A stretch of 54,181 nucleotides of DNA from a virus (Duplodnaviria > Caudoviricetes), in the IMG/VR virus record IMGVR_UViG_3300036852_000023, positions 1 to 54,181 of that record. The stretch is one strand, 5' to 3'. Shown piece after piece: positions 1 to 54,181 of this stretch. How positions within the stretch are numbered: position 1 is the stretch's first letter; the number at the start of each line of letters is the position of its first letter. The notes beneath the pieces were generated by a model. That model ran no database searches. It was not told where the DNA came from and saw only the letters and a program-made list of their open reading frames with translations. Made by a program: the position numbers and the translations under genes.

Positions 1-127
1 TGATTGGCTCGCCAAGCCTCGAAACAATGCCGGAGGCCGTGCGCGACTTAATGCGCGACTTACTCGAAGGCCGTGTTCGCCAATATGCGATTGTGGCCGA
101 GCTAGATGATGGGAATATCGGCGTAGG
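1..127. repeat. Terminal direct repeat, left copy (identical to 54055-54181); indicates a circular assembly
   Basis: Exact 127-nt identity read at both ends; an ORF runs through the junction. Confidence 0.95.
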
Positions 128-281
128 TTTCCACGTAGTCAACGAACAAGACCTGAATGTTTACACAATGCTTGGCGCTATTGAGACATTGAAGCGCGAT
201 TACATGGACATGGAAGTGCCTGGCATTCTAGACGTATACCAAGACATGCAAGACCAAGGGGAAGAAGATGGAACAGAATAA
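27..281 (+). CDS. Hypothetical protein between terL and portal; true start is probably ATG 54030 across the circular junction (MADFDIQKLIGSPSLETMPEAV...)
   Basis: In-frame ATG 1 nt after the terL stop with continuous frame through the overlap. Confidence 0.75.
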   Translation: MPEAVRDLMRDLLEGRVRQYAIVAELDDGNIGVGFHVVNEQDLNVYTMLGAIETLKRDYMDMEVPGILDVYQDMQDQGEEDGTE

Positions 282-447
282 TAATCAAACATTGGGCGAG
301 TGGCTGAAAGAGCTAATGGATAATCCGCCAGCCCCAAATGAGTTTCTGATTGAGCGATTCCGCGAATATCAGTCCAGGAAGATGGAAGACAAAGGTTCCG
401 CGTCAATCTTTGAATTGGGGATTAATCATGTCGCTGAAGGTGAATGA
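268..447 (+). CDS. 59-aa protein with a TacA/DUF1778 antitoxin-like C-terminal motif (not in ORF track)
   Basis: Manual translation MEQNNNQTLGEWLKELMDNPPAPNEFLIERFREYQSRKMEDKGSASIFELGINHVAEGE; AAGGGG upstream; overlaps both neighbours and fills the gap. Confidence 0.6.
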   Translation: MEQNNNQTLGEWLKELMDNPPAPNEFLIERFREYQSRKMEDKGSASIFELGINHVAEGE

Positions 448-1855
448 GCCAACAGACGCAGTCAAGGCCATGCAGCCAGCCATTGATAAGATGGCGGCGC
501 TTGTCGGCGGCACAGAGGCTATGCGTGCTGCTGGGCGTAAATACCTGCCACAATTCCCGCTTGAAGCTGACGAAGATTACGCTTTCCGTCTGCAAACCTC
601 CACGTTATACAACGCGACTGGCTGGACGATTGGCAATTTGGCGGGGAAGCCTTTTAGCGAGGCCGTGACCGTCACTGATGCCAATGAGGCTATAGATGGG
701 TGGCTAGAGAATATAGACCTATGCGGCCATGACATTACCAACTTTGCGCATCTGCTATTTTTTAGCGGACTGAGCGATGGATTAACGCATGTCATGATTG
801 ATTTCCAAGTCACGCTCGATACTGATGGCAATCCAATTTACCGAACCCGGGCACAAGAGAAAGAGGCGGGTTTGCGGCCTTATGCAGTGCATATCAAGCA
901 ATCGCAAATTCTTGGATGGATCACCGAAAATCAGAATGGCTATGAAAAGCTGGTTCAACTTCGGTTCATGGAATGCGAATACGATCAAGATGGCGACTGG
1001 GGCGTGAAAGAAGTGCCACAAGTCCGCGTGCTGTTACCTGGTGCATGGCAGAAGTGGCGCAAGAAGCAAGACGGCGATGAAACTTGGTATTTGTATGAGG
1101 AGGGGCCGACATCGCTGGATTTCATCCCATTCGTGACTTATTACACGCGTCGAACCGGCTTCATGACCGCTATGCCGCCGTTAGAAGACCTGGCTGACCT
1201 GAATATCAAGCACTGGCAGTCACAGAGCGATCAAGACAGCCTGCTGCATACTGCCCGCGTGCCTATCCTGGCGCGCATTGGATTGCAGGATGACCCGGAG
1301 ACTCAAGCCAAGATCGGCAAGAGCATCCATGACCTGCCGGCAGGCGCAGATATGAAGTATGTAGAGCATTCCGGCGCTGCAATCGGCTCTGGCCGCGATT
1401 CGCTGCAAGACCTCAAAGAAGATATGCGCTCAATGGGCGCTGAACTGCTCGTACTCCAGCCTGGCGACCGATCAGCCACTGGCGAGGCGCTTGATTCGGC
1501 CAAATCACAAAGTCAGCTTCAGCAAATGGCAACTAACCTAGGCGATTTTCTGGATGAAGTGCTAGACATCATGGCCCGTTGGGCGAATGTCCAGCCAGGT
1601 GCGCATGCGAAGGTATTCAACAATTTCACGGCGGTATTGGCGAATGAATCGAACGTGCTGCAAATCACTCAGGCCATTATTGCCATGAAATCGGCAGGGT
1701 TGCTGGATGACAAATCCGCGTTTGAGGAAATGCAGCGATATGGAATCATAAATGCTGATGTGAAATGGGAAGATGTCCAGGCGCTGATTGATATTCAGCC
1801 TCCGCTATTGATGCAGCAATCCAAGTCACCAGTACAGACGGATCCGCAGCAATGA
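428..1855 (+). CDS. Portal protein (DUF4055-like)
   Basis: GGTEAMRAAGRKYLP and PPLEDLADLNIKHWQSQSDQ motifs; position after terminase; ATG 428 with GGGGA RBS preferred over 350. Confidence 0.9.
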   Translation: MSLKVNEPTDAVKAMQPAIDKMAALVGGTEAMRAAGRKYLPQFPLEADEDYAFRLQTSTLYNATGWTIGNLAGKPFSEAVTVTDANEAIDGWLENIDLCGHDITNFAHLLFFSGLSDGLTHVMIDFQVTLDTDGNPIYRTRAQEKEAGLRPYAVHIKQSQILGWITENQNGYEKLVQLRFMECEYDQDGDWGVKEVPQVRVLLPGAWQKWRKKQDGDETWYLYEEGPTSLDFIPFVTYYTRRTGFMTAMPPLEDLADLNIKHWQSQSDQDSLLHTARVPILARIGLQDDPETQAKIGKSIHDLPAGADMKYVEHSGAAIGSGRDSLQDLKEDMRSMGAELLVLQPGDRSATGEALDSAKSQSQLQQMATNLGDFLDEVLDIMARWANVQPGAHAKVFNNFTAVLANESNVLQITQAIIAMKSAGLLDDKSAFEEMQRYGIINADVKWEDVQALIDIQPPLLMQQSKSPVQTDPQQ

Positions 1856-2034
1856 AAAAATGGCCGCCTAAACCGTTTACTGGTGCATTCCTAAAGAAAG
1901 TTGAAGAATCGCGCAAGATGCTGGATAAACAGCCAGTGCCAATTGGTTTACCAATGGTAATTGATGGCGAATATATCTATGCCAAAGAATGGAATGCCAA
2001 AGAATGGCTAAAGAAGACTTATGGCCTCCGCTGA
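1852..2034 (+). CDS. Hypothetical protein
   Basis: ATGA overlap with portal stop. Confidence 0.55.
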   Translation: MKKWPPKPFTGAFLKKVEESRKMLDKQPVPIGLPMVIDGEYIYAKEWNAKEWLKKTYGLR

Positions 2035-3073
2035 AGATGACGTAATCGCCCACGAGCTAATCATCCGTGCAATCCGGCTGAATAGATTCACGGCCAGCCA
2101 GCGGGCGCAGATATTCGAGCTAATGAAGGAAATGGAGGATGAGCTAATCCTTCAGCTTCAGCGCGCTGACCTGTCAGACATTGGGCGGCGCGACCGCGCC
2201 AACTTGCTCAGGCAGGCTAGGGAAGTCATCGACCAATACTACGGCGAGATAAGCGACACCGTAGGCAGCACGCTAACCGACCTAGGCCGCGCCGAAGCAA
2301 AGTTCATGGCCGATACCATCTCAAGCGCATTCCAGGCTCAGATAGCCGTTTCGCTGCCCACTGAGGGCTATTTCCAGTCATTGCTCAAAGACACGCTAAT
2401 CCAAGGTGCGCCGAGTAAAGATTGGTGGGTTAGACAGGCTGGCGATACGGCGTTTAGATTTGCCAATGCCGTGCGCCAAGGTCTAGTCATGGCTGAGACT
2501 AATGACCAGATCATCAAGCGTGTGATGACGACTAATGGGCTGCTGGATGGTATACCACGGCGCAATGCAGCGGCCTTAGTGCAGACATCAGTTCAGCAAG
2601 TGGCATCTGACGCGCGGCGGGCAACTTTTGAACAGAATGACGATATAACTAAAGGCATTAGGCAATTGAGCACGTTAGATTCCAAAACTTCGCAAATTTG
2701 TGTTGCCTATTCTGGTGCGGAATGGGATAACGAGCGCAAGCCAATACGGCCAACGAAGCTACCATATAACAATGGTGTTCCTCGCCACTGGAACTGCCGC
2801 TCAACCGAAGTACCAATCACCAAGACATATAAAGAACTCGGTATTGACGCACCAGAAAAACCAGTGGGGCAAAGAGCCAGCCAAATAGGCCCAATCAGCG
2901 CAGATACAACAATGGCCGATTTCATCCGCATGCGTGGGCGAGGTTTTGCGGATGAATTGCTAGGAATTGGCAAGGCTGACTTATTCTTGAGCGGGAAAAT
3001 CACACTGCAACAGCTATTAGATCAATCCGGTAGGCCATTAACGCTTGAAGAATTGCAAAAGCTTTATGATTGA
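2021..3073 (+). CDS. Head morphogenesis protein (SPP1 gp7 / Mu F family)
   Basis: STLDSKTSQIC...PRHWNCRS motif; follows portal. Confidence 0.9.
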   Translation: MASAEDDVIAHELIIRAIRLNRFTASQRAQIFELMKEMEDELILQLQRADLSDIGRRDRANLLRQAREVIDQYYGEISDTVGSTLTDLGRAEAKFMADTISSAFQAQIAVSLPTEGYFQSLLKDTLIQGAPSKDWWVRQAGDTAFRFANAVRQGLVMAETNDQIIKRVMTTNGLLDGIPRRNAAALVQTSVQQVASDARRATFEQNDDITKGIRQLSTLDSKTSQICVAYSGAEWDNERKPIRPTKLPYNNGVPRHWNCRSTEVPITKTYKELGIDAPEKPVGQRASQIGPISADTTMADFIRMRGRGFADELLGIGKADLFLSGKITLQQLLDQSGRPLTLEELQKLYD

Positions 3074-3098
3074 CTTATTATCCGTAATTATGCCTTAC

Positions 3099-3134
3099 AA
3101 GCGGATGCTTTATGGCGTTCGGTTCGGATGAACC
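3099..3134 (+). promoter_or_regulatory. Pair of GGAU-loop hairpins in the scaffold gene leader
   Basis: aagc-ggat-gctt and ggttc-ggat-gaacc directly upstream of the RBS. Confidence 0.55.
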
Positions 3135-3152
3135 ATTTAGGGGAAGTGTAAA

Positions 3153-3920
3153 ATGCCTTGGAAACTTGGTGAAGATGGAAACGTTGTAACAGAAAACGGT
3201 ATGCCTGTTTTTGTTAATAACGGCAAAGAATCGCCGTTCGATGGTGACGGCACAATTGCCACGATTAGTCGCCTTAATGGAGAGGCTAAATCACACCGCG
3301 AACGAGCTGAAGAATTTGAGCGTAAGTACAAGCCGTTCGAGGGAATTGATGACCCTGTAGCGGCACGTAAGGCGCTCGATACCGTTAAGAATCTGGACGA
3401 CAAAAAGCTAGTAGATGCTGGCGAAGTCGAACGGGTTAAACAGGAAGTACTCAAGGCCGCTGAAGCTCAATGGTCGCCATTCAAGGCGAAATCTGAGCAA
3501 CTACAGCAGCAATTGGATTCGCACCTAATTGGTGGCGCATTCAGCAAATCGGCGTTTATCGCCAAGAATTTCGCAGCCGAAGGCCCAGCAGGCGTGGAAA
3601 TCGCCCAGGCTTTATTCGGCAGCCGCCTGAAGGTGGAAGATGGTCGCGTTGTTGGCTATGACTCTCAAGGCAATAAGCTTTATTCGCCTACTCGCCACGG
3701 CGAATTGGCGGATGCTGATGAGGCCATTGAAATCATGGTCAATCAGTATGCGCATAAAGACCACATCCTAAAGGGTAGTGGCGCGAGCGGGGGCGGGGCA
3801 GGCGGAGGCAAGCCTAGCGGTGGCGGTGGAGCTAAGAGCATGAGCCGCACGCAATATGAACAGCTTAGTCCGACCGAACAACGCTCGTTCGCTATTGGTG
3901 GCGGCAAGCTTACAGATTAA
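3153..3920 (+). CDS. Capsid scaffold protein (DUF6651-like)
   Basis: TIATISRLNGEAKSHRE, LDDKKLVDAGEVE and Gly-rich C-terminus; precedes the major capsid gene. Confidence 0.85.
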   Translation: MPWKLGEDGNVVTENGMPVFVNNGKESPFDGDGTIATISRLNGEAKSHRERAEEFERKYKPFEGIDDPVAARKALDTVKNLDDKKLVDAGEVERVKQEVLKAAEAQWSPFKAKSEQLQQQLDSHLIGGAFSKSAFIAKNFAAEGPAGVEIAQALFGSRLKVEDGRVVGYDSQGNKLYSPTRHGELADADEAIEIMVNQYAHKDHILKGSGASGGGAGGGKPSGGGGAKSMSRTQYEQLSPTEQRSFAIGGGKLTD

Positions 3921-3953
3921 GCACTGGCAGCAAAGAAATACCCGTAGTAGATA

Positions 3954-4000
3954 TGCCCGTGGCGGATGCCTTTCGGGTGGGTAGTTTAGGCTGGATGGCC
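3954..4000 (+). promoter_or_regulatory. Pair of GGAU-loop hairpins in the major capsid gene leader
   Basis: ggc-ggat-gcc (3961-3970, inside a longer stem) and ggct-ggat-ggcc (3989-4000). Confidence 0.5.
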
Positions 4001-4043
4001 GTTTAAGCATCGACTAAACAACTCATTTTGAAAGGTATCCATC

Positions 4044-5207
4044 ATGGCAAACACCCTGACTTCGCTTATCCCGACCATGTACGAGGCGCTGGATATTGTA
4101 TCCCGCGAACAAATCGGCATGATCCCTGCGGTATCGCGCAATTCCAGCGCCGAGCGCGCCGCGCTTAACCAAACCATTATGATCCCGATTGCTCCGGCTG
4201 TGACGCTGGGCAATAACACTGCCGCGCAGATTGCCCCGAACACCGGCGATCACACCATCGGCAATACCACGATGACCATCAGCAAGTCGAAGCATGCTCC
4301 GATTCGCTGGAATGGTGAGGAAACTCGCGGCCTGCTGAATGCCGGCACCTACGGCACCATTTTGCGCGATCAATTCGTTCAGGCGTTCCGTGCGCTTGGC
4401 AATGAAATTGAAACTGATCTATTCGATACCGGTCGCCAAAACGCATCGCGTGCCTATGGTACTGCTGCTACTGCCCCTTTTGGTACCGCTGCAGATTTGT
4501 CTGATATCGCTCAAGTCCGCAAGATTCTTGACGATAACGGCGCGGCGCAAACTGATCTGCAACTGGTGCTTGGTTCGGCTGCTGTGGCTAACCTGCGCGG
4601 TAAGCAATCTGTATTGTTCAAGGTCAACGAGTCAGGCACTGACGACTTGCTGCGCCGTGGCATGATCGGCCAGCTTGAGGGCATGGATGTTCACAACTCG
4701 AACAGTGTGACCGCAGTCACTAAAGGCACTGGTGCATCGTATACCACTGATACCGCTGGATACGCTGTTGGCGCTACCGCAATTACGCTGATTACCGGCA
4801 CTGGCACCATCCTGGCGGGCGATACTATCACCTTCGCGGGCGATACCAATAAATACGTTGTCACTACCGCGCTGACTGGCGGTGTGGTAACGATTGGTGC
4901 GCCGGGCCTGCGTGTGGCGATTGCTGCGTCTGCTACCGCTGTAACCGTGGGCGCTACTGCAACGGCTAACCTTGCGTTCGCCCGCTCAGCCATCCAGCTG
5001 ATTACCCGTACCCCGGCATTGCCGATTGGCCCAGATGGCCGCGCAATGGATATGGCTGACGACATGACCCAGTTGTTTGACCCGGTAACCGGCATTACTT
5101 ACGAAGTTGCCGTGTACCGTGAGTTCTTGCAACTCGTCTACCATGTGCGCCTTGCATGGGGCTTCAAGGGCATCAAGCACGAGCATACTGCGGTCCTGTT
5201 GGGCTAA
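4044..5207 (+). CDS. Major capsid protein (P22 coat-like)
   Basis: MANTLTSLIP..ALDIVSRE..G.IPAV N-terminus and LAWG..GIK.EHTAVLLG C-terminus; strong RBS; followed by a terminator. Confidence 0.9.
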   Translation: MANTLTSLIPTMYEALDIVSREQIGMIPAVSRNSSAERAALNQTIMIPIAPAVTLGNNTAAQIAPNTGDHTIGNTTMTISKSKHAPIRWNGEETRGLLNAGTYGTILRDQFVQAFRALGNEIETDLFDTGRQNASRAYGTAATAPFGTAADLSDIAQVRKILDDNGAAQTDLQLVLGSAAVANLRGKQSVLFKVNESGTDDLLRRGMIGQLEGMDVHNSNSVTAVTKGTGASYTTDTAGYAVGATAITLITGTGTILAGDTITFAGDTNKYVVTTALTGGVVTIGAPGLRVAIAASATAVTVGATATANLAFARSAIQLITRTPALPIGPDGRAMDMADDMTQLFDPVTGITYEVAVYREFLQLVYHVRLAWGFKGIKHEHTAVLLG

Positions 5208-5210
5208 CAT

Positions 5211-5238
5211 AACGGCGGTCTTCGGGCCGCCGTTTCTC
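5211..5238 (+). terminator. Intrinsic terminator after the major capsid gene
   Basis: aacggcggtc-ttcg-ggccgccgtt hairpin (UUCG loop) with pyrimidine tail. Confidence 0.8.
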
Positions 5239-5257
5239 TATATATTCAGGAATACAA

Positions 5258-5416
5258 ATGGATACTTGCCCGACTGTACATGTCGTTTCTGCTGATTCGC
5301 CAGATGGTTTCATCGTCATTAATGAATCTGATTTTGATGCTGGTGTGCATCAATTGTTTGGCGATGAAGAAAAGCCTAAACGTACCCGCAAGCCTAAAGA
5401 AGTGAGCGAGGAATAA
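5258..5416 (+). CDS. 52-aa head-associated hypothetical protein (not in ORF track)
   Basis: MDTCPTVHVVSADSPDGFIVINESDFDAGVHQLF...; AGGA RBS. Confidence 0.75.
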   Translation: MDTCPTVHVVSADSPDGFIVINESDFDAGVHQLFGDEEKPKRTRKPKEVSEE

Positions 5417-5418
5417 CC

Positions 5419-5505
5419 ATGCCGAAGCCGCATAAGCAGATGAAAAAGCCTAAACAGGTTGAGCCTGTTTATAAGACGCCGGTCAAGAAAAAGAAGGGCA
5501 AATAA
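5419..5505 (+). CDS. 28-aa Lys/Pro-rich basic peptide (not in ORF track)
   Basis: MPKPHKQMKKPKQVEPVYKTPVKKKKGK; GAGG RBS; TAATG coupling to next gene. Confidence 0.55.
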   Translation: MPKPHKQMKKPKQVEPVYKTPVKKKKGK

Positions 5506-6299
5506 TGCCTATCGGCGTTAGTGGGCGGCTGCGTGAGTATTTATTCGAGGTAGGCCTAGGCAATGTAGAAGGCCATAGACGATTCGCTGGCCTTGGGAAT
5601 AATACTGACGTAGACCAAGCCACCGTTCCCGAGCATGCATGGCCTGGCGGTGGATTATATCCGTGGATTGGCGCGGCTGGTGTATCGCTTGAAGTAGTAT
5701 CGGCCAGCGCTCAAGATTCTGCGACTGGCACGGGCATTTCAACTATATTGCTCACTACACTGGATATTGATTATGTTGAAACAACGCACACCATCCAACT
5801 AACTGGCACTACGGCGGTAGCAGTACCTGGCGGGCCATGGCTCCGTATTAATGATGGACGCGGGCTTACAAAAGGCTCTGGCGCAGCTGCAACGCGTGTA
5901 ACGAATGCGGGTGATATTACGATACGCGATTCTGGAGGCGGAACGGCTAGAGCGATTTTGCCAGCAGGTCGTAATTTTCTTCGGCAAGCGATTTACACAA
6001 TACCGGCTGGATATACCGGCGAAGTGCTGAGCATGTACATCGGCTTTAACCGGGGAACCGGCGTTGGGGCAACTCGATATTTAACTGTATCAACGTATTC
6101 TCAAAACCCATCAGGCGTATATTTGCTGCCCCTAGATCTGAGTTGTGATGGTGAATCATATCGGCATGATGGATTGCCAGGTATTTTCCTTCCGCAGAAA
6201 ACAGATTTTGCAATGGAAATCGTTGCGGTAAGTGCAGACAATTCAGACGTTACCTGTGCATTTTTGGGCGTGATGAAACAAAACTCAATAGCAATCTAA
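5505..6299 (+). CDS. Putative virion structural protein (beta-rich)
   Basis: 264 aa, Gly/Thr-rich, in the structural operon. Confidence 0.6.
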   Translation: MPIGVSGRLREYLFEVGLGNVEGHRRFAGLGNNTDVDQATVPEHAWPGGGLYPWIGAAGVSLEVVSASAQDSATGTGISTILLTTLDIDYVETTHTIQLTGTTAVAVPGGPWLRINDGRGLTKGSGAAATRVTNAGDITIRDSGGGTARAILPAGRNFLRQAIYTIPAGYTGEVLSMYIGFNRGTGVGATRYLTVSTYSQNPSGVYLLPLDLSCDGESYRHDGLPGIFLPQKTDFAMEIVAVSADNSDVTCAFLGVMKQNSIAI

Positions 6300-6310
6300 G
6301 GGAATGAGCC

Positions 6311-6586
6311 ATGGCTTTGATTAATCGTAGCGGCACCATAACTACCGGCGGCACGGCTCAGACGCTCATGGCTGCTGATACGACTCGCAACGGTTTTAGT
6401 GTGCAGAATCTTTCAACTGGTGATTTGTGGATTAATGAGCTTGGCGGTACTGCCGCAGCTTCACAGCCAGCGATCAAGATCACATCTGGATCATTGTACG
6501 AAACGCCACGTGGGATGCCTTGCGAATACGCAGTGAGTATCTTTGGCGCGACGACCGGACAAGCGTTCATGAGCCGTTCTTGGTAA
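6311..6586 (+). CDS. Putative small virion or decoration protein
   Basis: 91 aa, all-beta look (SGTITTGGTAQTLMAAD..R.GF.VQN). Confidence 0.6.
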   Translation: MALINRSGTITTGGTAQTLMAADTTRNGFSVQNLSTGDLWINELGGTAAASQPAIKITSGSLYETPRGMPCEYAVSIFGATTGQAFMSRSW

Positions 6587-6609
6587 AACAATAATAAGAG
6601 GAAATTGTC

Positions 6610-6996
6610 ATGCCTATGTATACGAGCGGCACGGTCACTTACGAGAACCTACCGTCAGGCGTTGGGCCAGGGAAACCACGAATTTCTACTGTTGCCTATG
6701 CCGCTAGCGTGACTTTGGATTGGGCTACCGCTGATATTTTTGAGATTACATTAACCGGCAATATCACAATTACCCATAGCGGCGGTGCTAATAATGGCGA
6801 GAAAAAAGAGATTCGATTGATTCAAGACGGCACCGGCTCGCGGGTGGTTACTTGGGCGAATAATACATACGGCTCTGATGTGATGAGCACTAGCTCAGTC
6901 GCAACTGTAACAGCAAGCAAGCGCGATAAATGGATATTTGAATACGACAGCGGCAACACTACTTACACCATGGTTAGCGCGGCAAGGGGGTATTAA
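6610..6996 (+). CDS. Putative fibre-associated protein
   Basis: ITLTGNITIT...LIQDGTGSRVVTW motif typical of phage fibre domains. Confidence 0.6.
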   Translation: MPMYTSGTVTYENLPSGVGPGKPRISTVAYAASVTLDWATADIFEITLTGNITITHSGGANNGEKKEIRLIQDGTGSRVVTWANNTYGSDVMSTSSVATVTASKRDKWIFEYDSGNTTYTMVSAARGY

Positions 6997-6998
6997 CC

Positions 6999-7187
6999 AT
7001 GTGGTCATTTATCAGGGTAGCGGCCATTGAAAAGAACGACCTATCCCCGGCCTGGTATGCAGTACTGACGCTTAAAAAAGACGGCATAGAAGAATCGTTC
7101 AGGCTGAAATATTGGCAAGAGCCTACCATGAGCCAGGCCGAACAGGCTGGTGTTGATTTAGCCAACAAGAAGAATAACGAGGCATAA
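6999..7187 (+). CDS. Hypothetical protein
   Basis: Tightly packed ORF with RBS. Confidence 0.6.
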   Translation: MWSFIRVAAIEKNDLSPAWYAVLTLKKDGIEESFRLKYWQEPTMSQAEQAGVDLANKKNNEA

Positions 7188-7189
7188 CC

Positions 7190-9331
7190 ATGGCAACTTT
7201 CTATCTTGACCTGGTGGGCGGCAATGACGCAAACGACGGGACAACTTTTGCTAACCGCTGGCTGACATTCACGAGCGGTGCCACGGCGGCACGCATTGCG
7301 CCAGGCGACACCATCCGCATTAAGCAGACGCCTAGCCCTACGCTGGTAGGAAATGCCACGTGGAACCAGAATAGTAAGACGGTCACGCTGGCAAGTGCAG
7401 TAACAGCAAACATTGACGATGGCGAATTGGCTTGGACTGCCAGCGCAAACGTAACGTCAACTGCCGATACCGCAATATTCAAAGAAGGTACGAAATCAGC
7501 GAAGCATGTCATCGCAGCCGGTTTTACAACTGGTCTGGCATCATATAAGTCATTTACCGCGACTGATTTCTCGGCGTACCAGCAGGTTAGTTTCTGGATC
7601 CGCACCAGCGTGACGATTGCCGCATCCGTGCTATCTATTCGCCTTTGCTCCGACAGCGCCGGGGCGACAACGGTAAACACGATTCTGATTCCGGCTATTA
7701 CCGTCAATAGACTAACCCCGGTCACGATTGATAATGCTGCGGCGCTGGGCTCATCTATTCAATCGGTGGCGCTATATGCGGAAAGCGACCCAGGTGCGCT
7801 AGATGTGTATTTGGACAATATCATCGCGTGCAAGGCTTCCAGCGCCGCCGATTCGCTGACGCTGACTAGCCTAATTGGCAAAGTCCATAACTTATCATGG
7901 GTGGCGTCCACTACCTACGCCGCTAATGACATCCGCCGCCCGACGCAGCCGAATCGCAACGGGTATAAATACAAAGTCACGGCAGGCGGAGGTGGTGCGG
8001 CTGGGGCTTCTGAGCCAACCTGGCCCACAGAGATTGGCAAAACCGTCGTAGACGGTGCCCTAACATGGACGTGCGAAGGTCTAGAAGATACATGGTATAG
8101 CCCGCAGTCAATTAATGGCACGGCCATAAAAATCGATAATGGCATGGGCACGCTTGGCAACGCTGGGCGCGGCTATCATGGCGATACTGAAACCATCTCC
8201 ACCTATAAACGCGAGACGGCGTTTATTTCTGCGCCAGGAACGACGAACGTTATTCAAGATTCTGGCACAATTGCTGGCGGTCAGATTACATTTACCGGCG
8301 GCTGGAATTCGACCGATATGAGTACGCAGATTGATGAGACGTGGATGGACGCGCGTAACGGCGTTGGAACAATGCTCACTGTGTCTAGTGCCAGATCCAA
8401 TCTGACGATCACAAACATTAATTCATGCCGTGGCGACATCGGGATTAATATTATTGGCAGGCATACCAACTTGCGGCATGTGCATTGTAATCACCATGCG
8501 ACCGCCAACATTATTCTGGATATGCCTGGAGAAACTGATTGCTTAAACGTAATCGGTAATAATTGTGTTGGTGGCAATTTCAGCCTTACGTGTGATGGCT
8601 CGCCAATGCTGCGGGCGGTGTCTGCGTGTAATTCCATCGCCCAGGGGATGAACGTAAACACTAACAGTATGAAGCTGATGGTTTATGACATGGTGGGCAA
8701 GAACAACGGCACTTACGCCGTATTAGGTACTGCATTCAGCAAATGCAATATTTCCGGTTTGGTTACTGGTGGCAATGGTAGCGGGTCAATCTCATCCATC
8801 GTATTTGATGGCATGACCTTGAACAACAGCCTGCTAGGCGATACGGTAGAATTTGCGACGATAACCGATTATTTCGACATTTATAACTATTCGCAAAAGC
8901 ACGACCAGACAGCGAATAACCATTTCATTGCGACTGATGGCGGGTCAATTATTTCCGCCACCGATCAAAGAAACACGCCATCCGGCATTAGTTGGAAATT
9001 CCGCCCGACCAGTACCACGCGGTCGAGCATGCACCCGCTTAAATTGCCGGTGGCGAAAATCGCTATCGCGGCCAATACCGCGACCACGATCAAAATCTAT
9101 GCGCGCCGGGATAGTACCGACATTAAGGGCCAACTATTCATCGCTGGCGGACAGGCGGCGGGGATTCCAGACGATGTGACGGCGGCCATGGAGCCGTCAA
9201 TCAACACCTGGCAGCAATTCCAAGTCACAGTAACGCCGACCGAAAATGCCGTGATTGAAGTATTGGTCAAGGCATGGGATGGCGTCGGGACAACAAACGC
9301 TTTCTGGGTTGATGACCTATCGGTGATTTGA
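7190..9331 (+). CDS. Large fibre/spike protein with putative carbohydrate-binding and beta-helix regions
   Basis: FYLDLVGGNDANDG start; CBM-like segment; W.ASTTY...EPTWP...DG.LTW motif; Asn/Cys-ladder repeats. Confidence 0.65.
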   Translation: MATFYLDLVGGNDANDGTTFANRWLTFTSGATAARIAPGDTIRIKQTPSPTLVGNATWNQNSKTVTLASAVTANIDDGELAWTASANVTSTADTAIFKEGTKSAKHVIAAGFTTGLASYKSFTATDFSAYQQVSFWIRTSVTIAASVLSIRLCSDSAGATTVNTILIPAITVNRLTPVTIDNAAALGSSIQSVALYAESDPGALDVYLDNIIACKASSAADSLTLTSLIGKVHNLSWVASTTYAANDIRRPTQPNRNGYKYKVTAGGGGAAGASEPTWPTEIGKTVVDGALTWTCEGLEDTWYSPQSINGTAIKIDNGMGTLGNAGRGYHGDTETISTYKRETAFISAPGTTNVIQDSGTIAGGQITFTGGWNSTDMSTQIDETWMDARNGVGTMLTVSSARSNLTITNINSCRGDIGINIIGRHTNLRHVHCNHHATANIILDMPGETDCLNVIGNNCVGGNFSLTCDGSPMLRAVSACNSIAQGMNVNTNSMKLMVYDMVGKNNGTYAVLGTAFSKCNISGLVTGGNGSGSISSIVFDGMTLNNSLLGDTVEFATITDYFDIYNYSQKHDQTANNHFIATDGGSIISATDQRNTPSGISWKFRPTSTTRSSMHPLKLPVAKIAIAANTATTIKIYARRDSTDIKGQLFIAGGQAAGIPDDVTAAMEPSINTWQQFQVTVTPTENAVIEVLVKAWDGVGTTNAFWVDDLSVI

Positions 9332-9332
9332 T

Positions 9333-9506
9333 ATGACCACACGTGCAGACCTAGTAACTCTGGATTACGCATTTGGCGCGCAACCAGCCGCTTATGTGGC
9401 TGCTGTTGGCCCGACAGATACCACGCTGGATTATGTATCTGGCGCACAGCCATTCGTGGCGTTTGGTTCATCCGGCAATGTCGGGAACTTCTTTTTTGCG
9501 GTGTGA
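9333..9506 (+). CDS. 57-aa protein with internal TLDY..GAQP duplication (not in ORF track)
   Basis: MTTRADLVTLDYAFGAQPAAYVAAVGPTDTTLDYVSGAQPFVAFGSSGNVGNFFFAV exactly fills the gap. Confidence 0.65.
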   Translation: MTTRADLVTLDYAFGAQPAAYVAAVGPTDTTLDYVSGAQPFVAFGSSGNVGNFFFAV

Positions 9507-9509
9507 TAT

Positions 9510-10013
9510 ATGGCCTTAATTGTCGAAGACGGAACTGGCAAATCGGACGCTGAGAGCTTCATCAGTGTGGCCGATGCAGACACATATCACAGCAATCGCG
9601 CCAATACGGCATGGGCTGCATTAACCACGGCTAATAAAGAGGCATATCTTCGCCGCGCTACCGATTACATGGAACAGGTATATCGGATGCGGTGGTTTGG
9701 GTTTCGCAAGACTACGACCCAAGCACTTGATTGGCCGCGCATCAATGTGATGGTAGAAGATATTGCAGTTAGCTTTATGGTTAGCACAACCATCGTGCCG
9801 ACTGAGGTTAAGAATGCATGCGCCGAGATGGCATTAAAGGCCAGCACGGCCACGCTAGCGGCTGATATTCAACGCGAAAAGGTTAGGACTAAGGTTGGCC
9901 CAATTGAAGTTGAATATCGCGCTGGTGGCGTGCAATTCACCAAGTATCGGGCAATTGACAACATGCTGAAGATTTATCTCCAGCCTAGCAGTTCAAAGAT
10001 GGTGCGATCATGA
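9510..10013 (+). CDS. Head-tail adaptor (DnaT-like family)
   Basis: MALIVEDGTG..DAESF.SVADAD.YH and QALDWPR motifs. Confidence 0.85.
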   Translation: MALIVEDGTGKSDAESFISVADADTYHSNRANTAWAALTTANKEAYLRRATDYMEQVYRMRWFGFRKTTTQALDWPRINVMVEDIAVSFMVSTTIVPTEVKNACAEMALKASTATLAADIQREKVRTKVGPIEVEYRAGGVQFTKYRAIDNMLKIYLQPSSSKMVRS

Positions 10014-10378
10014 GTTTTTATTCAGACTTGGCCGATGAGGCCGCCGCGCTTCTGCTTGAATTTGGCCAGTCTGTGACGCTGCGACAATTGGCTAATAGCT
10101 CGTATAGTGGTGGTTCTGTGACGCAAACGCCTACTGATTATATTGGGCTTGGTGCGGTATTTAATTTTGCACAGCGCGATATTGATGGAACGCTGATTAA
10201 GACTGGTGACCAGCAGTTATTGATGTCTGTATTTCAGACTAACGGCAGCGCCATGCCATTGCCGACAACGGCAGATCAAATCATCATCGGCAGTACGACT
10301 TATACAATTCAGCCTAGCAGAAAGGTTGACCCAGCGGGGACGGTGGTTCTGTACGACCTACATATAAGGGGGTTGTGA
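10010..10378 (+). CDS. Head closure / head-tail joining protein
   Basis: EFGQSVTLR..IDGTLIKTGD..P.G..VLY; synteny. Confidence 0.75.
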   Translation: MSFYSDLADEAAALLLEFGQSVTLRQLANSSYSGGSVTQTPTDYIGLGAVFNFAQRDIDGTLIKTGDQQLLMSVFQTNGSAMPLPTTADQIIIGSTTYTIQPSRKVDPAGTVVLYDLHIRGL

Positions 10379-10557
10379 TGGATGAGCCAGAAGTACGCAT
10401 TGCATGGTGGATATATCCGTATATGTACGGATGTGCTTTTGTTGCATGGTTAATGCGGGTTGAGCCTGATGTTGATAAATTCCGCAAGACGATTCGCAAG
10501 GGCTTGTCAATCAAGCACAAACAGGATGGCAAATGGGCAATCTTTCGACGCAGCTAA
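10375..10557 (+). CDS. Hypothetical protein
   Basis: Overlaps both neighbours. Confidence 0.55.
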   Translation: MMDEPEVRIAWWIYPYMYGCAFVAWLMRVEPDVDKFRKTIRKGLSIKHKQDGKWAIFRRS

Positions 10558-11126
10558 GGGCATTCGCTGATAAGGCGATGGGCAATGCAGATAAGGTCAT
10601 TCGCACGGTCGTATTAGACTTAGGGACGTCTATCGTCGAACGTAATCCTGTGGGCGATCCTACGCTGTGGAAAATAAATACAGAAGCTGCCGCTCAGAAT
10701 AAAGCCGCATCTGAGACAAACGCACAATTGCGCGCAGACCCGGCCAATCTAACCAAGGCTGGAAGACTGAAAAAGGGTCTAAAAGTACAGCCAGTAACTA
10801 TTAAAGCGCCTGAAGGGTATGTAGGTGGTCGCAGCCGAAATAGTTGGATGTATAGCTTTGGCGCACCAGATAACACGCAGCCGCATCCAATGAGTGAGGA
10901 ATACAAAGGCGATCAGACTGGCAGCGAATCAAAGGCACGATTGAATGTGCTGAAATCCCCGCAACATGGGGCATTCGGCGTGCATTACATATCCAATAAC
11001 CTGCCGTATATGCATCGATTGGAATTTGAAGGATGGTCAAAACAAGCTCCGGCAGGGATGGTGCGCGTTAGTGTGGCGGAGTTCCAGCAATTCCTAACCG
11101 CTGCCGTTGAGAGCCTGCCGAAATGA
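10533..11126 (+). CDS. Neck / tail completion protein (HK97 gp10-like)
   Basis: PVGDP..W, GYVGGR.R.SW, NNLPY..RLE..WSKQAPAGMVR. Confidence 0.85.
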   Translation: MGNLSTQLRAFADKAMGNADKVIRTVVLDLGTSIVERNPVGDPTLWKINTEAAAQNKAASETNAQLRADPANLTKAGRLKKGLKVQPVTIKAPEGYVGGRSRNSWMYSFGAPDNTQPHPMSEEYKGDQTGSESKARLNVLKSPQHGAFGVHYISNNLPYMHRLEFEGWSKQAPAGMVRVSVAEFQQFLTAAVESLPK

Positions 11127-11539
11127 GCCAGCGAATAATCAGGGATTTGCTCGAACAGCGGCTAATGACCTGGGCTGAAGCACTTGTTCCGCCTATTCCC
11201 GTGCAGCATGAGAACGCGGATTTCACGCCGCCACAAACTAAGAAATATTTGCGATTCTTCCTATTGCCAGCGAATACAGGCAGCAATTTCCTGGCAGGCA
11301 CAGACCATGAATATTTGGGCGTGATGCAAATATCAATTGTGACCCCAAAGGGAACAGGTCCGAAAGTCGCAGAGGATTTAGTTGTATCGCTCGATGCGCT
11401 TTATCCGAATAATCTTCGGCTGACTTCTGGGGCTGTAACTGTGCAAATCACAACGCCGATCAGCGCGTTTACTGGCATTCAGGAAGAAGACGCGTTTGTT
11501 ATTCCTGTATCAGCAACATATCGTGCATTTGTCGTTTGA
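11123..11539 (+). CDS. Tail terminator (DUF4128-like)
   Basis: EN..F.PP...YLR..LLPA.T and G..QISIV.PKG.G; synteny. Confidence 0.8.
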   Translation: MSQRIIRDLLEQRLMTWAEALVPPIPVQHENADFTPPQTKKYLRFFLLPANTGSNFLAGTDHEYLGVMQISIVTPKGTGPKVAEDLVVSLDALYPNNLRLTSGAVTVQITTPISAFTGIQEEDAFVIPVSATYRAFVV

Positions 11540-11643
11540 TGTAAAATCAACGCGTAGTTTGATATACTTGATTAGAAATGCGAAACCGCAAAGTGCTGTC
11601 AACACAATGCGGCTTCTACCAGACAACTAGAGGAGTTAGTCGA

Positions 11644-12144
11644 ATGGCTAAGACGGATAATATCACGGCTGAACAAGTACGGGAATTGCTTGATTACGAT
11701 CCTGAGACTGGAATTTTTACATGGAAAGTCAAGTTAACTCGGTGGCATAAGATAGGCAGCATTGCTGCACATTTAAGTGGGGAATATCTACGAGTTAAGA
11801 TATTTGATAACTATATTAGGGCTCACCGGCTTGCTTGGTTATATGTATATGGTGAATTTCCAAAGCATGATATTGACCATCGAAACGGGAATCCACGAGA
11901 TAACAGTATCGCCAATCTGCGTGACGTGCCAACTTTTATTAATTTAGAAAACCAACGAAAACCAAGATCTAACAATAAAAGTGGCAGTGGATATCTAGGG
12001 GTCGGGTTTGAAAAAGGCAAGTGGCGCGCTCGAATTCGTGTTCACGGCAAGGAAATAAATCTAGGAAGGTTTAATACTCCACAAGAAGCGCATGAAGCTT
12101 ACATAGCTGCAAAAAGAATACTTCACGAAGGAAATACGCTTTAG
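11644..12144 (+). CDS. HNH homing endonuclease with AP2-like C-terminal domain
   Basis: LDYDPETGIFTW, AHRLAWLY, IDHRNGNPRDNSIANLR, KWRARI...LGRF; AT-rich; AGGAG RBS. Confidence 0.9.
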   Translation: MAKTDNITAEQVRELLDYDPETGIFTWKVKLTRWHKIGSIAAHLSGEYLRVKIFDNYIRAHRLAWLYVYGEFPKHDIDHRNGNPRDNSIANLRDVPTFINLENQRKPRSNNKSGSGYLGVGFEKGKWRARIRVHGKEINLGRFNTPQEAHEAYIAAKRILHEGNTL

Positions 12145-12231
12145 TTCCATTCGCTTGAATGCCCGGCGAATGGGTTTATAGCCCTCGTCGGGCATTTGAG
12201 TACGGCAGTTATCTGCCAGAAGGGAACCGTC

Positions 12232-12879
12232 ATTTCAGTAAATCTGCCTAATGGCTCGCTAATCTCTATTGCGGCATCGTATGGCTCTGCCATCACTGTT
12301 ACCGCGTTGACTAACGCTAACCCAGCTGTTGCTACCGCAACGGCGCATGGTTTATCAAACGGTGATGTGATAGAAGTCACATCCGGCTGGGCGCGGCTAA
12401 ATGATAAAGTGGTGCGTGTCGCAAACGTAACCACAAACACATTTGAACTGGAAGGTATTAACACTACTTCCACCACGAGTTATCCAGCTGGCTCTGGTAC
12501 TGGTTCAGTACGTGAGTTACTGACGTTTACGCAGTTGGCGCAGGTACTATCAGTAACAAGCTCTGGCGGCGAACAGCAATTTGCCACATACCAATTCCTT
12601 GAGACTGATTTCCAAAACCGCATTCCGACTATCAAAAACGCTCAAGGTCTTACTTTGAGCGTAGCGGACGATCCGACTTTGGCCGGGTATACTTTGCTAT
12701 CCACCGCTAACGATGATCGCGCAAAACGCGGCGTGAAAGTCACTCTATCAAGTGGCGCATTGATTTTCTACAACGCTTACATCTCGCTTAACCGGACTCC
12801 GTCACTGACCGTTAACGAAGTGATGGCATCGGAGGCTACTTTGAGCTTCCTAAATGAACCCGTTCGTTATTCATCGTAA
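12232..12879 (+). CDS. Major tail tube protein; likely start is ATT 12232 (track start TTG 12196)
   Basis: SVNLPNGS...TNANPAVAT, SGW.RLN and SGGEQQF motifs; AAGGGA 6 nt before ATT. Confidence 0.85.
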   Translation: MSVNLPNGSLISIAASYGSAITVTALTNANPAVATATAHGLSNGDVIEVTSGWARLNDKVVRVANVTTNTFELEGINTTSTTSYPAGSGTGSVRELLTFTQLAQVLSVTSSGGEQQFATYQFLETDFQNRIPTIKNAQGLTLSVADDPTLAGYTLLSTANDDRAKRGVKVTLSSGALIFYNAYISLNRTPSLTVNEVMASEATLSFLNEPVRYSS

Positions 12880-12896
12880 TATATAACGCATGACTC

Positions 12897-12926
12897 AGGG
12901 CATATCTAACGGTATGCCCTGCTTTT
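12897..12926 (+). terminator. Intrinsic terminator after the tail tube gene
   Basis: agggcata...tatgccct stem followed by gctttt. Confidence 0.65.
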
Positions 12927-12945
12927 GGACTAACAGAGAGAACCC

Positions 12946-13260
12946 ATGGCCAAGATTACCCTAGCAGTAGAACCGACCTTCGAAGCCGATGCAAAAATCC
13001 CCGTCCCTGGCGTCGGGTTTGTGGCATTCAGAATGACTTTTAAATGGCGTTCCAAGACTGAGCTTAAGGCCTTCTTTGATTCCATTGAAGACCAGAAGAA
13101 TGATGCCGAAGCCATTTTGGCTATTGCTACCGGCTGGGAATTGGACGAGAAATTTGATGCAGACAATATCAATCGTCTGATCGAGAAATATGCACTCGCG
13201 CCGCGTGGCATTTACGACTCGTACATTAATGAGCTTGCGCTAGGCCGCATGGGAAACTAA
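12946..13260 (+). CDS. Tail assembly chaperone (lambda gpG-like)
   Basis: PTF.A...IPVPG, GWELDEKF..DNI; located between tail tube and tape measure. Confidence 0.85.
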   Translation: MAKITLAVEPTFEADAKIPVPGVGFVAFRMTFKWRSKTELKAFFDSIEDQKNDAEAILAIATGWELDEKFDADNINRLIEKYALAPRGIYDSYINELALGRMGN

Positions 13261-13295
13261 AAGCGGCGGCCCGTGCTTTATACACGAAGCCGCCG
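13251..13295 (+). promoter_or_regulatory. -1 programmed frameshift signal
   Basis: G GGA AAC slippery heptamer before TAA; cggcggc...gccgccg hairpin 6 nt downstream; -1 frame open to 13610. Confidence 0.85.
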
Positions 13296-13610
13296 ACAGC
13301 TCAAGAGGCTGCAGCATTTGGTTTAACCGTTGAAGAAGCTAGCGGTGAACCGGTGGAAGTTTGGCCGGATAATATTCAAACGGTAAATGTATTCATTGCC
13401 ATGTTGACGCAATGGAACTGCGTTGTAATACCGCCTGTTATTGGCTTGAACAAAGCTATCCCAGGGAAATTGATAAAAACTGGATTGAATTATGCCTGTC
13501 TTCCAGAAATTTGGCGTAGGACAAAAACACCAGTGAAAGATCGTGATGGAATATTCGAAGACATCCGCATAATGGAAGATGCGGCAATGGAAGAAATGCA
13601 AAAGGAGTAA
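13251..13610 (+). CDS. gpT-like frameshift extension of the tail chaperone (DUF1799-like)
   Basis: -1 frame reads LKAAARALY...EVWPDN..F.AM.TQW...GLNY...IRIME.AA. Confidence 0.8.
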   Translation, partial: GKLKAAARALYTKPPTAQEAAAFGLTVEEASGEPVEVWPDNIQTVNVFIAMLTQWNCVVIPPVIGLNKAIPGKLIKTGLNYACLPEIWRRTKTPVKDRDGIFEDIRIMEDAAMEEMQKE

Positions 13611-13614
13611 AAAC

Positions 13615-16600
13615 GTGCCGGATATTGGCAGCCTAACGATCACACTTGATGCCTCTCAGGCTAACACAGCGGCTGCCGATCTTGAAAAATTAACTCAAGC
13701 TGGCGAAAAGGCAGAGAATTCTGCGCAAGGCTTAGGCCAGACCTATAGCAAGATTGGCGAGAGCATGACTGTTGCCTCTACAGGCGCATCTGCTCTTGCC
13801 AATGCCTACAAACGGTCGTCGGATCAGTCCGTTCAGCTTAATGAGTCTGGAAAGGCCTTCGTTGCCAGCCTAGATGCGCAAGTCGCCGCATTCCAAAAGC
13901 AAATCGCAATCTTCGGCCAAGCCGCTGAGGCATCACTTCGTTATGATGCTGCCCTTGGTGGCATTTCTTCGTCTGTTGAGCCGACCATCCAAAAGATTGG
14001 GCAGTTACGCGCAGCGCATGAGCAATTAGCCGCTGAGCAGGCTAAGAATCAAGCCGCCAGAGCATTTCTTGATGGGTTGCGCGAAGAAATCGTCCTCGCC
14101 AATAAGGATGAAGAAGCAATCATCCGCTATAAGGCGGAAAAGCTCGGCATTGGCGATACGATTGAACCGTATATCACGCGACTCAACCAGCAGAAAGAGG
14201 CGCAGAATGCAGCCGCTGAAGCTGCATTAAAAGAGACTTTGGCCCAGCGGCAACTCGCACAAGCCAAGCAGGCTAACGAATCAACCATCGCTGGGCTGCG
14301 CGAACGCATCGACATATTTGGTAAGTCTGACGAAGACATTATCCGCTACAAGGCCGCATTGGCTGGCATCGGTAATGAAGTTGAACCGCTTGTTCAGCAA
14401 TTGGAGCGGCTCAAGGCTGAGCAATTGGCAGCTAGTCAGGCGGCGCAGCAAGAGGCTAATTCACAGCGCAAGGCGGCAGAAGCTAAGCAGTCTGCGGCTG
14501 CCAGTGGCGAGGCATTCCTAAATAGCCTGCGCCAACAAGTTGAATTGTCGAAACTGGCCGATAAAAGCCCAACTGGCATTCTTCGATACCAAGCGGCCAT
14601 TGCTGGAGTTTCAAAAGAATCTGAATCTTATATACGCGAGCTAGAAAAAACAGCTAATGCTCAAGGGCGTGTAGGAATTTCTGCCGGTCAGACTCGCGTC
14701 GCATTTCAGCAACTTGGGTTTCAGGTTACTGATATTTTCACTAGCCTGGCAGGTGGACAAAATCCGCTTCTGGTATTCATTCAGCAAGGCGGCCAGATCA
14801 AAGACTCTTTCGGTGGCGCTGGTGCTGCGCTAAAGGCTATCGGCTCGCTTATCACGCCTGTACGGGTGGCAATGCTGGCGCTGGGTGCTGCAGCTGGTGT
14901 AGTGGCGCTAGGATTTGCGGAAAGTATTGGCCAAGCTAAAGAATTCGCCAAGGCTATTGCGCTTAGTGGCAATGCTGCTGGTGTTACAGCAGATCAACTT
15001 ACAGTAATGGCTTCTGCGCTGGCCGCAGCGCGTGGGGAAAATAAATCCGCTACTGAAGCCTTGTCTGCATTCGTGAAGACTGGCGATGTTGCATCCAACA
15101 GTTTGCAAGAATTCTCGCAAATCGCCATTGATTCCCAGCGGGTTCTTGGCATCAGCATTGAAGATACAGTCAAAAAGTTCAGTGAACTAGCCAAAGAACC
15201 TTTCCAAGCATCGCTCAAAATCGCAGAAGCAACAGGGAAGATAACTGCCCAGGAATTGCTGCTTATCAAGGCGCTTGAAGATCAAGGGCGTAAGCAAGAA
15301 GCCGCTACTGCTGCGCAGCAAGCATGGGCGCGTGCTTCTCAAGAATCTATAGCTAGTGTACTTGAAAATCAAAATGACCTAGTTAAAGGCTGGGATGCGG
15401 TAACGGGTGCCATCGGGCGCATGATTGACCGCATGAAAGGCATTGGACAAGTAACTACTGCCCAACAGCAGATTGAAGGTCTTAATCAAGCGATTGAAGC
15501 GGCTAGGGCAGGTGCCGGTAATGTTGCATTGGGCGGGGCTTTGGCTGGTGGCGAACTTAAAGAACTTGAGCGCAAGCGTGATGATTTGCTTGAGTTGCAA
15601 CGCATCCAAGGACGCCAATCTCAAGTAGATGCTGAAAATACCAGATCGAATGAAAGATTCGCTCAGGCTCTACGAGAGAGCAATTCCATCATTGAAGCCG
15701 CTAAATCCAAGACACAGCGTTTCAATGAAGAACTAGCAAAGTATCGAGAGAATTTAGCTGTTCGTCGTTCTAAAACGGATGTTTCTGTCGCACAGCAGGC
15801 TAAAGAAGAGGCCGCATTACGCGAGCAAATCTTCGGCAATGAGAAGAAAACATCAGACAATTCTCGAAAACTACGCAGCGTTGATCTAGCAGACATCAAG
15901 AGAACCTATCAAGAGCGGATAGATACTGTTCGCAATGGTGAACAGGTTGTTGATGCTTTGCGCAATGCTGGCCTAATTGGCGAAAAGGAATATTTCGAGC
16001 TAAGAAAAACATCAATCCGTGAGATTGCAAATCTTCAAGTTCAAGAATTGAACGCTGAAAACGCGCGGCTACGACTTGGCGCGAATAACACTGCGCAACG
16101 TCTGGAAAACCAGAAGCAGATCACGGATAACGAGCGCCGGATTGCCAGCATAACTGCGGCTGCTGATTCTAATCTTAAGGTGTTGGAAATACAGAAAGGC
16201 CAACGTCTGCGCGAAATTAAACGCGCTTATGATGAATTGAGCATTTCTGCCAGTGAATATATTGATACGCTGCGACGCCAAGCGCAACAAGAGGCAGAAG
16301 GTGTTGGACGCGGTAATAAATTCCGTGAAGAAGCCTCGCAGCGTGCAGCCATTAGAGAAAAAGAAATACGTGATCTTAGGGAGCTTGAAAGCTTCCGACG
16401 TCAGAACGCTATAGAAGTCCGCAATGATGATACTGGCGAGACAGTAACTATTCTGACGCCTGAATTACAGGCTCAATATGATGAGAGGCTTCGTATCATC
16501 AAAGAAGGGTCTGCCGCTGAATTAGCTATTTTTGAACAAACTTTAGCGCAAAAAGAAATCGATCAGGCTGATTGGGTTAATGGTGCGAAAGAAGCATTCG

Positions 16601-17250
16601 CCAATTACTATGATGCCGCGCAAGATACGGCAGGGCAATTTGAGGATGTATTCACTGATGCGCTAAAAAATCTTGAAGATGGACTAGTTCAATTCATCAA
16701 GACTGGCAAATTTGACTTCAAGAGCTTCGTTGATTTCATCCAGACTGAACTATTGCGTATATCAGTACGGCAATCGCTTGGCTCTCTATTCGGCATTGGT
16801 GGCGGTGGTGGTGGTGATAGTACAGGATTGATAGGTAGCTTGTTAAGCTTTGGTGCTGGCTTATTTGGCGGTGGCGGCGCACCAGTAGAAGCCACCTATG
16901 GCGCTGGATCATTTGGAGGATACGACTTCGGCGGCGGCGCGGCTGGGGCTGGCGCATTTGATCAATTTAAATTCGGTGGATACCGTGCGCACGGTGGCCC
17001 TGTTGAGGCTGGAACGCTATATCGTGTGAATGAAAATGGCCCTGAATTGTTGAATGTCGCTGGGCAGCAATATTTGATGATGGGCGATCAATCCGGCAAA
17101 GTTTCTGCCAATGACAATTGGAGCGGCGGCGGTGGAGTTACCCAAGTTGTCAACTTCTACTCATCCGGCCCGATTGATAAGCGTACACAGCAACAGGTTG
17201 GCGCAGCGGCATTTAAAGGCGTTTCATCTGCCAGCGCGAGGAATAACTAA
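13615..17250 (+). CDS. Tape measure protein
   Basis: ~1210 aa Ala/Gln/Glu-rich helical protein; QVTDIFTSLAGGQNPLLVFIQQGGQIKDSFGG; C-terminal GGPV..Y.VNE.GPE; GTG start with AAGGAG RBS. Confidence 0.95.
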   Translation: MPDIGSLTITLDASQANTAAADLEKLTQAGEKAENSAQGLGQTYSKIGESMTVASTGASALANAYKRSSDQSVQLNESGKAFVASLDAQVAAFQKQIAIFGQAAEASLRYDAALGGISSSVEPTIQKIGQLRAAHEQLAAEQAKNQAARAFLDGLREEIVLANKDEEAIIRYKAEKLGIGDTIEPYITRLNQQKEAQNAAAEAALKETLAQRQLAQAKQANESTIAGLRERIDIFGKSDEDIIRYKAALAGIGNEVEPLVQQLERLKAEQLAASQAAQQEANSQRKAAEAKQSAAASGEAFLNSLRQQVELSKLADKSPTGILRYQAAIAGVSKESESYIRELEKTANAQGRVGISAGQTRVAFQQLGFQVTDIFTSLAGGQNPLLVFIQQGGQIKDSFGGAGAALKAIGSLITPVRVAMLALGAAAGVVALGFAESIGQAKEFAKAIALSGNAAGVTADQLTVMASALAAARGENKSATEALSAFVKTGDVASNSLQEFSQIAIDSQRVLGISIEDTVKKFSELAKEPFQASLKIAEATGKITAQELLLIKALEDQGRKQEAATAAQQAWARASQESIASVLENQNDLVKGWDAVTGAIGRMIDRMKGIGQVTTAQQQIEGLNQAIEAARAGAGNVALGGALAGGELKELERKRDDLLELQRIQGRQSQVDAENTRSNERFAQALRESNSIIEAAKSKTQRFNEELAKYRENLAVRRSKTDVSVAQQAKEEAALREQIFGNEKKTSDNSRKLRSVDLADIKRTYQERIDTVRNGEQVVDALRNAGLIGEKEYFELRKTSIREIANLQVQELNAENARLRLGANNTAQRLENQKQITDNERRIASITAAADSNLKVLEIQKGQRLREIKRAYDELSISASEYIDTLRRQAQQEAEGVGRGNKFREEASQRAAIREKEIRDLRELESFRRQNAIEVRNDDTGETVTILTPELQAQYDERLRIIKEGSAAELAIFEQTLAQKEIDQADWVNGAKEAFANYYDAAQDTAGQFEDVFTDALKNLEDGLVQFIKTGKFDFKSFVDFIQTELLRISVRQSLGSLFGIGGGGGGDSTGLIGSLLSFGAGLFGGGGAPVEATYGAGSFGGYDFGGGAAGAGAFDQFKFGGYRAHGGPVEAGTLYRVNENGPELLNVAGQQYLMMGDQSGKVSANDNWSGGGGVTQVVNFYSSGPIDKRTQQQVGAAAFKGVSSASARNN

Positions 17251-18158
17251 TGGCCTTGACCGTTTACAATGACGTGATTCTGACGACTGCTCAATTGTCT
17301 GGTATCGGTGTGCGTGGCAAAAATATGCGCAAGAACGAACGGGTTATGAATCAGGGCGGTTTCCAGCAAGCTACGGTCATTTATAGCCAATCATTGCGCC
17401 AATATGAGCTAGGTACTGTGCCGATGCTGCCAGAGGTGTGGGCCACGATTGAAGGGCTTCACGAAGTCACTGACGGCGGCGCAATTGGGTTTTTGATGCA
17501 AGATCCAAAAGACAATCTCGCCACGATTACAAACGGCGTGCTAGTGCCTATTCAGACTGGCGTGACGGCAGGGACTTCTGGGTTTGGTTACGGGGTTCCT
17601 ACTTATCAGATGCATAAGCGCCTGACGTCTATTGGCAGCACTCGCGCATTTGACCGAAAAGTGACGCGGCCTAAGTCACCATCAACGATCGAACGCGGTG
17701 GGGTACCTGTATCGCCAAGCATAAATTACGACACGGGGCTTATAACGTTCACGGCTGATACGTCTGAGGCGATGACGAGCATTACGGTGGGGGCTACGAC
17801 CATTCTTAACTTTGCTTCTGGTGCTGGCATCGTAGCTGCATTGGCCCCTGGCGATCGCGTTTACATCACTGGCGTCACCGGTACCGCCGCAACCACGCTT
17901 AACAATTTGTCGCATGCAATCACGGCAGAGGGTGCTACAAGCCTAACCATATCAACTAATACATCTGGGCTAACTGCGTCAGCTGGAACTGCATTTAAAT
18001 ACCCTCAACCTAATGAGTCATTGATGTGGAGCGGATCATTCTATGTACCTGTCCATTTTATGAATGACGAACTGGATTGGGATTTGATTCGCCCTGGGCC
18101 TTACGATACTAGGCTGCTGGCTGGGCCGTCTGTGATTCTTGAGGAAGTGCGCGAATGA
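17250..18158 (+). CDS. Distal tail protein (DUF2460, GTA-like)
   Basis: GFLMQDPKD, R.VTRPK, W.G.FYVPVHF..D motifs; follows tape measure. Confidence 0.8.
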   Translation: MALTVYNDVILTTAQLSGIGVRGKNMRKNERVMNQGGFQQATVIYSQSLRQYELGTVPMLPEVWATIEGLHEVTDGGAIGFLMQDPKDNLATITNGVLVPIQTGVTAGTSGFGYGVPTYQMHKRLTSIGSTRAFDRKVTRPKSPSTIERGGVPVSPSINYDTGLITFTADTSEAMTSITVGATTILNFASGAGIVAALAPGDRVYITGVTGTAATTLNNLSHAITAEGATSLTISTNTSGLTASAGTAFKYPQPNESLMWSGSFYVPVHFMNDELDWDLIRPGPYDTRLLAGPSVILEEVRE

Positions 18159-19000
18159 AAAGCATATCTGCCGCACTTGAAGCGCATTATGCTAGCGGCT
18201 CGCTAACGATCGCGAAGCTTTGGAAAGTCACGCGCATCGATGGGCAGGTTTTTGGCTTTACAAATATTGACAGAGATATTGTTTATCTCGGCATAACTTA
18301 TGAATCATCAACAGGGATTGAACCTAGCGCATTGCAGAGTAATGCTAGCTTTGCTGTAGATAATCTAGAGATGAAAGGGTTTCTCGCTGGTGCATCTTTG
18401 ACGGCGGCTGAAATCAATGCTGGCCGGTGGGATTATGCCGCGCTAGAGGAATTCGAGGTTAACTGGAAAGATTTGACCATGGGCCATTTAATTGGCCCTA
18501 AAGGCAAGCTAGGCCAAATCGTAAATGGACGCACCACGTTTACAGTTGAGTTCCGGGGAATGGCGCAGGCATTTACCCATGTCATTGGCGAATTGTATGG
18601 CCCTGGATGCCGTGCTGATCTATATGACGCTAGATGCATGGTAAATCCTGCCGCATTCACTTTTACCGATTCTGTTGATACCGTTACATCAAATCGCACT
18701 ATCGCCGCATCTGCATTGACTCAAGCCAATGGATATTTTAATGCCGGCAAAATCACTTTCACCAGTGGCTTAAACAACGGCTTATCCATGGAGGTGAAAT
18801 CATACACCGTCGGCGTGCTCGTTCTCCAATTGCCAATGCCTTACGCGATTGCTGTTGGCGATACATTCAGCGTGCGGCGTGGGTGCAATAAGATTGGGCG
18901 CCTAGGTGATTGCAAGCTTGTGTTCAACAATTATGTAAATTTCCGTGGTGAGGAAGATTTACCAGGCCTAGACAAAATCCTTGAGGTGGGCGGGCGATGA
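18155..19000 (+). CDS. Baseplate hub (DUF2163/BR0599, GTA-like)
   Basis: WKVTRIDG..FGFT..DRD, CRADLYDARC, GCNK...C...FNN..NFRG (Fe-S cysteines). Confidence 0.9.
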   Translation: MKSISAALEAHYASGSLTIAKLWKVTRIDGQVFGFTNIDRDIVYLGITYESSTGIEPSALQSNASFAVDNLEMKGFLAGASLTAAEINAGRWDYAALEEFEVNWKDLTMGHLIGPKGKLGQIVNGRTTFTVEFRGMAQAFTHVIGELYGPGCRADLYDARCMVNPAAFTFTDSVDTVTSNRTIAASALTQANGYFNAGKITFTSGLNNGLSMEVKSYTVGVLVLQLPMPYAIAVGDTFSVRRGCNKIGRLGDCKLVFNNYVNFRGEEDLPGLDKILEVGGR

Positions 19001-19398
19001 CGACTAGACAAGACGTTGTAGATGCGGCCCGAAAATATAATGGCGTACGCTGGCACCATCAAGGCCGGTCTATGGCAGGTATTGATTGCGTTGGGCTTGT
19101 GATTAAGGTCGCTCATGATTTGGGATTGAGCGACTTTGATGAAACAGGCTATGGTCGTCTGCCTGAAGGTAAGCGGCTTTTATCCGGTCTTAATGCCCAT
19201 ATGGATCGCGTGAAAGATTATCAAATGGGGGATGTGCTGCTAATGCGGTTCCAGACTGATCCCCAGCATCTGGCAATCGTGACTGATGTCGGGATTATTC
19301 ATGCTCTCACCCAAGGCCGTAAGGTGTTGGAGCACAGCCTTGATGATATTTGGCGCGCGCGCATCATAGCTGCCTATTCTTTCAGAGGGCTTGAATAA
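18997..19398 (+). CDS. NlpC/P60 tail-associated peptidase
   Basis: HQGR..G.DCVGL catalytic Cys; HLAI..IIHA. Confidence 0.9.
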   Translation: MTTRQDVVDAARKYNGVRWHHQGRSMAGIDCVGLVIKVAHDLGLSDFDETGYGRLPEGKRLLSGLNAHMDRVKDYQMGDVLLMRFQTDPQHLAIVTDVGIIHALTQGRKVLEHSLDDIWRARIIAAYSFRGLE

Positions 19399-22300
19399 TG
19401 TCAGGTCGTCTTATTGGTGGTGTAATTGGTGCTGTAATTGGATTCTATTTTGGCGGACCAGCGGGAGCGGCCCAAGGCTTTGCCATTGGATCAACCCTTG
19501 GCGGCCTGTTATTCCCCGGCAAACTGCCTGATGTCTATGGCCCACGCCTTACTGACTTAAAATTACAAGTCTCAACCTATGGGACTATGATCCCAATCTA
19601 TTTCGGTACCAATCGCGGTGCAGGTAACGTGATTTGGAAAACCGATATGGTTGAAACGGAACATACCGAAGAACAAGGCGGCAAGGGTGGCCCGACGCAG
19701 GATTTTCACACATACACCTATTCAGCTAGCTGGGCTATTAGCCTATGTGAAGGGCCAATAGTTGGCGTGCGTAAGATTTGGGCTGATAGTTTTCTAATTT
19801 ATGACGCATCAACGACAAATACGGGCATTTCGTATGCGCCGAGTATTATTAATGGCACGCAAGTAGTATCGACAGGCACACAGTCAATACCTGGCATGAC
19901 CGTCTATCTGGGCACAGAAACACAATTGCCTGACCCGACCATGGAGGCTCATTTCGGCGTCGGCAACGTGACGGCTTATCGTGGGCAGGCCTATATTGTG
20001 ATGACTGACTTTCAATTGGAAAAGTTCGGCAATCGCATGCCAGGCTTCAGTTTTGAAGTGGTTACAGAAGGTTCATTTGGCGATGTAATTTCTTACTACA
20101 CATCAAATAATGAGCTTGATTCAATAGTATATAACCCGCTTCTGAATGAGGTTTGGGTTTCCACGTCTCAAGATGCAGACGTAACTGAGCCAGCATTGAC
20201 TCGCATCAATGCTAATACCGGAGCTGTCGTAGGTTCAACAAGTGTCGGTGAATTTGTATCGTTCTACACTCCGATGATATACGACGAATTTGATCGTGCA
20301 GTGTGGGCATATGCTGCTGGTGGTATCAATAAGATTTATAAGTTTGATGCTGGAACTGGCGCATTCTTATTCAGTGCATCTCAAACAGATAATCAAGGCA
20401 TATATCTAAACCCATTTGATGGGTCTTTGTGGATCAAAAACACAAACAAGGTTACGCAAGTCAATAAAGACACTGGCGCAGCTATTTCTGTATCGGCTGC
20501 ACTAGGCTTCAATATTTACGATCTAACCTTTGCGACTGAAAACCAAGGGCGTAGATTTACGCCTGGCGGCGATACATTCATTGGGAACATTTATCTAACA
20601 TCTAACACTGTTGCGACTAATAAAAATCTGTATCGATACGACAGAACCAGTGCTGGTGTTGAATTGGTTTATACCGATGGGTCTACGCTCACAAACATGG
20701 CGTATGACACGACTAGAAACACGATATGGATTTTGCGTAATAGTGCCACGGCCATGGAATTTGACCCTGAATTTAGGGTAGCAACTGGCGATACGATAAC
20801 TATGGCTGTTGTTCCAACCGGAGGTGTTGGGTCATTTGTCTACGATGCCAATAGAGATATGCTTTGGGCTAGCCGTAGTTCGACCAATACGATTACTGGT
20901 AGCGCAGTATCAACGGGTACTGTTTATAAAACAGTATCTGGCTTAACTTTCAGCCCAACGATATTGCAACCGACATCATTTGCTATGTTTGCAAATGGTA
21001 CGAATATCGATGGTGAAGTCATCAAGATTATTTTTGATCGGCTGACGCCTGGTACGGTTCCATTAAGCGATGTATTAACCTCTATTTCTGAGAGAACCAC
21101 GCAACTTACGGCTTCTGACATTGATGTTACAGGGCAGACTTCTGTCATCGTTGATGGGTATACGATCACGCGTCAATCGCCTGCCCGTGCATGTATTGAG
21201 CAGCTTCAATCAGCATACTTTTTCGATGGTGTGGAATCTGATGGCAAGGCGAAATTCGTCAATCGTGGCGGCACATCTGCGGTAACTATCCCTACCGAAG
21301 ACATTGCAGCCTATCAGGCATACGGAGAAATTCCAGACGATATTGTTATTACCCGTGCGCAGGAAGTTGAACTCCCGAAAGAGGTCAATGTAACTTACAT
21401 TGCAAAAAGTGCTGATTATCAAACCGGAGCACAGCAGAGCCGCCGCTTAGTTGGTGCCGCCGGTCAGGTAACGACTGTTGAATTGCCTATCGTTCTGACT
21501 GACGATAAAGCGCGGCAAATATCTGAAATATCCATGTACAACGCGTGGACGTCGCGCACTGCCTACGAGTTCAGCACGAACCTAAAATACATCAAATACG
21601 AGCCGACCGATATTGTCACTATCGGGAATAAGACCATTCGATTGCTCGAAAAAGAAGAACAACAGGGAATTATCAAATGGAAAGGCCAGGCCGAAGAAAT
21701 TGAAGTCTATTCTCAAGCTGTAACAGGCGTGACGACTAGTTACATACCGCAAACTATTACTGAAACTGTAGCGACAGATTTGATGCTGCTGGATATCCCG
21801 ATGCTGCGTGATTCTGATGATGACGCAGGGTTTTACGCTACGGCAACAGGCTATCGTAGTGGGTGGAATGGTGCGGTATTGTTCAAATCAAATGATGATG
21901 GTGCCAGCTATACCGAAGTGCTCTCACTGACGAACGGTGCTGGAATTGGCTCGGCAACAACGGTGCTTGGCGATTTCTTCGGCGGGAATACATTTGATGA
22001 GGCAAACACTGTAACCGTATCATTGTTGGCTGGGGCGACGTTATCTAGTGCTACCGAATTGGCCGTGTTGAATGGCGGCAATGCTGCGTTGATTGGTGAT
22101 GAAATCATTCAATACAAAACCGCAACGCTAAACGGCGATGGCAGTTACACGATTAGCGGCCTGCTACGTGGCCGCCGTGGCACTGAATGGGCCATGAGCA
22201 CGCATATTGCTGGTGATCGATTCGTGGCGCTATCTAGCAGTACGCTGCGGCGTGTGCCGGCAACTACAGCGGAAATAGGCCTACAGCGTGTTTATAAGGG

Positions 22301-22700
22301 CGTGTCCATTGGTTCATCGCTATCAGATACAACAGCGCAGACATTCACCAATGCAGCCGAAGGGCTTGAATGCTATTCGCCTGTACAATTGGGCGGTGGC
22401 CGCGATGCTTCTGGAAACATAACCATCAATTGGGTGCGCCGTACTCGCATTGGCGGCGAATGGCGTGATTTGGTAGATGTGCCGTTGGGCGAATCGACTG
22501 AATCATACGAAGTAGAGATTTGGAACAGCACATTTACTACTTTGAAACGAACCATAACTGGCATAACCAGCGCGACTACATCTTATAGCTCCGCTAATCA
22601 GGTTACGGATTTTGGAAGTAATCAAGCAACAATTTATGTTCGAGTTTACCAATTGTCGGCCAATGTCGGCAGAGGTGTTAAGCTTCAGGGGACGGTTTAA
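19398..22700 (+). CDS. Tail tip / host-specificity protein (GTA megatron-like) with a beta-propeller-like insert
   Basis: GPRL.DL..Q.STYG..IP, AYRG.AY, FGNR.P.F.FEV, LLRGRRGTE, W.RRTR.GG.W.D..DVPLGE..E.YEVEI. Confidence 0.9.
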   Translation: MSGRLIGGVIGAVIGFYFGGPAGAAQGFAIGSTLGGLLFPGKLPDVYGPRLTDLKLQVSTYGTMIPIYFGTNRGAGNVIWKTDMVETEHTEEQGGKGGPTQDFHTYTYSASWAISLCEGPIVGVRKIWADSFLIYDASTTNTGISYAPSIINGTQVVSTGTQSIPGMTVYLGTETQLPDPTMEAHFGVGNVTAYRGQAYIVMTDFQLEKFGNRMPGFSFEVVTEGSFGDVISYYTSNNELDSIVYNPLLNEVWVSTSQDADVTEPALTRINANTGAVVGSTSVGEFVSFYTPMIYDEFDRAVWAYAAGGINKIYKFDAGTGAFLFSASQTDNQGIYLNPFDGSLWIKNTNKVTQVNKDTGAAISVSAALGFNIYDLTFATENQGRRFTPGGDTFIGNIYLTSNTVATNKNLYRYDRTSAGVELVYTDGSTLTNMAYDTTRNTIWILRNSATAMEFDPEFRVATGDTITMAVVPTGGVGSFVYDANRDMLWASRSSTNTITGSAVSTGTVYKTVSGLTFSPTILQPTSFAMFANGTNIDGEVIKIIFDRLTPGTVPLSDVLTSISERTTQLTASDIDVTGQTSVIVDGYTITRQSPARACIEQLQSAYFFDGVESDGKAKFVNRGGTSAVTIPTEDIAAYQAYGEIPDDIVITRAQEVELPKEVNVTYIAKSADYQTGAQQSRRLVGAAGQVTTVELPIVLTDDKARQISEISMYNAWTSRTAYEFSTNLKYIKYEPTDIVTIGNKTIRLLEKEEQQGIIKWKGQAEEIEVYSQAVTGVTTSYIPQTITETVATDLMLLDIPMLRDSDDDAGFYATATGYRSGWNGAVLFKSNDDGASYTEVLSLTNGAGIGSATTVLGDFFGGNTFDEANTVTVSLLAGATLSSATELAVLNGGNAALIGDEIIQYKTATLNGDGSYTISGLLRGRRGTEWAMSTHIAGDRFVALSSSTLRRVPATTAEIGLQRVYKGVSIGSSLSDTTAQTFTNAAEGLECYSPVQLGGGRDASGNITINWVRRTRIGGEWRDLVDVPLGESTESYEVEIWNSTFTTLKRTITGITSATTSYSSANQVTDFGSNQATIYVRVYQLSANVGRGVKLQGTV

Positions 22701-23347
22701 TGGCAAATAGCACTACGAATTTGGATTTGATTAGCTCAAGCCAATCGGGAAAAGAAACCACGGCCAATGCCGGATCCGATGCGAGCTCGCCAGCGACTGC
22801 ATTTGGCAGACGCGCATCTACTACTGCTGGGCTGACGTGGGGATATCTGGGCGGGACATTATGGGTTGATGGCGTACTAACTCAAATCGCCAATGGAACA
22901 GTTGCATTAACAGCCAGCACAACGAATTACGTTGAACGAACACGTGCTGGCGTAGTGAGCAAGAATACGACCGGCTTTACTGCTGGGCAAATCCCGCTAT
23001 ATCAAATCGTAACAGGCGCATCTACGATCACCAGCTATACCGATTACCGCCTGAGCAATACGCCGTTTACTGGTCGTCTAGTCCTTGCGATGGCCGATGC
23101 AAATAAGACGCTAACCGAAGCACAGGCAGCGAATCAGATTATTGAATTGACGGGCGCATTGACCGCGCTACGTGACGTTATAGTGCCTCTAGCGGTGCAA
23201 CAATGGACGATATTTGCTAATGTGACTGGCGGCTTTGGCGTGCGGATTATCGGTGCAACCGGGACGGGCATTACGATTGCTGATGGGAAACGGGCTATTT
23301 GCTACAGCGATAATACAAACGTAGTTCGCGCAACTGCTGATGTATAA
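22700..23347 (+). CDS. Tail fibre / receptor-binding-associated protein
   Basis: LDLI..SQ.GKE.TAN N-terminus, TTAGLTWGY.GG; follows tail tip. Confidence 0.7.
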   Translation: MANSTTNLDLISSSQSGKETTANAGSDASSPATAFGRRASTTAGLTWGYLGGTLWVDGVLTQIANGTVALTASTTNYVERTRAGVVSKNTTGFTAGQIPLYQIVTGASTITSYTDYRLSNTPFTGRLVLAMADANKTLTEAQAANQIIELTGALTALRDVIVPLAVQQWTIFANVTGGFGVRIIGATGTGITIADGKRAICYSDNTNVVRATADV

Positions 23348-23446
23348 TGCATAAAATGCGCGAATAATCAATACATTCAGGAAATAATCCGCCTATTACG
23401 CTACAATAGAGTGTTAATAATTATGTCTAATGTCGAGGCCAGACCA

Positions 23447-23623
23447 ATGCAGCAAGAAATCGCTAGCGCCGCCGTAAGAGTGGCCCCGTCATTTGGTACC
23501 GCTGCATGGTCAATCTTTGGGCTGCCGTGGGGTTCAATAGCCGCCATGCTTGGCTCAATCTATACCATCCTGATGATTAGTTTTTTGATCTATGATCGGT
23601 TCTTTAAGGTAGATAAAAAGTGA
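23447..23623 (+). CDS. Putative holin or antiholin
   Basis: Small hydrophobic protein with basic C-terminus immediately before the endolysin. Confidence 0.65.
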   Translation: MQQEIASAAVRVAPSFGTAAWSIFGLPWGSIAAMLGSIYTILMISFLIYDRFFKVDKK

Positions 23624-24084
23624 GGCGCGTCGGTAAGGCAGCGGCAGGTTCAGCCATCATCGTAGCTATTTGCTACTTTGTGACGCCGCAAGAGGGCTTA
23701 ATTACCCGTGCCTACCGTGACCCGGCTAATATCCTGACTATCTGCATTGGCGAAACTGAAGGCGTAAAGCCTGGGGACGTAAAGACCAAGGCAGAATGTC
23801 AGGAGATGCTAGCCAAGCGCCTACCGACTTATCTACAGGCTGTTGATGAATCTGTGGATAAGCCAATGCCTGACAATCGGCGCATTGCTTTGACCGACTT
23901 CGCGTATAACTGCGGCATCCGCTGCTACCAGAAGTCCAGCATCCCGAAATTGCTGAATGCTGGCAAAGTCACTGAGGCTTGTAACAAACTTTCGCTGTAC
24001 GTCTGGGCCGGGAACCCTAAGCGCAAACTGCCAGGCCTTGTAAAGCGCCGCGAAAAGGAGCGCCAGCTATGTTTAAGCTCGTAG
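23620..24084 (+). CDS. Endolysin, GH24 lysozyme with probable SAR anchor
   Basis: EG....YRDP...TIC.G.T catalytic triad, FAYNCG, LPGLVKRR..E; N-terminal hydrophobic Ala/Gly segment. Confidence 0.92.
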   Translation: MRRVGKAAAGSAIIVAICYFVTPQEGLITRAYRDPANILTICIGETEGVKPGDVKTKAECQEMLAKRLPTYLQAVDESVDKPMPDNRRIALTDFAYNCGIRCYQKSSIPKLLNAGKVTEACNKLSLYVWAGNPKRKLPGLVKRREKERQLCLSS

Positions 24085-24293
24085 ACGGTGCGCACCTATG
24101 GCACAAGTTGTGGTCGGTGAGGCTTGGCATCCTATCCGCCGTGCTAGGCGTCCTGGCGGAGGTTCTACCGATGTGGTTTCCTGATGTACCATATCGCACC
24201 ATGGCGCTGATTAGCACGCTGTTGGCGGCGGCTGCGGCCATAGCCAGCCTCATTAAGCAACCGAAACTTCTCGAAGCTCTGAAGGATAAATAA
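24069..24293 (+). CDS. Putative holin (two TM helices)
   Basis: KLV...W.KLWSVRL...A.L.KQPKL pattern. Confidence 0.7.
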   Translation: MFKLVDGAHLWHKLWSVRLGILSAVLGVLAEVLPMWFPDVPYRTMALISTLLAAAAAIASLIKQPKLLEALKDK

Positions 24294-24294
24294 T

Positions 24295-24618
24295 ATGTGG
24301 TCAGTCAAAGCCAATGTGAAAGCTCCGCACAGATTCATGCGCATGGGCGCAAAATGCTGGATCACTAACGCGAATTACGGCGGTGCAGCGGATAAGATAG
24401 AAATCGTTGGATTATCACGAAGCGGCAGACAAGTACGCACATGGATTGATAGCCGAGACTTGATAAACTTCCGCCCAGGCTGGGTAACTGATGACAGCGA
24501 TTACAAGTTATTTGTAGATAAAGCCGATGCGCAGAAATTATGCGATTGGCTAAATAAGGCATACGGCAATCAGCCAATCCGCGAACATGCGGCCAAATTC
24601 GGAGCCAGCCATGCTTAG
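24295..24618 (+). CDS. Hypothetical soluble protein inside the lysis cassette
   Basis: 107-aa ORF, AAGGA RBS, coupled to Rz. Confidence 0.65.
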   Translation: MWSVKANVKAPHRFMRMGAKCWITNANYGGAADKIEIVGLSRSGRQVRTWIDSRDLINFRPGWVTDDSDYKLFVDKADAQKLCDWLNKAYGNQPIREHAAKFGASHA

Positions 24619-25009
24619 AGACTTTGCGGTTCCTGAATTAATTTGGCTAAAGGTGATTGGTGTCCTAGTGCTAGTGGCCACTATCTTTGGTGCTGGCTTC
24701 TACTTGCGCGGCATGAAAGCAGACCGCGATATTGCCAAAATCACCGCAAAGCACGAAGGCGAGCGCGCAACAGCAAACGCTTTAGCACTTTCAAGCACAT
24801 CCGACCGTATCGACAAAATAAACGTCGCCGCCAAACAAAGTCTTGAAGATGTGCAGGCTTTGAATGGCAAACTCGCGGCACTCGCCGCTGAAAGAAAAAC
24901 TTATGTCGCATCGCATCCTATGCCTGCTAATTGCTATCCCGACTCTGTTCGCCTGCAGCAGCTTGAAGCCCAGCGAACGGCTAGTAATAGCGCCCTATCC
25001 GCCCCTTGA
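24611..25009 (+). CDS. Rz-like i-spanin
   Basis: N-terminal TM helix followed by coiled coil; GGAG RBS; overlaps Rz1. Confidence 0.8.
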   Translation: MLRDFAVPELIWLKVIGVLVLVATIFGAGFYLRGMKADRDIAKITAKHEGERATANALALSSTSDRIDKINVAAKQSLEDVQALNGKLAALAAERKTYVASHPMPANCYPDSVRLQQLEAQRTASNSALSAP

Positions 25010-25157
25010 TGCCTCGCTGGCCGCGCCGTGCCCAGCAATCCCAGCGCCTGACGCAGCCTCATACGACGCATGGCAAGACGCCTATATGGCGCTGATGGGC
25101 CAGTACGTTATTTGCGCAAGGCAGAAAGCAGCGATTGTGAAGGTTTGGCCGAAATAG
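24903..25157 (+). CDS. Rz1-like o-spanin lipoprotein
   Basis: Lipobox LFAC, Pro-rich, starts inside Rz in another frame. Confidence 0.8.
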   Translation: MSHRILCLLIAIPTLFACSSLKPSERLVIAPYPPLDASLAAPCPAIPAPDAASYDAWQDAYMALMGQYVICARQKAAIVKVWPK

Positions 25158-25371
25158 GCTCAAATTTCTCACCCATCAACGTAAGCCACCAATACTCAAA
25201 CTGTTCCCACGCAGCCTGCAAGTTATGCCCGTAGCCTTCAATCAGCGTATGGCCTAGCGGCTCCGTTTTGTTGCCGAAATAGTGCCACGGGGCCATCATG
25301 CTGACCTTATACCGGCCTCGCTTTACTTCATGCCTAATCTTCGGCTTCTTCGCATGGGTAGATTGGTCCAA
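25108..25371 (-). CDS. Hypothetical protein (start uncertain)
   Basis: Last ORF of the leftward arm. Confidence 0.4.
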   Translation of the reverse strand: MDQSTHAKKPKIRHEVKRGRYKVSMMAPWHYFGNKTEPLGHTLIEGYGHNLQAAWEQFEYWWLTLMGEKFEPISAKPSQSLLSALRK

Positions 25372-25519
25372 TGAAATATCCCCCCATCAATTTTATTTCA
25401 GCCGGACGATTTACCGGATCAAAATATTCAGGCTGCCATGCATCCTCATGACGGAATCGCCACCAGTACCAGCCAGCGGTGATGACTTCCTTAGCGGTCT
25501 TAATCATTTTTCTTGGCAT
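25334..25519 (-). CDS. Hypothetical protein (GWYWWR...G.FIGPI type)
   Basis: Coupled ORF; resembles 29225-29398. Confidence 0.6.
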   Translation of the reverse strand: MPRKMIKTAKEVITAGWYWWRFRHEDAWQPEYFDPVNRPAEIKLMGGYFIGPIYPCEEAED

Positions 25520-25697
25520 AGAATTTTTTCATAGCATCAAGCACTCTTGATAATGTAGCCGGATTTTCTAGCCTTAAGCGGATGGTGCCTTTATCAGAAT
25601 TGATTTCAATATGTTCGCTATTTGCCTCAAGCAATTTATATAAGCGTTGTGCTTCATCTGTCATTTTATGTCTAAACAGATTCATTACTATCTCCAT
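25500..25697 (-). CDS. Hypothetical protein
   Basis: ORF in the leftward run. Confidence 0.55.
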   Translation of the reverse strand: MEIVMNLFRHKMTDEAQRLYKLLEANSEHIEINSDKGTIRLRLENPATLSRVLDAMKKFYAKKND

Positions 25698-25708
25698 TCT
25701 GCTGGCGG

Positions 25709-25975
25709 TTAATCGACATAATCAGGTCCGCCAATCCCGCCTTGTAGCTTCGCGGATTTGATCTGAGCAATTGATTCCATTAAGCGATCAGCATTCTTTG
25801 GGTTGCCCAATAAATACAACGTTTCCTGTGCAGACTGAACCACCGCGCGCAAACGCTCAATCTCGTCGCAAATATTGACCATATCCGCAACATCAATCTC
25901 CGCCACAGAATAGCCAAACGATACGAACTGCACGATCTGTTCACGTATTTTGCCAATATCAACACTTTTGTTCAT
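25709..25975 (-). CDS. 88-aa protein with a YefM antitoxin-like C-terminal segment
   Basis: QETLYLLGNPKNADRLMESIAQIKS; ATGA coupling to the upstream gene and GGAGG RBS support start 25975. Confidence 0.7.
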   Translation of the reverse strand: MNKSVDIGKIREQIVQFVSFGYSVAEIDVADMVNICDEIERLRAVVQSAQETLYLLGNPKNADRLMESIAQIKSAKLQGGIGGPDYVD

Positions 25976-26229
25976 GCGTTTGCCTCCAGCATTTCCACCA
26001 CTTTCATAACTGCCCATTCCAATGCAGCTTCCGCCCCGCCATGGTCTGCATAGCGCGTAGTAACGCGGTCTAGGATGGTCGGATGCCATACGCTGACCTT
26101 TCCTTGGCTGATGTGATGATGAACATCCAACTGATGCTTGCAGATGAGCCGTGAGGGCGTGTCATGGCCATCGGTTGAGATGTTCAGGTCTGCTATATCG
26201 TCCTGTTTAATTGCTTCCCAATAGCTCAT
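25972..26229 (-). CDS. Hypothetical protein
   Basis: ATGA-coupled ORF. Confidence 0.65.
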   Translation of the reverse strand: MSYWEAIKQDDIADLNISTDGHDTPSRLICKHQLDVHHHISQGKVSVWHPTILDRVTTRYADHGGAEAALEWAVMKVVEMLEANA

Positions 26230-26576
26230 GGCGTGGCCTCATGAATGGCAAAATCAACAGCATCATTTACAGACCTTGCTAGGGATTCGCAATCATCCGG
26301 GAAATCAACGCTATTCCCTTCTGGCTCACAAAGCATTACATATCCAAAGCCGTTCACAATAAGGATGTTGATTTCCCATTCTTCTGGCAGTTCATCGCCA
26401 GCACGCTGAGTAGCAATATGTAGTTCAGCATCCGCCTTCAGCGCCGCATTCTCAGCCATCAGCTCGCGGATATGCTTGCATAGATCAAGAGACGTAAGTG
26501 CACCAACGACACCATTCACATTATGGATGTCATCCAGTGATAAGTTGCCTGTTCCATATTTTCTGTCCTCTCGCAT
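26226..26576 (-). CDS. Hypothetical protein (Ea22-like coiled coil)
   Basis: AAGGAGG RBS; LMAENAALKADAE. Confidence 0.65.
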   Translation of the reverse strand: MREDRKYGTGNLSLDDIHNVNGVVGALTSLDLCKHIRELMAENAALKADAELHIATQRAGDELPEEWEINILIVNGFGYVMLCEPEGNSVDFPDDCESLARSVNDAVDFAIHEATP

Positions 26577-26584
26577 CTCAATCC

Positions 26585-26655
26585 TCCTTATGCCAACAAA
26601 AATTGCAATCTGTCCTTATGCTATGCTAGTCTTTGACTGTTGGCAAGCATAAGGA
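26585..26655. promoter_or_regulatory. Divergent promoter region bounded by an imperfect inverted repeat
   Basis: tccttatgccaaca ... tgttggca(agca)taagga; ttgcaa and tagtct boxes in between. Confidence 0.55.
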
Positions 26656-26662
26656 ACAAATC

Positions 26663-26851
26663 ATGCGAAATGACCGCATCAAGACCCTGACTCTCTGCTA
26701 CGGCCAGAAGTGCCGCATCCGCGACGACTGCCTGCGCTACCGGGCAGAAAAGCATCCTCAGCAGCCTGGCGCGGCTGACTTCAGCCAGGTGGCCGAGTTC
26801 AAGCCAGCATCGCCTGAGTCATGTTCTATGTATCTCATCAATAAGGACTGA
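26663..26851 (+). CDS. Small Cys-rich protein
   Basis: C.G..C..RD.C.RY...C..Y; AAGGA RBS. Confidence 0.65.
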   Translation: MRNDRIKTLTLCYGQKCRIRDDCLRYRAEKHPQQPGAADFSQVAEFKPASPESCSMYLINKD

Positions 26852-26853
26852 CA

Positions 26854-27069
26854 ATGGATAATGGAACAGAAGGCGGATATGCCTGCATTGCAGATTTGCG
26901 ACGGGCCGAAGAATGCGCTAATCGAAATGCCAAAGATGCTGCACGATTCACCAAGCTTGCCCAACTTTTCGTTGATCATGCTATTTGCCTTGGCAAACAA
27001 CATCTTTATACGATTGATGATGTTCGCGGCGCACTGGACTACCTAATTGAACTGGATGCTGAAAAATGA
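26854..27069 (+). CDS. Hypothetical protein
   Basis: AAGGA RBS; coupled to neighbours. Confidence 0.6.
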   Translation: MDNGTEGGYACIADLRRAEECANRNAKDAARFTKLAQLFVDHAICLGKQHLYTIDDVRGALDYLIELDAEK

Positions 27070-27269
27070 GCTATGGATGCAAAGACAGGCCGCCACTCCA
27101 GCTAGTCCGTAAAATCCAAGACGGTTGGTATTCTGACGGGCGGCGTAAGATGAAGGTCATCCCTGATCCAATGAGTAAGGATTGTAGATACGCCGCCAAT
27201 GGGTATGCTGCAACCGACAAACAATGCATGGGGTGCATTCATGATAATGCTGCTAATCAAAAAGTGTGA
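27066..27269 (+). CDS. Small Cys-rich protein
   Basis: YGC.DRPP...QDGW...M..DC.Y...D..C.GC. Confidence 0.65.
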   Translation: MSYGCKDRPPLQLVRKIQDGWYSDGRRKMKVIPDPMSKDCRYAANGYAATDKQCMGCIHDNAANQKV

Positions 27270-27438
27270 CGATCCGCTGATGTGGTACTCAGACTTGATA
27301 GGCCAGCACGTTGAATATTGCGGCATGTGGACTGAAGGATATAAAAGCCGTGAGCCTGCTGGCTATCTCAATATCGTCAAGTTTGAAGATGCTGAATTTA
27401 TTGCTATAGAGGATGAGTCAAGCCATGAAACGCCATAA
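27241..27438 (+). CDS. Hypothetical protein
   Basis: I.KC.D.LMWY..LIG...SREPAGY.NIV..EDAE. Confidence 0.6.
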   Translation: MIMLLIKKCDDPLMWYSDLIGQHVEYCGMWTEGYKSREPAGYLNIVKFEDAEFIAIEDESSHETP

Positions 27439-27604
27439 ACGCATTGAAGACTGGTGCGATCGAACAGCCGATATAGCATGGGCTGAGCTGGTTGAAATCA
27501 AAGATGATGATGAGCTAGTGGCCGCGCTGGAACAATTGCGGCAGGCTGCCGTTAAAGTGCGACAGGTGGCCTATGCTCGAATACCTAAAGCGAAAATCAC
27601 ATGA
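27425..27604 (+). CDS. Hypothetical protein
   Basis: Last ORF of the + strand islet. Confidence 0.55.
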   Translation: MKRHKRIEDWCDRTADIAWAELVEIKDDDELVAALEQLRQAAVKVRQVAYARIPKAKIT

Positions 27605-27606
27605 TG

Positions 27607-27628
27607 AAAAGGCGGCCATTGAGCCGCC
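27607..27628 (-). terminator. Terminator between convergent transcription units
   Basis: aaaa-ggcggc-cattga-gccgcc; U-tail on the - strand. Confidence 0.7.
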
Positions 27629-27631
27629 GAT

Positions 27632-27793
27632 TCATTTCCGCTTAGTCTTGATTGACTTATCAGTTTTCCTGAATTGCTTACACGTTAAGCAGAAATCGTC
27701 ATCCTCATTTGCGCTGTAACAAAACGCCCTAGTCTTAACGCAGTGCTTACAAAAATACTGCTGATACTGCGGGCGTTTGTTGTAGTTCGTCAT
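27632..27793 (-). CDS. 53-aa CxxC...CxxC zinc-finger-like protein (not in ORF track)
   Basis: MTNYNKRPQYQQYFCKHCVKTRAFCYSANEDDDFCLTCKQFRK... Confidence 0.55.
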   Translation of the reverse strand: MTNYNKRPQYQQYFCKHCVKTRAFCYSANEDDDFCLTCKQFRKTDKSIKTKRK

Positions 27794-28009
27794 TCAGCAT
27801 TCGTCAGGGATTCCTGTTGTTTGATCTTGGCACGCCCACACAAGCGCAATCAGCCAGCCAACAACAGTCCAGCCAGTCAGAATATTCAGAATAGTGATAT
27901 ACCGCGAATGTCGATGATTGCGGCAATCCGCAACGATGCCCGGCAGCAAATAGACAAGCGCGATCAAAATCGGCACGGCCAAATTAAACCATTCAAGCCA
28001 TTCGTACAT
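27794..28009 (-). CDS. Superinfection immunity membrane protein (T4 Imm-like)
   Basis: YLLP.IVA..R.H.....I.ILN...GWT.VGW.IALVWA signature; AAGGAG RBS. Confidence 0.85.
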   Translation of the reverse strand: MYEWLEWFNLAVPILIALVYLLPGIVADCRNHRHSRYITILNILTGWTVVGWLIALVWACQDQTTGIPDEC

Positions 28010-28029
28010 ATCGTTCTCCTTTTTCATGT

Positions 28030-28355
28030 TGAATACCATTGTAGGGTCGCCATTATCGCGCTTGGCCTCAAAATAGTTACCGGCCTCCAGGCTTTGCACC
28101 ACAGCCCCCAAGAGATGTCTGCGGGAAGGGCTGCTTAGCAAGCGCGATCATTGCATACACTGGCAAATGTATCGAAGGATGGAAGCCCCCGCTACGTAGA
28201 AATAGAAGTACCAACACGGATGAGCACTGTCAGCAGATACAAGCCATTCGCTGCTGTTTCGCATGGCTAGTGCGACGGCAATGCTCATGCGTAGTGGTGC
28301 TGGTTTTGTCATCTCTCCAGCAAGAGGGCTTGAGCGGTCTAGTCTCTCAAATAAG
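28030..28355 (-). ncRNA. Putative structured RNA upstream of the Imm-like gene
   Basis: ~330 nt without a convincing ORF; several long stems and a pseudoknot-compatible arrangement. Confidence 0.4.
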
Positions 28356-28359
28356 TCGG

Positions 28360-28530
28360 TCACTTACAGGTGACGATATGGTTGTAGATGGAGCCAAGAG
28401 AAACGATGCGATTGCAGACAGGGCATTTGCCGGTATGGCGCTCAATTCCTGCTGCTTTCAGTGCTGCGGCCATTGCGCTATTTTTAGCACGCATACGGCC
28501 AGCAGTGCCACCAGTTTTCTTTGCGGACAT
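28360..28530 (-). CDS. 56-aa basic protein with C2HC zinc finger (not in ORF track)
   Basis: MSAKKTGG...GKCPVCNRIVSLGSIYNHIVTCK; TAAGG RBS. Confidence 0.7.
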   Translation of the reverse strand: MSAKKTGGTAGRMRAKNSAMAAALKAAGIERHTGKCPVCNRIVSLGSIYNHIVTCK

Positions 28531-28598
28531 GATGTTTTACCTTAGTTATGGATCACATCATGGGGATCTCCTTTATTGGTTAAATAATGCTGTGGCTC

Positions 28599-28982
28599 TT
28601 AATTAGAAACGCCAGTGATATTCGGCAGCAATGCTGACGGGTTGAATGTGACTCGATAATGGAAAGGCGTTGTCGTTGCGCTTTCTATTTGCTCAGCGAT
28701 GTAGGTTACATTATCGCTCAAGCCAAGAAAATTCTTCTTGTATTTGTTTGCGCCAGTCTTACAAGTGACAGTTAGTTCTCTCGATTTATCGTAGTTACCT
28801 AGGCTGCAATATCCTTCGATAACCAGCAAAGAAGTACCGGTAATGCCATTGTAAAAAGTAATCTTTCTTTCGACTTCAAAGTTGTCGGCAGCTTCACTCA
28901 GATTTTGTGACGCAACATCGGCAGGTTTGGCGCAAGCAGTCAGCAAACCGCCAAAGCATAAAGCAATCAAAAGTGTTTTCAT
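28599..28982 (-). CDS. Conserved phage lipoprotein
   Basis: Lipobox LTAC; ADVAS.NLS.AADNFE..R.I.FYNGIT, K.FLGLSDNVTY. Confidence 0.8.
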   Translation of the reverse strand: MKTLLIALCFGGLLTACAKPADVASQNLSEAADNFEVERKITFYNGITGTSLLVIEGYCSLGNYDKSRELTVTCKTGANKYKKNFLGLSDNVTYIAEQIESATTTPFHYRVTFNPSALLPNITGVSN

Positions 28983-29224
28983 TTATCTTATCCTTCGTGG
29001 GCATTCGATTGAGTTGGTTATGCTGGCTTTCCACCAGCTCGCTTACTGCGCCAACAGTAAGTTGCCAATCCCTTGTCCCATGGCGGAGGATGGAAATTTT
29101 ACACGTCCAAGGCCGTGGTTCGCGCCACAATCAGAAGGCTATCGCTATTGCCCGCAGTGTACCCCATCATTTACCCGTGATGGGCCAGCTGATTGCTTGC
29201 TGGATATGCCGGGTTGAAATTGCT

Positions 29225-29398
29225 TTACAGCTCAATTCTAGCAAGAAACTCGCCGTAGATGCACTCAGTGAACATCCGACTGATTGACCGCATGTGCAGG
29301 CCGTAGTCGTCCTGAACAACTTTCACGATCTCAGCATCAAGATGCTGGTTCAAACGCCACTTGTAGTATCCTGGCTCAACCTGGTCATGCTCGATCAT
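29225..29398 (-). CDS. 57-aa hypothetical protein (not in ORF track)
   Basis: MIEHDQVEPGYYKWR...; AGGAGG RBS; ATGA coupling. Confidence 0.65.
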   Translation of the reverse strand: MIEHDQVEPGYYKWRLNQHLDAEIVKVVQDDYGLHMRSISRMFTECIYGEFLARIEL

Positions 29399-29853
29399 TC
29401 TGTAATCCTCCTGAATAGGTGCATTTTAACTGAACGATTGCCACTCTTAACGATGGCTGTTTTCTTTTCGGCCTCGCGCCGATTCCAACGATCAATCAGG
29501 AATTGTCGTGCAACTTCGCGGTGAGTCAGTGCATCAATCGCAAAGTCTGGTGCAGAAATCCATTGAGGCGGCAGCATCCAGATGAAATCCATTCTTTTAG
29601 ATGTTGCGCCAGATGCGCCGATAGTATGGTCATTCATGCCAATCCGCTGCCATATATTGCCCGCATGGACGATTAAATTTTCCAATTGCATCTCGTCCAG
29701 CGCATATTCAGCATCAAGTCTGCACATCCTGGCGAATCTGGAAAAATCGCCAGTGGTGAAAATCATGGGCATCCACGAGAGCGCTGTTGTGCCACGCAAT
29801 CGGCTCTCATTGTGAAAAGTGACAATGCGGCGAGGCATCTCAGCGGTCATCAT
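29395..29853 (-). CDS. Hypothetical protein
   Basis: Coupled ORF. Confidence 0.65.
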   Translation of the reverse strand: MMTAEMPRRIVTFHNESRLRGTTALSWMPMIFTTGDFSRFARMCRLDAEYALDEMQLENLIVHAGNIWQRIGMNDHTIGASGATSKRMDFIWMLPPQWISAPDFAIDALTHREVARQFLIDRWNRREAEKKTAIVKSGNRSVKMHLFRRITE

Positions 29854-30410
29854 GCTGTAACTGCCTGCTGGTTCTTACTGTTGAATTTCCGCGCATTAGC
29901 AATCCTATCTTTGCTGGATTGCTTGCGTAGGCATCCGCATGATTTCGTTATGCCACGTGTCACATTGGATTTAATGATTTCCTTTGATAGCCCGCATTCA
30001 CAATCGAATAGCCAGATTTCAATGCGGCGTCGACGGCCTTCTTTATCAGCAACTGAGAATTTATCTTCAACCCGTTGCCTAGCCGTTAAGATCGTATCGG
30101 GTATTTTCTGGCCTGAAATATCAGATGATGGCCGCGTTATTTTACGCGGTTCATTGATTGTTACAGGATTAGGCTTCTTTTTCTTTGTATCCAATGTGGC
30201 TTGAAACTCAAGCCAATCAGTCTCCGTTGCTGGGATGAGATTATAATCATCCTTGCGGCGCAGATACATGGCGCGATAAAGCCGCTTAAGATTGTGAATC
30301 GCCATTTCTTGCGATTCATCATTGATTTTTACCACGACAGTACGGCGATAATTTTCACCGATCCCATATATCAAAAGATCAGCAAAGAAATAGAATGGTT
30401 CGAGTTTCAC
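29850..30410 (-). CDS. Protein with CxCG...SCGC zinc-binding domain (HNH/AP2-associated type)
   Basis: WLFDCECG...TKSCGC. Confidence 0.65.
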   Translation of the reverse strand: MKLEPFYFFADLLIYGIGENYRRTVVVKINDESQEMAIHNLKRLYRAMYLRRKDDYNLIPATETDWLEFQATLDTKKKKPNPVTINEPRKITRPSSDISGQKIPDTILTARQRVEDKFSVADKEGRRRRIEIWLFDCECGLSKEIIKSNVTRGITKSCGCLRKQSSKDRIANARKFNSKNQQAVTA

Positions 30411-30604
30411 AATTCAACTCCCTGGCCGCTAAGACGGTGAAAACACGCCGACAGAACATCATCTTGAAGCGCCTCTGGATAATCCGCAGCAAATGCCATG
30501 CAATATTGGTGCATCTCATCGGCCTTTGATGCAGCCTTGCTGGGCGCGGTGATAAAGTACAAAAACAACAGGCCGAAGCATATTATCCAGATGGCTAGGC
30601 GCAT
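30407..30604 (-). CDS. Small secreted or membrane protein
   Basis: N-terminal hydrophobic helix; AAGGAGG RBS. Confidence 0.65.
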   Translation of the reverse strand: MRLAIWIICFGLLFLYFITAPSKAASKADEMHQYCMAFAADYPEALQDDVLSACFHRLSGQGVEL

Positions 30605-31537
30605 TTAATCCTCCTTAGCGTCAATTATGCTCGAAAACAGTTCATGCGCGCTGGCTTGCAATATTTTTACAGTAGGTTTCAGTGCGTCCCCTACTGCGTC
30701 CCATGCAGTGGCCCGTGCAGCGGCCCATGCTGCGGCCCGTGCAGCGGCCCATGCAACGTCCCATGTTGCGTCCCATGCTGCGTCCCCTACTGCGTCCCAT
30801 GCTGCGGCCCGTGCAGCGGCCCGTGCAGCGGCCCATGCTGCGTCCCATGCTGCGTCCCGTGCTGCGTCACATGCTGCGGCCCGTGCAGCGGCCCATGCAG
30901 CGTCCCATGCTGCGTCCCGTGCATCGTCCCGTGCATCGTCCCCTACTGCGTCCCCTACTGCGTCCCATGCAGTGGCCCGTGCAGCGGCCCATGCTGCGGC
31001 CCGTGCAGCGGCCCATGCAGCGTCCCATGTTGCGTCCCATGCTGCGTCCCCTACTGCGTCCCATGCTGCGTCCCGTGCATCGTCCCGTGCTGCGTCCCAT
31101 GCTGCGTCCCGTGCTGCGTTAATCTTTGGTAGCGCAATGTTCAATTCATCTTGGCAGGTAATGGCTGGCATCTGAATCAAGATATCTGCATGGATTTTCA
31201 AAGAAGGGGTCAATGCCAGCCATGCTGCGCAATGAACGCGCACCAGCCAGTCAAACGCCATCCAAGAACGTTTTTCGGAGAGTGCTTTTGATCCTGCAGT
31301 GCCTGGGAGCCGGGTGATGTATTGCTTGAGTTGTGCCCGTTCTTCGTTGGAACGCATGCCATCGTTCCAAGCGCGGCCAAATGCTGCCAGGACCGGGTCA
31401 ACGCATTCCGGCGAATCTCCAAACGGTTCATTGGCGAATAGGCTTACTACTTCCAGCAGGCAGTGGCCTTGTTTTGGTGAAGTATGCGAACCGCTAGCTA
31501 GTTCAATATCGTCCAGATTAGCTAAATTAATTTCCAT
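30605..31537 (-). CDS. Phage protein with AAWDA/AARAA tandem repeats
   Basis: GSH...CLLE..S....E.F.D.P.C..P N-terminal domain plus ~36 four-residue repeats; own promoter and AAGGAG RBS. Confidence 0.8.
   Translation of the reverse strand: MEINLANLDDIELASGSHTSPKQGHCLLEVVSLFANEPFGDSPECVDPVLAAFGRAWNDGMRSNEERAQLKQYITRLPGTAGSKALSEKRSWMAFDWLVRVHCAAWLALTPSLKIHADILIQMPAITCQDELNIALPKINAARDAAWDAARDDARDAAWDAVGDAAWDATWDAAWAAARAAAWAAARATAWDAVGDAVGDDARDDARDAAWDAAWAAARAAACDAARDAAWDAAWAAARAAARAAAWDAVGDAAWDATWDVAWAAARAAAWAAARATAWDAVGDALKPTVKILQASAHELFSSIIDAKED
30683..31118. repeat. Degenerate 12-bp tandem repeat array with a larger internal block duplication
   Basis: Units such as gctgcgtcccat and gcagcggcccgt. 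Confidence 0.9.
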
Positions 31538-31612
31538 GATTTGCTCCTTAATGTAGTTACGTAATTAGATTTTAGCGTAATGCTTGTGCCAATAAATTGC
31601 AAACAATAATTG

Positions 31613-31909
31613 CTAATCCTGTTGCAATAATCCACTCTGAACCAGAGGATAGCCCATCTTTTGGATGTGGTCGCGCATAACGCTAATCATGAAATCCACG
31701 CCACAGCCACGGATGGGATGCTTGCCTGTGACTTTGAGGTGCAATCGACGCCAAGCTTCCTCGGTATGGCCTTCTGTATCCAGCACATCCTCTTGCCAGC
31801 GAACCGAAGCCTGAGCCAAGCGTACATGCTGTTCATCCTCATCATACGTATCAGATACGGCCATGCGGATGGTGAAAGCACGCTCACCGCTGATGTAGAC
31901 GGTTAGCAT
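31613..31909 (-). CDS. Hypothetical protein
   Basis: Overlaps the cupin stop; GGAG RBS. Confidence 0.65.
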   Translation of the reverse strand: MLTVYISGERAFTIRMAVSDTYDEDEQHVRLAQASVRWQEDVLDTEGHTEEAWRRLHLKVTGKHPIRGCGVDFMISVMRDHIQKMGYPLVQSGLLQQD

Positions 31910-32541
31910 AGCCGCTCCAATAGTCCTTCAACCAAATGGCGAAGCTCTTGCTTTTCATAACGAAGATATGCGTTCGGCGTAGGTATCGTGTCTACCATCT
32001 CCTGTTTAGTGAAAATCCGCGAATTTTTCTTTAAGGTCGGGAACTCAAAGACCATGAATGCCGTGTACTTGCTTGGGTCATTCGCTACGTTATGAATCTC
32101 GGTATGCTTCTGAAAGTGCGTATCGCCTGGGCCAAGTATCATGCGCTCATGCACTTTCAGACCGCGTTTCGTGATGAAATCAAGCTTAATGCGTTTTTCT
32201 TCGTTCGTAGGGCATAGCGCAGAAGTCAGAGCATAAATATTGTAGTCTTCACGCTCATTATCCAGCCGATAGATCGTGTTTACGATTTCGCCATGCAGCA
32301 CTAACAACTGGCTATCGTACAGATGGTTATGGATGTTTACATTCGTGGTATCCAATTCATCATGAGGTTCAATGATGTATAGCCTAATCGTCTGATGCGG
32401 CGCGAAATCAAAACAAATGTAATTCAATCCAGGGAAATGGAAGTTTTTGATGGATAGCTCAACCATTCGGTCAAGATTATGCTCTAACTGTAACGCTATC
32501 CATTGCTTCCAGAATATCAGACATGGATTTATGGCCGCCAT
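31903..32541 (-). CDS. Cupin-fold (cysteine-dioxygenase-like) metalloprotein
   Basis: IHNH.YD...LVL.GEI.N and later EIHNV: HxH...H metal triad spacing. Confidence 0.6.
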   Translation of the reverse strand: MAAINPCLIFWKQWIALQLEHNLDRMVELSIKNFHFPGLNYICFDFAPHQTIRLYIIEPHDELDTTNVNIHNHLYDSQLLVLHGEIVNTIYRLDNEREDYNIYALTSALCPTNEEKRIKLDFITKRGLKVHERMILGPGDTHFQKHTEIHNVANDPSKYTAFMVFEFPTLKKNSRIFTKQEMVDTIPTPNAYLRYEKQELRHLVEGLLERLC

Positions 32542-32543
32542 GG

Positions 32544-32972
32544 CTATTTACCAGTTGAACCAAGACCATTTACGCCGCGACTGGTGTTAGATAAATCATG
32601 CTCTTCAATAATTGAAAATTTTGGGCATGGCAAAATCATGAATTGCGCAATACGATCGCCAGCATTGACGGTTAGCAACTCATGCCCATCATTGCGAAGC
32701 TTGATCATTAATTGGCCGCGATAATCACTATCTAATACTCCAACCGCATTCGACAGCCGCGTATCATGATTGAACCCCATCCCGCTACGACTATAGACAA
32801 GCATTACATGACCAGCAGGTACCTCAAATGCTAAACCAGTCTCAAATAAAAATGCCTCTCCCGGCTCAATCCAACCGCCATGCAATGCACTAACGTCCAT
32901 GCAGGCAGAACCATCGGTAGCATATGTTGGTGCTTTTGCGCTGCCATCCAATCGTTTGAATTTAATATTCAT
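32544..32972 (-). CDS. dut: dUTPase (trimeric)
   Basis: GSACMD, SRSG, GVLDSDYRG, GDRIAQ and RG..GLGSTG motifs. Confidence 0.95.
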   Translation of the reverse strand: MNIKFKRLDGSAKAPTYATDGSACMDVSALHGGWIEPGEAFLFETGLAFEVPAGHVMLVYSRSGMGFNHDTRLSNAVGVLDSDYRGQLMIKLRNDGHELLTVNAGDRIAQFMILPCPKFSIIEEHDLSNTSRGVNGLGSTGK

Positions 32973-33307
32973 ATTGAACCTCCATCAAATTTAATGATCC
33001 TTCGGCCTAGAATGCCCTTTATGGCGAATCTGCCATTAAGTCGGTACTGATGCTGCCAATTGTCTGTTATATGGCGTCTAGCGGCGTGCAAGGCGCGAAT
33101 ATTCTCAATTTTCTTGCATCCGCAAGATACAATCTTCTTATACTTGCCAAACACGCTTGGCGCATCTGCGATGTAATCCTTCCTGCCGCAAGTGCATTCA
33201 AACCGCCACATGGCCTTATTGTTTTTGTGATAACCAGCATACTCAACCGCCTTGAGCCTTCCGCTCTCGCTGGTCATGCCTGAGTAGTCTTTGAATGGGC
33301 GGCCCAT
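32969..33307 (-). CDS. Protein with CxCG...SCGC domain
   Basis: GRL.AV...W.FECTCG...SCGC. Confidence 0.65.
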   Translation of the reverse strand: MGRPFKDYSGMTSESGRLKAVEYAGYHKNNKAMWRFECTCGRKDYIADAPSVFGKYKKIVSCGCKKIENIRALHAARRHITDNWQHQYRLNGRFAIKGILGRRIIKFDGGSI

Positions 33308-33318
33308 GTGAAGGCTGC

Positions 33319-33537
33319 CTATTTTTTGCCAATTGGACAGTAAAACTCATCAACGGCCACAATGATAGGCGGCGCAATTAGCTCAACAAATACTGCGCCA
33401 ACTATCAAATTTCGCACGCTTGGCTTATAGACAAGCTTCGGGTCTTTCTCATCACCAAGCCCGACGCATTGGCCGTATGGGGTGCTAGATGAGCATCCAG
33501 CAAGCAGGAGAACAGCCAAGATAAGTGCGTATTTCAT
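33319..33537 (-). CDS. Small lipoprotein
   Basis: Lipobox LAGC; TPYG.CVG...KDP.L.Y. Confidence 0.75.
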   Translation of the reverse strand: MKYALILAVLLLAGCSSSTPYGQCVGLGDEKDPKLVYKPSVRNLIVGAVFVELIAPPIIVAVDEFYCPIGKK

Positions 33538-33818
33538 CCCAATAGCCCTCTAGTAACATCCATCACATCAATATCATCGCGCATAACGTCTGGCTGCCAT
33601 TCTTTGCGCGGCTTGGCGGTTGCTCCCGAAACGATGAACGATTCCTGTTCTTCTTTTATCTCAGATAAGATATCCGCCCCGCAATATACGTGACCGCCAT
33701 TGCTTTTCAATACAAGGTAGTAAACTCGCCCAGAAATGTATTCAATTAAAGCCTCATGAAGATGCCATTCAGTGCCTGGCATATTAATCCGCACAAACTG
33801 GCCTATTTCAAAAGTCAT
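33534..33818 (-). CDS. Hypothetical protein (SH3/KOW-like N-terminus)
   Basis: FEIGQFVRI start; coupled. Confidence 0.6.
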   Translation of the reverse strand: MTFEIGQFVRINMPGTEWHLHEALIEYISGRVYYLVLKSNGGHVYCGADILSEIKEEQESFIVSGATAKPRKEWQPDVMRDDIDVMDVTRGLLG

Positions 33819-33940
33819 TGCCCAATCCCCTTCAAAGCCATCATAATCGGCTTAAGTGCGGTATATGCCATATAGGCCACCATTGAGAGCGGAAGAATGA
33901 AGCCAAGGCTTATGCCGATGGCTGTGGATAGGAATTTCAT
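33815..33940 (-). CDS. 41-aa single-TM peptide
   Basis: MKFLSTAIGISLGFILPLSMVAYMAY; GAGG RBS. Confidence 0.55.
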   Translation of the reverse strand: MKFLSTAIGISLGFILPLSMVAYMAYTALKPIMMALKGIGQ

Positions 33941-33941
33941 C

Positions 33942-34622
33942 TCAAAGACCTCGCGCAGAAACAACGGTTTCAGGGTAAAAGCGCACGCCAGGATATTCCA
34001 CTTCGCCTTTCGTGGCCTTGGCGATGGCATTCAAGCTGGTCATATTTACGTCAAGCATGCTGATGGGCAATTTGCCAGCGGCCACAGCCTGGACGAGTGC
34101 CATTTTGTCGGTCACTTCCGCTTTCCAATTCTGCCGAGTCGAAATGCCTTGCGCCTTGTCAACATTCGCAGCGACGACTGGCGCAACGACGCTAGCGGCC
34201 TGCATGGCTAGTTCATGAGCCTTTTCCTCTTTGCCACTCTCTGCAGCCTTCTCAGCCCGCACCATGAGCTTTTCTTGCTGCTTGCGGGCTTCTGCGTCAA
34301 GCTTGGCTTGTGCCTCGCGTGCGGCCCGTTCTTGCGCTTGCTGATAGCCTGCAATGGAGTGCTTGATAATCCCTTCTGCATCAGCCAAAAAATCCAACGG
34401 CGCGCGGAAGAAATCCATGATCTCTTTCTTGGAATCGTCCAGCGGCTTAGTCATGCGCTTGCGCTGTTCGTCCAGTTGCTTGGCCTTGGTCTTGATGCTG
34501 GCCAGCTCAGACGCTGCGGTTTGCAGTTGGTCATTGTTCTGAATTACGTAGGTCTTGGCTTGGCTCAGAATGGCCGTGGCCTCGTTTACCAAAATCTCAG
34601 TCTCTTGCGGCAAGTTAATCAT
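33942..34622 (-). CDS. Coiled-coil protein of the recombination module
   Basis: R..MTKPLD..KK.IM..F..P, W.AEVTD, PGVRFY. Confidence 0.7.
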   Translation of the reverse strand: MINLPQETEILVNEATAILSQAKTYVIQNNDQLQTAASELASIKTKAKQLDEQRKRMTKPLDDSKKEIMDFFRAPLDFLADAEGIIKHSIAGYQQAQERAAREAQAKLDAEARKQQEKLMVRAEKAAESGKEEKAHELAMQAASVVAPVVAANVDKAQGISTRQNWKAEVTDKMALVQAVAAGKLPISMLDVNMTSLNAIAKATKGEVEYPGVRFYPETVVSARGL

Positions 34623-35199
34623 GATTTTTCCTCCAGTTGGTGATAGACAAGCATGATAAAAATGTCGGCCAGTCAGTTGTATCAATTAATGGGTGGAGCC
34701 GGTAAGTGCCATCATTGCGGAGATGGCACGCCCAACGGTATTTCATAAGCTCTGTTTTCTCGCGGCCAACATTACCGCCATTCAAATATGCTGCTGTTTG
34801 TGGGCCGACGCTGGGCATTAATTGGGCGCTGGTTTTTATATCCAGCACGCCGCGTTTCTTTTTAATTATTACCTCACGGTCAGGCATTCCGGCATATCCA
34901 TACACAGGATGGTATATTTGCCATTCTGCCTTCAAAATCTCTACTTTTGATTCTGATTTGAATTTATCCCAAGCTGCTACATATGGAATGAGTTCATCGG
35001 ACAGCGATCCCCAATCCAAATCATCCTGATCCAACAGTTCAGTTGCCTTGTGGACTGCGCGCCCGCGCTCTGACGCATACTCCAACATGGACATTGGCAC
35101 GCCTTCATATTCGCCTAGCAACTTGAGTACGCTAGTCACGCCATGCACCTCGCGGCCATCGTAGTAATAGCGGTGGGCGGCTTCGTCAAAGGTCAGCAT
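34615..35199 (-). CDS. PD-(D/E)XK exonuclease-like protein
   Basis: F.E..H.Y, VT.VL, RG.AVH, YAG..D...DIKT, Q.AAY. Confidence 0.8.
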   Translation of the reverse strand: MLTFDEAAHRYYYDGREVHGVTSVLKLLGEYEGVPMSMLEYASERGRAVHKATELLDQDDLDWGSLSDELIPYVAAWDKFKSESKVEILKAEWQIYHPVYGYAGMPDREVIIKKKRGVLDIKTSAQLMPSVGPQTAAYLNGGNVGREKTELMKYRWACHLRNDGTYRLHPLIDTTDWPTFLSCLSITNWRKNHD

Positions 35200-36014
35200 T
35201 TGCCAGCGATCCAATCAAGAGCGGCATTCATCTGGCCTTTTGGCGTGGCGTCGATGGCATAGCCGAACTGTGAAATGTAATCCTTCTCCGTAGTGCCAGC
35301 GGCTTTCATCTTGGCAAAGATAAGCTTGCCTTGTGCCTCGGTAATCACATTGGCAGCCGCAGCGGGGGCATCGTACAAAGACAGCGCATATTCACGCCAG
35401 CTATCAGGGATGTCTGCCAATGCCTTGATTTGCTCATATGGCTGACCTTCGTTTAGCTGCTGATTCCACCAGCTAACAAATTCCATGATCGTGACTTTTG
35501 CTGCATCCAGCCGCAACTGCATGTCAGCGATAAACGGGTCATTCTTTGGATTGACCGTGTTCGCCTTGGCTGGCTTGGCGCGGGCAGCGACTTCGTGCGT
35601 GGTTGCGTCTGCATCGTTATCGCCTTCGGTAGGAATAGCGAAAGCCTGGAATGCCGCATATTTATAGGCCGCGCTCATGGCCTTATTCGTGGCCTTGTCG
35701 CCGCTATCCATAGCCTCACCGAACGTTTTGACAGTGTGCTTGCTGCCATCCGTGGCGCTCACAAAGTCAAACTCAACTTCAACTGTCACATAGAACAGCA
35801 CGCCGCCCTTTTGCGTGGTTCGCTCCACACATTCACGCGACAAAACACGCGGCAGGATGCATAGACCGTGCTCAGCGAGAAGCGGGGAAAGTGCGCAATA
35901 CACGTCATCAATTCCCCTGAAATTGTAGCCTTGCTGCTGATTGCGGTGATCCTTAGAAATTCCAGTCCTTGACAAGGATGACTGCACAGCATTAATTGCT
36001 TTATAGATTTCCAT
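35193..36014 (-). CDS. erf: ERF-family single-strand annealing protein
   Basis: Y.FRGIDDV, GEAMDSGDKATNKAMSAAYKYA..Q.F.IPTEGDNDAD. Confidence 0.92.
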   Translation of the reverse strand: MEIYKAINAVQSSLSRTGISKDHRNQQQGYNFRGIDDVYCALSPLLAEHGLCILPRVLSRECVERTTQKGGVLFYVTVEVEFDFVSATDGSKHTVKTFGEAMDSGDKATNKAMSAAYKYAAFQAFAIPTEGDNDADATTHEVAARAKPAKANTVNPKNDPFIADMQLRLDAAKVTIMEFVSWWNQQLNEGQPYEQIKALADIPDSWREYALSLYDAPAAAANVITEAQGKLIFAKMKAAGTTEKDYISQFGYAIDATPKGQMNAALDWIAGKC

Positions 36015-36015
36015 T

Positions 36016-36642
36016 TTAATCCTTTATAATTCTGGCTATTACAAATCTAGAAACATTAAATTGTTTTGCAAGACGTGTAATATCCCCACGTTTGCCAGTA
36101 AATGCATCTTTTATGGATTGCTCCATTGCATCTGTCGTTTTTCGTTTCGCTTTCCCAAGCAATGCACACCTATCTTTATGTTCTTTATTAATAATTCGTG
36201 CTCCAGATAAATAGGCATGCTTAACATTGTAGGATTGTGACACCCACTCCATGTTTTCAGCCCTATTATCATGTTTCACACCGTTCTTATGATTAACTAC
36301 TTCTCCAATCCTCGGCATCCCATGGAAAGCCTCGGCAATCAATCTGTGGACTGTCTTTCTATATTTAATACCTTTTTCAACAAGACAAACATGCGTATAT
36401 CCATTGGATACCATTAATGGCTTTAAAAACCTTTTTGATCTAATGGAATATATATTCCCACACTCACTAAATAGATAACTTGGGAACCTATCAATTTTCC
36501 TAAAATTGTTCTCGTCTGCACTTGATTGATTGCCTGGTAGACTTGCATGATTTTGTCCCGTGAATAATGTTTGATCGTGGCCCGAGTATTCTTGTTCTTC
36601 AGCCTCAAGCTTGTCCCATATAACTGACTTTGTGCGGCTCAT
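36016..36642 (-). CDS. HNH homing endonuclease (NUMOD4-HNH type) fused to an upstream small ORF
   Basis: Y..S..G.IYS, VHRLIAEAF, VNHKNG.K.DNR.EN.EW; AT-rich. Confidence 0.88.
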   Translation of the reverse strand: MSRTKSVIWDKLEAEEQEYSGHDQTLFTGQNHASLPGNQSSADENNFRKIDRFPSYLFSECGNIYSIRSKRFLKPLMVSNGYTHVCLVEKGIKYRKTVHRLIAEAFHGMPRIGEVVNHKNGVKHDNRAENMEWVSQSYNVKHAYLSGARIINKEHKDRCALLGKAKRKTTDAMEQSIKDAFTGKRGDITRLAKQFNVSRFVIARIIKD

Positions 36643-36725
36643 ACAAGCTCCTTAATGAGCTTTTACTCTATGCTTTAGCGCTAACTATTGCAACAAATAT
36701 TTGCTCATACTGCGCAAAAACAACA

Positions 36726-37100
36726 TCAAAAGAAGCCAATCATCAGCGCGGCTCTCACCCATGCAAAGCTATCCCAGGCGCTCACCCAGCCAAGTTGCGC
36801 ATGCGTTGCACCGCCCATCAGCCATACAATGCGCACCATATCCGCAAAGATGCTGATTAGCGCTGAGTAGACCTGCATTTTAAACAGGCCAGACAGCATG
36901 AAATAAACATTGATGGTTACATGCGCGACGAACAAGGCAAAGTCAACCGAACTAACGTTGCCTTGCATCGCCATAAGCATGGATGATAGGCCCATAGCCA
37001 GTGCCGTGAGCCATAGCGCATGATCCTGGTCGGCTGGTAGGTCGTCGCCGTCGTGGCGCAGCGCCATGAGCCTGGCGGCATGTATGAATAGGTTAGTCAT
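36726..37100 (-). CDS. Multi-TM membrane protein
   Basis: Several hydrophobic segments. Confidence 0.6.
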   Translation of the reverse strand: MTNLFIHAARLMALRHDGDDLPADQDHALWLTALAMGLSSMLMAMQGNVSSVDFALFVAHVTINVYFMLSGLFKMQVYSALISIFADMVRIVWLMGGATHAQLGWVSAWDSFAWVRAALMIGFF

Positions 37101-37290
37101 GACATTTCAGCCTAATAATTACTTCGTAAGTTTTAGCGCAGGCATCACACAAAACGGCCATATCACCAACTCGGTCAAGCTTTGGCTCTCCTGTTACTGG
37201 ATCGCAATTATCAAAGTCATAGTTCAAGTTGGAGTCATAGAACGCCTTATTGCCACATCTGTCGCACAAACGGTAATCAGCCATTGCCAT
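37093..37290 (-). CDS. Small CxxC...CxxC protein
   Basis: MAMADY.LCD.CG.KAFYD.NL...GD....C..C. Confidence 0.65.
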   Translation of the reverse strand: MAMADYRLCDRCGNKAFYDSNLNYDFDNCDPVTGEPKLDRVGDMAVLCDACAKTYEVIIRLKCHD

Positions 37291-37789
37291 TTTCAGTATC
37301 CTTAAAGTTAACCGCGCCAATCTCCTGATACAGCTTGCCAAGCCGCTTGCTAATGCCTTTGATTCGCCTGCGGAACTGCTCAGCGGCTGGATGCTCAGCG
37401 ATATGCCGCTCGAACTGGTCTTGCAGCACGCTCACGCGGTCTAGTAGTTCGTGCATGTGCAATTCATCCAATGGGTAGCGGTTATGCGTAACCCTGTAAT
37501 TTGTATTGCCGCCATTAATGCCAGCGATTGTGATTTTATCGCCTGGCTTAAATGAAAGAGATTCTGAAACTGACTTGCATGGCTTTTGATGGATGATCCG
37601 ATAGGCAACAATATCATTGCTGTAGCCATCATTCCGCCAAAATGCATATCCAGCGTCACGCTCATTCTCATCGTCGTGTATATTCGCTCGCAATATCACT
37701 GATTCTTCGCCATCTCTGTAACGAACATGTACCAGCGTACCATCTGGCACAGGACATTCCCCGCCATGCCATTCAATCCATTCGCTCAT
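37277..37789 (-). CDS. Hypothetical protein (WIEW.GGECPV family)
   Basis: WIEWHGGECPV...DIVAYR; paralog at 51247. Confidence 0.7.
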   Translation of the reverse strand: MSEWIEWHGGECPVPDGTLVHVRYRDGEESVILRANIHDDENERDAGYAFWRNDGYSNDIVAYRIIHQKPCKSVSESLSFKPGDKITIAGINGGNTNYRVTHNRYPLDELHMHELLDRVSVLQDQFERHIAEHPAAEQFRRRIKGISKRLGKLYQEIGAVNFKDTENGNG

Positions 37790-38768
37790 GGGTAGCTCCT
37801 TCGTCAAAGTCAAAAGAATGGTTTTCTTCAATGTCTTTCTGCCCTGCCGCTGCCATTTTTACGTTCTTCACAGCCTGGCGGTAATAGCTTGGTTTCAGTT
37901 CCGCACCTATGCCACGGCGACCAAGCATTACTGGCGAATAGACTTCGCTGCCAACACCCATAAAAGGAGTAAAGACAGTTTCGCCAGGATTGGTGCGAAG
38001 AACAACGCAACGGTCAATGACATCTAGCTGCAATGGGTGGACATGCTTCTCGTCCTCGCTATCGCGTGCTTCACGATATGGGAGAACACGCCCCATCCGA
38101 ATATCATCCCACATGCAGTCAGCGTATTGTCGCCAAATCCAATGAGAAAAACGGTTCTCGGTTTGCTTACCTTTCCATCCACGATAAGAAAGAATGTCCG
38201 ATGGCATTAACCGTTCGCCTGCATAATCAAGCAGCCCGACTGGATGTTGCACCGGTACCTGATTTTTACCGTCACGCCGAAACAGTAGGAGATAATCAGC
38301 GGAAGCAATCCCGCAATCAATCGAATCGGCCACTAATGAGGCATGCGCTAGATTCTTCTGCATGGTGCGCAAACGCACCTCCAAAGGTTCCTTCCAGATT
38401 GCGTGCCGCCCGGCATACTTCCAACCTTCGCGCTCGTGCAGTCGAATGATGTCGCCCGGGAAGTCGCGGTAGGAATCGGTGCCACTGTTGGATCGCGGCA
38501 CGTCCATACAATGAACACAACTCATCCGGCCAGGCATAGTAATTCTGGCCAACTCTCGAACTACGAAAGTGTAATGGTCAAAAAATCCATCGTAATCGTC
38601 GCAGTTGGATAGATCGCGCTCATTGCTGCTGTAATGATACAATCCCCCAAATGGCGGGCTATAAACTGAGAGATGTATTGAAGCTTCCGGCATTGACTGC
38701 ATAATTTCTACGCAATCAGAATTGTATACAGCAAACTTGTCGGTCACGCACTGATCAATTACAGCCAT
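37773..38768 (-). CDS. DNA methyltransferase (N4-C/N6-A, beta-class motif order)
   Basis: SPPF catalytic motif before the PFMGVGSE SAM-binding motif; H..PLQLDVI. Confidence 0.9.
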   Translation of the reverse strand: MAVIDQCVTDKFAVYNSDCVEIMQSMPEASIHLSVYSPPFGGLYHYSSNERDLSNCDDYDGFFDHYTFVVRELARITMPGRMSCVHCMDVPRSNSGTDSYRDFPGDIIRLHEREGWKYAGRHAIWKEPLEVRLRTMQKNLAHASLVADSIDCGIASADYLLLFRRDGKNQVPVQHPVGLLDYAGERLMPSDILSYRGWKGKQTENRFSHWIWRQYADCMWDDIRMGRVLPYREARDSEDEKHVHPLQLDVIDRCVVLRTNPGETVFTPFMGVGSEVYSPVMLGRRGIGAELKPSYYRQAVKNVKMAAAGQKDIEENHSFDFDEGATHERMD

Positions 38769-40132
38769 GTCGGCAACTCCATTTTTTTGGTCATATTGTT
38801 GATGCGGTCAATTGCGGTAGCCTGGTTCATTTCGGCAACCAGCCGCGAGAACATCTCATCAGCCTGCGCCGCCTTGCGCTGCAGGTTCTTCATTACGCCT
38901 AGCTCACCTTCGGTCGTAACAATATCCACCGTTACCGGTCGCTTTTGGCCAAAGCGCCAGTTGCGTCGCACGAGTTGGTAATACTGCTCGAACGAGTGTG
39001 AAGGAAAAACAACAGCATGATTGCAATGCTGAAAATTCAGGCCAAGTGCGCCGATCTTCGGTTTGGTGATTAGAACCCTAGCTTTACCTTCTGCAAAGGC
39101 AGTTAGCTTATCTTCCTTGGCATCGTCGCTGTCGGTACCGGATACTTGCACAGCATCAGGAATCAGTTTTTCCAGTAGATCGCCTTCGTCATTCAGATGA
39201 CACCATACATTAGCAGGTTGTCCAGTATGGTTGACCAGCGCAGCCACTTTCTCGCACCGTTCCTCAACGCTTCGCCGTCTTTCTTCGCGCTGTTCTTTGA
39301 GCCCGACCGCTGGCAGCGCAAACAGCATCCCATCGCGTAATTCCTGAACATCCACTAGATGTTCGACCTCATGAAGTGCCGGCAGCACGAAACGACTATC
39401 GTCGTAACCTAGGTCAGAGGGCTTACGCACTGCCATCGCCCATGAACAAACCCAGCGCCAGAACGGCAATTCGGCGTGCCCCTTCAAGCGCCATTTGATC
39501 ACCTCGCCGTGCATGCGGCCGGTGGCGCTGTTGTTCAGGTCGTTTTTGAAAAATCGGTTGAGCATGTCCATGTGGCCCATGTATCCCAATGCCTCGGAAC
39601 TAGTGCCTAGTTCGATGTAATCATTCGGCGCGGCGGTGGCGGTCTGTAGCAAGCGGAACTCCATCTTGCGCAGGAATGCGGTAGTTTGCCCACGCCGTGC
39701 ACCGGCGAAATTCTTCAAGATCGAACTTTCATCGGCCACCGCGCCTGCGAAGTCGTTCGGGTTGAAATAATGCAGCCGCTCATAGTTTGCCACCAAGATA
39801 TGATCGCCAGGTCTAAGTACGCCATCCCGGCACAAGCGCGCCTGAATACCGAATTTCTCAGCCTCGTGAATGGTCTGCTGACCGACTGCTGGTGGCGTCA
39901 AGTAGATCACCGGTTTCATGCGCTTGCGCACCACGTTGGACGCCCATACCAAACCAGTCGGTGTCTTGCCCAGCCCGCAATCGGCAAAGTTAGCCCCGCG
40001 TCCCTTGCGAAGTTGGAAATCAACCATGTGCTTCTGGAAATCAAATAGGAAATCTGGCAAGAAAGTTGGCTCAAATCCGCTATTTGCCCCGCCTTGCGTC
40101 TTTGAGTGAATGAAAGCTGAGTAATCGCTCAC
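38759..40132 (-). CDS. SNF2-like SF2 helicase
   Basis: DCGLGKT, DESSILK, TATAAPND, GLNFQ..., RR.WRFGQ. Confidence 0.9.
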   Translation of the reverse strand: MSDYSAFIHSKTQGGANSGFEPTFLPDFLFDFQKHMVDFQLRKGRGANFADCGLGKTPTGLVWASNVVRKRMKPVIYLTPPAVGQQTIHEAEKFGIQARLCRDGVLRPGDHILVANYERLHYFNPNDFAGAVADESSILKNFAGARRGQTTAFLRKMEFRLLQTATAAPNDYIELGTSSEALGYMGHMDMLNRFFKNDLNNSATGRMHGEVIKWRLKGHAELPFWRWVCSWAMAVRKPSDLGYDDSRFVLPALHEVEHLVDVQELRDGMLFALPAVGLKEQREERRRSVEERCEKVAALVNHTGQPANVWCHLNDEGDLLEKLIPDAVQVSGTDSDDAKEDKLTAFAEGKARVLITKPKIGALGLNFQHCNHAVVFPSHSFEQYYQLVRRNWRFGQKRPVTVDIVTTEGELGVMKNLQRKAAQADEMFSRLVAEMNQATAIDRINNMTKKMELPTWL

Positions 40133-40145
40133 AAATTATCCTTAG

Positions 40146-40176
40146 AAAAATTCGCCCCATCAGAGACAGGGCGAAA
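40146..40176 (-). terminator. Intrinsic terminator
   Basis: ttcgccc...gggcgaa stem with aaaaa on the left. Confidence 0.65.
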
Positions 40177-40182
40177 GGTCGC

Positions 40183-40692
40183 TCAATGCAGGTTTATTTT
40201 CAGCTTTTCCCCTTCGCCGCCTTCCTGCTGTTCCTGTTCCAACTTCATGCGCGCCAGGATTACCGCATAGCGCGGCTCTCCTCTCAGCTTTCGCTTGTAG
40301 CCCTTTTGCTCTAGCTCCTGGGCGTCTAGGTGCTCTTGTACCCGTTCTACTGGTAGACCGTCTGCCTCGGCAATCGCCAAGGCCAGATCAGTAACCCCAC
40401 CCTTCCGCGTCGTGCTGCCCATTCTGGACGGGAACCCGCCGCGATCCATAATCTCTCTTGCGTGCTGCACTGCCTTTTTGGCAGCGTCTACGCCTACCGC
40501 AGTCTTGAGAATCTTGCTAAATACTGCCTCCATGCCTGCGGCCACCCATCGCGGGAATTGCTCCTGGTTGGCGTGAAGCATCACTCTCGTCTTGTCAGCG
40601 AATGTGATCTCCATCGTCACCGAGCCGTCAGGCAAGATATTGGTTTGTTTGTGTTGGACTTTTGCTCCTTTGATTGGGGAAGCGTTGTTCAT
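40183..40692 (-). CDS. Early hypothetical protein
   Basis: 169 aa; GAGG RBS; own terminator. Confidence 0.7.
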   Translation of the reverse strand: MNNASPIKGAKVQHKQTNILPDGSVTMEITFADKTRVMLHANQEQFPRWVAAGMEAVFSKILKTAVGVDAAKKAVQHAREIMDRGGFPSRMGSTTRKGGVTDLALAIAEADGLPVERVQEHLDAQELEQKGYKRKLRGEPRYAVILARMKLEQEQQEGGEGEKLKINLH

Positions 40693-40705
40693 GGTGTGTT
40701 ACCTC

Positions 40706-40903
40706 TTACATCAGTGCCGCGCCTGCTTTCAGCTCATCAATGCGCGCAGACGCCAAACGCGCAAGGTACTTCAGGATGAGCCGCCTGGCCGTGCTCTTGG
40801 TGAGATCGGCCATCAAAATGTATCCTTCCCTCATCCATGCCAAAGTCTGCATGCTTTCAATGGTACAAATCAGACCCTCAAGAAATTCGTCGTGGTGCGT
40901 CAT
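40706..40903 (-). CDS. Hypothetical protein, first gene of the leftward arm
   Basis: GGAG RBS before MTHHDE. Confidence 0.55.
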   Translation of the reverse strand: MTHHDEFLEGLICTIESMQTLAWMREGYILMADLTKSTARRLILKYLARLASARIDELKAGAALM

Positions 40904-41055
40904 GATCGTCTCCAAGTGTTTTCTTTCTGAGTGCAACGTAAAGATAGTGCGGCCTTTCAAGATAAGCAAGTACATTTTGCATGTACTATGGGGTATTTGC
41001 GTAAGTACAACAACAGGACTATGATAGCAAATACTGTCTGCTAAGGGGAAGATAT
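40904..41055. promoter_or_regulatory. Divergent early control region
   Basis: Strand switch; ttgcgt..tatgat rightward and ttgctt..tatctt leftward. Confidence 0.55.
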
Positions 41056-41289
41056 ATGGCTAAGAAACCAGGAATTCACAAGGCAATCAATCGGTTAGGC
41101 GGGGCTACGGCGCTGGCCCGCGCCATCAACGAGCACAAGCCAAAGAAGCCGTGCAGCCGTCAGTTGGTCGAGCACTGGCAAAACAAGGGCTCGCCATCGC
41201 CGCATTGGGTTATTTTGATCGAGAAGGCCAGCGGCATCCCTCGCCATGAGTTGCGGCCCGACATCTACCCGGACCCAGCCTCAGAGTAA
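41056..41289 (+). CDS. Cro-like HTH regulator
   Basis: GG..ALAR...SRQ.V..W...IE.ASGI.RHELRPDIY. Confidence 0.85.
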   Translation: MAKKPGIHKAINRLGGATALARAINEHKPKKPCSRQLVEHWQNKGSPSPHWVILIEKASGIPRHELRPDIYPDPASE

Positions 41290-41323
41290 CAATAGCGTCC
41301 TGATTTCAAAATGAGGGTGTCAC

Positions 41324-41506
41324 ATGCCAGACGTTATTGATGAAATCATTACGCATTGTAAGAGGCTACAGCTAAAAGGTTATCTTGGGCTCTATGCAAT
41401 AGCTAAGCAATTGTTGCTTGATGCGCAGGACGATGGCGAATATCCGGCTGATCCAGCCGCATATGATGTAGCCATTAAGCGAATTACAAAAGCTCTTGGT
41501 ATCTAG
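41324..41506 (+). CDS. Hypothetical protein
   Basis: GAGG RBS; Y..AIKRI..ALGI. Confidence 0.6.
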   Translation: MPDVIDEIITHCKRLQLKGYLGLYAIAKQLLLDAQDDGEYPADPAAYDVAIKRITKALGI

Positions 41507-41508
41507 CT

Positions 41509-42282
41509 ATGAGCTTTCAAGCATTGGCTTGGGCTGTAGAACAGAAATGCTCATCATCGGGACAAAAATTGGTCCTGCTGATGTTGGCTAACTATTGTAA
41601 CTCGCATAGCGGGCAATGTAATCCTTCCCATCAGCGATTGGCAGAAGAATGTTGTATGGGCATTTCTACTCTAAAAAATCATCTGTCAGCATTGTCAGAT
41701 ATGGGTTTGATTCGCATTGACCGCGTTAAACAGAATGGCGTAAATCTGCCAAATCAGTATTGGTTAAATATTGACCTAGTAGGTCAGAATCTGGCTGAGG
41801 TAGGTCAGAATCTGGCTGAGGGTGGGTCAGAATCTGACGGAGGGGTAGGTCAGAATCTGGCTACAAACCTAGAACTTAAACCAGGAATAGAACCTATATC
41901 TTGTGGAAATCCCTTGTCACCGTCTGACGACGATGACTTGCCGCAGGATGGGAAGCCATCGCAATCAGCCCCATATCGTGATCTGATGACCGTCTACAAC
42001 GAAGTTCTTGGAGAACAATTGCCAAAGGCACTTACCATGAACGCCAGTCGTAAACAGGCACTTAAAGCTCGTTGGCGAGAAATGATCGGAAGCGTGGGGC
42101 CAGGAGGGGAGATTCGCTATGAAGATCGGGAGAGTGGGATAAATTGGTGGAGACGGTTTTTCAAGAAGGTCATGTACAACCCACATTGGATGGGGGCTAA
42201 TGATCGCGGTTGGCGCGCAGATTTTGACTGGATCATAAAGCCAAACAATTTCACGAAAATTCTGGAATATCGGAAAGGCTGA
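41509..42282 (+). CDS. Replication initiator (N-terminal winged HTH, lambda O-like)
   Basis: KLVLLMLANY...C.PS..RLA..C; G.NDRGWRADFDW; internal iterons; precedes DnaB. Confidence 0.88.
   Translation: MSFQALAWAVEQKCSSSGQKLVLLMLANYCNSHSGQCNPSHQRLAEECCMGISTLKNHLSALSDMGLIRIDRVKQNGVNLPNQYWLNIDLVGQNLAEVGQNLAEGGSESDGGVGQNLATNLELKPGIEPISCGNPLSPSDDDDLPQDGKPSQSAPYRDLMTVYNEVLGEQLPKALTMNASRKQALKARWREMIGSVGPGGEIRYEDRESGINWWRRFFKKVMYNPHWMGANDRGWRADFDWIIKPNNFTKILEYRKG
41779..41862 (+). repeat. Four iterons, probable replication origin
   Basis: gtaggtcagaatctggctgag x2, gtgggtcagaatctg and gtaggtcagaatctggct inside the initiator gene. Confidence 0.85.
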
Positions 42283-42284
42283 CT

Positions 42285-43649
42285 ATGCTTGACGATCTAC
42301 CGTTGCTAGCCAACATTGAGGCGGAACAGAACGTGCTCGGCGCTTTGCTCATGGAAGATGCAGCATGGGATGCTATTGCTGAGCTTATCTGCGAAAGTGA
42401 CTTCTACCGTATGGAGCATGCTGTAATTTTCCGGCATGTTGCCAAACTCGTAAAAGCGGGGCAGAGAATTGATGTGGTTTCCGTTTCCAACAGCCTTGAC
42501 GAGTCGGGCGTGAATGACCAAGTCGGCGGCATTGCCTACCTAGCAACAATGCAGCAGAACACGCCATCCGCCCGCAATATCCGGCGCTATGCAGAAATTG
42601 TGCTAGAGCGAAGCCGTGAGCGTAGGTTATTGCTGTCTAGTGACAAGATTTCTAAATTAGCTATGGAGCGCGAGGGGAGAACCTTGCTAGACCGCCTAGG
42701 AGAGGCACAGAAGCTACTAGAATCAATTGGGGCGACGGAAACGAGCCAGCGTGAAATGAGCGCAGCAGAAGCCATGCATGCATGCGTAAGAGCTATTCAG
42801 GAGCGCATTGACCGGCCAGACGGCGTGCTTGGTGGGTTGCCTACCGGGTTAAGTGCTCTTGATGAACAATTGGATGGGTTGCGGGACGGTGAACTAATTG
42901 TAGTCGGTGGACGACCATCCATGGGTAAGAGCTGCATTGGCGAAATGATTTCCCGTGTCAATGCCATGCAAGGGCGGTCAGTTAGATTGCAGTCCTATGA
43001 AATGCCAGCTCCCGACATCATGGCTAGATCATCAGCCGCAAGCATGGGTATTAAACTTGAAAATATCCGCAAAGCTAGAATGACAATGGAGGAATACGAG
43101 TTATTCGCCGCATTTGTCAGTCAAGCGCATGAATGGAAATTATTTATTGATGATGAGCCAGCTAGGATTGACAAAATCATGAGTCGCGCCAGGGTTCATA
43201 AGCGGATGAGGGGACTAGATTTGCTGGTTATTGACCATCTTCATTTGATCCCGCGACCTGGTCGGAATGAAGTTCAGGAGCTAGGCGATATTACCGCGCA
43301 GCTAAAGAGACTGGCTACCGAACTCCAAATCCCCGTTGTGCTCCTTGCGCAATTGAATCGAGGTCCAACACAGGGGGCGATGCGTGCCCCGACTTTAACG
43401 GACCTGCGCGGGTCTGGTGCGATTGAGCAAGATGCAGATGTAGTGCTTTTCCCTCATCGGGCCGGATATTACGATGAAAATGTTCCACCTGGCGAGGCAG
43501 AGATTATTATTGCAAAGCATCGCAATGGGCCGGTTGGAGTTGTTGGAGTTGGCTGGCGAGGGGATTTCGTGAGGTTTCAAAACAAGATTCCGACAGATTG
43601 GAACCCACCAAAACGCCATGTTGCAAATCAATGGGATGAGGACTTATGA
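42285..43649 (+). CDS. dnaB: DnaB-like replicative helicase
   Basis: EAEQNVLGALL, GRPSMGKS, VIDHL, LAQLNR, DLRGSGAIEQDAD, IIAKHRNG. Confidence 0.95.
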   Translation: MLDDLPLLANIEAEQNVLGALLMEDAAWDAIAELICESDFYRMEHAVIFRHVAKLVKAGQRIDVVSVSNSLDESGVNDQVGGIAYLATMQQNTPSARNIRRYAEIVLERSRERRLLLSSDKISKLAMEREGRTLLDRLGEAQKLLESIGATETSQREMSAAEAMHACVRAIQERIDRPDGVLGGLPTGLSALDEQLDGLRDGELIVVGGRPSMGKSCIGEMISRVNAMQGRSVRLQSYEMPAPDIMARSSAASMGIKLENIRKARMTMEEYELFAAFVSQAHEWKLFIDDEPARIDKIMSRARVHKRMRGLDLLVIDHLHLIPRPGRNEVQELGDITAQLKRLATELQIPVVLLAQLNRGPTQGAMRAPTLTDLRGSGAIEQDADVVLFPHRAGYYDENVPPGEAEIIIAKHRNGPVGVVGVGWRGDFVRFQNKIPTDWNPPKRHVANQWDEDL

Positions 43650-43840
43650 ACAAACCATCATGGGGAAATTCGCCTGAGTGGGCCAAATATTTGGCTATGG
43701 ATGACTGTGGCACATGGTGTTGGTATGAAGAAAAGCCAGAATATTGCCATGGATTTTGGTTTTCTTCTGCTGGACTTTGGGTTGCAGCAGCTAATACCCT
43801 GCCAGAAGCCGATGTCACGCTTGAGGCGCGGCCAGAATGA
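43646..43840 (+). CDS. Hypothetical protein
   Basis: PEWAKYLAMD..G.W.WYE.KP phage family. Confidence 0.7.
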   Translation: MNKPSWGNSPEWAKYLAMDDCGTWCWYEEKPEYCHGFWFSSAGLWVAAANTLPEADVTLEARPE

Positions 43841-44214
43841 GCGAGTTCGACCATCAGAAGGCTTTGATTGATTGGGCCAGACTCCCCACCATCCAAGCCA
43901 AATATCCAGGCATAGACCTGCTCCACGCGTCCTTAAATGGCGTAAAACTGACGCCAGCACAGGCAGGCAAGGCCAAGGCCAGCGGCATGCTGGCGGGCGT
44001 GTACGACCTGTGCCTGCCTGTGGCGCGTGGAATCTTTCACGGCTGCTACCTGGAACTTAAGTATGGCAAGAATCGGCTTACTAAAGATCAGGTATGGTTC
44101 GGCAATAGGCTGGCGAGCGAAGGATGGTACACGGCCTGCTGCTGGTCGTGGACTGAGGCACAGGAGCTGCTAATTGACTACCTTAGCCAGGGAGCGTTCC
44201 ATGCGCCTGCTTGA
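43837..44214 (+). CDS. VRR-NUC nuclease
   Basis: G...GV.DL...LELK....L...Q..F. Confidence 0.85.
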   Translation: MSEFDHQKALIDWARLPTIQAKYPGIDLLHASLNGVKLTPAQAGKAKASGMLAGVYDLCLPVARGIFHGCYLELKYGKNRLTKDQVWFGNRLASEGWYTACCWSWTEAQELLIDYLSQGAFHAPA

Positions 44215-44518
44215 CGTATCTACACGTAACAATCCAAACACGTTTGCCCAAGTTGACGACGAGCTATACGAGGAACTAGCGCAATGGAAATGGTCGGCGC
44301 AAGTCTGCAACGGCCACATGCGCATCATCCGGTCAGTAGTCAAAGACGGCAAAAAGACTACGACTATTCTGCATCAATACATCATGGGCGGCTCGCGGCG
44401 CGGCATGATGATAGCGCACAAGGACGGCGATCCGCTCAATTGCCAGCGGTCTAACCTATACCGCATTTCGGCGGCTGAAGTGCTGGCTGGTCGGAAGTCG
44501 CCGCATTGGGGCAAGTAG
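44201..44518 (+). CDS. HNH-like protein
   Basis: AQVDDE.YE.L..WKW, LH..IM, H.DGDPLN..RSNL. Confidence 0.75.
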   Translation: MRLLDVSTRNNPNTFAQVDDELYEELAQWKWSAQVCNGHMRIIRSVVKDGKKTTTILHQYIMGGSRRGMMIAHKDGDPLNCQRSNLYRISAAEVLAGRKSPHWGK

Positions 44519-44524
44519 TGTGTG

Positions 44525-44612
44525 ATTGCAACAATATACGCAAAAATAACTTGCACATATCCACCGCATGACTATACTCACCATATCAACAACGCAGCGC
44601 ATATAGGAGCAA
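44525..44612 (+). promoter_or_regulatory. Sigma70-like promoter and leader
   Basis: ttgcac-16-tatact, caacgcagc leader, AGGAG RBS. Confidence 0.6.
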
Positions 44613-44617
44613 ATATC

Positions 44618-44797
44618 ATGACATTCCACGTTTTCGCTAATGATTGCGATTTTGGCTTCATCAATGCCACTGATGAGCAGGAAGCAAAAGATAAGGCCGC
44701 TCAAATGGCTGGTTATAAATCCGAAGCTGACTTAGTAGAAAAATTGAATGCGCCTTCTGAATTGGTCGCAGTTTTCTACCATGCAATCAATATTTGA
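44618..44797 (+). CDS. Small acidic protein
   Basis: AGGAG RBS behind its own promoter. Confidence 0.7.
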   Translation: MTFHVFANDCDFGFINATDEQEAKDKAAQMAGYKSEADLVEKLNAPSELVAVFYHAINI

Positions 44798-44808
44798 GAG
44801 CAATTTCC

Positions 44809-45000
44809 ATGGCCGTCAAACTCAGCAAAGAAGTAATGGAGATGGTGCAGACACTGCTGGATGTGCGCAACACTCTTGATGATGTGCTGGTTGATGCACG
44901 GCATACCAACGGTGTTGATGCATTGTTCATCCGCCAGGCCGCAGATAGTTCAATCAGTGCGATTGATATGGCGCTGGATTTGATTAAATACAACGATTAG
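44809..45000 (+). CDS. Hypothetical protein
   Basis: ORF track; helical. Confidence 0.55.
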   Translation: MAVKLSKEVMEMVQTLLDVRNTLDDVLVDARHTNGVDALFIRQAADSSISAIDMALDLIKYND

Positions 45001-45009
45001 GAGCGAAAC

Positions 45010-45126
45010 ATGACACGCGTTTTCATCTGCCTAGCCATACTGCTAGCAATTATCGTCGGACTTGTGGCCTACATCGCAGCCGCGCCTTTGCGGCATATCG
45101 CATCTGTTTTGGAGCGGCAGCCATGA
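45010..45126 (+). CDS. 38-aa single-TM peptide (not in ORF track)
   Basis: MTRVFICLAILLAIIVGLVAYIAAAPLRH; AGGAG RBS; ATGA coupling. Confidence 0.6.
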   Translation: MTRVFICLAILLAIIVGLVAYIAAAPLRHIASVLERQP

Positions 45127-45470
45127 GCAAACAGGAGCCGGTGGCGTTTTTGGTCGAGCGGCACTCTTTTCGTGTTTCGCCGCATGGTCAAGATGCAGAG
45201 GGTCATGACTGGCTAGAGGTGACAAACGATGGTGAGGCTGGATCATTTGCCGTCTACACCGCCGACTACGCCGAATCCCTGCGCCAGCAGCGGGATGAGC
45301 TGCTGACCTCACTGGAAAGTATCAGAGACGTGTTGGAATTTCACGAAGGCAGCGCTAAGCCTTTGCATGAAGGCGCGCATCCAAGCGTAATCATCAATGG
45401 CGACGACCATGCTCTGATGCTGGCCGATGCCCGCGCCGCCATCGCCAAAGCCAAGGAGCAAGACGCATGA
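45123..45470 (+). CDS. Hypothetical protein
   Basis: QEPVA...QQRDELL...ARAAIAKA mosaic phage motifs. Confidence 0.7.
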   Translation: MSKQEPVAFLVERHSFRVSPHGQDAEGHDWLEVTNDGEAGSFAVYTADYAESLRQQRDELLTSLESIRDVLEFHEGSAKPLHEGAHPSVIINGDDHALMLADARAAIAKAKEQDA

Positions 45471-45826
45471 TTGAAGAACGGACGTATGGCCGCGCCAAAA
45501 TGACGATGAATGATCTTATGGGTGGCGAAGGAATCGCGTCTTCTGCATCAATCACCCTAGACCTTGCAGAACACATCCGCGACCTGCAAGCGCAACTGGC
45601 GCAGAGCGAGGCGCGGGCGGCGGGGTTGGTGCCAAACGCTAATCGATATGAATTTCTGAAAGCGCGTTTCACCGGCTACGACTTTAACTGGATGCCAAGC
45701 GAGCAAGGGCTGATGGATGGCAAAGTCTGCGTAGTTTTTGAAGTAAGCCAAGACCACCGTGGTGGCCGCGATATTGACGAAGCCATTGATACCTACATCA
45801 GTGATACGGCAATGCGCCATGAGTAA
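45467..45826 (+). CDS. Hypothetical protein
   Basis: A.RY.FL...IDEAID pattern; coupled. Confidence 0.65.
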   Translation: MIEERTYGRAKMTMNDLMGGEGIASSASITLDLAEHIRDLQAQLAQSEARAAGLVPNANRYEFLKARFTGYDFNWMPSEQGLMDGKVCVVFEVSQDHRGGRDIDEAIDTYISDTAMRHE

Positions 45827-46250
45827 GCAATCTTTCGTGATCGCCAGCCAAGCCAGCCTGCGCGAAGTGATGCTGCAGGTTTGGCAGTGCGTGTGCGCGA
45901 TGATGGGGGATGATCCGAAAGGAGTCGAGGTTTCGGTCAAGCCGATTAGCTTACGCTCGGCGCAAGCGTCGGCATTGATGTGGATCAGATTGGGCGAACT
46001 GGAAAAGCAGACCGATTGGCACGGCATCAAGCTGAGCGCTGAGGAGTTCAAGGACTTGCTGAGCGCCGGGCTGACTAAATCCAAAGTAGTGCCGAACATC
46101 GACGGCACCGGCTTTGTCATCCTTGGCCAGCGCACCAGCAAGATGAGCGTCAAGCAGATGGCGGAACTGATTACGCTGATTGAGGCATTCGGCGCTGAAA
46201 GAAATGTCAGATTTAGTGCTGATCCAAGGATGGTAGAAGCGTATGAGTAA
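45819..46250 (+). CDS. ninB: NinB-like recombination protein
   Basis: RS.Q.AL.W..L....Q..W.G..L..E.FKD, VP.IDG.GFV.LG.RTSKM....M.ELI. Confidence 0.88.
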   Translation: MSKQSFVIASQASLREVMLQVWQCVCAMMGDDPKGVEVSVKPISLRSAQASALMWIRLGELEKQTDWHGIKLSAEEFKDLLSAGLTKSKVVPNIDGTGFVILGQRTSKMSVKQMAELITLIEAFGAERNVRFSADPRMVEAYE

Positions 46251-46536
46251 ATCCAAAGCCATGCACGATTGGCAGAGCCGCGTCGCTGAGTTGGGTTGCA
46301 TCGCCTGCGAGAAGATCGGCTATCACGGCACACCGGCAGAACTGCATCATATCCGCGAAACCGCTGGCGGTGGACAGAAGTCCGGCGATGATGAAGTGGT
46401 GCCGCTCTGCCCAGCTCACCATCGCGGCACGATGCACCCATTAACGCCGTCCATCCACCTAGACCGGCGCGTATTCATTGAGCAATTCGGCAGTGAGGTA
46501 GAGTTGCTGGCAGAAGTGAAGCGGCGGTTGGCATGA
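46243..46536 (+). CDS. Ref/DUF968-like HNH nuclease
   Basis: LGCIAC...HH.R...PLCP.HHR...FG.E.ELL. Confidence 0.82.
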   Translation: MSKSKAMHDWQSRVAELGCIACEKIGYHGTPAELHHIRETAGGGQKSGDDEVVPLCPAHHRGTMHPLTPSIHLDRRVFIEQFGSEVELLAEVKRRLA

Positions 46537-46808
46537 TTCAGATATTTAGAACAATTGCAGAAGTGATTGGATGGCTAGTCCTTGCCGTATTCATAATATG
46601 GCCGTTAGATATTTCATTTAAGAATGGAATATTCCGTTTCTGCTATTTTGATTCAGGATTAATTATCATTGATCGGCGCAAGAATGAAGTGCTTGTTTCC
46701 CGTATGAAAGAGATTGGATACAGGCTGATTGACGTTCGATCCTTTTCTGTTGGAATCTCATTGCCAAGTTGGCTTGGCCGATTGATCTATAGGCATAGAA
46801 ATCACTAA
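46533..46808 (+). CDS. Membrane-anchored hypothetical protein
   Basis: N-terminal TM; AT-rich. Confidence 0.55.
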   Translation: MIQIFRTIAEVIGWLVLAVFIIWPLDISFKNGIFRFCYFDSGLIIIDRRKNEVLVSRMKEIGYRLIDVRSFSVGISLPSWLGRLIYRHRNH

Positions 46809-46856
46809 CCACGGTCGCTTTGACACAGCCAAAGCCGCCATAGAGGAGCAAGCGAG

Positions 46857-47336
46857 ATGGCACAAGTAACAATCGATATGTGCAACTACATTATTGAATA
46901 CGCTGAACGTGGCGAGAGTTTCCCATTGACGGTTAATGAATTGAGTCAATTGGCACATTCATTCATCGCCGCGCACGCCGGGCCGGGTGGTGGGCTGACG
47001 GACGATGATATTATCAAAATCTTTGCCGAGAAAGGTCGCCAGAAAATTGATTGCTTAGAAGTGAGTTACGATGAGGCCTTGGCTATCGCCCGCGCCATCG
47101 AGCAGCGCGTCACGGGGCAGGAGCCGTTGGTAAATGCATTCCCAGCGATTAACCAAGCCATGTGCATCATGGGTGGCTTAAAGGCCAAGGAGCTTGGCTT
47201 TGATAATTTCTGCGGAAGCCATGCAAAGCAGGTATTCGAAGCAATGATCTTGGCCTATGAGAAATACGGCAATGTGCCAGATCCAGTTATCTATTGCGAT
47301 GGCCCGCAGCCGGTGGCTGTGCCGGATAAAGAATAG
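46857..47336 (+). CDS. Hypothetical mosaic protein
   Basis: GAGGAG RBS; LTDD.I...ARAIE; ends PQPVAVPD. Confidence 0.65.
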   Translation: MAQVTIDMCNYIIEYAERGESFPLTVNELSQLAHSFIAAHAGPGGGLTDDDIIKIFAEKGRQKIDCLEVSYDEALAIARAIEQRVTGQEPLVNAFPAINQAMCIMGGLKAKELGFDNFCGSHAKQVFEAMILAYEKYGNVPDPVIYCDGPQPVAVPDKE

Positions 47337-47341
47337 GATTA

Positions 47342-47806
47342 GTGGTGGATTTAGATAAATTCATTGAGCCGAAAATTACGCGCATCCCTGAATCTGGATG
47401 TTGGATTTGGCTAAGTTCACTATCTAAAACCGGTTACGCCATTGGTAGGCCAGAAGAAAAGCATGTACGTATCCATCGCTGGCTTTATCAGAAATTACAT
47501 GGAAGTGTTGGCGACCTTACTCTGGATCACTTATGCAAGAATAGATGTTGTATAAATCCAAATCATCTTGAGCCTGTTACGGCTGGCGAAAATTCACTTA
47601 GAGGAAATGGGCCGACTGCGATCAATGCAAGAATGAAAGCATGTAAAAATGGTCACCCATTTGATCGATTGGTTTATTACAGCAATGGGAAGACTAAACG
47701 GATTTGCTCTATTTGTAGAAATGAAAGAGATAAGCGGGGCAAACGCAAACGGCGTGCGAAAGCGCACTATGTCGCCGGCGCCCCTCGGCAGGAGGATCAG
47801 CCATGA
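47342..47806 (+). CDS. HNH homing endonuclease
   Basis: SGCWIW, HRW.Y, LDHLC.NR.C.NP.HLEPVT..EN, C.NGH, C.IC. Confidence 0.9.
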   Translation: MVDLDKFIEPKITRIPESGCWIWLSSLSKTGYAIGRPEEKHVRIHRWLYQKLHGSVGDLTLDHLCKNRCCINPNHLEPVTAGENSLRGNGPTAINARMKACKNGHPFDRLVYYSNGKTKRICSICRNERDKRGKRKRRAKAHYVAGAPRQEDQP

Positions 47807-48036
47807 TTGTCCGCAATACGTCTTTGTGGAAGACGCGTCTTAATTCAAACCACCCACCGGATAGTGTTGCCCCCGTGGAGTTTAAATGGGGCTGCAAATT
47901 TATCCGCATTGATGGGAGTGCGCCAAAAGGCCATAAAGTCTGTTGGTATAACGGGACTTGGATCGGTTGGAGTGTGTTTGTATCACCAATCTTCAAGCGT
48001 CGAACACAAAGACATTTCGCTAGGAATAAGCCATGA
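47803..48036 (+). CDS. Hypothetical protein
   Basis: AGGAGG RBS; ATGA coupling. Confidence 0.6.
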   Translation: MIVRNTSLWKTRLNSNHPPDSVAPVEFKWGCKFIRIDGSAPKGHKVCWYNGTWIGWSVFVSPIFKRRTQRHFARNKP

Positions 48037-48527
48037 CCGAACAACGGCAGGCGTTTGAGGGCTATGTAAAGTCTCGTGGCGGTTCTGTTATGAAACGATT
48101 TGGCGCTTATGTCGAGTCGATGACGCGGGAGTGGTGGGATTGCTGGCAATCAGCTCAAGCCGCGCTCGCCCAGCGTGAGCCGGGGGCGGATGGTGAAGTA
48201 GCTGAAACTATTCATCTGTTGCACGAGTTCGCTGAGGAGGACTGTGAAGTGACGGCTCAAGCGGATTTCATCCTAGGCGCAGCGTGCGTATTGGAACGCA
48301 CCGAAACGGCGCGGCTGGCTGCTGAGGAAAATTATCAAGCGGCCACTTTACGCGCCAATGCCAATGCGGAAATGTTCAAGTCGATGCAATTAGAGAACGA
48401 CGCGCTGCGCACCGAACTAAATGAAACCAAGGAAACTGCAGTCAAACTAGGAAGTGGTCTAGTGGACGCGATGGAAGAGATTGGCGAATTGCGCGCCGAA
48501 CTGGCCGCGCTGAAACAAGCAAAATAG
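48033..48527 (+). CDS. Coiled-coil hypothetical protein
   Basis: R.AFE...W..WQ.A; heptad C-terminus. Confidence 0.65.
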   Translation: MTEQRQAFEGYVKSRGGSVMKRFGAYVESMTREWWDCWQSAQAALAQREPGADGEVAETIHLLHEFAEEDCEVTAQADFILGAACVLERTETARLAAEENYQAATLRANANAEMFKSMQLENDALRTELNETKETAVKLGSGLVDAMEEIGELRAELAALKQAK

Positions 48528-48529
48528 AC

Positions 48530-48562
48530 TTGCAATATGCGCACAAAAAGCGCATATTTAAA
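48530..48562 (+). promoter_or_regulatory. Promoter with palindromic operator
   Basis: ttgcaa overlapped by aatatgcgc-N7-gcgcatatt. Confidence 0.6.
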
Positions 48563-48678
48563 ACGTTACACTGTTGCTCCTAGCGCGAAAGCGCATTTAG
48601 CCCACCATCTGAGTAGTACATAGTCCCCACGGGGCAGATGGTGGGAATTTTTTCACCAATCTTCAAGGATAAAATGCA

Positions 48679-48945
48679 ATGGCCAGTGGAAATGTACCAG
48701 CATTCCCTATTGCTTGTGAAATAGGTGAGGGGGATATTGATTTTTGGGGCGAAGTGCAGAAAGAAAATATTACCGTAACCTACGGTGGGTTATCAGTACG
48801 TCAATTCACCGCCATCAAAATGATGCAATCCCTCATCCCCGTAGCCTATGCCGAGACAGACAAGCCATGTCCTATCTCAATGGCCGATAAGGCGGTTGAG
48901 CTGGCAGATGCGATCATCGCACGACTGGAAAGGGATGCGGAATGA
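48679..48945 (+). CDS. Hypothetical protein (PAFP...G(L/M)(S/T).R family)
   Basis: PAFP, GLSVRQF.A..MMQ, AV.LADA. Confidence 0.7.
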   Translation: MASGNVPAFPIACEIGEGDIDFWGEVQKENITVTYGGLSVRQFTAIKMMQSLIPVAYAETDKPCPISMADKAVELADAIIARLERDAE

Positions 48946-49103
48946 GCGACGATTTCAAGAGCGGAATTTACTGCGGCGCAAATGGCGCATTGGCGATAAT
49001 GAACATTGTTTATGGGGCTATACATAATTCCACATTCAACATTGTTTTAGCTATCGCATGCGGCGGTGTGGCCTATATGAACTGGCGCAAGGCTAGAGCT
49101 TGA
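48942..49103 (+). CDS. 53-aa two-TM protein (not in ORF track)
   Basis: MSDDFKSGIYCGANGALAIMNIVYG...; ATGA coupling. Confidence 0.55.
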   Translation: MSDDFKSGIYCGANGALAIMNIVYGAIHNSTFNIVLAIACGGVAYMNWRKARA

Positions 49104-49109
49104 TACTGT

Positions 49110-49500
49110 GCTGAAGTGGTGGGATAATGGCTTCACATTCTGCGTGGAAACAGAATAGAGAGATGGGTTAAGTAGCGTATCTGCCCCAGAAATGGGGTTT
49201 CCACCAGATGCGCGACTTAACCCATTTTTCGTTTCCATCGCGCAACGTGGCGTCAAGGTGCCCACTGGGAATGCAAAAAGCTGAGCGATACCCCACCAAG
49301 GTGAGCGGGCAGTGGTAAGGCGCTAATTGCTAGCGACCCGGTGCAAATCCGTAATAATCCACCGACTGGCAGTACCGACAAGTCGAGGGCTTACGGTAAT
49401 CAATCCGTAGCATGTCGGTCCCCGTAATGGGTGTGAACCCTGTCCAATTCTCTATTTATTAATGGGGAAGGGGGCAGTCTTGTGAACTGTACTAGGGTTA
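49110..49500 (+). ncRNA. Putative multi-domain structured RNA
   Basis: ~400 nt gap filled with consecutive stems. Confidence 0.4.
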
Positions 49501-49505
49501 ACCTT

Positions 49506-49862
49506 ATGCGAGCTGTCCTGTACTCAGATTACGACATGGACCCAATAACAGTATTTGATGTGCCAGATTGGGCTATGGAAAGAATGGCTCATGGCGAGAG
49601 AATTAAATTCTTACCTATTCTGGAAGTATCAACCATTCCCATTACTGATGATCCATGTAATTCTATTCTGATGCACTATGTAACGGTCTGGGCTGAGCCA
49701 TTGCGGCGTAAAGACCAGCGAACCTACATGCTATTCACTAATGACGATGAATGGGCATTAAAGCTGCGCAGTGAGCTATTGGCAGGGCAGGCAGGAGATT
49801 CCCGTCGCCGCGAGCATAAAGCCTTCTTGCAAGGTTTGATGACAGGGTTAAGAACTTACTAG
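49506..49862 (+). CDS. Hypothetical protein
   Basis: VLY...D..PITV...AL.LRS.LL.GQ. Confidence 0.65.
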   Translation: MRAVLYSDYDMDPITVFDVPDWAMERMAHGERIKFLPILEVSTIPITDDPCNSILMHYVTVWAEPLRRKDQRTYMLFTNDDEWALKLRSELLAGQAGDSRRREHKAFLQGLMTGLRTY

Positions 49863-49876
49863 CACAGGAGCCAGCC

Positions 49877-50044
49877 ATGAGCAAAGAAGACAACGAGCCG
49901 TTATCCGACAAACTCAGGACTGGCGTATGGTCAAAGCCACCAGTAAAGCCCATCCGCAGCGAGGAGACCCGCAAGCGGCTGGCGGATTTGGAATCACGGC
50001 GTGACTTGGAGCGGCGCATTGGTAAGGATATTTGGGAGGATTGA
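49877..50044 (+). CDS. 55-aa hypothetical protein (not in ORF track)
   Basis: AGGAG RBS; MSKEDNEPLSDKLRTG... Confidence 0.55.
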   Translation: MSKEDNEPLSDKLRTGVWSKPPVKPIRSEETRKRLADLESRRDLERRIGKDIWED

Positions 50045-50045
50045 T

Positions 50046-50363
50046 ATGAAACAGCCTTGTCAATCAGCCATGAAATTGGCTAGTTTAGGATGGATACATG
50101 GCATACATATTGAACAACATCAGACAGGGACTGACACGGCGGATACCTTTTGCAAAATCACTGGCAGCAATGGAACTGCTAGCGGATTATGGTCTGAATA
50201 TGCTCAATTTTTAAATGTCCGTCCTGGGCATTGCTATATCGCTGAATTAAAGGACGATGTACGTAAGCAAGTTGAAGAATGGAATGAATATGAAAGGAAA
50301 AATAAAGCTGAGCTTGCTACTTACAAAAGACTAAAGGCCAAGTTTGAAGGCATTGATTCATGA
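50046..50363 (+). CDS. Hypothetical protein
   Basis: GGAGG RBS; ELA.Y.RLK.KFE C-terminus. Confidence 0.65.
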   Translation: MKQPCQSAMKLASLGWIHGIHIEQHQTGTDTADTFCKITGSNGTASGLWSEYAQFLNVRPGHCYIAELKDDVRKQVEEWNEYERKNKAELATYKRLKAKFEGIDS

Positions 50364-50671
50364 CGCCGCCTAAATTCAGCCTACATGCCATAGAGCGCTT
50401 TGCCGAGCGCTTCCCGGCCAAGGCAAGCCGCATGTACGCGATTTTCGAGGCATCCACGCTGTATAAGGGCTGGATAAACAACACGCGGCTCATGGCAACC
50501 TTGGTGCGCAAATACGGCGATGTGGTCGGGCAGCAGCAAGTGCGCATCGCTGAGGGCGTGGCATTTATCATCGGGCCGCGCCGAGATGGTGAGATGTATG
50601 TGATTACCTGTGTACCCGCGACGCAGTACATCGACTCGCGGTTGCCGTGGCTTAAGGAGAGGGTGAGATAA
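50360..50671 (+). CDS. Putative BECR-fold RNase-like protein
   Basis: FS.HAIERF.ERF N-terminus and YVIT C-terminal strand. Confidence 0.5.
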   Translation: MTPPKFSLHAIERFAERFPAKASRMYAIFEASTLYKGWINNTRLMATLVRKYGDVVGQQQVRIAEGVAFIIGPRRDGEMYVITCVPATQYIDSRLPWLKERVR

Positions 50672-50928
50672 TGTCAATGATAGAAGATGCATACTTTGCT
50701 TTCCCATCTCATGAAGCATCCAGCAGTGACCCACGCAATCAGATAAGTGGTGGGGGCATGACCCTCCGCGATTACTTCGCAGCTAAGGCCTTGGGGGCAC
50801 TTATCAATACCCCGCATTCTTGGTTTGATCTGAATCTAAGACCGAAAGACGGGCTTTCTGATACGGAACAAATCTGTAGATTTGCATATCAGTATGCTGA
50901 TGCAATGCTCAAGGAGCGCTCGCGATGA
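50671..50928 (+). CDS. Hypothetical protein (GMTLRDYFAAKA family)
   Basis: AFP, GMTLRDYFAAKAL, AY.YADAML.ER. Confidence 0.8.
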   Translation: MSMIEDAYFAFPSHEASSSDPRNQISGGGMTLRDYFAAKALGALINTPHSWFDLNLRPKDGLSDTEQICRFAYQYADAMLKERSR

Positions 50929-50940
50929 CCCAAAGAGCTT

Positions 50941-51207
50941 ATGATGCTGGTGGCCGAGGCTGCATTTGATGCTGGAATGGAACATGCCTATGACGTGGAT
51001 GATGACAAACAGCCGACGCAACCAGATAAGGCAGCCATCGTTGACCGCATCCTGGCTGAGCATTCAGACGATGAATCAGCCATGCTCACGATTGCCTACA
51101 TGAGCGGTATTGAGCACGGCAAGCAATTGGCGGCACAGCAAGCCGATTGCGAATTCTCATCTCAGAATAGAAAAGCCGTTGATAAATATGCAAAGTTTGA
51201 GGATTAA
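50941..51207 (+). CDS. Acidic hypothetical protein
   Basis: ORF track; LTIAYMSG. Confidence 0.55.
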   Translation: MMLVAEAAFDAGMEHAYDVDDDKQPTQPDKAAIVDRILAEHSDDESAMLTIAYMSGIEHGKQLAAQQADCEFSSQNRKAVDKYAKFED

Positions 51208-51246
51208 AATTGCCGAAACCCACACCATCCTTGCAAAGGAACCAAA

Positions 51247-51633
51247 ATGATCTGTACTGAATGGATAAAATGGGAAGGCGGCGATATGCCTGTACCTGAA
51301 GGTGCGCTCGTGGATGTGCATTACCGCTTTGGCACAACTCGCATTGCAGTGAGAGCCGGTCAATACGCTGACCAAGATGGAACGTATCCAGCGCAAGTAT
51401 GGGCTCATTGCAATAACGCATATGACATTGTTGGCTACCGTGCCTATTACGCAGATAAGGCTGAGCCGAAACAAAAGAACGTAGGCCTTGCAATTGCAGA
51501 AAACCGCGTGCAGCTTACCATTGATCTGATTGAATCATTGGCAGGCTATAAAATTTACTATGGAGAACGAATGGCAAAGGTAATTCGCCAACTCAAGAAG
51601 CTCCAGAAGGAAATAGAGGAGGATTTGGGATGA
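51247..51633 (+). CDS. Hypothetical protein (WIKW.GG..PV family)
   Basis: Paralogous N-domain to 37277-37789; AAGGA RBS. Confidence 0.7.
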   Translation: MICTEWIKWEGGDMPVPEGALVDVHYRFGTTRIAVRAGQYADQDGTYPAQVWAHCNNAYDIVGYRAYYADKAEPKQKNVGLAIAENRVQLTIDLIESLAGYKIYYGERMAKVIRQLKKLQKEIEEDLG

Positions 51634-51682
51634 GCGACCGTGAAGCTTGGATGAATGATCTAGAGAAAAGCTAAAATATTTC

Positions 51683-51745
51683 TTGCATCTTGTTTGTGTG
51701 CGTATATAATCAAGTTAAGACCAACGCAGCACAACGAACAGGACA
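51683..51745 (+). promoter_or_regulatory. Sigma70-like promoter and leader
   Basis: ttgcat-16-tataat; caacgcagc leader; AGGA RBS. Confidence 0.7.
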
Positions 51746-51750
51746 AGACC

Positions 51751-51933
51751 ATGAAAACCATCGAAACCAAAGGCGCATACGAACTGGCCGAATACGGCGT
51801 GTTCTTCAAGAATGGCGATGTAGTCCGCGACCGTTATGGCGTAAAGCATGTCGTACTTGAGCATAACGGCTGCGAAGTACTGACCTACAGCGGCAATACC
51901 ATTCACCCTCGCAACTTGATTAAAGCAGCATGA
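51751..51933 (+). CDS. Small SH3-like hypothetical protein
   Basis: F..GDVV.D.YG..H.V...HP.NL. Confidence 0.65.
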   Translation: MKTIETKGAYELAEYGVFFKNGDVVRDRYGVKHVVLEHNGCEVLTYSGNTIHPRNLIKAA

Positions 51934-52112
51934 GTGCAAATCAACATGGCGGCCATCGCAAGGGGGCTGGCAGGCCACCACAAGGCATGATGCGCAAGAC
52001 CGTGACGATAGACGAGCAGACTATCGCCATACTCACACAGCTAGGTGACGGCGAATTATCCAAGGGAATCAGGATAGCCGCACAGATAGCCAGCCAAACC
52101 AAGCCAGCCTAA
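51930..52112 (+). CDS. Ribbon-helix-helix-like regulator with GGxRxGAGR N-terminus
   Basis: HGGHRKGAGRPP, RKTVTID, LG.G.LS.GIR. Confidence 0.7.
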   Translation: MSANQHGGHRKGAGRPPQGMMRKTVTIDEQTIAILTQLGDGELSKGIRIAAQIASQTKPA

Positions 52113-52130
52113 CCGCTGGCTTTTCTTTCT
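52101..52130 (+). terminator. Intrinsic terminator
   Basis: aagccagc-ctaacc-gctggctt followed by ttctttct. Confidence 0.75.
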
Positions 52131-52184
52131 TCAATCCGAATAGTGTTCGGTTATAATGGCTTTATTTCCGAACATTTCCGAATT

Positions 52185-52721
52185 ATGGCTCGTCCCAGCA
52201 AAATAACCGACGCGCAATTAGCTGAAATTTGGTCAAGGTATTTGGCAGGGGAACTATTGTCCAAATTGGCTAAAGAGTTCGGCATGAGTGCGTCCTCATT
52301 GTCTGAGCGATTGAAGGGCCGGAAAGATGGACTGCACGAAATCGCAAATGAGCTGGCGGCTGCCGAAAAGAAGTTCGAGCAATTGCCAGTCGTGCAGCAA
52401 AAGGCCGTGCGCAATCTAACTGACGATCTGAAGGATATTTCGTTTCACTTAGCTGGCGCTGCCAAATATGGGGCCATGAGTGCCCATAGATTGGCCACAA
52501 TCGCTCAAGGCCAAGCTGAGCGCGTGAGTGATGTAGATCCATTAGGCGAATCGGCGCAAGAGCTTCAGGCGGTCGCAGTGCTCACGGAAACGGCCAACAA
52601 AGCCGCCAAGACTGGCATCGATCTAATCCGCGCCGTCAATCAAGACAAAGACAAGGACAAAGCCCCGCCAGAAGACAAGGCCGACTTTCTGCGACAGATT
52701 GCGGATAAGCTCAACAACTGA
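52185..52721 (+). CDS. terS: Terminase small subunit
   Basis: MARPSK.T + HTH (Y.AGE....LAKEFG.S); directly upstream of terL. Confidence 0.8.
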   Translation: MARPSKITDAQLAEIWSRYLAGELLSKLAKEFGMSASSLSERLKGRKDGLHEIANELAAAEKKFEQLPVVQQKAVRNLTDDLKDISFHLAGAAKYGAMSAHRLATIAQGQAERVSDVDPLGESAQELQAVAVLTETANKAAKTGIDLIRAVNQDKDKDKAPPEDKADFLRQIADKLNN

Positions 52722-54028
52722 TGAGCCTTCCACTGCCATTACAGCGCGAGCTAGAGCGCTGGTATAAGCTCAAAGACCATCCAGTACAGCGCGCATTGAT
52801 CGATGACGATGTGCGCTTCAAAGTCGTTCCTGCTGGCCGCCGTAGTGGCAAGACTGAGCGGGCCAAGCGATATGTAGCCAAGCAAGCACTCGGCAATTCC
52901 AACGAACGATACTTCATCGCCGCGCCGACATATACCCAGGTAAAAAAGATTTACTGGGCTGATATGAAAAAGCTTTGCCTCTGCAGTATGCAGAGCAAAG
53001 CCCCATCCGAAACCGACCTGATTATCTATCTGGATAACGGCACTGAAATTCACCTGATTGGCCTTGATAAGCCAGAGCGCATTGAGGGCGTACTTTGGAC
53101 GGGTGGCGTGATTGATGAGATTGCCGACATCAAAGCGGATGCATGGGAAGCGAACATCCGGCCAGCGCTAGATACATTCAATCCGCAACGGCCTGATTAT
53201 CTCGCCTGGTGCTGGCTTATTGGCGTGCCGGATGGCCTGAATCACTATTACGACATGGCCGAATACGCCAAAGTCAGCGGTGATCCAGACTGGAAGCTAT
53301 ACCATTGGGAAAGCGCAGACATCCTGCCGCAAAAGGTTATTGAAGCTGCAATGCGCAGCATGTCAAAGCGCCAGTTTAATCAGGAATACCGGGCCAGCTT
53401 TGAGACTGCGACAGGGCGCATATACGAAGATTACAGCGCCAAGAATTACACCAATGAAACCATCCAGCCGCATGAACAATTGCTGTGGTATCACGATTTC
53501 AACTTTACGCCACTCTCCAGCGGAATTGGAGTGAGGCGCGGCACTGATATATTCCTGCTAGAAGAAATCATCCTTACTAGCGCAGTAGCACGGCAAAGCG
53601 CGCTTGAGTTCGTGGATAGATATAAAGACCATCAAAACAAAAACGTGCTCGTCTACGGCGATCCTGCTGGCCGCGCTGGCGAGAAACACGGCCATGCGTC
53701 TGACTATACCGAGATGGAGAAGGTATTGCGCGATCATGGTTGGACTTATACGCGCCGAGTGAAGCCGCAAGCGCCAGCAATCAAAGACCGGCAAAATGCC
53801 GTGCGCTCGAAGATTATGAATGCCGCTGGCGAAGTAAGCCTATTCGTCAATACCAAGAATGCACCATATACGCATAAAGGCTTGGCTACGGTACAATATA
53901 AAGGTGGTTCGACTTTTCTTGAGCAAGAGTCGGACTATCAGCACATTACGACCGCATTCGGTTATTTCATTGACTATGAGTTCCCGGCAATTAACGCCAA
54001 AGCACGTGTTAGCCCATTGAGGATGTGA
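52721..54028 (+). CDS. terL: Terminase large subunit
   Basis: Walker A AGRRSGKT, APTY.Q, Walker B VIDE, FNQEY.ASF, DFN..P and GDPAG nuclease motifs. Confidence 0.95.
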   Translation: MSLPLPLQRELERWYKLKDHPVQRALIDDDVRFKVVPAGRRSGKTERAKRYVAKQALGNSNERYFIAAPTYTQVKKIYWADMKKLCLCSMQSKAPSETDLIIYLDNGTEIHLIGLDKPERIEGVLWTGGVIDEIADIKADAWEANIRPALDTFNPQRPDYLAWCWLIGVPDGLNHYYDMAEYAKVSGDPDWKLYHWESADILPQKVIEAAMRSMSKRQFNQEYRASFETATGRIYEDYSAKNYTNETIQPHEQLLWYHDFNFTPLSSGIGVRRGTDIFLLEEIILTSAVARQSALEFVDRYKDHQNKNVLVYGDPAGRAGEKHGHASDYTEMEKVLRDHGWTYTRRVKPQAPAIKDRQNAVRSKIMNAAGEVSLFVNTKNAPYTHKGLATVQYKGGSTFLEQESDYQHITTAFGYFIDYEFPAINAKARVSPLRM

Positions 54029-54054
54029 TATGGCCGATTTCGACATTCAAAAAC

Positions 54055-54181
54055 TGATTGGCTCGCCAAGCCTCGAAACAATGCCGGAGGCCGTGCGCGA
54101 CTTAATGCGCGACTTACTCGAAGGCCGTGTTCGCCAATATGCGATTGTGGCCGAGCTAGATGATGGGAATATCGGCGTAGG
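54055..54181. repeat. Terminal direct repeat, right copy
   Basis: Identical to 1-127. Confidence 0.95.

Follow-up and report, generated by a model that had tools for sequence, protein, structure and literature searches.

The virus genome analyzed here, an IMG/VR record whose 54,181 bp constitute both a complete genome with a 127-bp terminal repeat and the whole stretch of DNA that was searched (the window), contains two unrelated open reading frames (ORFs) that each carry the tail of a different type II antitoxin family, with neither the DNA-binding head of that family nor a cognate toxin. The first, ORF1 (268..447, plus strand), starts with ATG and encodes 59 amino acids (aa); as judged by sequence comparison and AF2 prediction, it is a stand-alone TacA/DUF1778-type toxin-neutralising tail lacking a ribbon-helix-helix (RHH) head. 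The second, ORF2 (25709..25975, minus strand), encodes 88 aa and is, on the basis of HMM, PDB and NCBIfam searches, a chimera in which an N-terminal module other than a YefM head is joined to a YefM-type domain of the kind that neutralises YoeB. With a probability that we put at roughly 0.55, the two would be stand-in antitoxins neutralising YoeB and tRNA-acetylating GNAT toxins of the host or of a prophage, in which the DNA-binding parts have been lost and the parts that grip the toxin have been kept. The original prediction, made before any of these searches, had pointed to two orphan tails; their existence is hereby confirmed, and the reading that was given to them is partly supported.

Being located downstream of the gene encoding the large terminase (52721-54028), ORF1 is a member of the late operon. 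It fills the gap between an 84-aa ORF (27..281, plus strand) and the portal ATG at position 428, overlapping both, such that the 84-aa ORF and ORF1 together occupy the terminase-portal interval. The portal gene itself (428..1855, plus strand), consistent with a late-operon context, was recognized by Pfam DUF4055 (E=6e-39), and its relatives are labelled as portal proteins in named phage records, while the small 84-aa ORF matched phrog_796, a family of unknown function (E=2.9e-5). In L003, whose portal is the nearest relative (59% identity), the portal gene begins at 3001, directly after the end of the terminase frame at 2999, and there is no gene in between. Since neither ORF1 nor its 84-aa neighbour was found in that locus or in 80 related loci, we consider both to be accessory; the named phage and E. 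coli collections yielded no match. The codon score of ORF1, 0.45 bits per codon, is coding-like; five Pfam-supported control genes scored 0.03 to 0.51 and three antisense ORFs scored -0.06 to 0.17. The late operon is an unusual location for a counter-defence gene such as ORF1.

Several lines of sequence comparison assign ORF1 to the TacA/DUF1778 family as a tail-only protein. First, a profile of the ORF1 family aligned to full-length TacA in hhalign (97.8% probability, E=6.7e-13, 37 columns), the match being confined to columns 76 to 112 of the 116-column TacA profile and corresponding to residues 6 to 39 of ORF1 (283..384, plus strand). Second, the core of this stretch, DNPPAPNE (319-342, plus strand), is an exact 8-mer common to PDB chains 7ak9_C and 7zg5_C, and residues 12 to 29 matched the TacA-type C-terminal peptide of both (E=0.045 for 7ak9_C; E=0.24 for 7zg5_C, a DUF1778 protein). 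Third, the ORF1 frame came first among 1,249 six-frame pieces (12.0 bits) in a search with a TacA tail HMM, for which 28 TacA proteins had been selected independently; the HMMER alignment spans 11 residues only, and none of 200 shuffled sets attained this score (top shuffle, 11.7 bits). Finally, after removal of the shared 8-mer, the flanks of ORF1 alone still ranked within the top 0.53% against random anchors (167 of 31,772); this flank-only test gave values of 0.04 to 0.83 for non-antitoxin contexts of the 8-mer. At 16 of 44 genome loci and two of four viral loci, the 8-mer belongs to an unrelated protein that is structural or rich in proline. Supplied with the family alignment, AF2 predicted a helix (residues 9 to 18), a linker (residues 19 to 24; NPPAPN) and a second helix (residues 25 to 44), with a pLDDT of >90 at residues 11 to 30. 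Since just about 8 to 11 residues precede the tail, ORF1 has no head. Pfam TacA1 (PF08681) gave no match at E≤10, either on the ORF1 protein or on the six-frame window, and ORF1 has neither a clear betaB start nor an obvious equivalent of the L-[ST]-x-x-D start present in the other tail-only proteins.

The tail is not restricted to this phage. A profile search of 1.84 billion proteins identified 28 relatives of ORF1, 25 of which have a Pfam TacA1 tail match, starting at profile position 35 or higher and mostly covering about positions 43 to 80 of 80 (with P0013, P0020, P0019 and P0030 as exceptions); 10 of these relatives do not exceed 65 aa and are tail-only TacA proteins. Additionally, P0016, which a source names a DUF1778-family protein, shares 60% identity with ORF1 across 25 residues. 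The TacA tail was found on MazE/AbrB heads (L117 and L126), on a CsoR-type head (P0030), in two to three tandem copies, and alone. In 24 of 28 bacterial antitoxins containing the 8-mer of ORF1, the next ORF encodes a GNAT-toxin-like protein of 164 to 190 aa, and all four of the downstream ORFs that were checked by Pfam proved to be GNAT acetyltransferases. This link between tail and GNAT toxin persists where the head is of the MazE/AbrB type instead of RHH.

ORF2 is one of six small, closely spaced genes that form a leftward operon (25108..26576, minus strand), as seen from their overlapping starts and stops, and its own start overlaps the stop of the upstream ORF (25972-26229) in the sequence ATGA; none of its operon neighbours showed a Pfam or NCBIfam family above noise. 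Its codon score is 0.52 bits per codon, with phage-like codons in both the head half (0.54) and the tail half (0.45), from which it follows that the tail was not acquired recently as a foreign fragment. A YefM tail HMM built from 29 YefM proteins, 26 of them YoeB linked, matched residues 47 to 77 with 45.2 bits (E=5.3e-13; 31 aligned columns), the next-best piece of the window reaching 7.2 bits, and conserved YefM tail positions are retained. In a PDB search, residues 47 to 76 matched YefM: eight of the 10 matches at E≤10 were YefM-family chains, and these were also the eight topmost (E, 0.0023 to 0.0058). The same residues aligned with positions 46 to 75 of 83 in NCBIfam NF008499 (YefM; E=6.6e-6), phrog_10078 matched as well (E=7.9e-6), and blastp put the identity to individual YefM tails at 45 to 64% over 27 to 38 residues in its 12 best matches. 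The whole-protein scores remained far below the family cutoffs (16.8 versus 29.8 bits for Pfam PF02604 and 26.2 versus 121 bits for NF008499), and both profile matches begin at position 46. On this evidence, residues 45 to 88 (25712..25843, minus strand), equivalent to alpha3-alpha4 and ending in PDYVD, are assigned as a YefM-type, YoeB-neutralising domain.

The other half of ORF2 is of a different kind. A YefM head HMM, likewise derived from 29 YefM proteins, gave no match to ORF2 at E≤10, and a Foldseek search of the N-terminal module (residues 1 to 44; 25844..25975, minus strand) against PDB returned nothing at E≤0.001. AF2 predicted helices only, at residues 7 to 19 and 29 to 55, the second beginning within this module. 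A metagenomic protein, P0002, is 100% identical to ORF2 over residues 1 to 44 and then wholly diverges toward its C terminus, and the junction in ORF2 coincides with the head/tail boundary of YefM. ORF2 is head swapped rather than headless; the notion that only a tail had been retained therefore holds for ORF1 but not for ORF2. That antitoxin tails behave as movable modules, on the other hand, is borne out by the junction in ORF2, by P0002, and by the varied contexts of the TacA tail.

As originally proposed, cognate toxins are absent genome-wide. The best score in six frames of the window was 8.2 bits for a YoeB HMM and 8.6 bits for a GNAT-toxin HMM (derived from 21 proteins encoded next to antitoxins with the motif), and Pfam, run over 102 ORFs, reported no toxin family and no acetyltransferase family; nor did the two toxin HMMs reveal decayed toxin remnants near either ORF. 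The suggestion that other small ORFs could hide further tails found no support: six antitoxin family models (YefM, TacA1, RelB, ParD, CcdA and MazE) and Pfam and NCBIfam scans of the small ORFs identified no third tail, leaving a set of two. With one member in the late operon and the other in the leftward arm, as had been noticed at the outset, the term "system" may describe a shared strategy, but not a unit, the two genes being unlinked.

Compared with YefM of YefM-YoeB (Phd/YefM, PF02604; PDB 2a6q and 6l8e/6l8f), ORF2 contains, in residues 45 to 88, a homolog of the C-terminal neutralising domain, located at the same distance from the N terminus as in an 83-aa YefM. However, the beta1-alpha1-alpha2-beta2-beta3 dimerisation and DNA-binding head of the Phd/YefM family is absent from ORF2, predicted to be all-helical, as is the adjacent yoeB or doc toxin gene. 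Similarly, ORF1 shares the alphaC-PPxP-alphaD tail of TacA, KacA and AtaR from GNAT-RHH modules (DUF1778, PF08681; PDB 7ak9, 7zg5 and 5zgn), up to the exact 8-mer of the first two structures, but has neither the RHH head nor the adjacent GNAT toxin gene, and it escapes recognition by the Pfam model.

Phage-encoded antitoxins and mimics have precedents, such as T4 Dmd, which acts against RnlA/LsoA, and pseudo-ToxI RNA. Passages in two publications (PMC11825919, PMC13728456) describe AdfA and NADAR enzymes directed against DarTG1, ICP1 Gp145 against DarT, and TifA against ToxN; like ORF1 and ORF2, these are phage encoded and come without a partner toxin, and according to those passages they have been proposed or shown to silence a host toxin-antitoxin (TA) toxin. 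Most of the known protein mimics, however, are not derived from the binding tail of the cognate antitoxin, whereas ORF1 and ORF2 carry type II tails recognisably excised from classical antitoxins; NADAR proteins, although antitoxin-like, differ as well in being whole enzymes and type IV in kind. The first of these publications (PMC11825919) notes the difficulty of finding such type II orphans. Toxin-less antitoxins on a mobile element are also reported for conjugative plasmids, whose leading regions encode them; their suggested role is to act against host TA defences or against competing elements (Samuel et al. 2024, PMC11541004). The example given in the text bearing on them, hipB, is plasmid borne and is presented there with no mention of truncation, in contrast to the phage-borne tails reported here. 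The idea of orphan antitoxins as counter-defence of phages and plasmids is thus already known (PMC11825919 and PMC11541004), and the variant put forward here, with excised type II tails, is directly testable.

By this mechanism, infection would stop host gene expression, upon which labile host antitoxins would decay and toxins, whether chromosomal, plasmid borne or encoded by a prophage in the host, would be freed; the phage tails would then hold the freed toxins, allowing translation of phage genes to go on. As the isolated alphaC-PPxP-alphaD tail with which a TacA/KacA-type antitoxin neutralises its toxin, ORF1 would wrap a TacT/AtaT/KacT-type GNAT toxin (an aminoacyl-tRNA acetylator), blocking both its acetyl-CoA site and its dimerisation. 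ORF2 would join a phage-specific 44-residue helical module, perhaps a dimerising one, to the alpha3-alpha4 tail of YefM, which would shield a YoeB-type mRNA interferase at its catalytic face. If so, the phage would possess two decoys with which to silence the suicide toxins of an infected host. Whereas the homology of both tails, the lack of heads and of toxin genes, and the coding signal are shown here, it is inferred that the tails bind and neutralise toxins, at what stage they do so, and that the phage profits. The alphaC-71PPAP74-alphaD segment of KacA, the layout of which is reproduced by the helix-NPPAPN linker-helix prediction for ORF1, wraps KacT, and R77 in alphaD clashes with acetyl-CoA (PMC6698736). 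In S. aureus YefM, residues 41 to 81 (alpha3, alpha4 and beta4) wrap YoeB and block its catalytic core, while residues 1 to 40 serve in DNA binding (PMC7544224). Each of 42 further viral contigs that encode a YefM tail encodes the YefM head too, and in 39 of them YoeB is adjacent, indicating that ORF2, which we regard as accessory like ORF1, is not simply the usual phage TA gene. Six of them, prophage-like and with a 36 to 37% identical portal, carry complete yefM-yoeB pairs, which implies that YoeB toxins circulate in this phage group. According to the discussion of PMC11825919, a type II antitoxin is highly specific for the toxin with which it is paired, and a diverged tail may therefore neutralise few targets. 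Neither YoeB nor these GNAT toxins are matched by any defence model of PADLOC v2, and our literature search found no report of the YoeB or GNAT toxin family restricting phage.

It is possible, though unlikely, that the two ORFs take part instead in a conflict between mobile elements, disarming the modules (yefM-yoeB or tacAT) by which prophages or plasmids already in the cell ensure addiction or exclusion, and thereby enabling the phage to superinfect or to displace the residents; the mechanism of binding would be unchanged, while target and benefit would differ. The full yefM-yoeB pairs in 39 of the 42 viral contigs bearing a YefM tail would suit such a conflict, as would the fact that six of these contigs share the 36 to 37% identical portal. 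Moreover, an anti-addiction role of antitoxins was proposed earlier (PMC11825919, discussion; PMC11541004). The YefM tails closest to ORF2, however, are chromosomal (57 to 64% identity) among those measured, which did not include prophage copies.

Decay or recombination of TA genes into leftovers that have no current role in toxin binding seems less plausible still. ORF2 would then be an accidental fusion from a broken yefM-yoeB and ORF1 a fragment of tacA, open by chance or re-used in an unrelated small-protein role. Each form was seen in one genome only, for which reason selection on either ORF is not measurable, the different C terminus of P0002 shows recent shuffling at the junction, and whole yefM-yoeB modules exist in related phages. 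Nevertheless, both frames are intact and translationally coupled to their neighbours, and the codon usage of both halves of ORF2, its conserved tail positions, and the lack of nearby matches to the toxin HMMs argue against debris, a term that is also hard to apply to tail-only TacA proteins that recur, in part with tandem tails.

We consider it quite improbable that ORF2 is the antitoxin of an unrecognized small toxin next to it, for instance that encoded by a 65-aa ORF (25500-25697), and that ORF1 is likewise paired. An antitoxin gene followed by a tightly spaced small gene, here starting 12 nucleotides downstream and encoding a protein that matches no known family, does fit a TA operon; yet the tail of ORF2 is of the YoeB-binding kind, three Pfam-checked YoeB proteins measure 84 to 85 aa rather than 65, the frame of the 65-aa ORF was absent among the YoeB HMM matches listed at E≤10, and ORF1 is directly followed by the portal gene.

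Least credible of all is that ORF1 is a short linker ORF with a fortuitous likeness, leaving ORF2 as the only true antitoxin derivative: the missing Pfam match, the weak PDB E-values and the 8-mer in unrelated proteins would agree with this, but the flank-only test, the link between the ORF1 family and TacA tails in the profile search and in hhalign, and the similarity to P0016 all speak against it.

ORF2 (25709-25975, minus strand, 88 aa) is a genuine gene. It belongs to a series of six closely spaced small leftward genes, in which its start codon and the stop codon of the gene upstream overlap as ATGA, and its codon score of 0.52 bits per codon fits the long genes of the phage (controls: 0.03 to 0.51 for five Pfam-supported genes and -0.06 to 0.17 bits per codon for three antisense ORFs). 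Promoter and terminator sites around it were no more numerous than in shuffled sequences. The family models all led to YefM, in each case with the C-terminal part only and below the family cut-off: Pfam PF02604 aligned residues 47-73 with profile positions 46-72 of 74 (E=0.0059, 16.8 bits; cut-off, 29.8), NCBIfam YefM aligned residues 47-76 with positions 46-75 of 83 (E=6.6e-6), and phrog_10078 aligned residues 47-77 with positions 46-76 of 87 (E=7.9e-6). Among the PDB matches to residues 44-76, YefM-family antitoxins made up the top 8 of 10 at E≤10 (E 0.0023-0.0058). A Pfam-model search of 151 gammaproteobacterial genomes (matches in 88) returned 30 YefM loci, 29 of which were used for our own HMMs, with one from an unpublished genome omitted; 26 of these 29 genes are followed by an 80- to 95-aa ORF with YoeB-like sequence, and all three checked with Pfam were YoeB_toxin. 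The alignment was split at the head/tail boundary into separate head and tail HMMs. Against the 1,249 six-frame pieces of the window of at least 25 aa, the tail HMM placed ORF2 first, at 45.2 bits (E=5.3e-13; runner-up, 7.2 bits), and the head HMM gave no ORF2 match at E≤10. Identity to individual YefM tails was 45-64% over 27-38 residues in the 12 best blastp matches.

The residues ahead of this tail are not a YefM head. In a word-index search of 5.8 billion proteins, the sole relative of ORF2 was P0002, a metagenomic protein of 108 aa that is identical to ORF2 over residues 1-44 and unrelated over the remainder, and the point of the swap coincides with the YefM head/tail boundary. In excerpts of PMC7544224, residues 1-40 of Staphylococcus aureus YefM are described as DNA binding, and residues 41-81 wrap YoeB, blocking its catalytic core. 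With residues 1-44 not of YefM type and the swap at this boundary, ORF2 is a head-swapped YefM tail rather than a bare one. The abrupt change from identity to an unrelated C terminus points to what would be a recent module swap. The C terminus of P0002 matched no family, a metagenome scan for its DNA gave 166 pattern stretches with 0 confirmed, and a search of viral contigs found no ORF2 relatives. The best ESM Atlas scores obtained, 0.78 and 0.84, both belonged to unnamed clusters and lay inside the chance range. An AF2 model of ORF2 from single-sequence input (pLDDT 72.7) contained helices only (residues 7-19, 29-55, and 59-74), and a Foldseek search with this model returned nothing at E≤0.001. 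We rejected the alternative that ORF2 is merely a diverged full-length YefM, with its tail in the same register, in view of the swap seen in P0002, the all-helical model, and the lack of a head-HMM match.

ORF1 (268-447, plus strand, 59 aa) runs into its neighbors on both sides, sharing 14 nt with the end of ORF 27-281 and 20 nt with the portal gene, whose ATG is at position 428. Upstream of the ORF1 ATG lies a purine-rich stretch, and ORF1 codon usage scores 0.45 bits per codon. In L003, the locus with the closest portal relative (59% identity), the portal start comes two bases after the end of the terminase frame, leaving no gap between the two genes, so that ORF 27-281 and ORF1 represent inserted accessory genes; relatives of either were present in 0 of 80 portal-related loci. 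ORF1 matched nothing in Pfam, PHROGs, or NCBIfam (with PF08681, TacA1, giving no match at E≤10), and the word-index protein search found no relatives. Against the PDB, residues 12-29 matched 7ak9_C, a 36-residue chain (E=0.045), and 7zg5_C, a DUF1778 protein (E=0.24), and an exact 8-mer is common to all three. Back-translated, this 8-mer was found at 44 loci in species-representative genomes, 28 of them near the C terminus of small antitoxin-like proteins and 16 in unrelated contexts. The ORFs following those 28 were GNAT-toxin-like in 24 cases (164-190 aa; all four checked with Pfam were GNAT acetyltransferases) and truncated look-alikes in three, with nothing similar in the last. On a matrix of the flanks without the 8-mer (24 distinct antitoxin tails, 14 residues upstream and 13 downstream), ORF1 ranked in the top 0.53% (167 of 31,772 random window anchors), and ten non-antitoxin contexts of the 8-mer ranged from 0.04 to 0.83. 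An unbiased TacA tail HMM was then built from 28 TacA proteins chosen by the Pfam model (61 of 300 genomes had a match), leaving out the loci of genomes picked by motif, one locus of an unpublished genome, and one weak second ORF. This HMM ranked the ORF1 frame top of the 1,249 window pieces, at 12.0 bits (E=0.011) with only 11 residues aligned.

A profile combining ORF1 with two similar viral sequences (L083 and part of L086), searched against 1.84 billion proteins, matched 29 proteins at E≤0.001, ORF1 included. By Pfam, 25 of the other 28 are TacA1 (E≤0.01). Of these, P0013 and P0020 alone are full length, P0019 covers TacA1 positions 24-79, and P0030 covers positions 30-79; the remaining matches start at position 35 or later and mostly span about 43-80 of 80, that is, the tail, and 10 of the 28 are just 44-65 aa long. 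The most ORF1-like, P0016 (60% identity over 25 residues), is a DUF1778-family protein according to one source. We aligned eleven tail-only proteins, with ORF1 first, and compared them by hhalign with the unbiased set of full-length TacA proteins, of which 26 of 28 were used and two omitted for long N-terminal extensions from ORF calling. The match between the two alignments (probability, 97.8%; E=6.7e-13) takes in 37 columns where TacA reaches its C terminus and corresponds to ORF1 residues 6-39. With ORF1 carrying a TacA tail and ORF2 a YefM tail, the original prediction of tails from two different antitoxin families is borne out; its description of both as headless applies insofar as neither has the DNA-binding head of its family, but fails for ORF2 as a bare tail. 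An AF2 model of ORF1 with the tail-only alignment has a helix at residues 9-18, a linker at 19-24, and a helix at 25-44 (pLDDT >90 at residues 11-30), a predicted layout identical to the alphaC-PPAP-alphaD one of KacA. According to excerpts of PMC6698736, the KacA tail wraps KacT, and its alphaD interferes with acetyl-CoA binding. A weakness of the case is that an 'L-[ST]-x-x-D' start common to the other tail-only proteins has no clear counterpart in ORF1.

Neither tail is accompanied by a toxin, as had been anticipated: HMMs from 26 YoeB and 21 GNAT-toxin neighbors found none in six frames of the window (best scores, 8.2 and 8.6 bits). The suggestion that other small ORFs might hide further tails found no support. 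The Pfam RelB, ParD, CcdA, and MazE models had no match in the window at E≤10, and no further antitoxin family was recognized by Pfam (102 ORFs) or NCBIfam (60 small ORFs); the absence of a third tail holds for the six families tested, family models seeing isolated tails poorly, as with ORF1. Scanning with the TacA tail HMM against shuffles favored ORF1, whose score was reached by 0 of 200 shuffled sets (maximum, 11.7), but not 29850-30410 (minus strand), where the match was confined to the first half of this HMM, at 10.2 bits, a score reached by 8 of 200 shuffles. We rejected this 186-aa ORF, which belongs to no recognized family, as a third tail; the match is probably due to chance.

The two genes are shown to encode tail homologs, to lack the heads and any toxin partner, to carry a coding signal, and to occupy accessory positions. 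We read them as stand-in antitoxins against host toxins or those of resident elements, a reading to which we assign a probability of about 55% and in which binding, neutralization, and benefit to the phage are inferred. After replenishment of the native, labile antitoxins stops, the phage tails would bind the freed toxins, and translation of phage genes would thereby be protected. Lacking DNA-binding heads, ORF1 and ORF2 would not repress toxin-antitoxin (TA) operons. Hosts holding both targets are common, given that TacA and YefM matches occur together in at least 23 of the 151 genomes searched for both (25 with unpublished G042 and G144). Counting against stand-in antitoxins, PADLOC has no defense model for the YoeB or GNAT toxin families, we found no literature report of phage restriction by such toxins, ORF1 is located in the late operon, and type II pairs are highly specific, as stated in excerpts of PMC11825919. 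We consider it rather improbable that the targets are instead the TA modules of rival prophages or plasmids. Complete yefM-yoeB modules were found in six prophage-like viral contigs with a portal 36-37% identical to that of this phage (loci L209, L211, L213, L222, L226, and L236, on the same contigs as portal loci L030, L050, L028, L059, L034, and L029), so YoeB modules do travel within this broad phage group. Relics without a toxin-binding role, an unrecognized phage-borne TA pair, and a chance match of ORF1 jointly share the remaining probability; the codon scores count against the first and the hhalign result against the last.

TacA tails also occur on other proteins. In Pasteurellaceae, L117 and L126 carry one on a MazE/AbrB head beside a GNAT toxin (Pfam MazE_antitoxin plus TacA1 positions 48-79), and in P0030 a CsoR-type metal-repressor head is joined to one. 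Tandem tails are present in P0023 and P0021 (two each) and in P0014 (three). At L086 6815-8149, a TacA-like tail lies inside a 445-aa viral membrane-type protein (TacA1 positions 43-79, E=0.001); the adjacent gene encodes a UvdE endonuclease, and P0004, P0005, P0010, and P0028 are relatives. L083, directly downstream of a ribonucleotide reductase gene on an 88-kb contig, is a second stand-alone TacA tail among viral contigs, where such tails are rare (24 pattern stretches, 2 confirmed as ORF1 relatives). GNAT-toxin partners with a TacA tail and no RHH head were also seen in Planctomycetes (L106-L108; the heads of L106 and L108 are unrecognized), and scattered TacA-tail proteins without RHH heads fall within P0006-P0031, mostly metagenomic singletons, some on contigs of <1 kb and possibly fragments. 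Unlike the free-standing TacA tails, viral YefM tails nearly always sit in whole modules: 42 of 43 viral-contig loci with the YefM tail motif matched the tail HMM, all 42 matched the head HMM too, and 39 of the 42 had YoeB downstream, leaving ORF2 the only head-swapped form among the YefM-tail loci seen. These stand-alone and tandem TacA tails point to a broader class that has no name yet. More tentatively, and less likely than not in our judgment, type II antitoxin tails in general might act as free 'toxin sponges', alone, in tandems of two or three, or on unrelated heads, with phages collecting several directed at different toxin families. If so, its pair of TacA and YefM tails would make this phage the first recognized carrier of multiple tails, the stand-alone TacA tails (≤65 aa in 10 of the 28 relatives) and the tandem P0014, P0021, and P0023 would belong to the same undescribed class, and YoeB-type and GNAT-type TA modules would restrict phages in nature.

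Dmd and pseudo-ToxI are phage antitoxin mimics. Mimics or orphan antitoxins of phages are described for RnlA/LsoA, ToxN, and DarT (excerpts of PMC11825919 and PMC13728456), and those encoded in the leading regions of plasmids are proposed to act against TA defenses of the host (excerpt of PMC11541004). The idea of orphan antitoxins as counter-defense is already known, and cut-out YefM and TacA tails in a phage are a variation on it; the literature listings and excerpts retrieved held no account of a phage YefM or TacA gene that is tail-only or head-swapped. The anti-phage action of classical type II systems (YefM-YoeB, TacAT) is still disputed, and a phage keeping only the toxin-binding ends of two such antitoxins is indirect evidence of harm to that phage from the corresponding toxins. 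Type II orphan antitoxins are called hard to detect in the excerpted text of PMC11825919. Here, tail-only HMMs detected both genes where the whole-family Pfam models gave no match (ORF1) or a subthreshold one (ORF2), which offers a route to such antitoxins.

The window (54,181 bp) is a complete virus record in IMG/VR and carries a terminal repeat of 127 bp. By Pfam over 102 ORFs, its gene content is that of a tailed phage: large terminase (52721-54028), portal (428-1855), P22-type coat, lambda-type tail tube, tape measure, and tip, lysozyme with an Rz1-like gene, a long leftward arm (Erf, DNA methylase, helicase, dUTPase), and a rightward arm (DnaB, NinB, several HNH endonucleases). No tRNA genes and no close named relative were found; the best named-phage portal match is 43% identical, and the hosts of matching phages are varied proteobacteria. 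The window DNA had 0 matches in the named phage collection or in Escherichia coli genomes, and the ORF1 and ORF2 proteins had 0 matches in the same phage collection. The rightward arm opens with a 77-aa protein (41056-41289, plus strand; Pfam YdaS_toxin, E=1.8e-10, and an NCBIfam carph-isopro domain), directly upstream of an HTH_36 replication-type gene and DnaB. Since this is the site expected for a Cro-like regulator, its family name need not mean a toxin. Four HNH_3 genes (11578-12144, 36016-36642, 44174-44518, and 47342-47806), one with an AP2 domain, are spread over structural and early regions and are likely homing endonucleases. Finally, the terminase frame of L003 (711-2999) encodes 762 aa, compared with 435 aa in this phage, and is overlapped in another frame by a 258-aa ORF; judging from these frames, the region may hold an inserted element, e.g., an intein or endonuclease.

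Follow-up and report, generated by a model that had tools for sequence, protein, structure and literature searches.

A chimeric phage protein with a putative YefM-type toxin-binding segment: a candidate antitoxin decoy without its DNA-binding domain

For type III and type IV toxin-antitoxin systems, phage proteins that take the place of an antitoxin have been described, and T4 Dmd and the pseudo-ToxI of PhiTE are phage antitoxin mimics that are used as counter-defence. AdfN of T4, directed against DarTG1, is a type IV enzyme that reverses the product of the toxin, and it is, to the knowledge of its authors, the first antitoxin homologue of a lytic phage with a role in counter-defence (PMC11825919). 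The same paper, from 2025, notes that orphan antitoxins of type II are hard to recognise, their neutralising part being short and disordered, and that an antitoxin of this type is as a rule specific to the toxin with which it is paired. In the lytic cyanophage S-CREM1, orphan yefM, mazE and tacA genes have been annotated and have been proposed, without a test, to counter host toxins (PMC9964418). Furthermore, it has been argued that toxins of the RelE/ParE superfamily serve in defence, and a YoeB-related domain is described in a putative defence operon (PMC11980606). In the open-access literature that was searched, no paper was found in which a YefM-YoeB pair restricts a phage, nor a functional study of Pakpunavirus antitoxin-like proteins or of anti-defence proteins of the YefM type.

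The protein described here, P0001, shares with AdfN that a phage without the toxin encodes the job of the antitoxin. Unlike AdfN, it would be of type II and would make use of the binding segment alone, grafted onto another protein. The S-CREM1 locus is comparable in that a lytic phage carries a YefM-annotated gene without a toxin; the genes of that phage carry annotations as whole antitoxins, whereas P0001 has no N-domain and is a fusion. When set beside the structurally characterized YefM proteins (E. coli 2A6Q; S. aureus 6L8E/6L8F; M. tuberculosis RelJ 3CTO/3OEI), P0001 is devoid of the beta-alpha N-domain and of an adjacent toxin gene.

The stretch of DNA that was analysed, referred to as the window, corresponds to a complete virus record, 54,181 bp in length, which has direct terminal repeats and a siphovirus-like look. 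The head, tail and lysis genes are located on the plus strand, up to about position 25,157, and are followed by replication and recombination genes on both strands. Comparison of the window DNA with a phage collection (near and distant matches) and with E. coli genomes gave no match, no tRNA genes were found in the phage, and a genome scan with its DnaB-like helicase found nothing. The best matches of the portal protein are in Pseudomonas phages, and the portal and tail proteins have at most about 43% identity to phages of varied Proteobacteria.

P0001 is encoded in a leftward cluster that comprises five or six small orphan ORFs, spans 26576 to about 25108 and runs towards the lysis genes in convergent orientation (Table 1). 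Its neighbours in the cluster have no family in Pfam, PHROGs (E <= 0.01, one weak match excepted), NCBIfam or PADLOC; the PADLOC search matched none of eight proteins. The gene looks expressed, judging from the GGAGG motif 7 nt ahead of the ATG and from the ATGA stop/start overlap, and since its start is thus overlapped by the stop of the upstream 85-aa ORF, the two are probably translationally coupled. Sigma-70-like promoter matches in this region are no more numerous than in shuffled sequences, and only the position of the one listed in Table 1 is suggestive. The ORF downstream of P0001 has a G+C content of 0.338 compared to 0.495 for the window. This is the lowest value among the six ORFs measured in the neighbourhood and suggests that the ORF was acquired separately and recently.

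Table 1. Position and properties of the features discussed in the text
Feature	Position	Strand	Remark
ORFs matching HNH endonuclease PHROGs	11578-12144 (+), 29850-30410 (-), 32969-33307 (-), 36016-36642 (-), 47342-47806 (+)		
Sigma-70-like promoter match TTGCCA-17-TAGCAT	26618..26646	-	just upstream of the cluster
First ORF of the leftward cluster, 116 aa, orphan	26226..26576	-	no family match
Upstream orphan ORF, 85 aa	25972..26229	-	TGA stop overlaps the ATG of P0001 (ATGA); no family match
GGAGG ribosome-binding site	25983..25987	-	7 nt upstream of the ATG; read from the sequence
Whole ORF of P0001, 88 aa and TAA stop, chimeric protein	25709..25975	-	same start used by the sole homologue, P0002
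Residues 1-44 of P0001, orphan phage N-terminal segment	25844..25975	-	100% identical to residues 1-44 of P0002
Residues 47-76 of P0001, YefM-type toxin-binding segment	25748..25837	-	end of alpha3, G-N-P break, alpha4
Residues 77-88 of P0001, glycine-rich C-terminal end	25712..25747	-	predicted disordered
Downstream orphan ORF, 65 aa	25500..25697	-	occupies the slot where a toxin gene would be

From their sequence, residues 47-76 of P0001 can be considered a genuine C-terminal segment of YefM, homologous to this antitoxin. The initial annotation had drawn attention to such a likeness on the basis of residues 50-76 (nt 25748-25828), which read exactly as it gave them, and the likeness has now been confirmed by a significant profile match. 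When a tail-only HMM was run on 2007 six-frame segments of the window, P0001 was found with E 2.5e-16 (56.2 bits), a value that is somewhat flattering as the rows of the HMM were chosen via their likeness to the query, and the runner-up had E 0.71. These rows (n=7, with the window's own row left out) represent four canonical YefMs with an adjacent YoeB, which are independently annotated as YefM or Phd/YefM-family antitoxins, one truncated bacterial ORF and two phage grafts. The Pfam profile PF02604 aligns with residues 47-73 on its positions 46-72 of 74 (E 0.0059; 16.8 bits, below the gathering cut-off of 29.8 bits), and the NCBIfam YefM equivalog NF008499 with residues 47-76 on positions 46-75 of 83 (E 6.6e-6; 26.2 bits, below the curated cut-off of 121). 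The match with phrog_10078 has E 7.9e-6.

In the PDB, all eight chains found at E <= 0.01 are YefM-family antitoxins, originating from three species and aligned over the same ungapped stretch (E. coli 2a6q; M. tuberculosis 3cto/3oei; S. aureus 6l8e/6l8f/6l8g/7bwf). P0001 retains each of the ten tail columns that are invariant across 10 distinct canonical YefMs, and two of six invariant columns when its N-terminal part is forced into alignment with 10 canonical YefMs. A tblastn search of plasmids gave 132 records; among the 40 matches listed, 37 lie under genes for Phd/YefM or prevent-host-death antitoxins, two under "hypothetical protein" and one under no feature, and the best identity among them is 69% over 29 residues, on betaproteobacterial plasmids. 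When whole databases are searched, the tail is too short for a significant score.

To judge from its only relative, P0001 is a chimera, since it matches that relative at every one of its first 44 residues and the tails that follow are unrelated. This relative, P0002, has 108 residues and is the only one in 5.8 billion clustered proteins and 1.84 billion representatives: a word-index search with P0001 returned two proteins, HMMER over the 1.84 billion representatives also returned two, and the same two were obtained with P0002 as the query. A search with residues 45-88 of P0001 alone returned the query only. Pattern scans for P0001 in viral, metagenome and genome contigs matched 3, 173 and 140 stretches, respectively, of which none were confirmed. 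The break lies at residue 44/45, three residues ahead of the YefM likeness.

In single-sequence models, with a mean pLDDT of 72.7 for P0001 and 77.0 for P0002, the two proteins share a layout consisting of a helix at residues 7-19, a long helix that starts at residue 29 and runs across the junction, and another helix; the shared 44 residues of P0001 thus contain the predicted helix 7-19 and the first half of a long helix 29-55. The tail of P0002 has no match of note in the PDB, Pfam or NCBIfam. A fold search with the monomer model of P0001 gave no match at E <= 0.001 (best 1.6), and in a protein atlas only scores below 0.8 were obtained. Since both halves of P0001 are alike in G+C content (0.447 and 0.462), composition cannot date the graft. 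The YefM tail is absent from P0002, and its conservation is seen only in the analogous grafts of other phages described below. The fusion occurs in a single sequence cluster and, because the sole homologue has a different tail, nothing shows selection on P0001 itself.

The initial annotation had also held that the Phd/YefM N-domain is lacking and replaced by a phage-type segment, and that no YoeB or RelE gene is adjacent. All of this is borne out. An HMM built from the N-domains of four canonical YefMs found nothing in the window (best E 1.7), the Pfam and NCBIfam profiles align to P0001 only from profile position 46 onward, and residues 1-44 are phage-specific. Six-frame scans of the complete 54,181-bp phage with PF06769 (YoeB) and PF05016 (ParE/RelE) gave no candidates for either, and the best hit of our own YoeB HMM in the window has E 0.89. 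P0001 is therefore encoded without a cognate toxin not only in its immediate surroundings but in the complete genome. The 65-aa ORF that follows it has no YoeB or RelE likeness in Pfam, PHROGs, NCBIfam or PADLOC or with the YoeB HMM, and its look-alikes in the protein atlas all score below 0.8 and have no RelE-like fold.

This is in contrast with the loci from which such tails are otherwise known. In all four canonical YefM pairs that were fetched, an N-domain and an adjacent YoeB are present. A scan of IMG/VR with tail patterns, derived from a five-row tail alignment as the eight-row one was too diverse, picked up 97 stretches; the 13 confirmed among them are without exception canonical, each having an N-domain (E <= 1.2e-25) and a YoeB next to it (E <= 2.6e-38), among tails close enough to fit these patterns, which are strict and would miss diverged tails. 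In each of the 17 canonical loci, this type of tail is accompanied by YoeB, and P0001 has neither the N-domain nor YoeB.

The plasmid sequence closest to the tail of P0001 is found on a megaplasmid of Mycetohabitans endofungorum, where a 60-aa ORF that consists of the tail only is annotated as a Phd/YefM antitoxin. Downstream of it lies a broken remnant of YoeB (E 1.9e-7). In this fungal endosymbiont, then, a toxin-antitoxin pair is decaying, which shows that YefM ORFs with only a tail can arise by decay. P0001 differs from it by the lack of a toxin remnant and by being an in-frame fusion.

With respect to toxin binding, residues 47-76 align without gaps to the end of alpha3 and to alpha4 of E. 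coli YefM, the part that wraps YoeB, with 17 of 30 residues identical. In S. aureus YefM, the hydrophobic residues of alpha3 and alpha4 that contact YoeB are T51, Y53, L54, L64, I68 and L71, and the terminal beta4 strand, which pairs with beta1 of YoeB, contributes three further contact residues to the interface (PMC7544224). In the ungapped alignment the six helical contacts correspond to T52, Y54, L55, L65, I69 and I72 of P0001, five being identical and one conservative. The beta4 strand has no clear counterpart: the last 12 residues of P0001 (77-88) are glycine-rich and predicted to be disordered, align poorly to this strand and are not placed with confidence in the co-fold.

A predicted binding to YoeB-family toxins, which the initial annotation had named as a check, is indeed obtained. 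Co-folding of P0001 with the E. coli toxin (Swiss-Prot YOEB_ECOLI) gave a score of 0.88 in each of three runs compared to 0.02 for the best of three controls, a result that does not say which YoeB, if any, is bound. The mark used is attained in 51 of 78 solved complexes, as opposed to 2 of 108 mismatched pairs. Contact agreement between the runs is at least 75%, and the pLDDT of the partner is at least 78. The confident interface is restricted on P0001 to residues 47-76, which are predicted on the same face of YoeB as YefM, and on YoeB it takes in residues 46, 65, 83 and 84, which we take to be the catalytic residues. The outcome may reflect a memory of the solved complex 2A6Q and hence likeness rather than binding.

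P0001 does not seem to stand alone. A tblastn search with P0001 against 50,697 phage records gave five matches, all of them via the tail: one canonical YefM-YoeB pair, in Pseudomonas phage vB_PaeS-D14H, two records of phage EM and two Voja-6-like jumbo phages. In phage EM, the motif occupies a central position in EM_124, a protein of 197 aa that is annotated as "YoeB-like TA antitoxin" and has no toxin beside it. This protein matches phrog_7101 with E 3.4e-33 over positions 5-206, whereas the canonical YefM of D14H matches the same family via its tail (2.1e-13). P0001 itself was considered as a member of phrog_7101, and this was rejected: its match (E 0.0092) covers only positions 90-141 of about 220, that is, the motif, which makes it an analogue. 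Dap2 of phage PaoP5 was likewise considered as a phrog_7101 protein and rejected, as it is Orf004, a different gene.

The Pseudomonas phage records with a relative of the EM protein number 124, and in 99 of them the coverage is at least 80%. When three phrog_7101 proteins were aligned (those of EM, JG004 PJG4_104 and PAK_P1 PAK_P100045), the identity to the EM protein was about 40% and the tail motif was invariant; the tails of JG004 and PAK_P1 extend into the beta4 region (NF008499 positions 51-81 of 83). The Pakpunavirus tails are 59-68% identical to the canonical YefM tail of the P. aeruginosa phage D14H. A search with this D14H tail found 105 phage records; 57 of the 60 matches listed come from Pseudomonas phages with records of some 78-95 kb, have 59-74% identity and are located in genes annotated as hypothetical or "YoeB-like", under no feature or in an unannotated record. 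In view of these matches, the putative graft in P. aeruginosa phages resembles YefM of the P. aeruginosa type.

A second scaffold is found in the Voja-6-like phages. Voja6_00070, a hypothetical protein of 255 residues from a Pseudomonas putida jumbo phage, has a YefM tail near its end (PF02604, E 5.4e-4). Among 10 records of such phages, six cover the whole protein and three stop at residue 202; in Lauda, one of these three, the protein is 95% identical to that of Voja-6 except that exactly the 50 tail-bearing residues are missing. YoeB (PF06769) was found in none of the four genomes of EM, Voja-6, JG004 and PAK_P1, while the D14H control was positive (9e-38). A YefM-type tail, to all appearance grafted, is therefore recurrent on unrelated scaffolds in Pseudomonas phages that lack the toxin.

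These parallels have their own resemblances and differences. The Pakpunavirus phrog_7101 proteins have in common with P0001 a phage of lytic type, an embedded YefM tail, and the absence of a YefM N-domain and of YoeB from the genome; unlike P0001, they have an unrelated scaffold of about 200-220 residues with the tail in the middle. They likely work in the same way as P0001. In the main texts of the open-access literature searched, only annotation labels were found for them; a single paper uses the label "YoeB-like TA antitoxin", where it is no more than an entry in a list of genes. In the Voja-6-like phages the tail is near the end of an unrelated protein, and its presence or absence between close relatives mirrors the pair P0001 and P0002. 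However, scaffold and host are different, and the form without the tail is a plain deletion there, whereas P0002 has a different tail.

On the basis of this information, we lean towards P0001 being a stripped antitoxin decoy against a host toxin of the YoeB family. This reading rests on homology, on the contact residues that are kept, on the in-silico interface and on the independent parallels. Counting against it are the restriction of the fusion to one sequence cluster, the Pfam score below the cut-off, the lack of significance of the tail in whole-database searches, the possible memory of 2A6Q in the co-fold, the unclear beta4 strand, the usual specificity of type II antitoxins, the decay route seen in Mycetohabitans and the absence, from the literature searched, of a paper in which a YefM-YoeB pair restricts a phage. 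The initial annotation had already proposed an antitoxin that neutralises a host YoeB-family toxin without repressing its promoter, as counter-defence against abortive infection. The structural half of this proposal, a YefM segment without its N-domain behind a phage N-terminus and with no linked toxin, stands; the functional half is retained here in the conditional form just given.

The decoy would have originated by a recombination event that placed the first 44 codons of an orphan phage gene in frame ahead of the 3' portion of a yefM-type gene, from which the end of helix alpha3, helix alpha4 and the C-terminus are translated. As the gene sits in the leftward cluster of small non-structural genes, P0001 is probably made during infection. 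Residues 47-76 would then wrap the concave face of a ribosome-dependent mRNase of the YoeB/Txe family, encoded by the host, a resident prophage or a plasmid. When host gene expression is shut off, the labile YefM would decay, and P0001 would take over from it in holding the toxin inactive. In the absence of the beta-alpha N-domain, P0001 is expected neither to form a dimer of the YefM type nor to bind the operator and, for lack of this DNA-binding domain, it would neutralise the toxin without joining in the repression of the operator. In this scheme we infer expression and its timing, real binding, the target toxin, the identity of the host and the benefit to the phage.

The main rival to the decoy reading is a neutral recombination scar, in which a piece of yefM, or what remains of a phage-borne yefM-yoeB cassette, was fused in frame and now persists as a tail that has no role and has not yet decayed. 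The fusion is confined to one sequence cluster, and a very recent event is indicated by the 44 identical N-terminal residues shared with the only relative. The PHROG scan of 75 ORFs of the phage revealed five HNH endonuclease-like ORFs (Table 1), and five such homing-type nucleases fit a highly mosaic genome. Mycetohabitans provides an instance of a tail-only YefM ORF derived by decay, yet there the toxin is still recognisable as a remnant (E 1.9e-7), whereas the window contains no remnant of YoeB or of the YefM N-domain. A scar also does not readily account for a junction that is in frame, for a captured piece that starts at the toxin-binding region and continues to the stop codon, or for ten intact invariant tail positions out of ten. 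Moreover, the same outcome has been reached independently in two other phage lineages and has been conserved across the diverged Pakpunavirus proteins. We regard a neutral scar as unlikely.

A different role for the tail would be that of a protease decoy or degron, timing the turnover of its carrier or competing with the host YefM for a protease. It is known that YefM is degraded by Lon under stress (PMC7544224) and that the Pakpunavirus PaoP5 invests in the anti-Lon proteins Dap1 and Dap2 (PMC13083879), and the end of P0001 is predicted to be disordered. Nevertheless, what is conserved is exactly the set of residues that contact YoeB, and not mere disorder, and Dap2 is not the phrog_7101 protein, so that this explanation seems highly improbable. 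Least probable of all is that P0001 is the antitoxin half of a novel phage-borne pair, directed against an unrecognised phage toxin such as the 65-aa ORF: a small ORF on the same strand, 12-21 nt downstream of an antitoxin-like one and deviant in G+C as acquired genes often are, has the appearance of a partner, but it matches no toxin family nor the YoeB HMM, its atlas look-alikes have no RelE-like fold, its 65 residues are fewer than those of the fetched YoeB toxins (84-102 aa), and the tail type goes with YoeB in all of the 17 canonical loci.

Under the decoy reading, P0001 would be a clean natural example of an antitoxin of which only the neutralising part has been kept and has been moved to another protein. 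Two further scaffolds bear similar grafts, and in the roughly one hundred sequenced phages of Pseudomonas aeruginosa that possess one of these, the annotation is hypothetical or limited to a label. If these proteins bind YoeB, they would constitute indirect evidence that YefM-YoeB pairs restrict phages. Binding would also provide a recipe for the detection of anti-toxin-antitoxin genes, namely tail-only profiles combined with the absence of the N-domain and the toxin, and it could help to explain differences in host range among therapeutic phages.

It is possible to speculate further, although we consider this extension doubtful. Disordered toxin-binding tails of type II antitoxins, grafted on unrelated phage proteins, might be a general, modular counter-defence of virulent phages. 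The N-terminus shared by P0001 and P0002 would then be a carrier with exchangeable tails, the tail of P0002 being perhaps a decoy for another toxin, and the phrog_7101 proteins (in more than 100 phages, from a group used in phage therapy) and the Voja-6-like proteins would be host-matched decoys against YoeB. Pairs of the YoeB type would in that case be a real barrier to phages under natural conditions.

Finally, some other characteristics of the phage can be mentioned. One of the five HNH ORFs separates the tail terminator gene from the major tail gene. The ORF at 28599-28982 (-) strongly matches a recombination directionality factor family (phrog_478, E 2.5e-45), and no integrase family was matched among the 75 ORFs scanned. 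The tail protein of 1100 residues encoded at 19398-22700 (+) is similar to host-specificity proteins of gene transfer agents, and its best matches, with 27-39% identity, are in phages of Alphaproteobacteria and Microcystis. Furthermore, the phage carries paralogous small genes in separate parts of its genome, as two PHROGs of unknown function are each matched by a pair of ORFs: phrog_9174 by 37277-37831 (-) and 51247-51633 (+), and phrog_2201 by 48679-48945 (+) and 50671-50928 (+).
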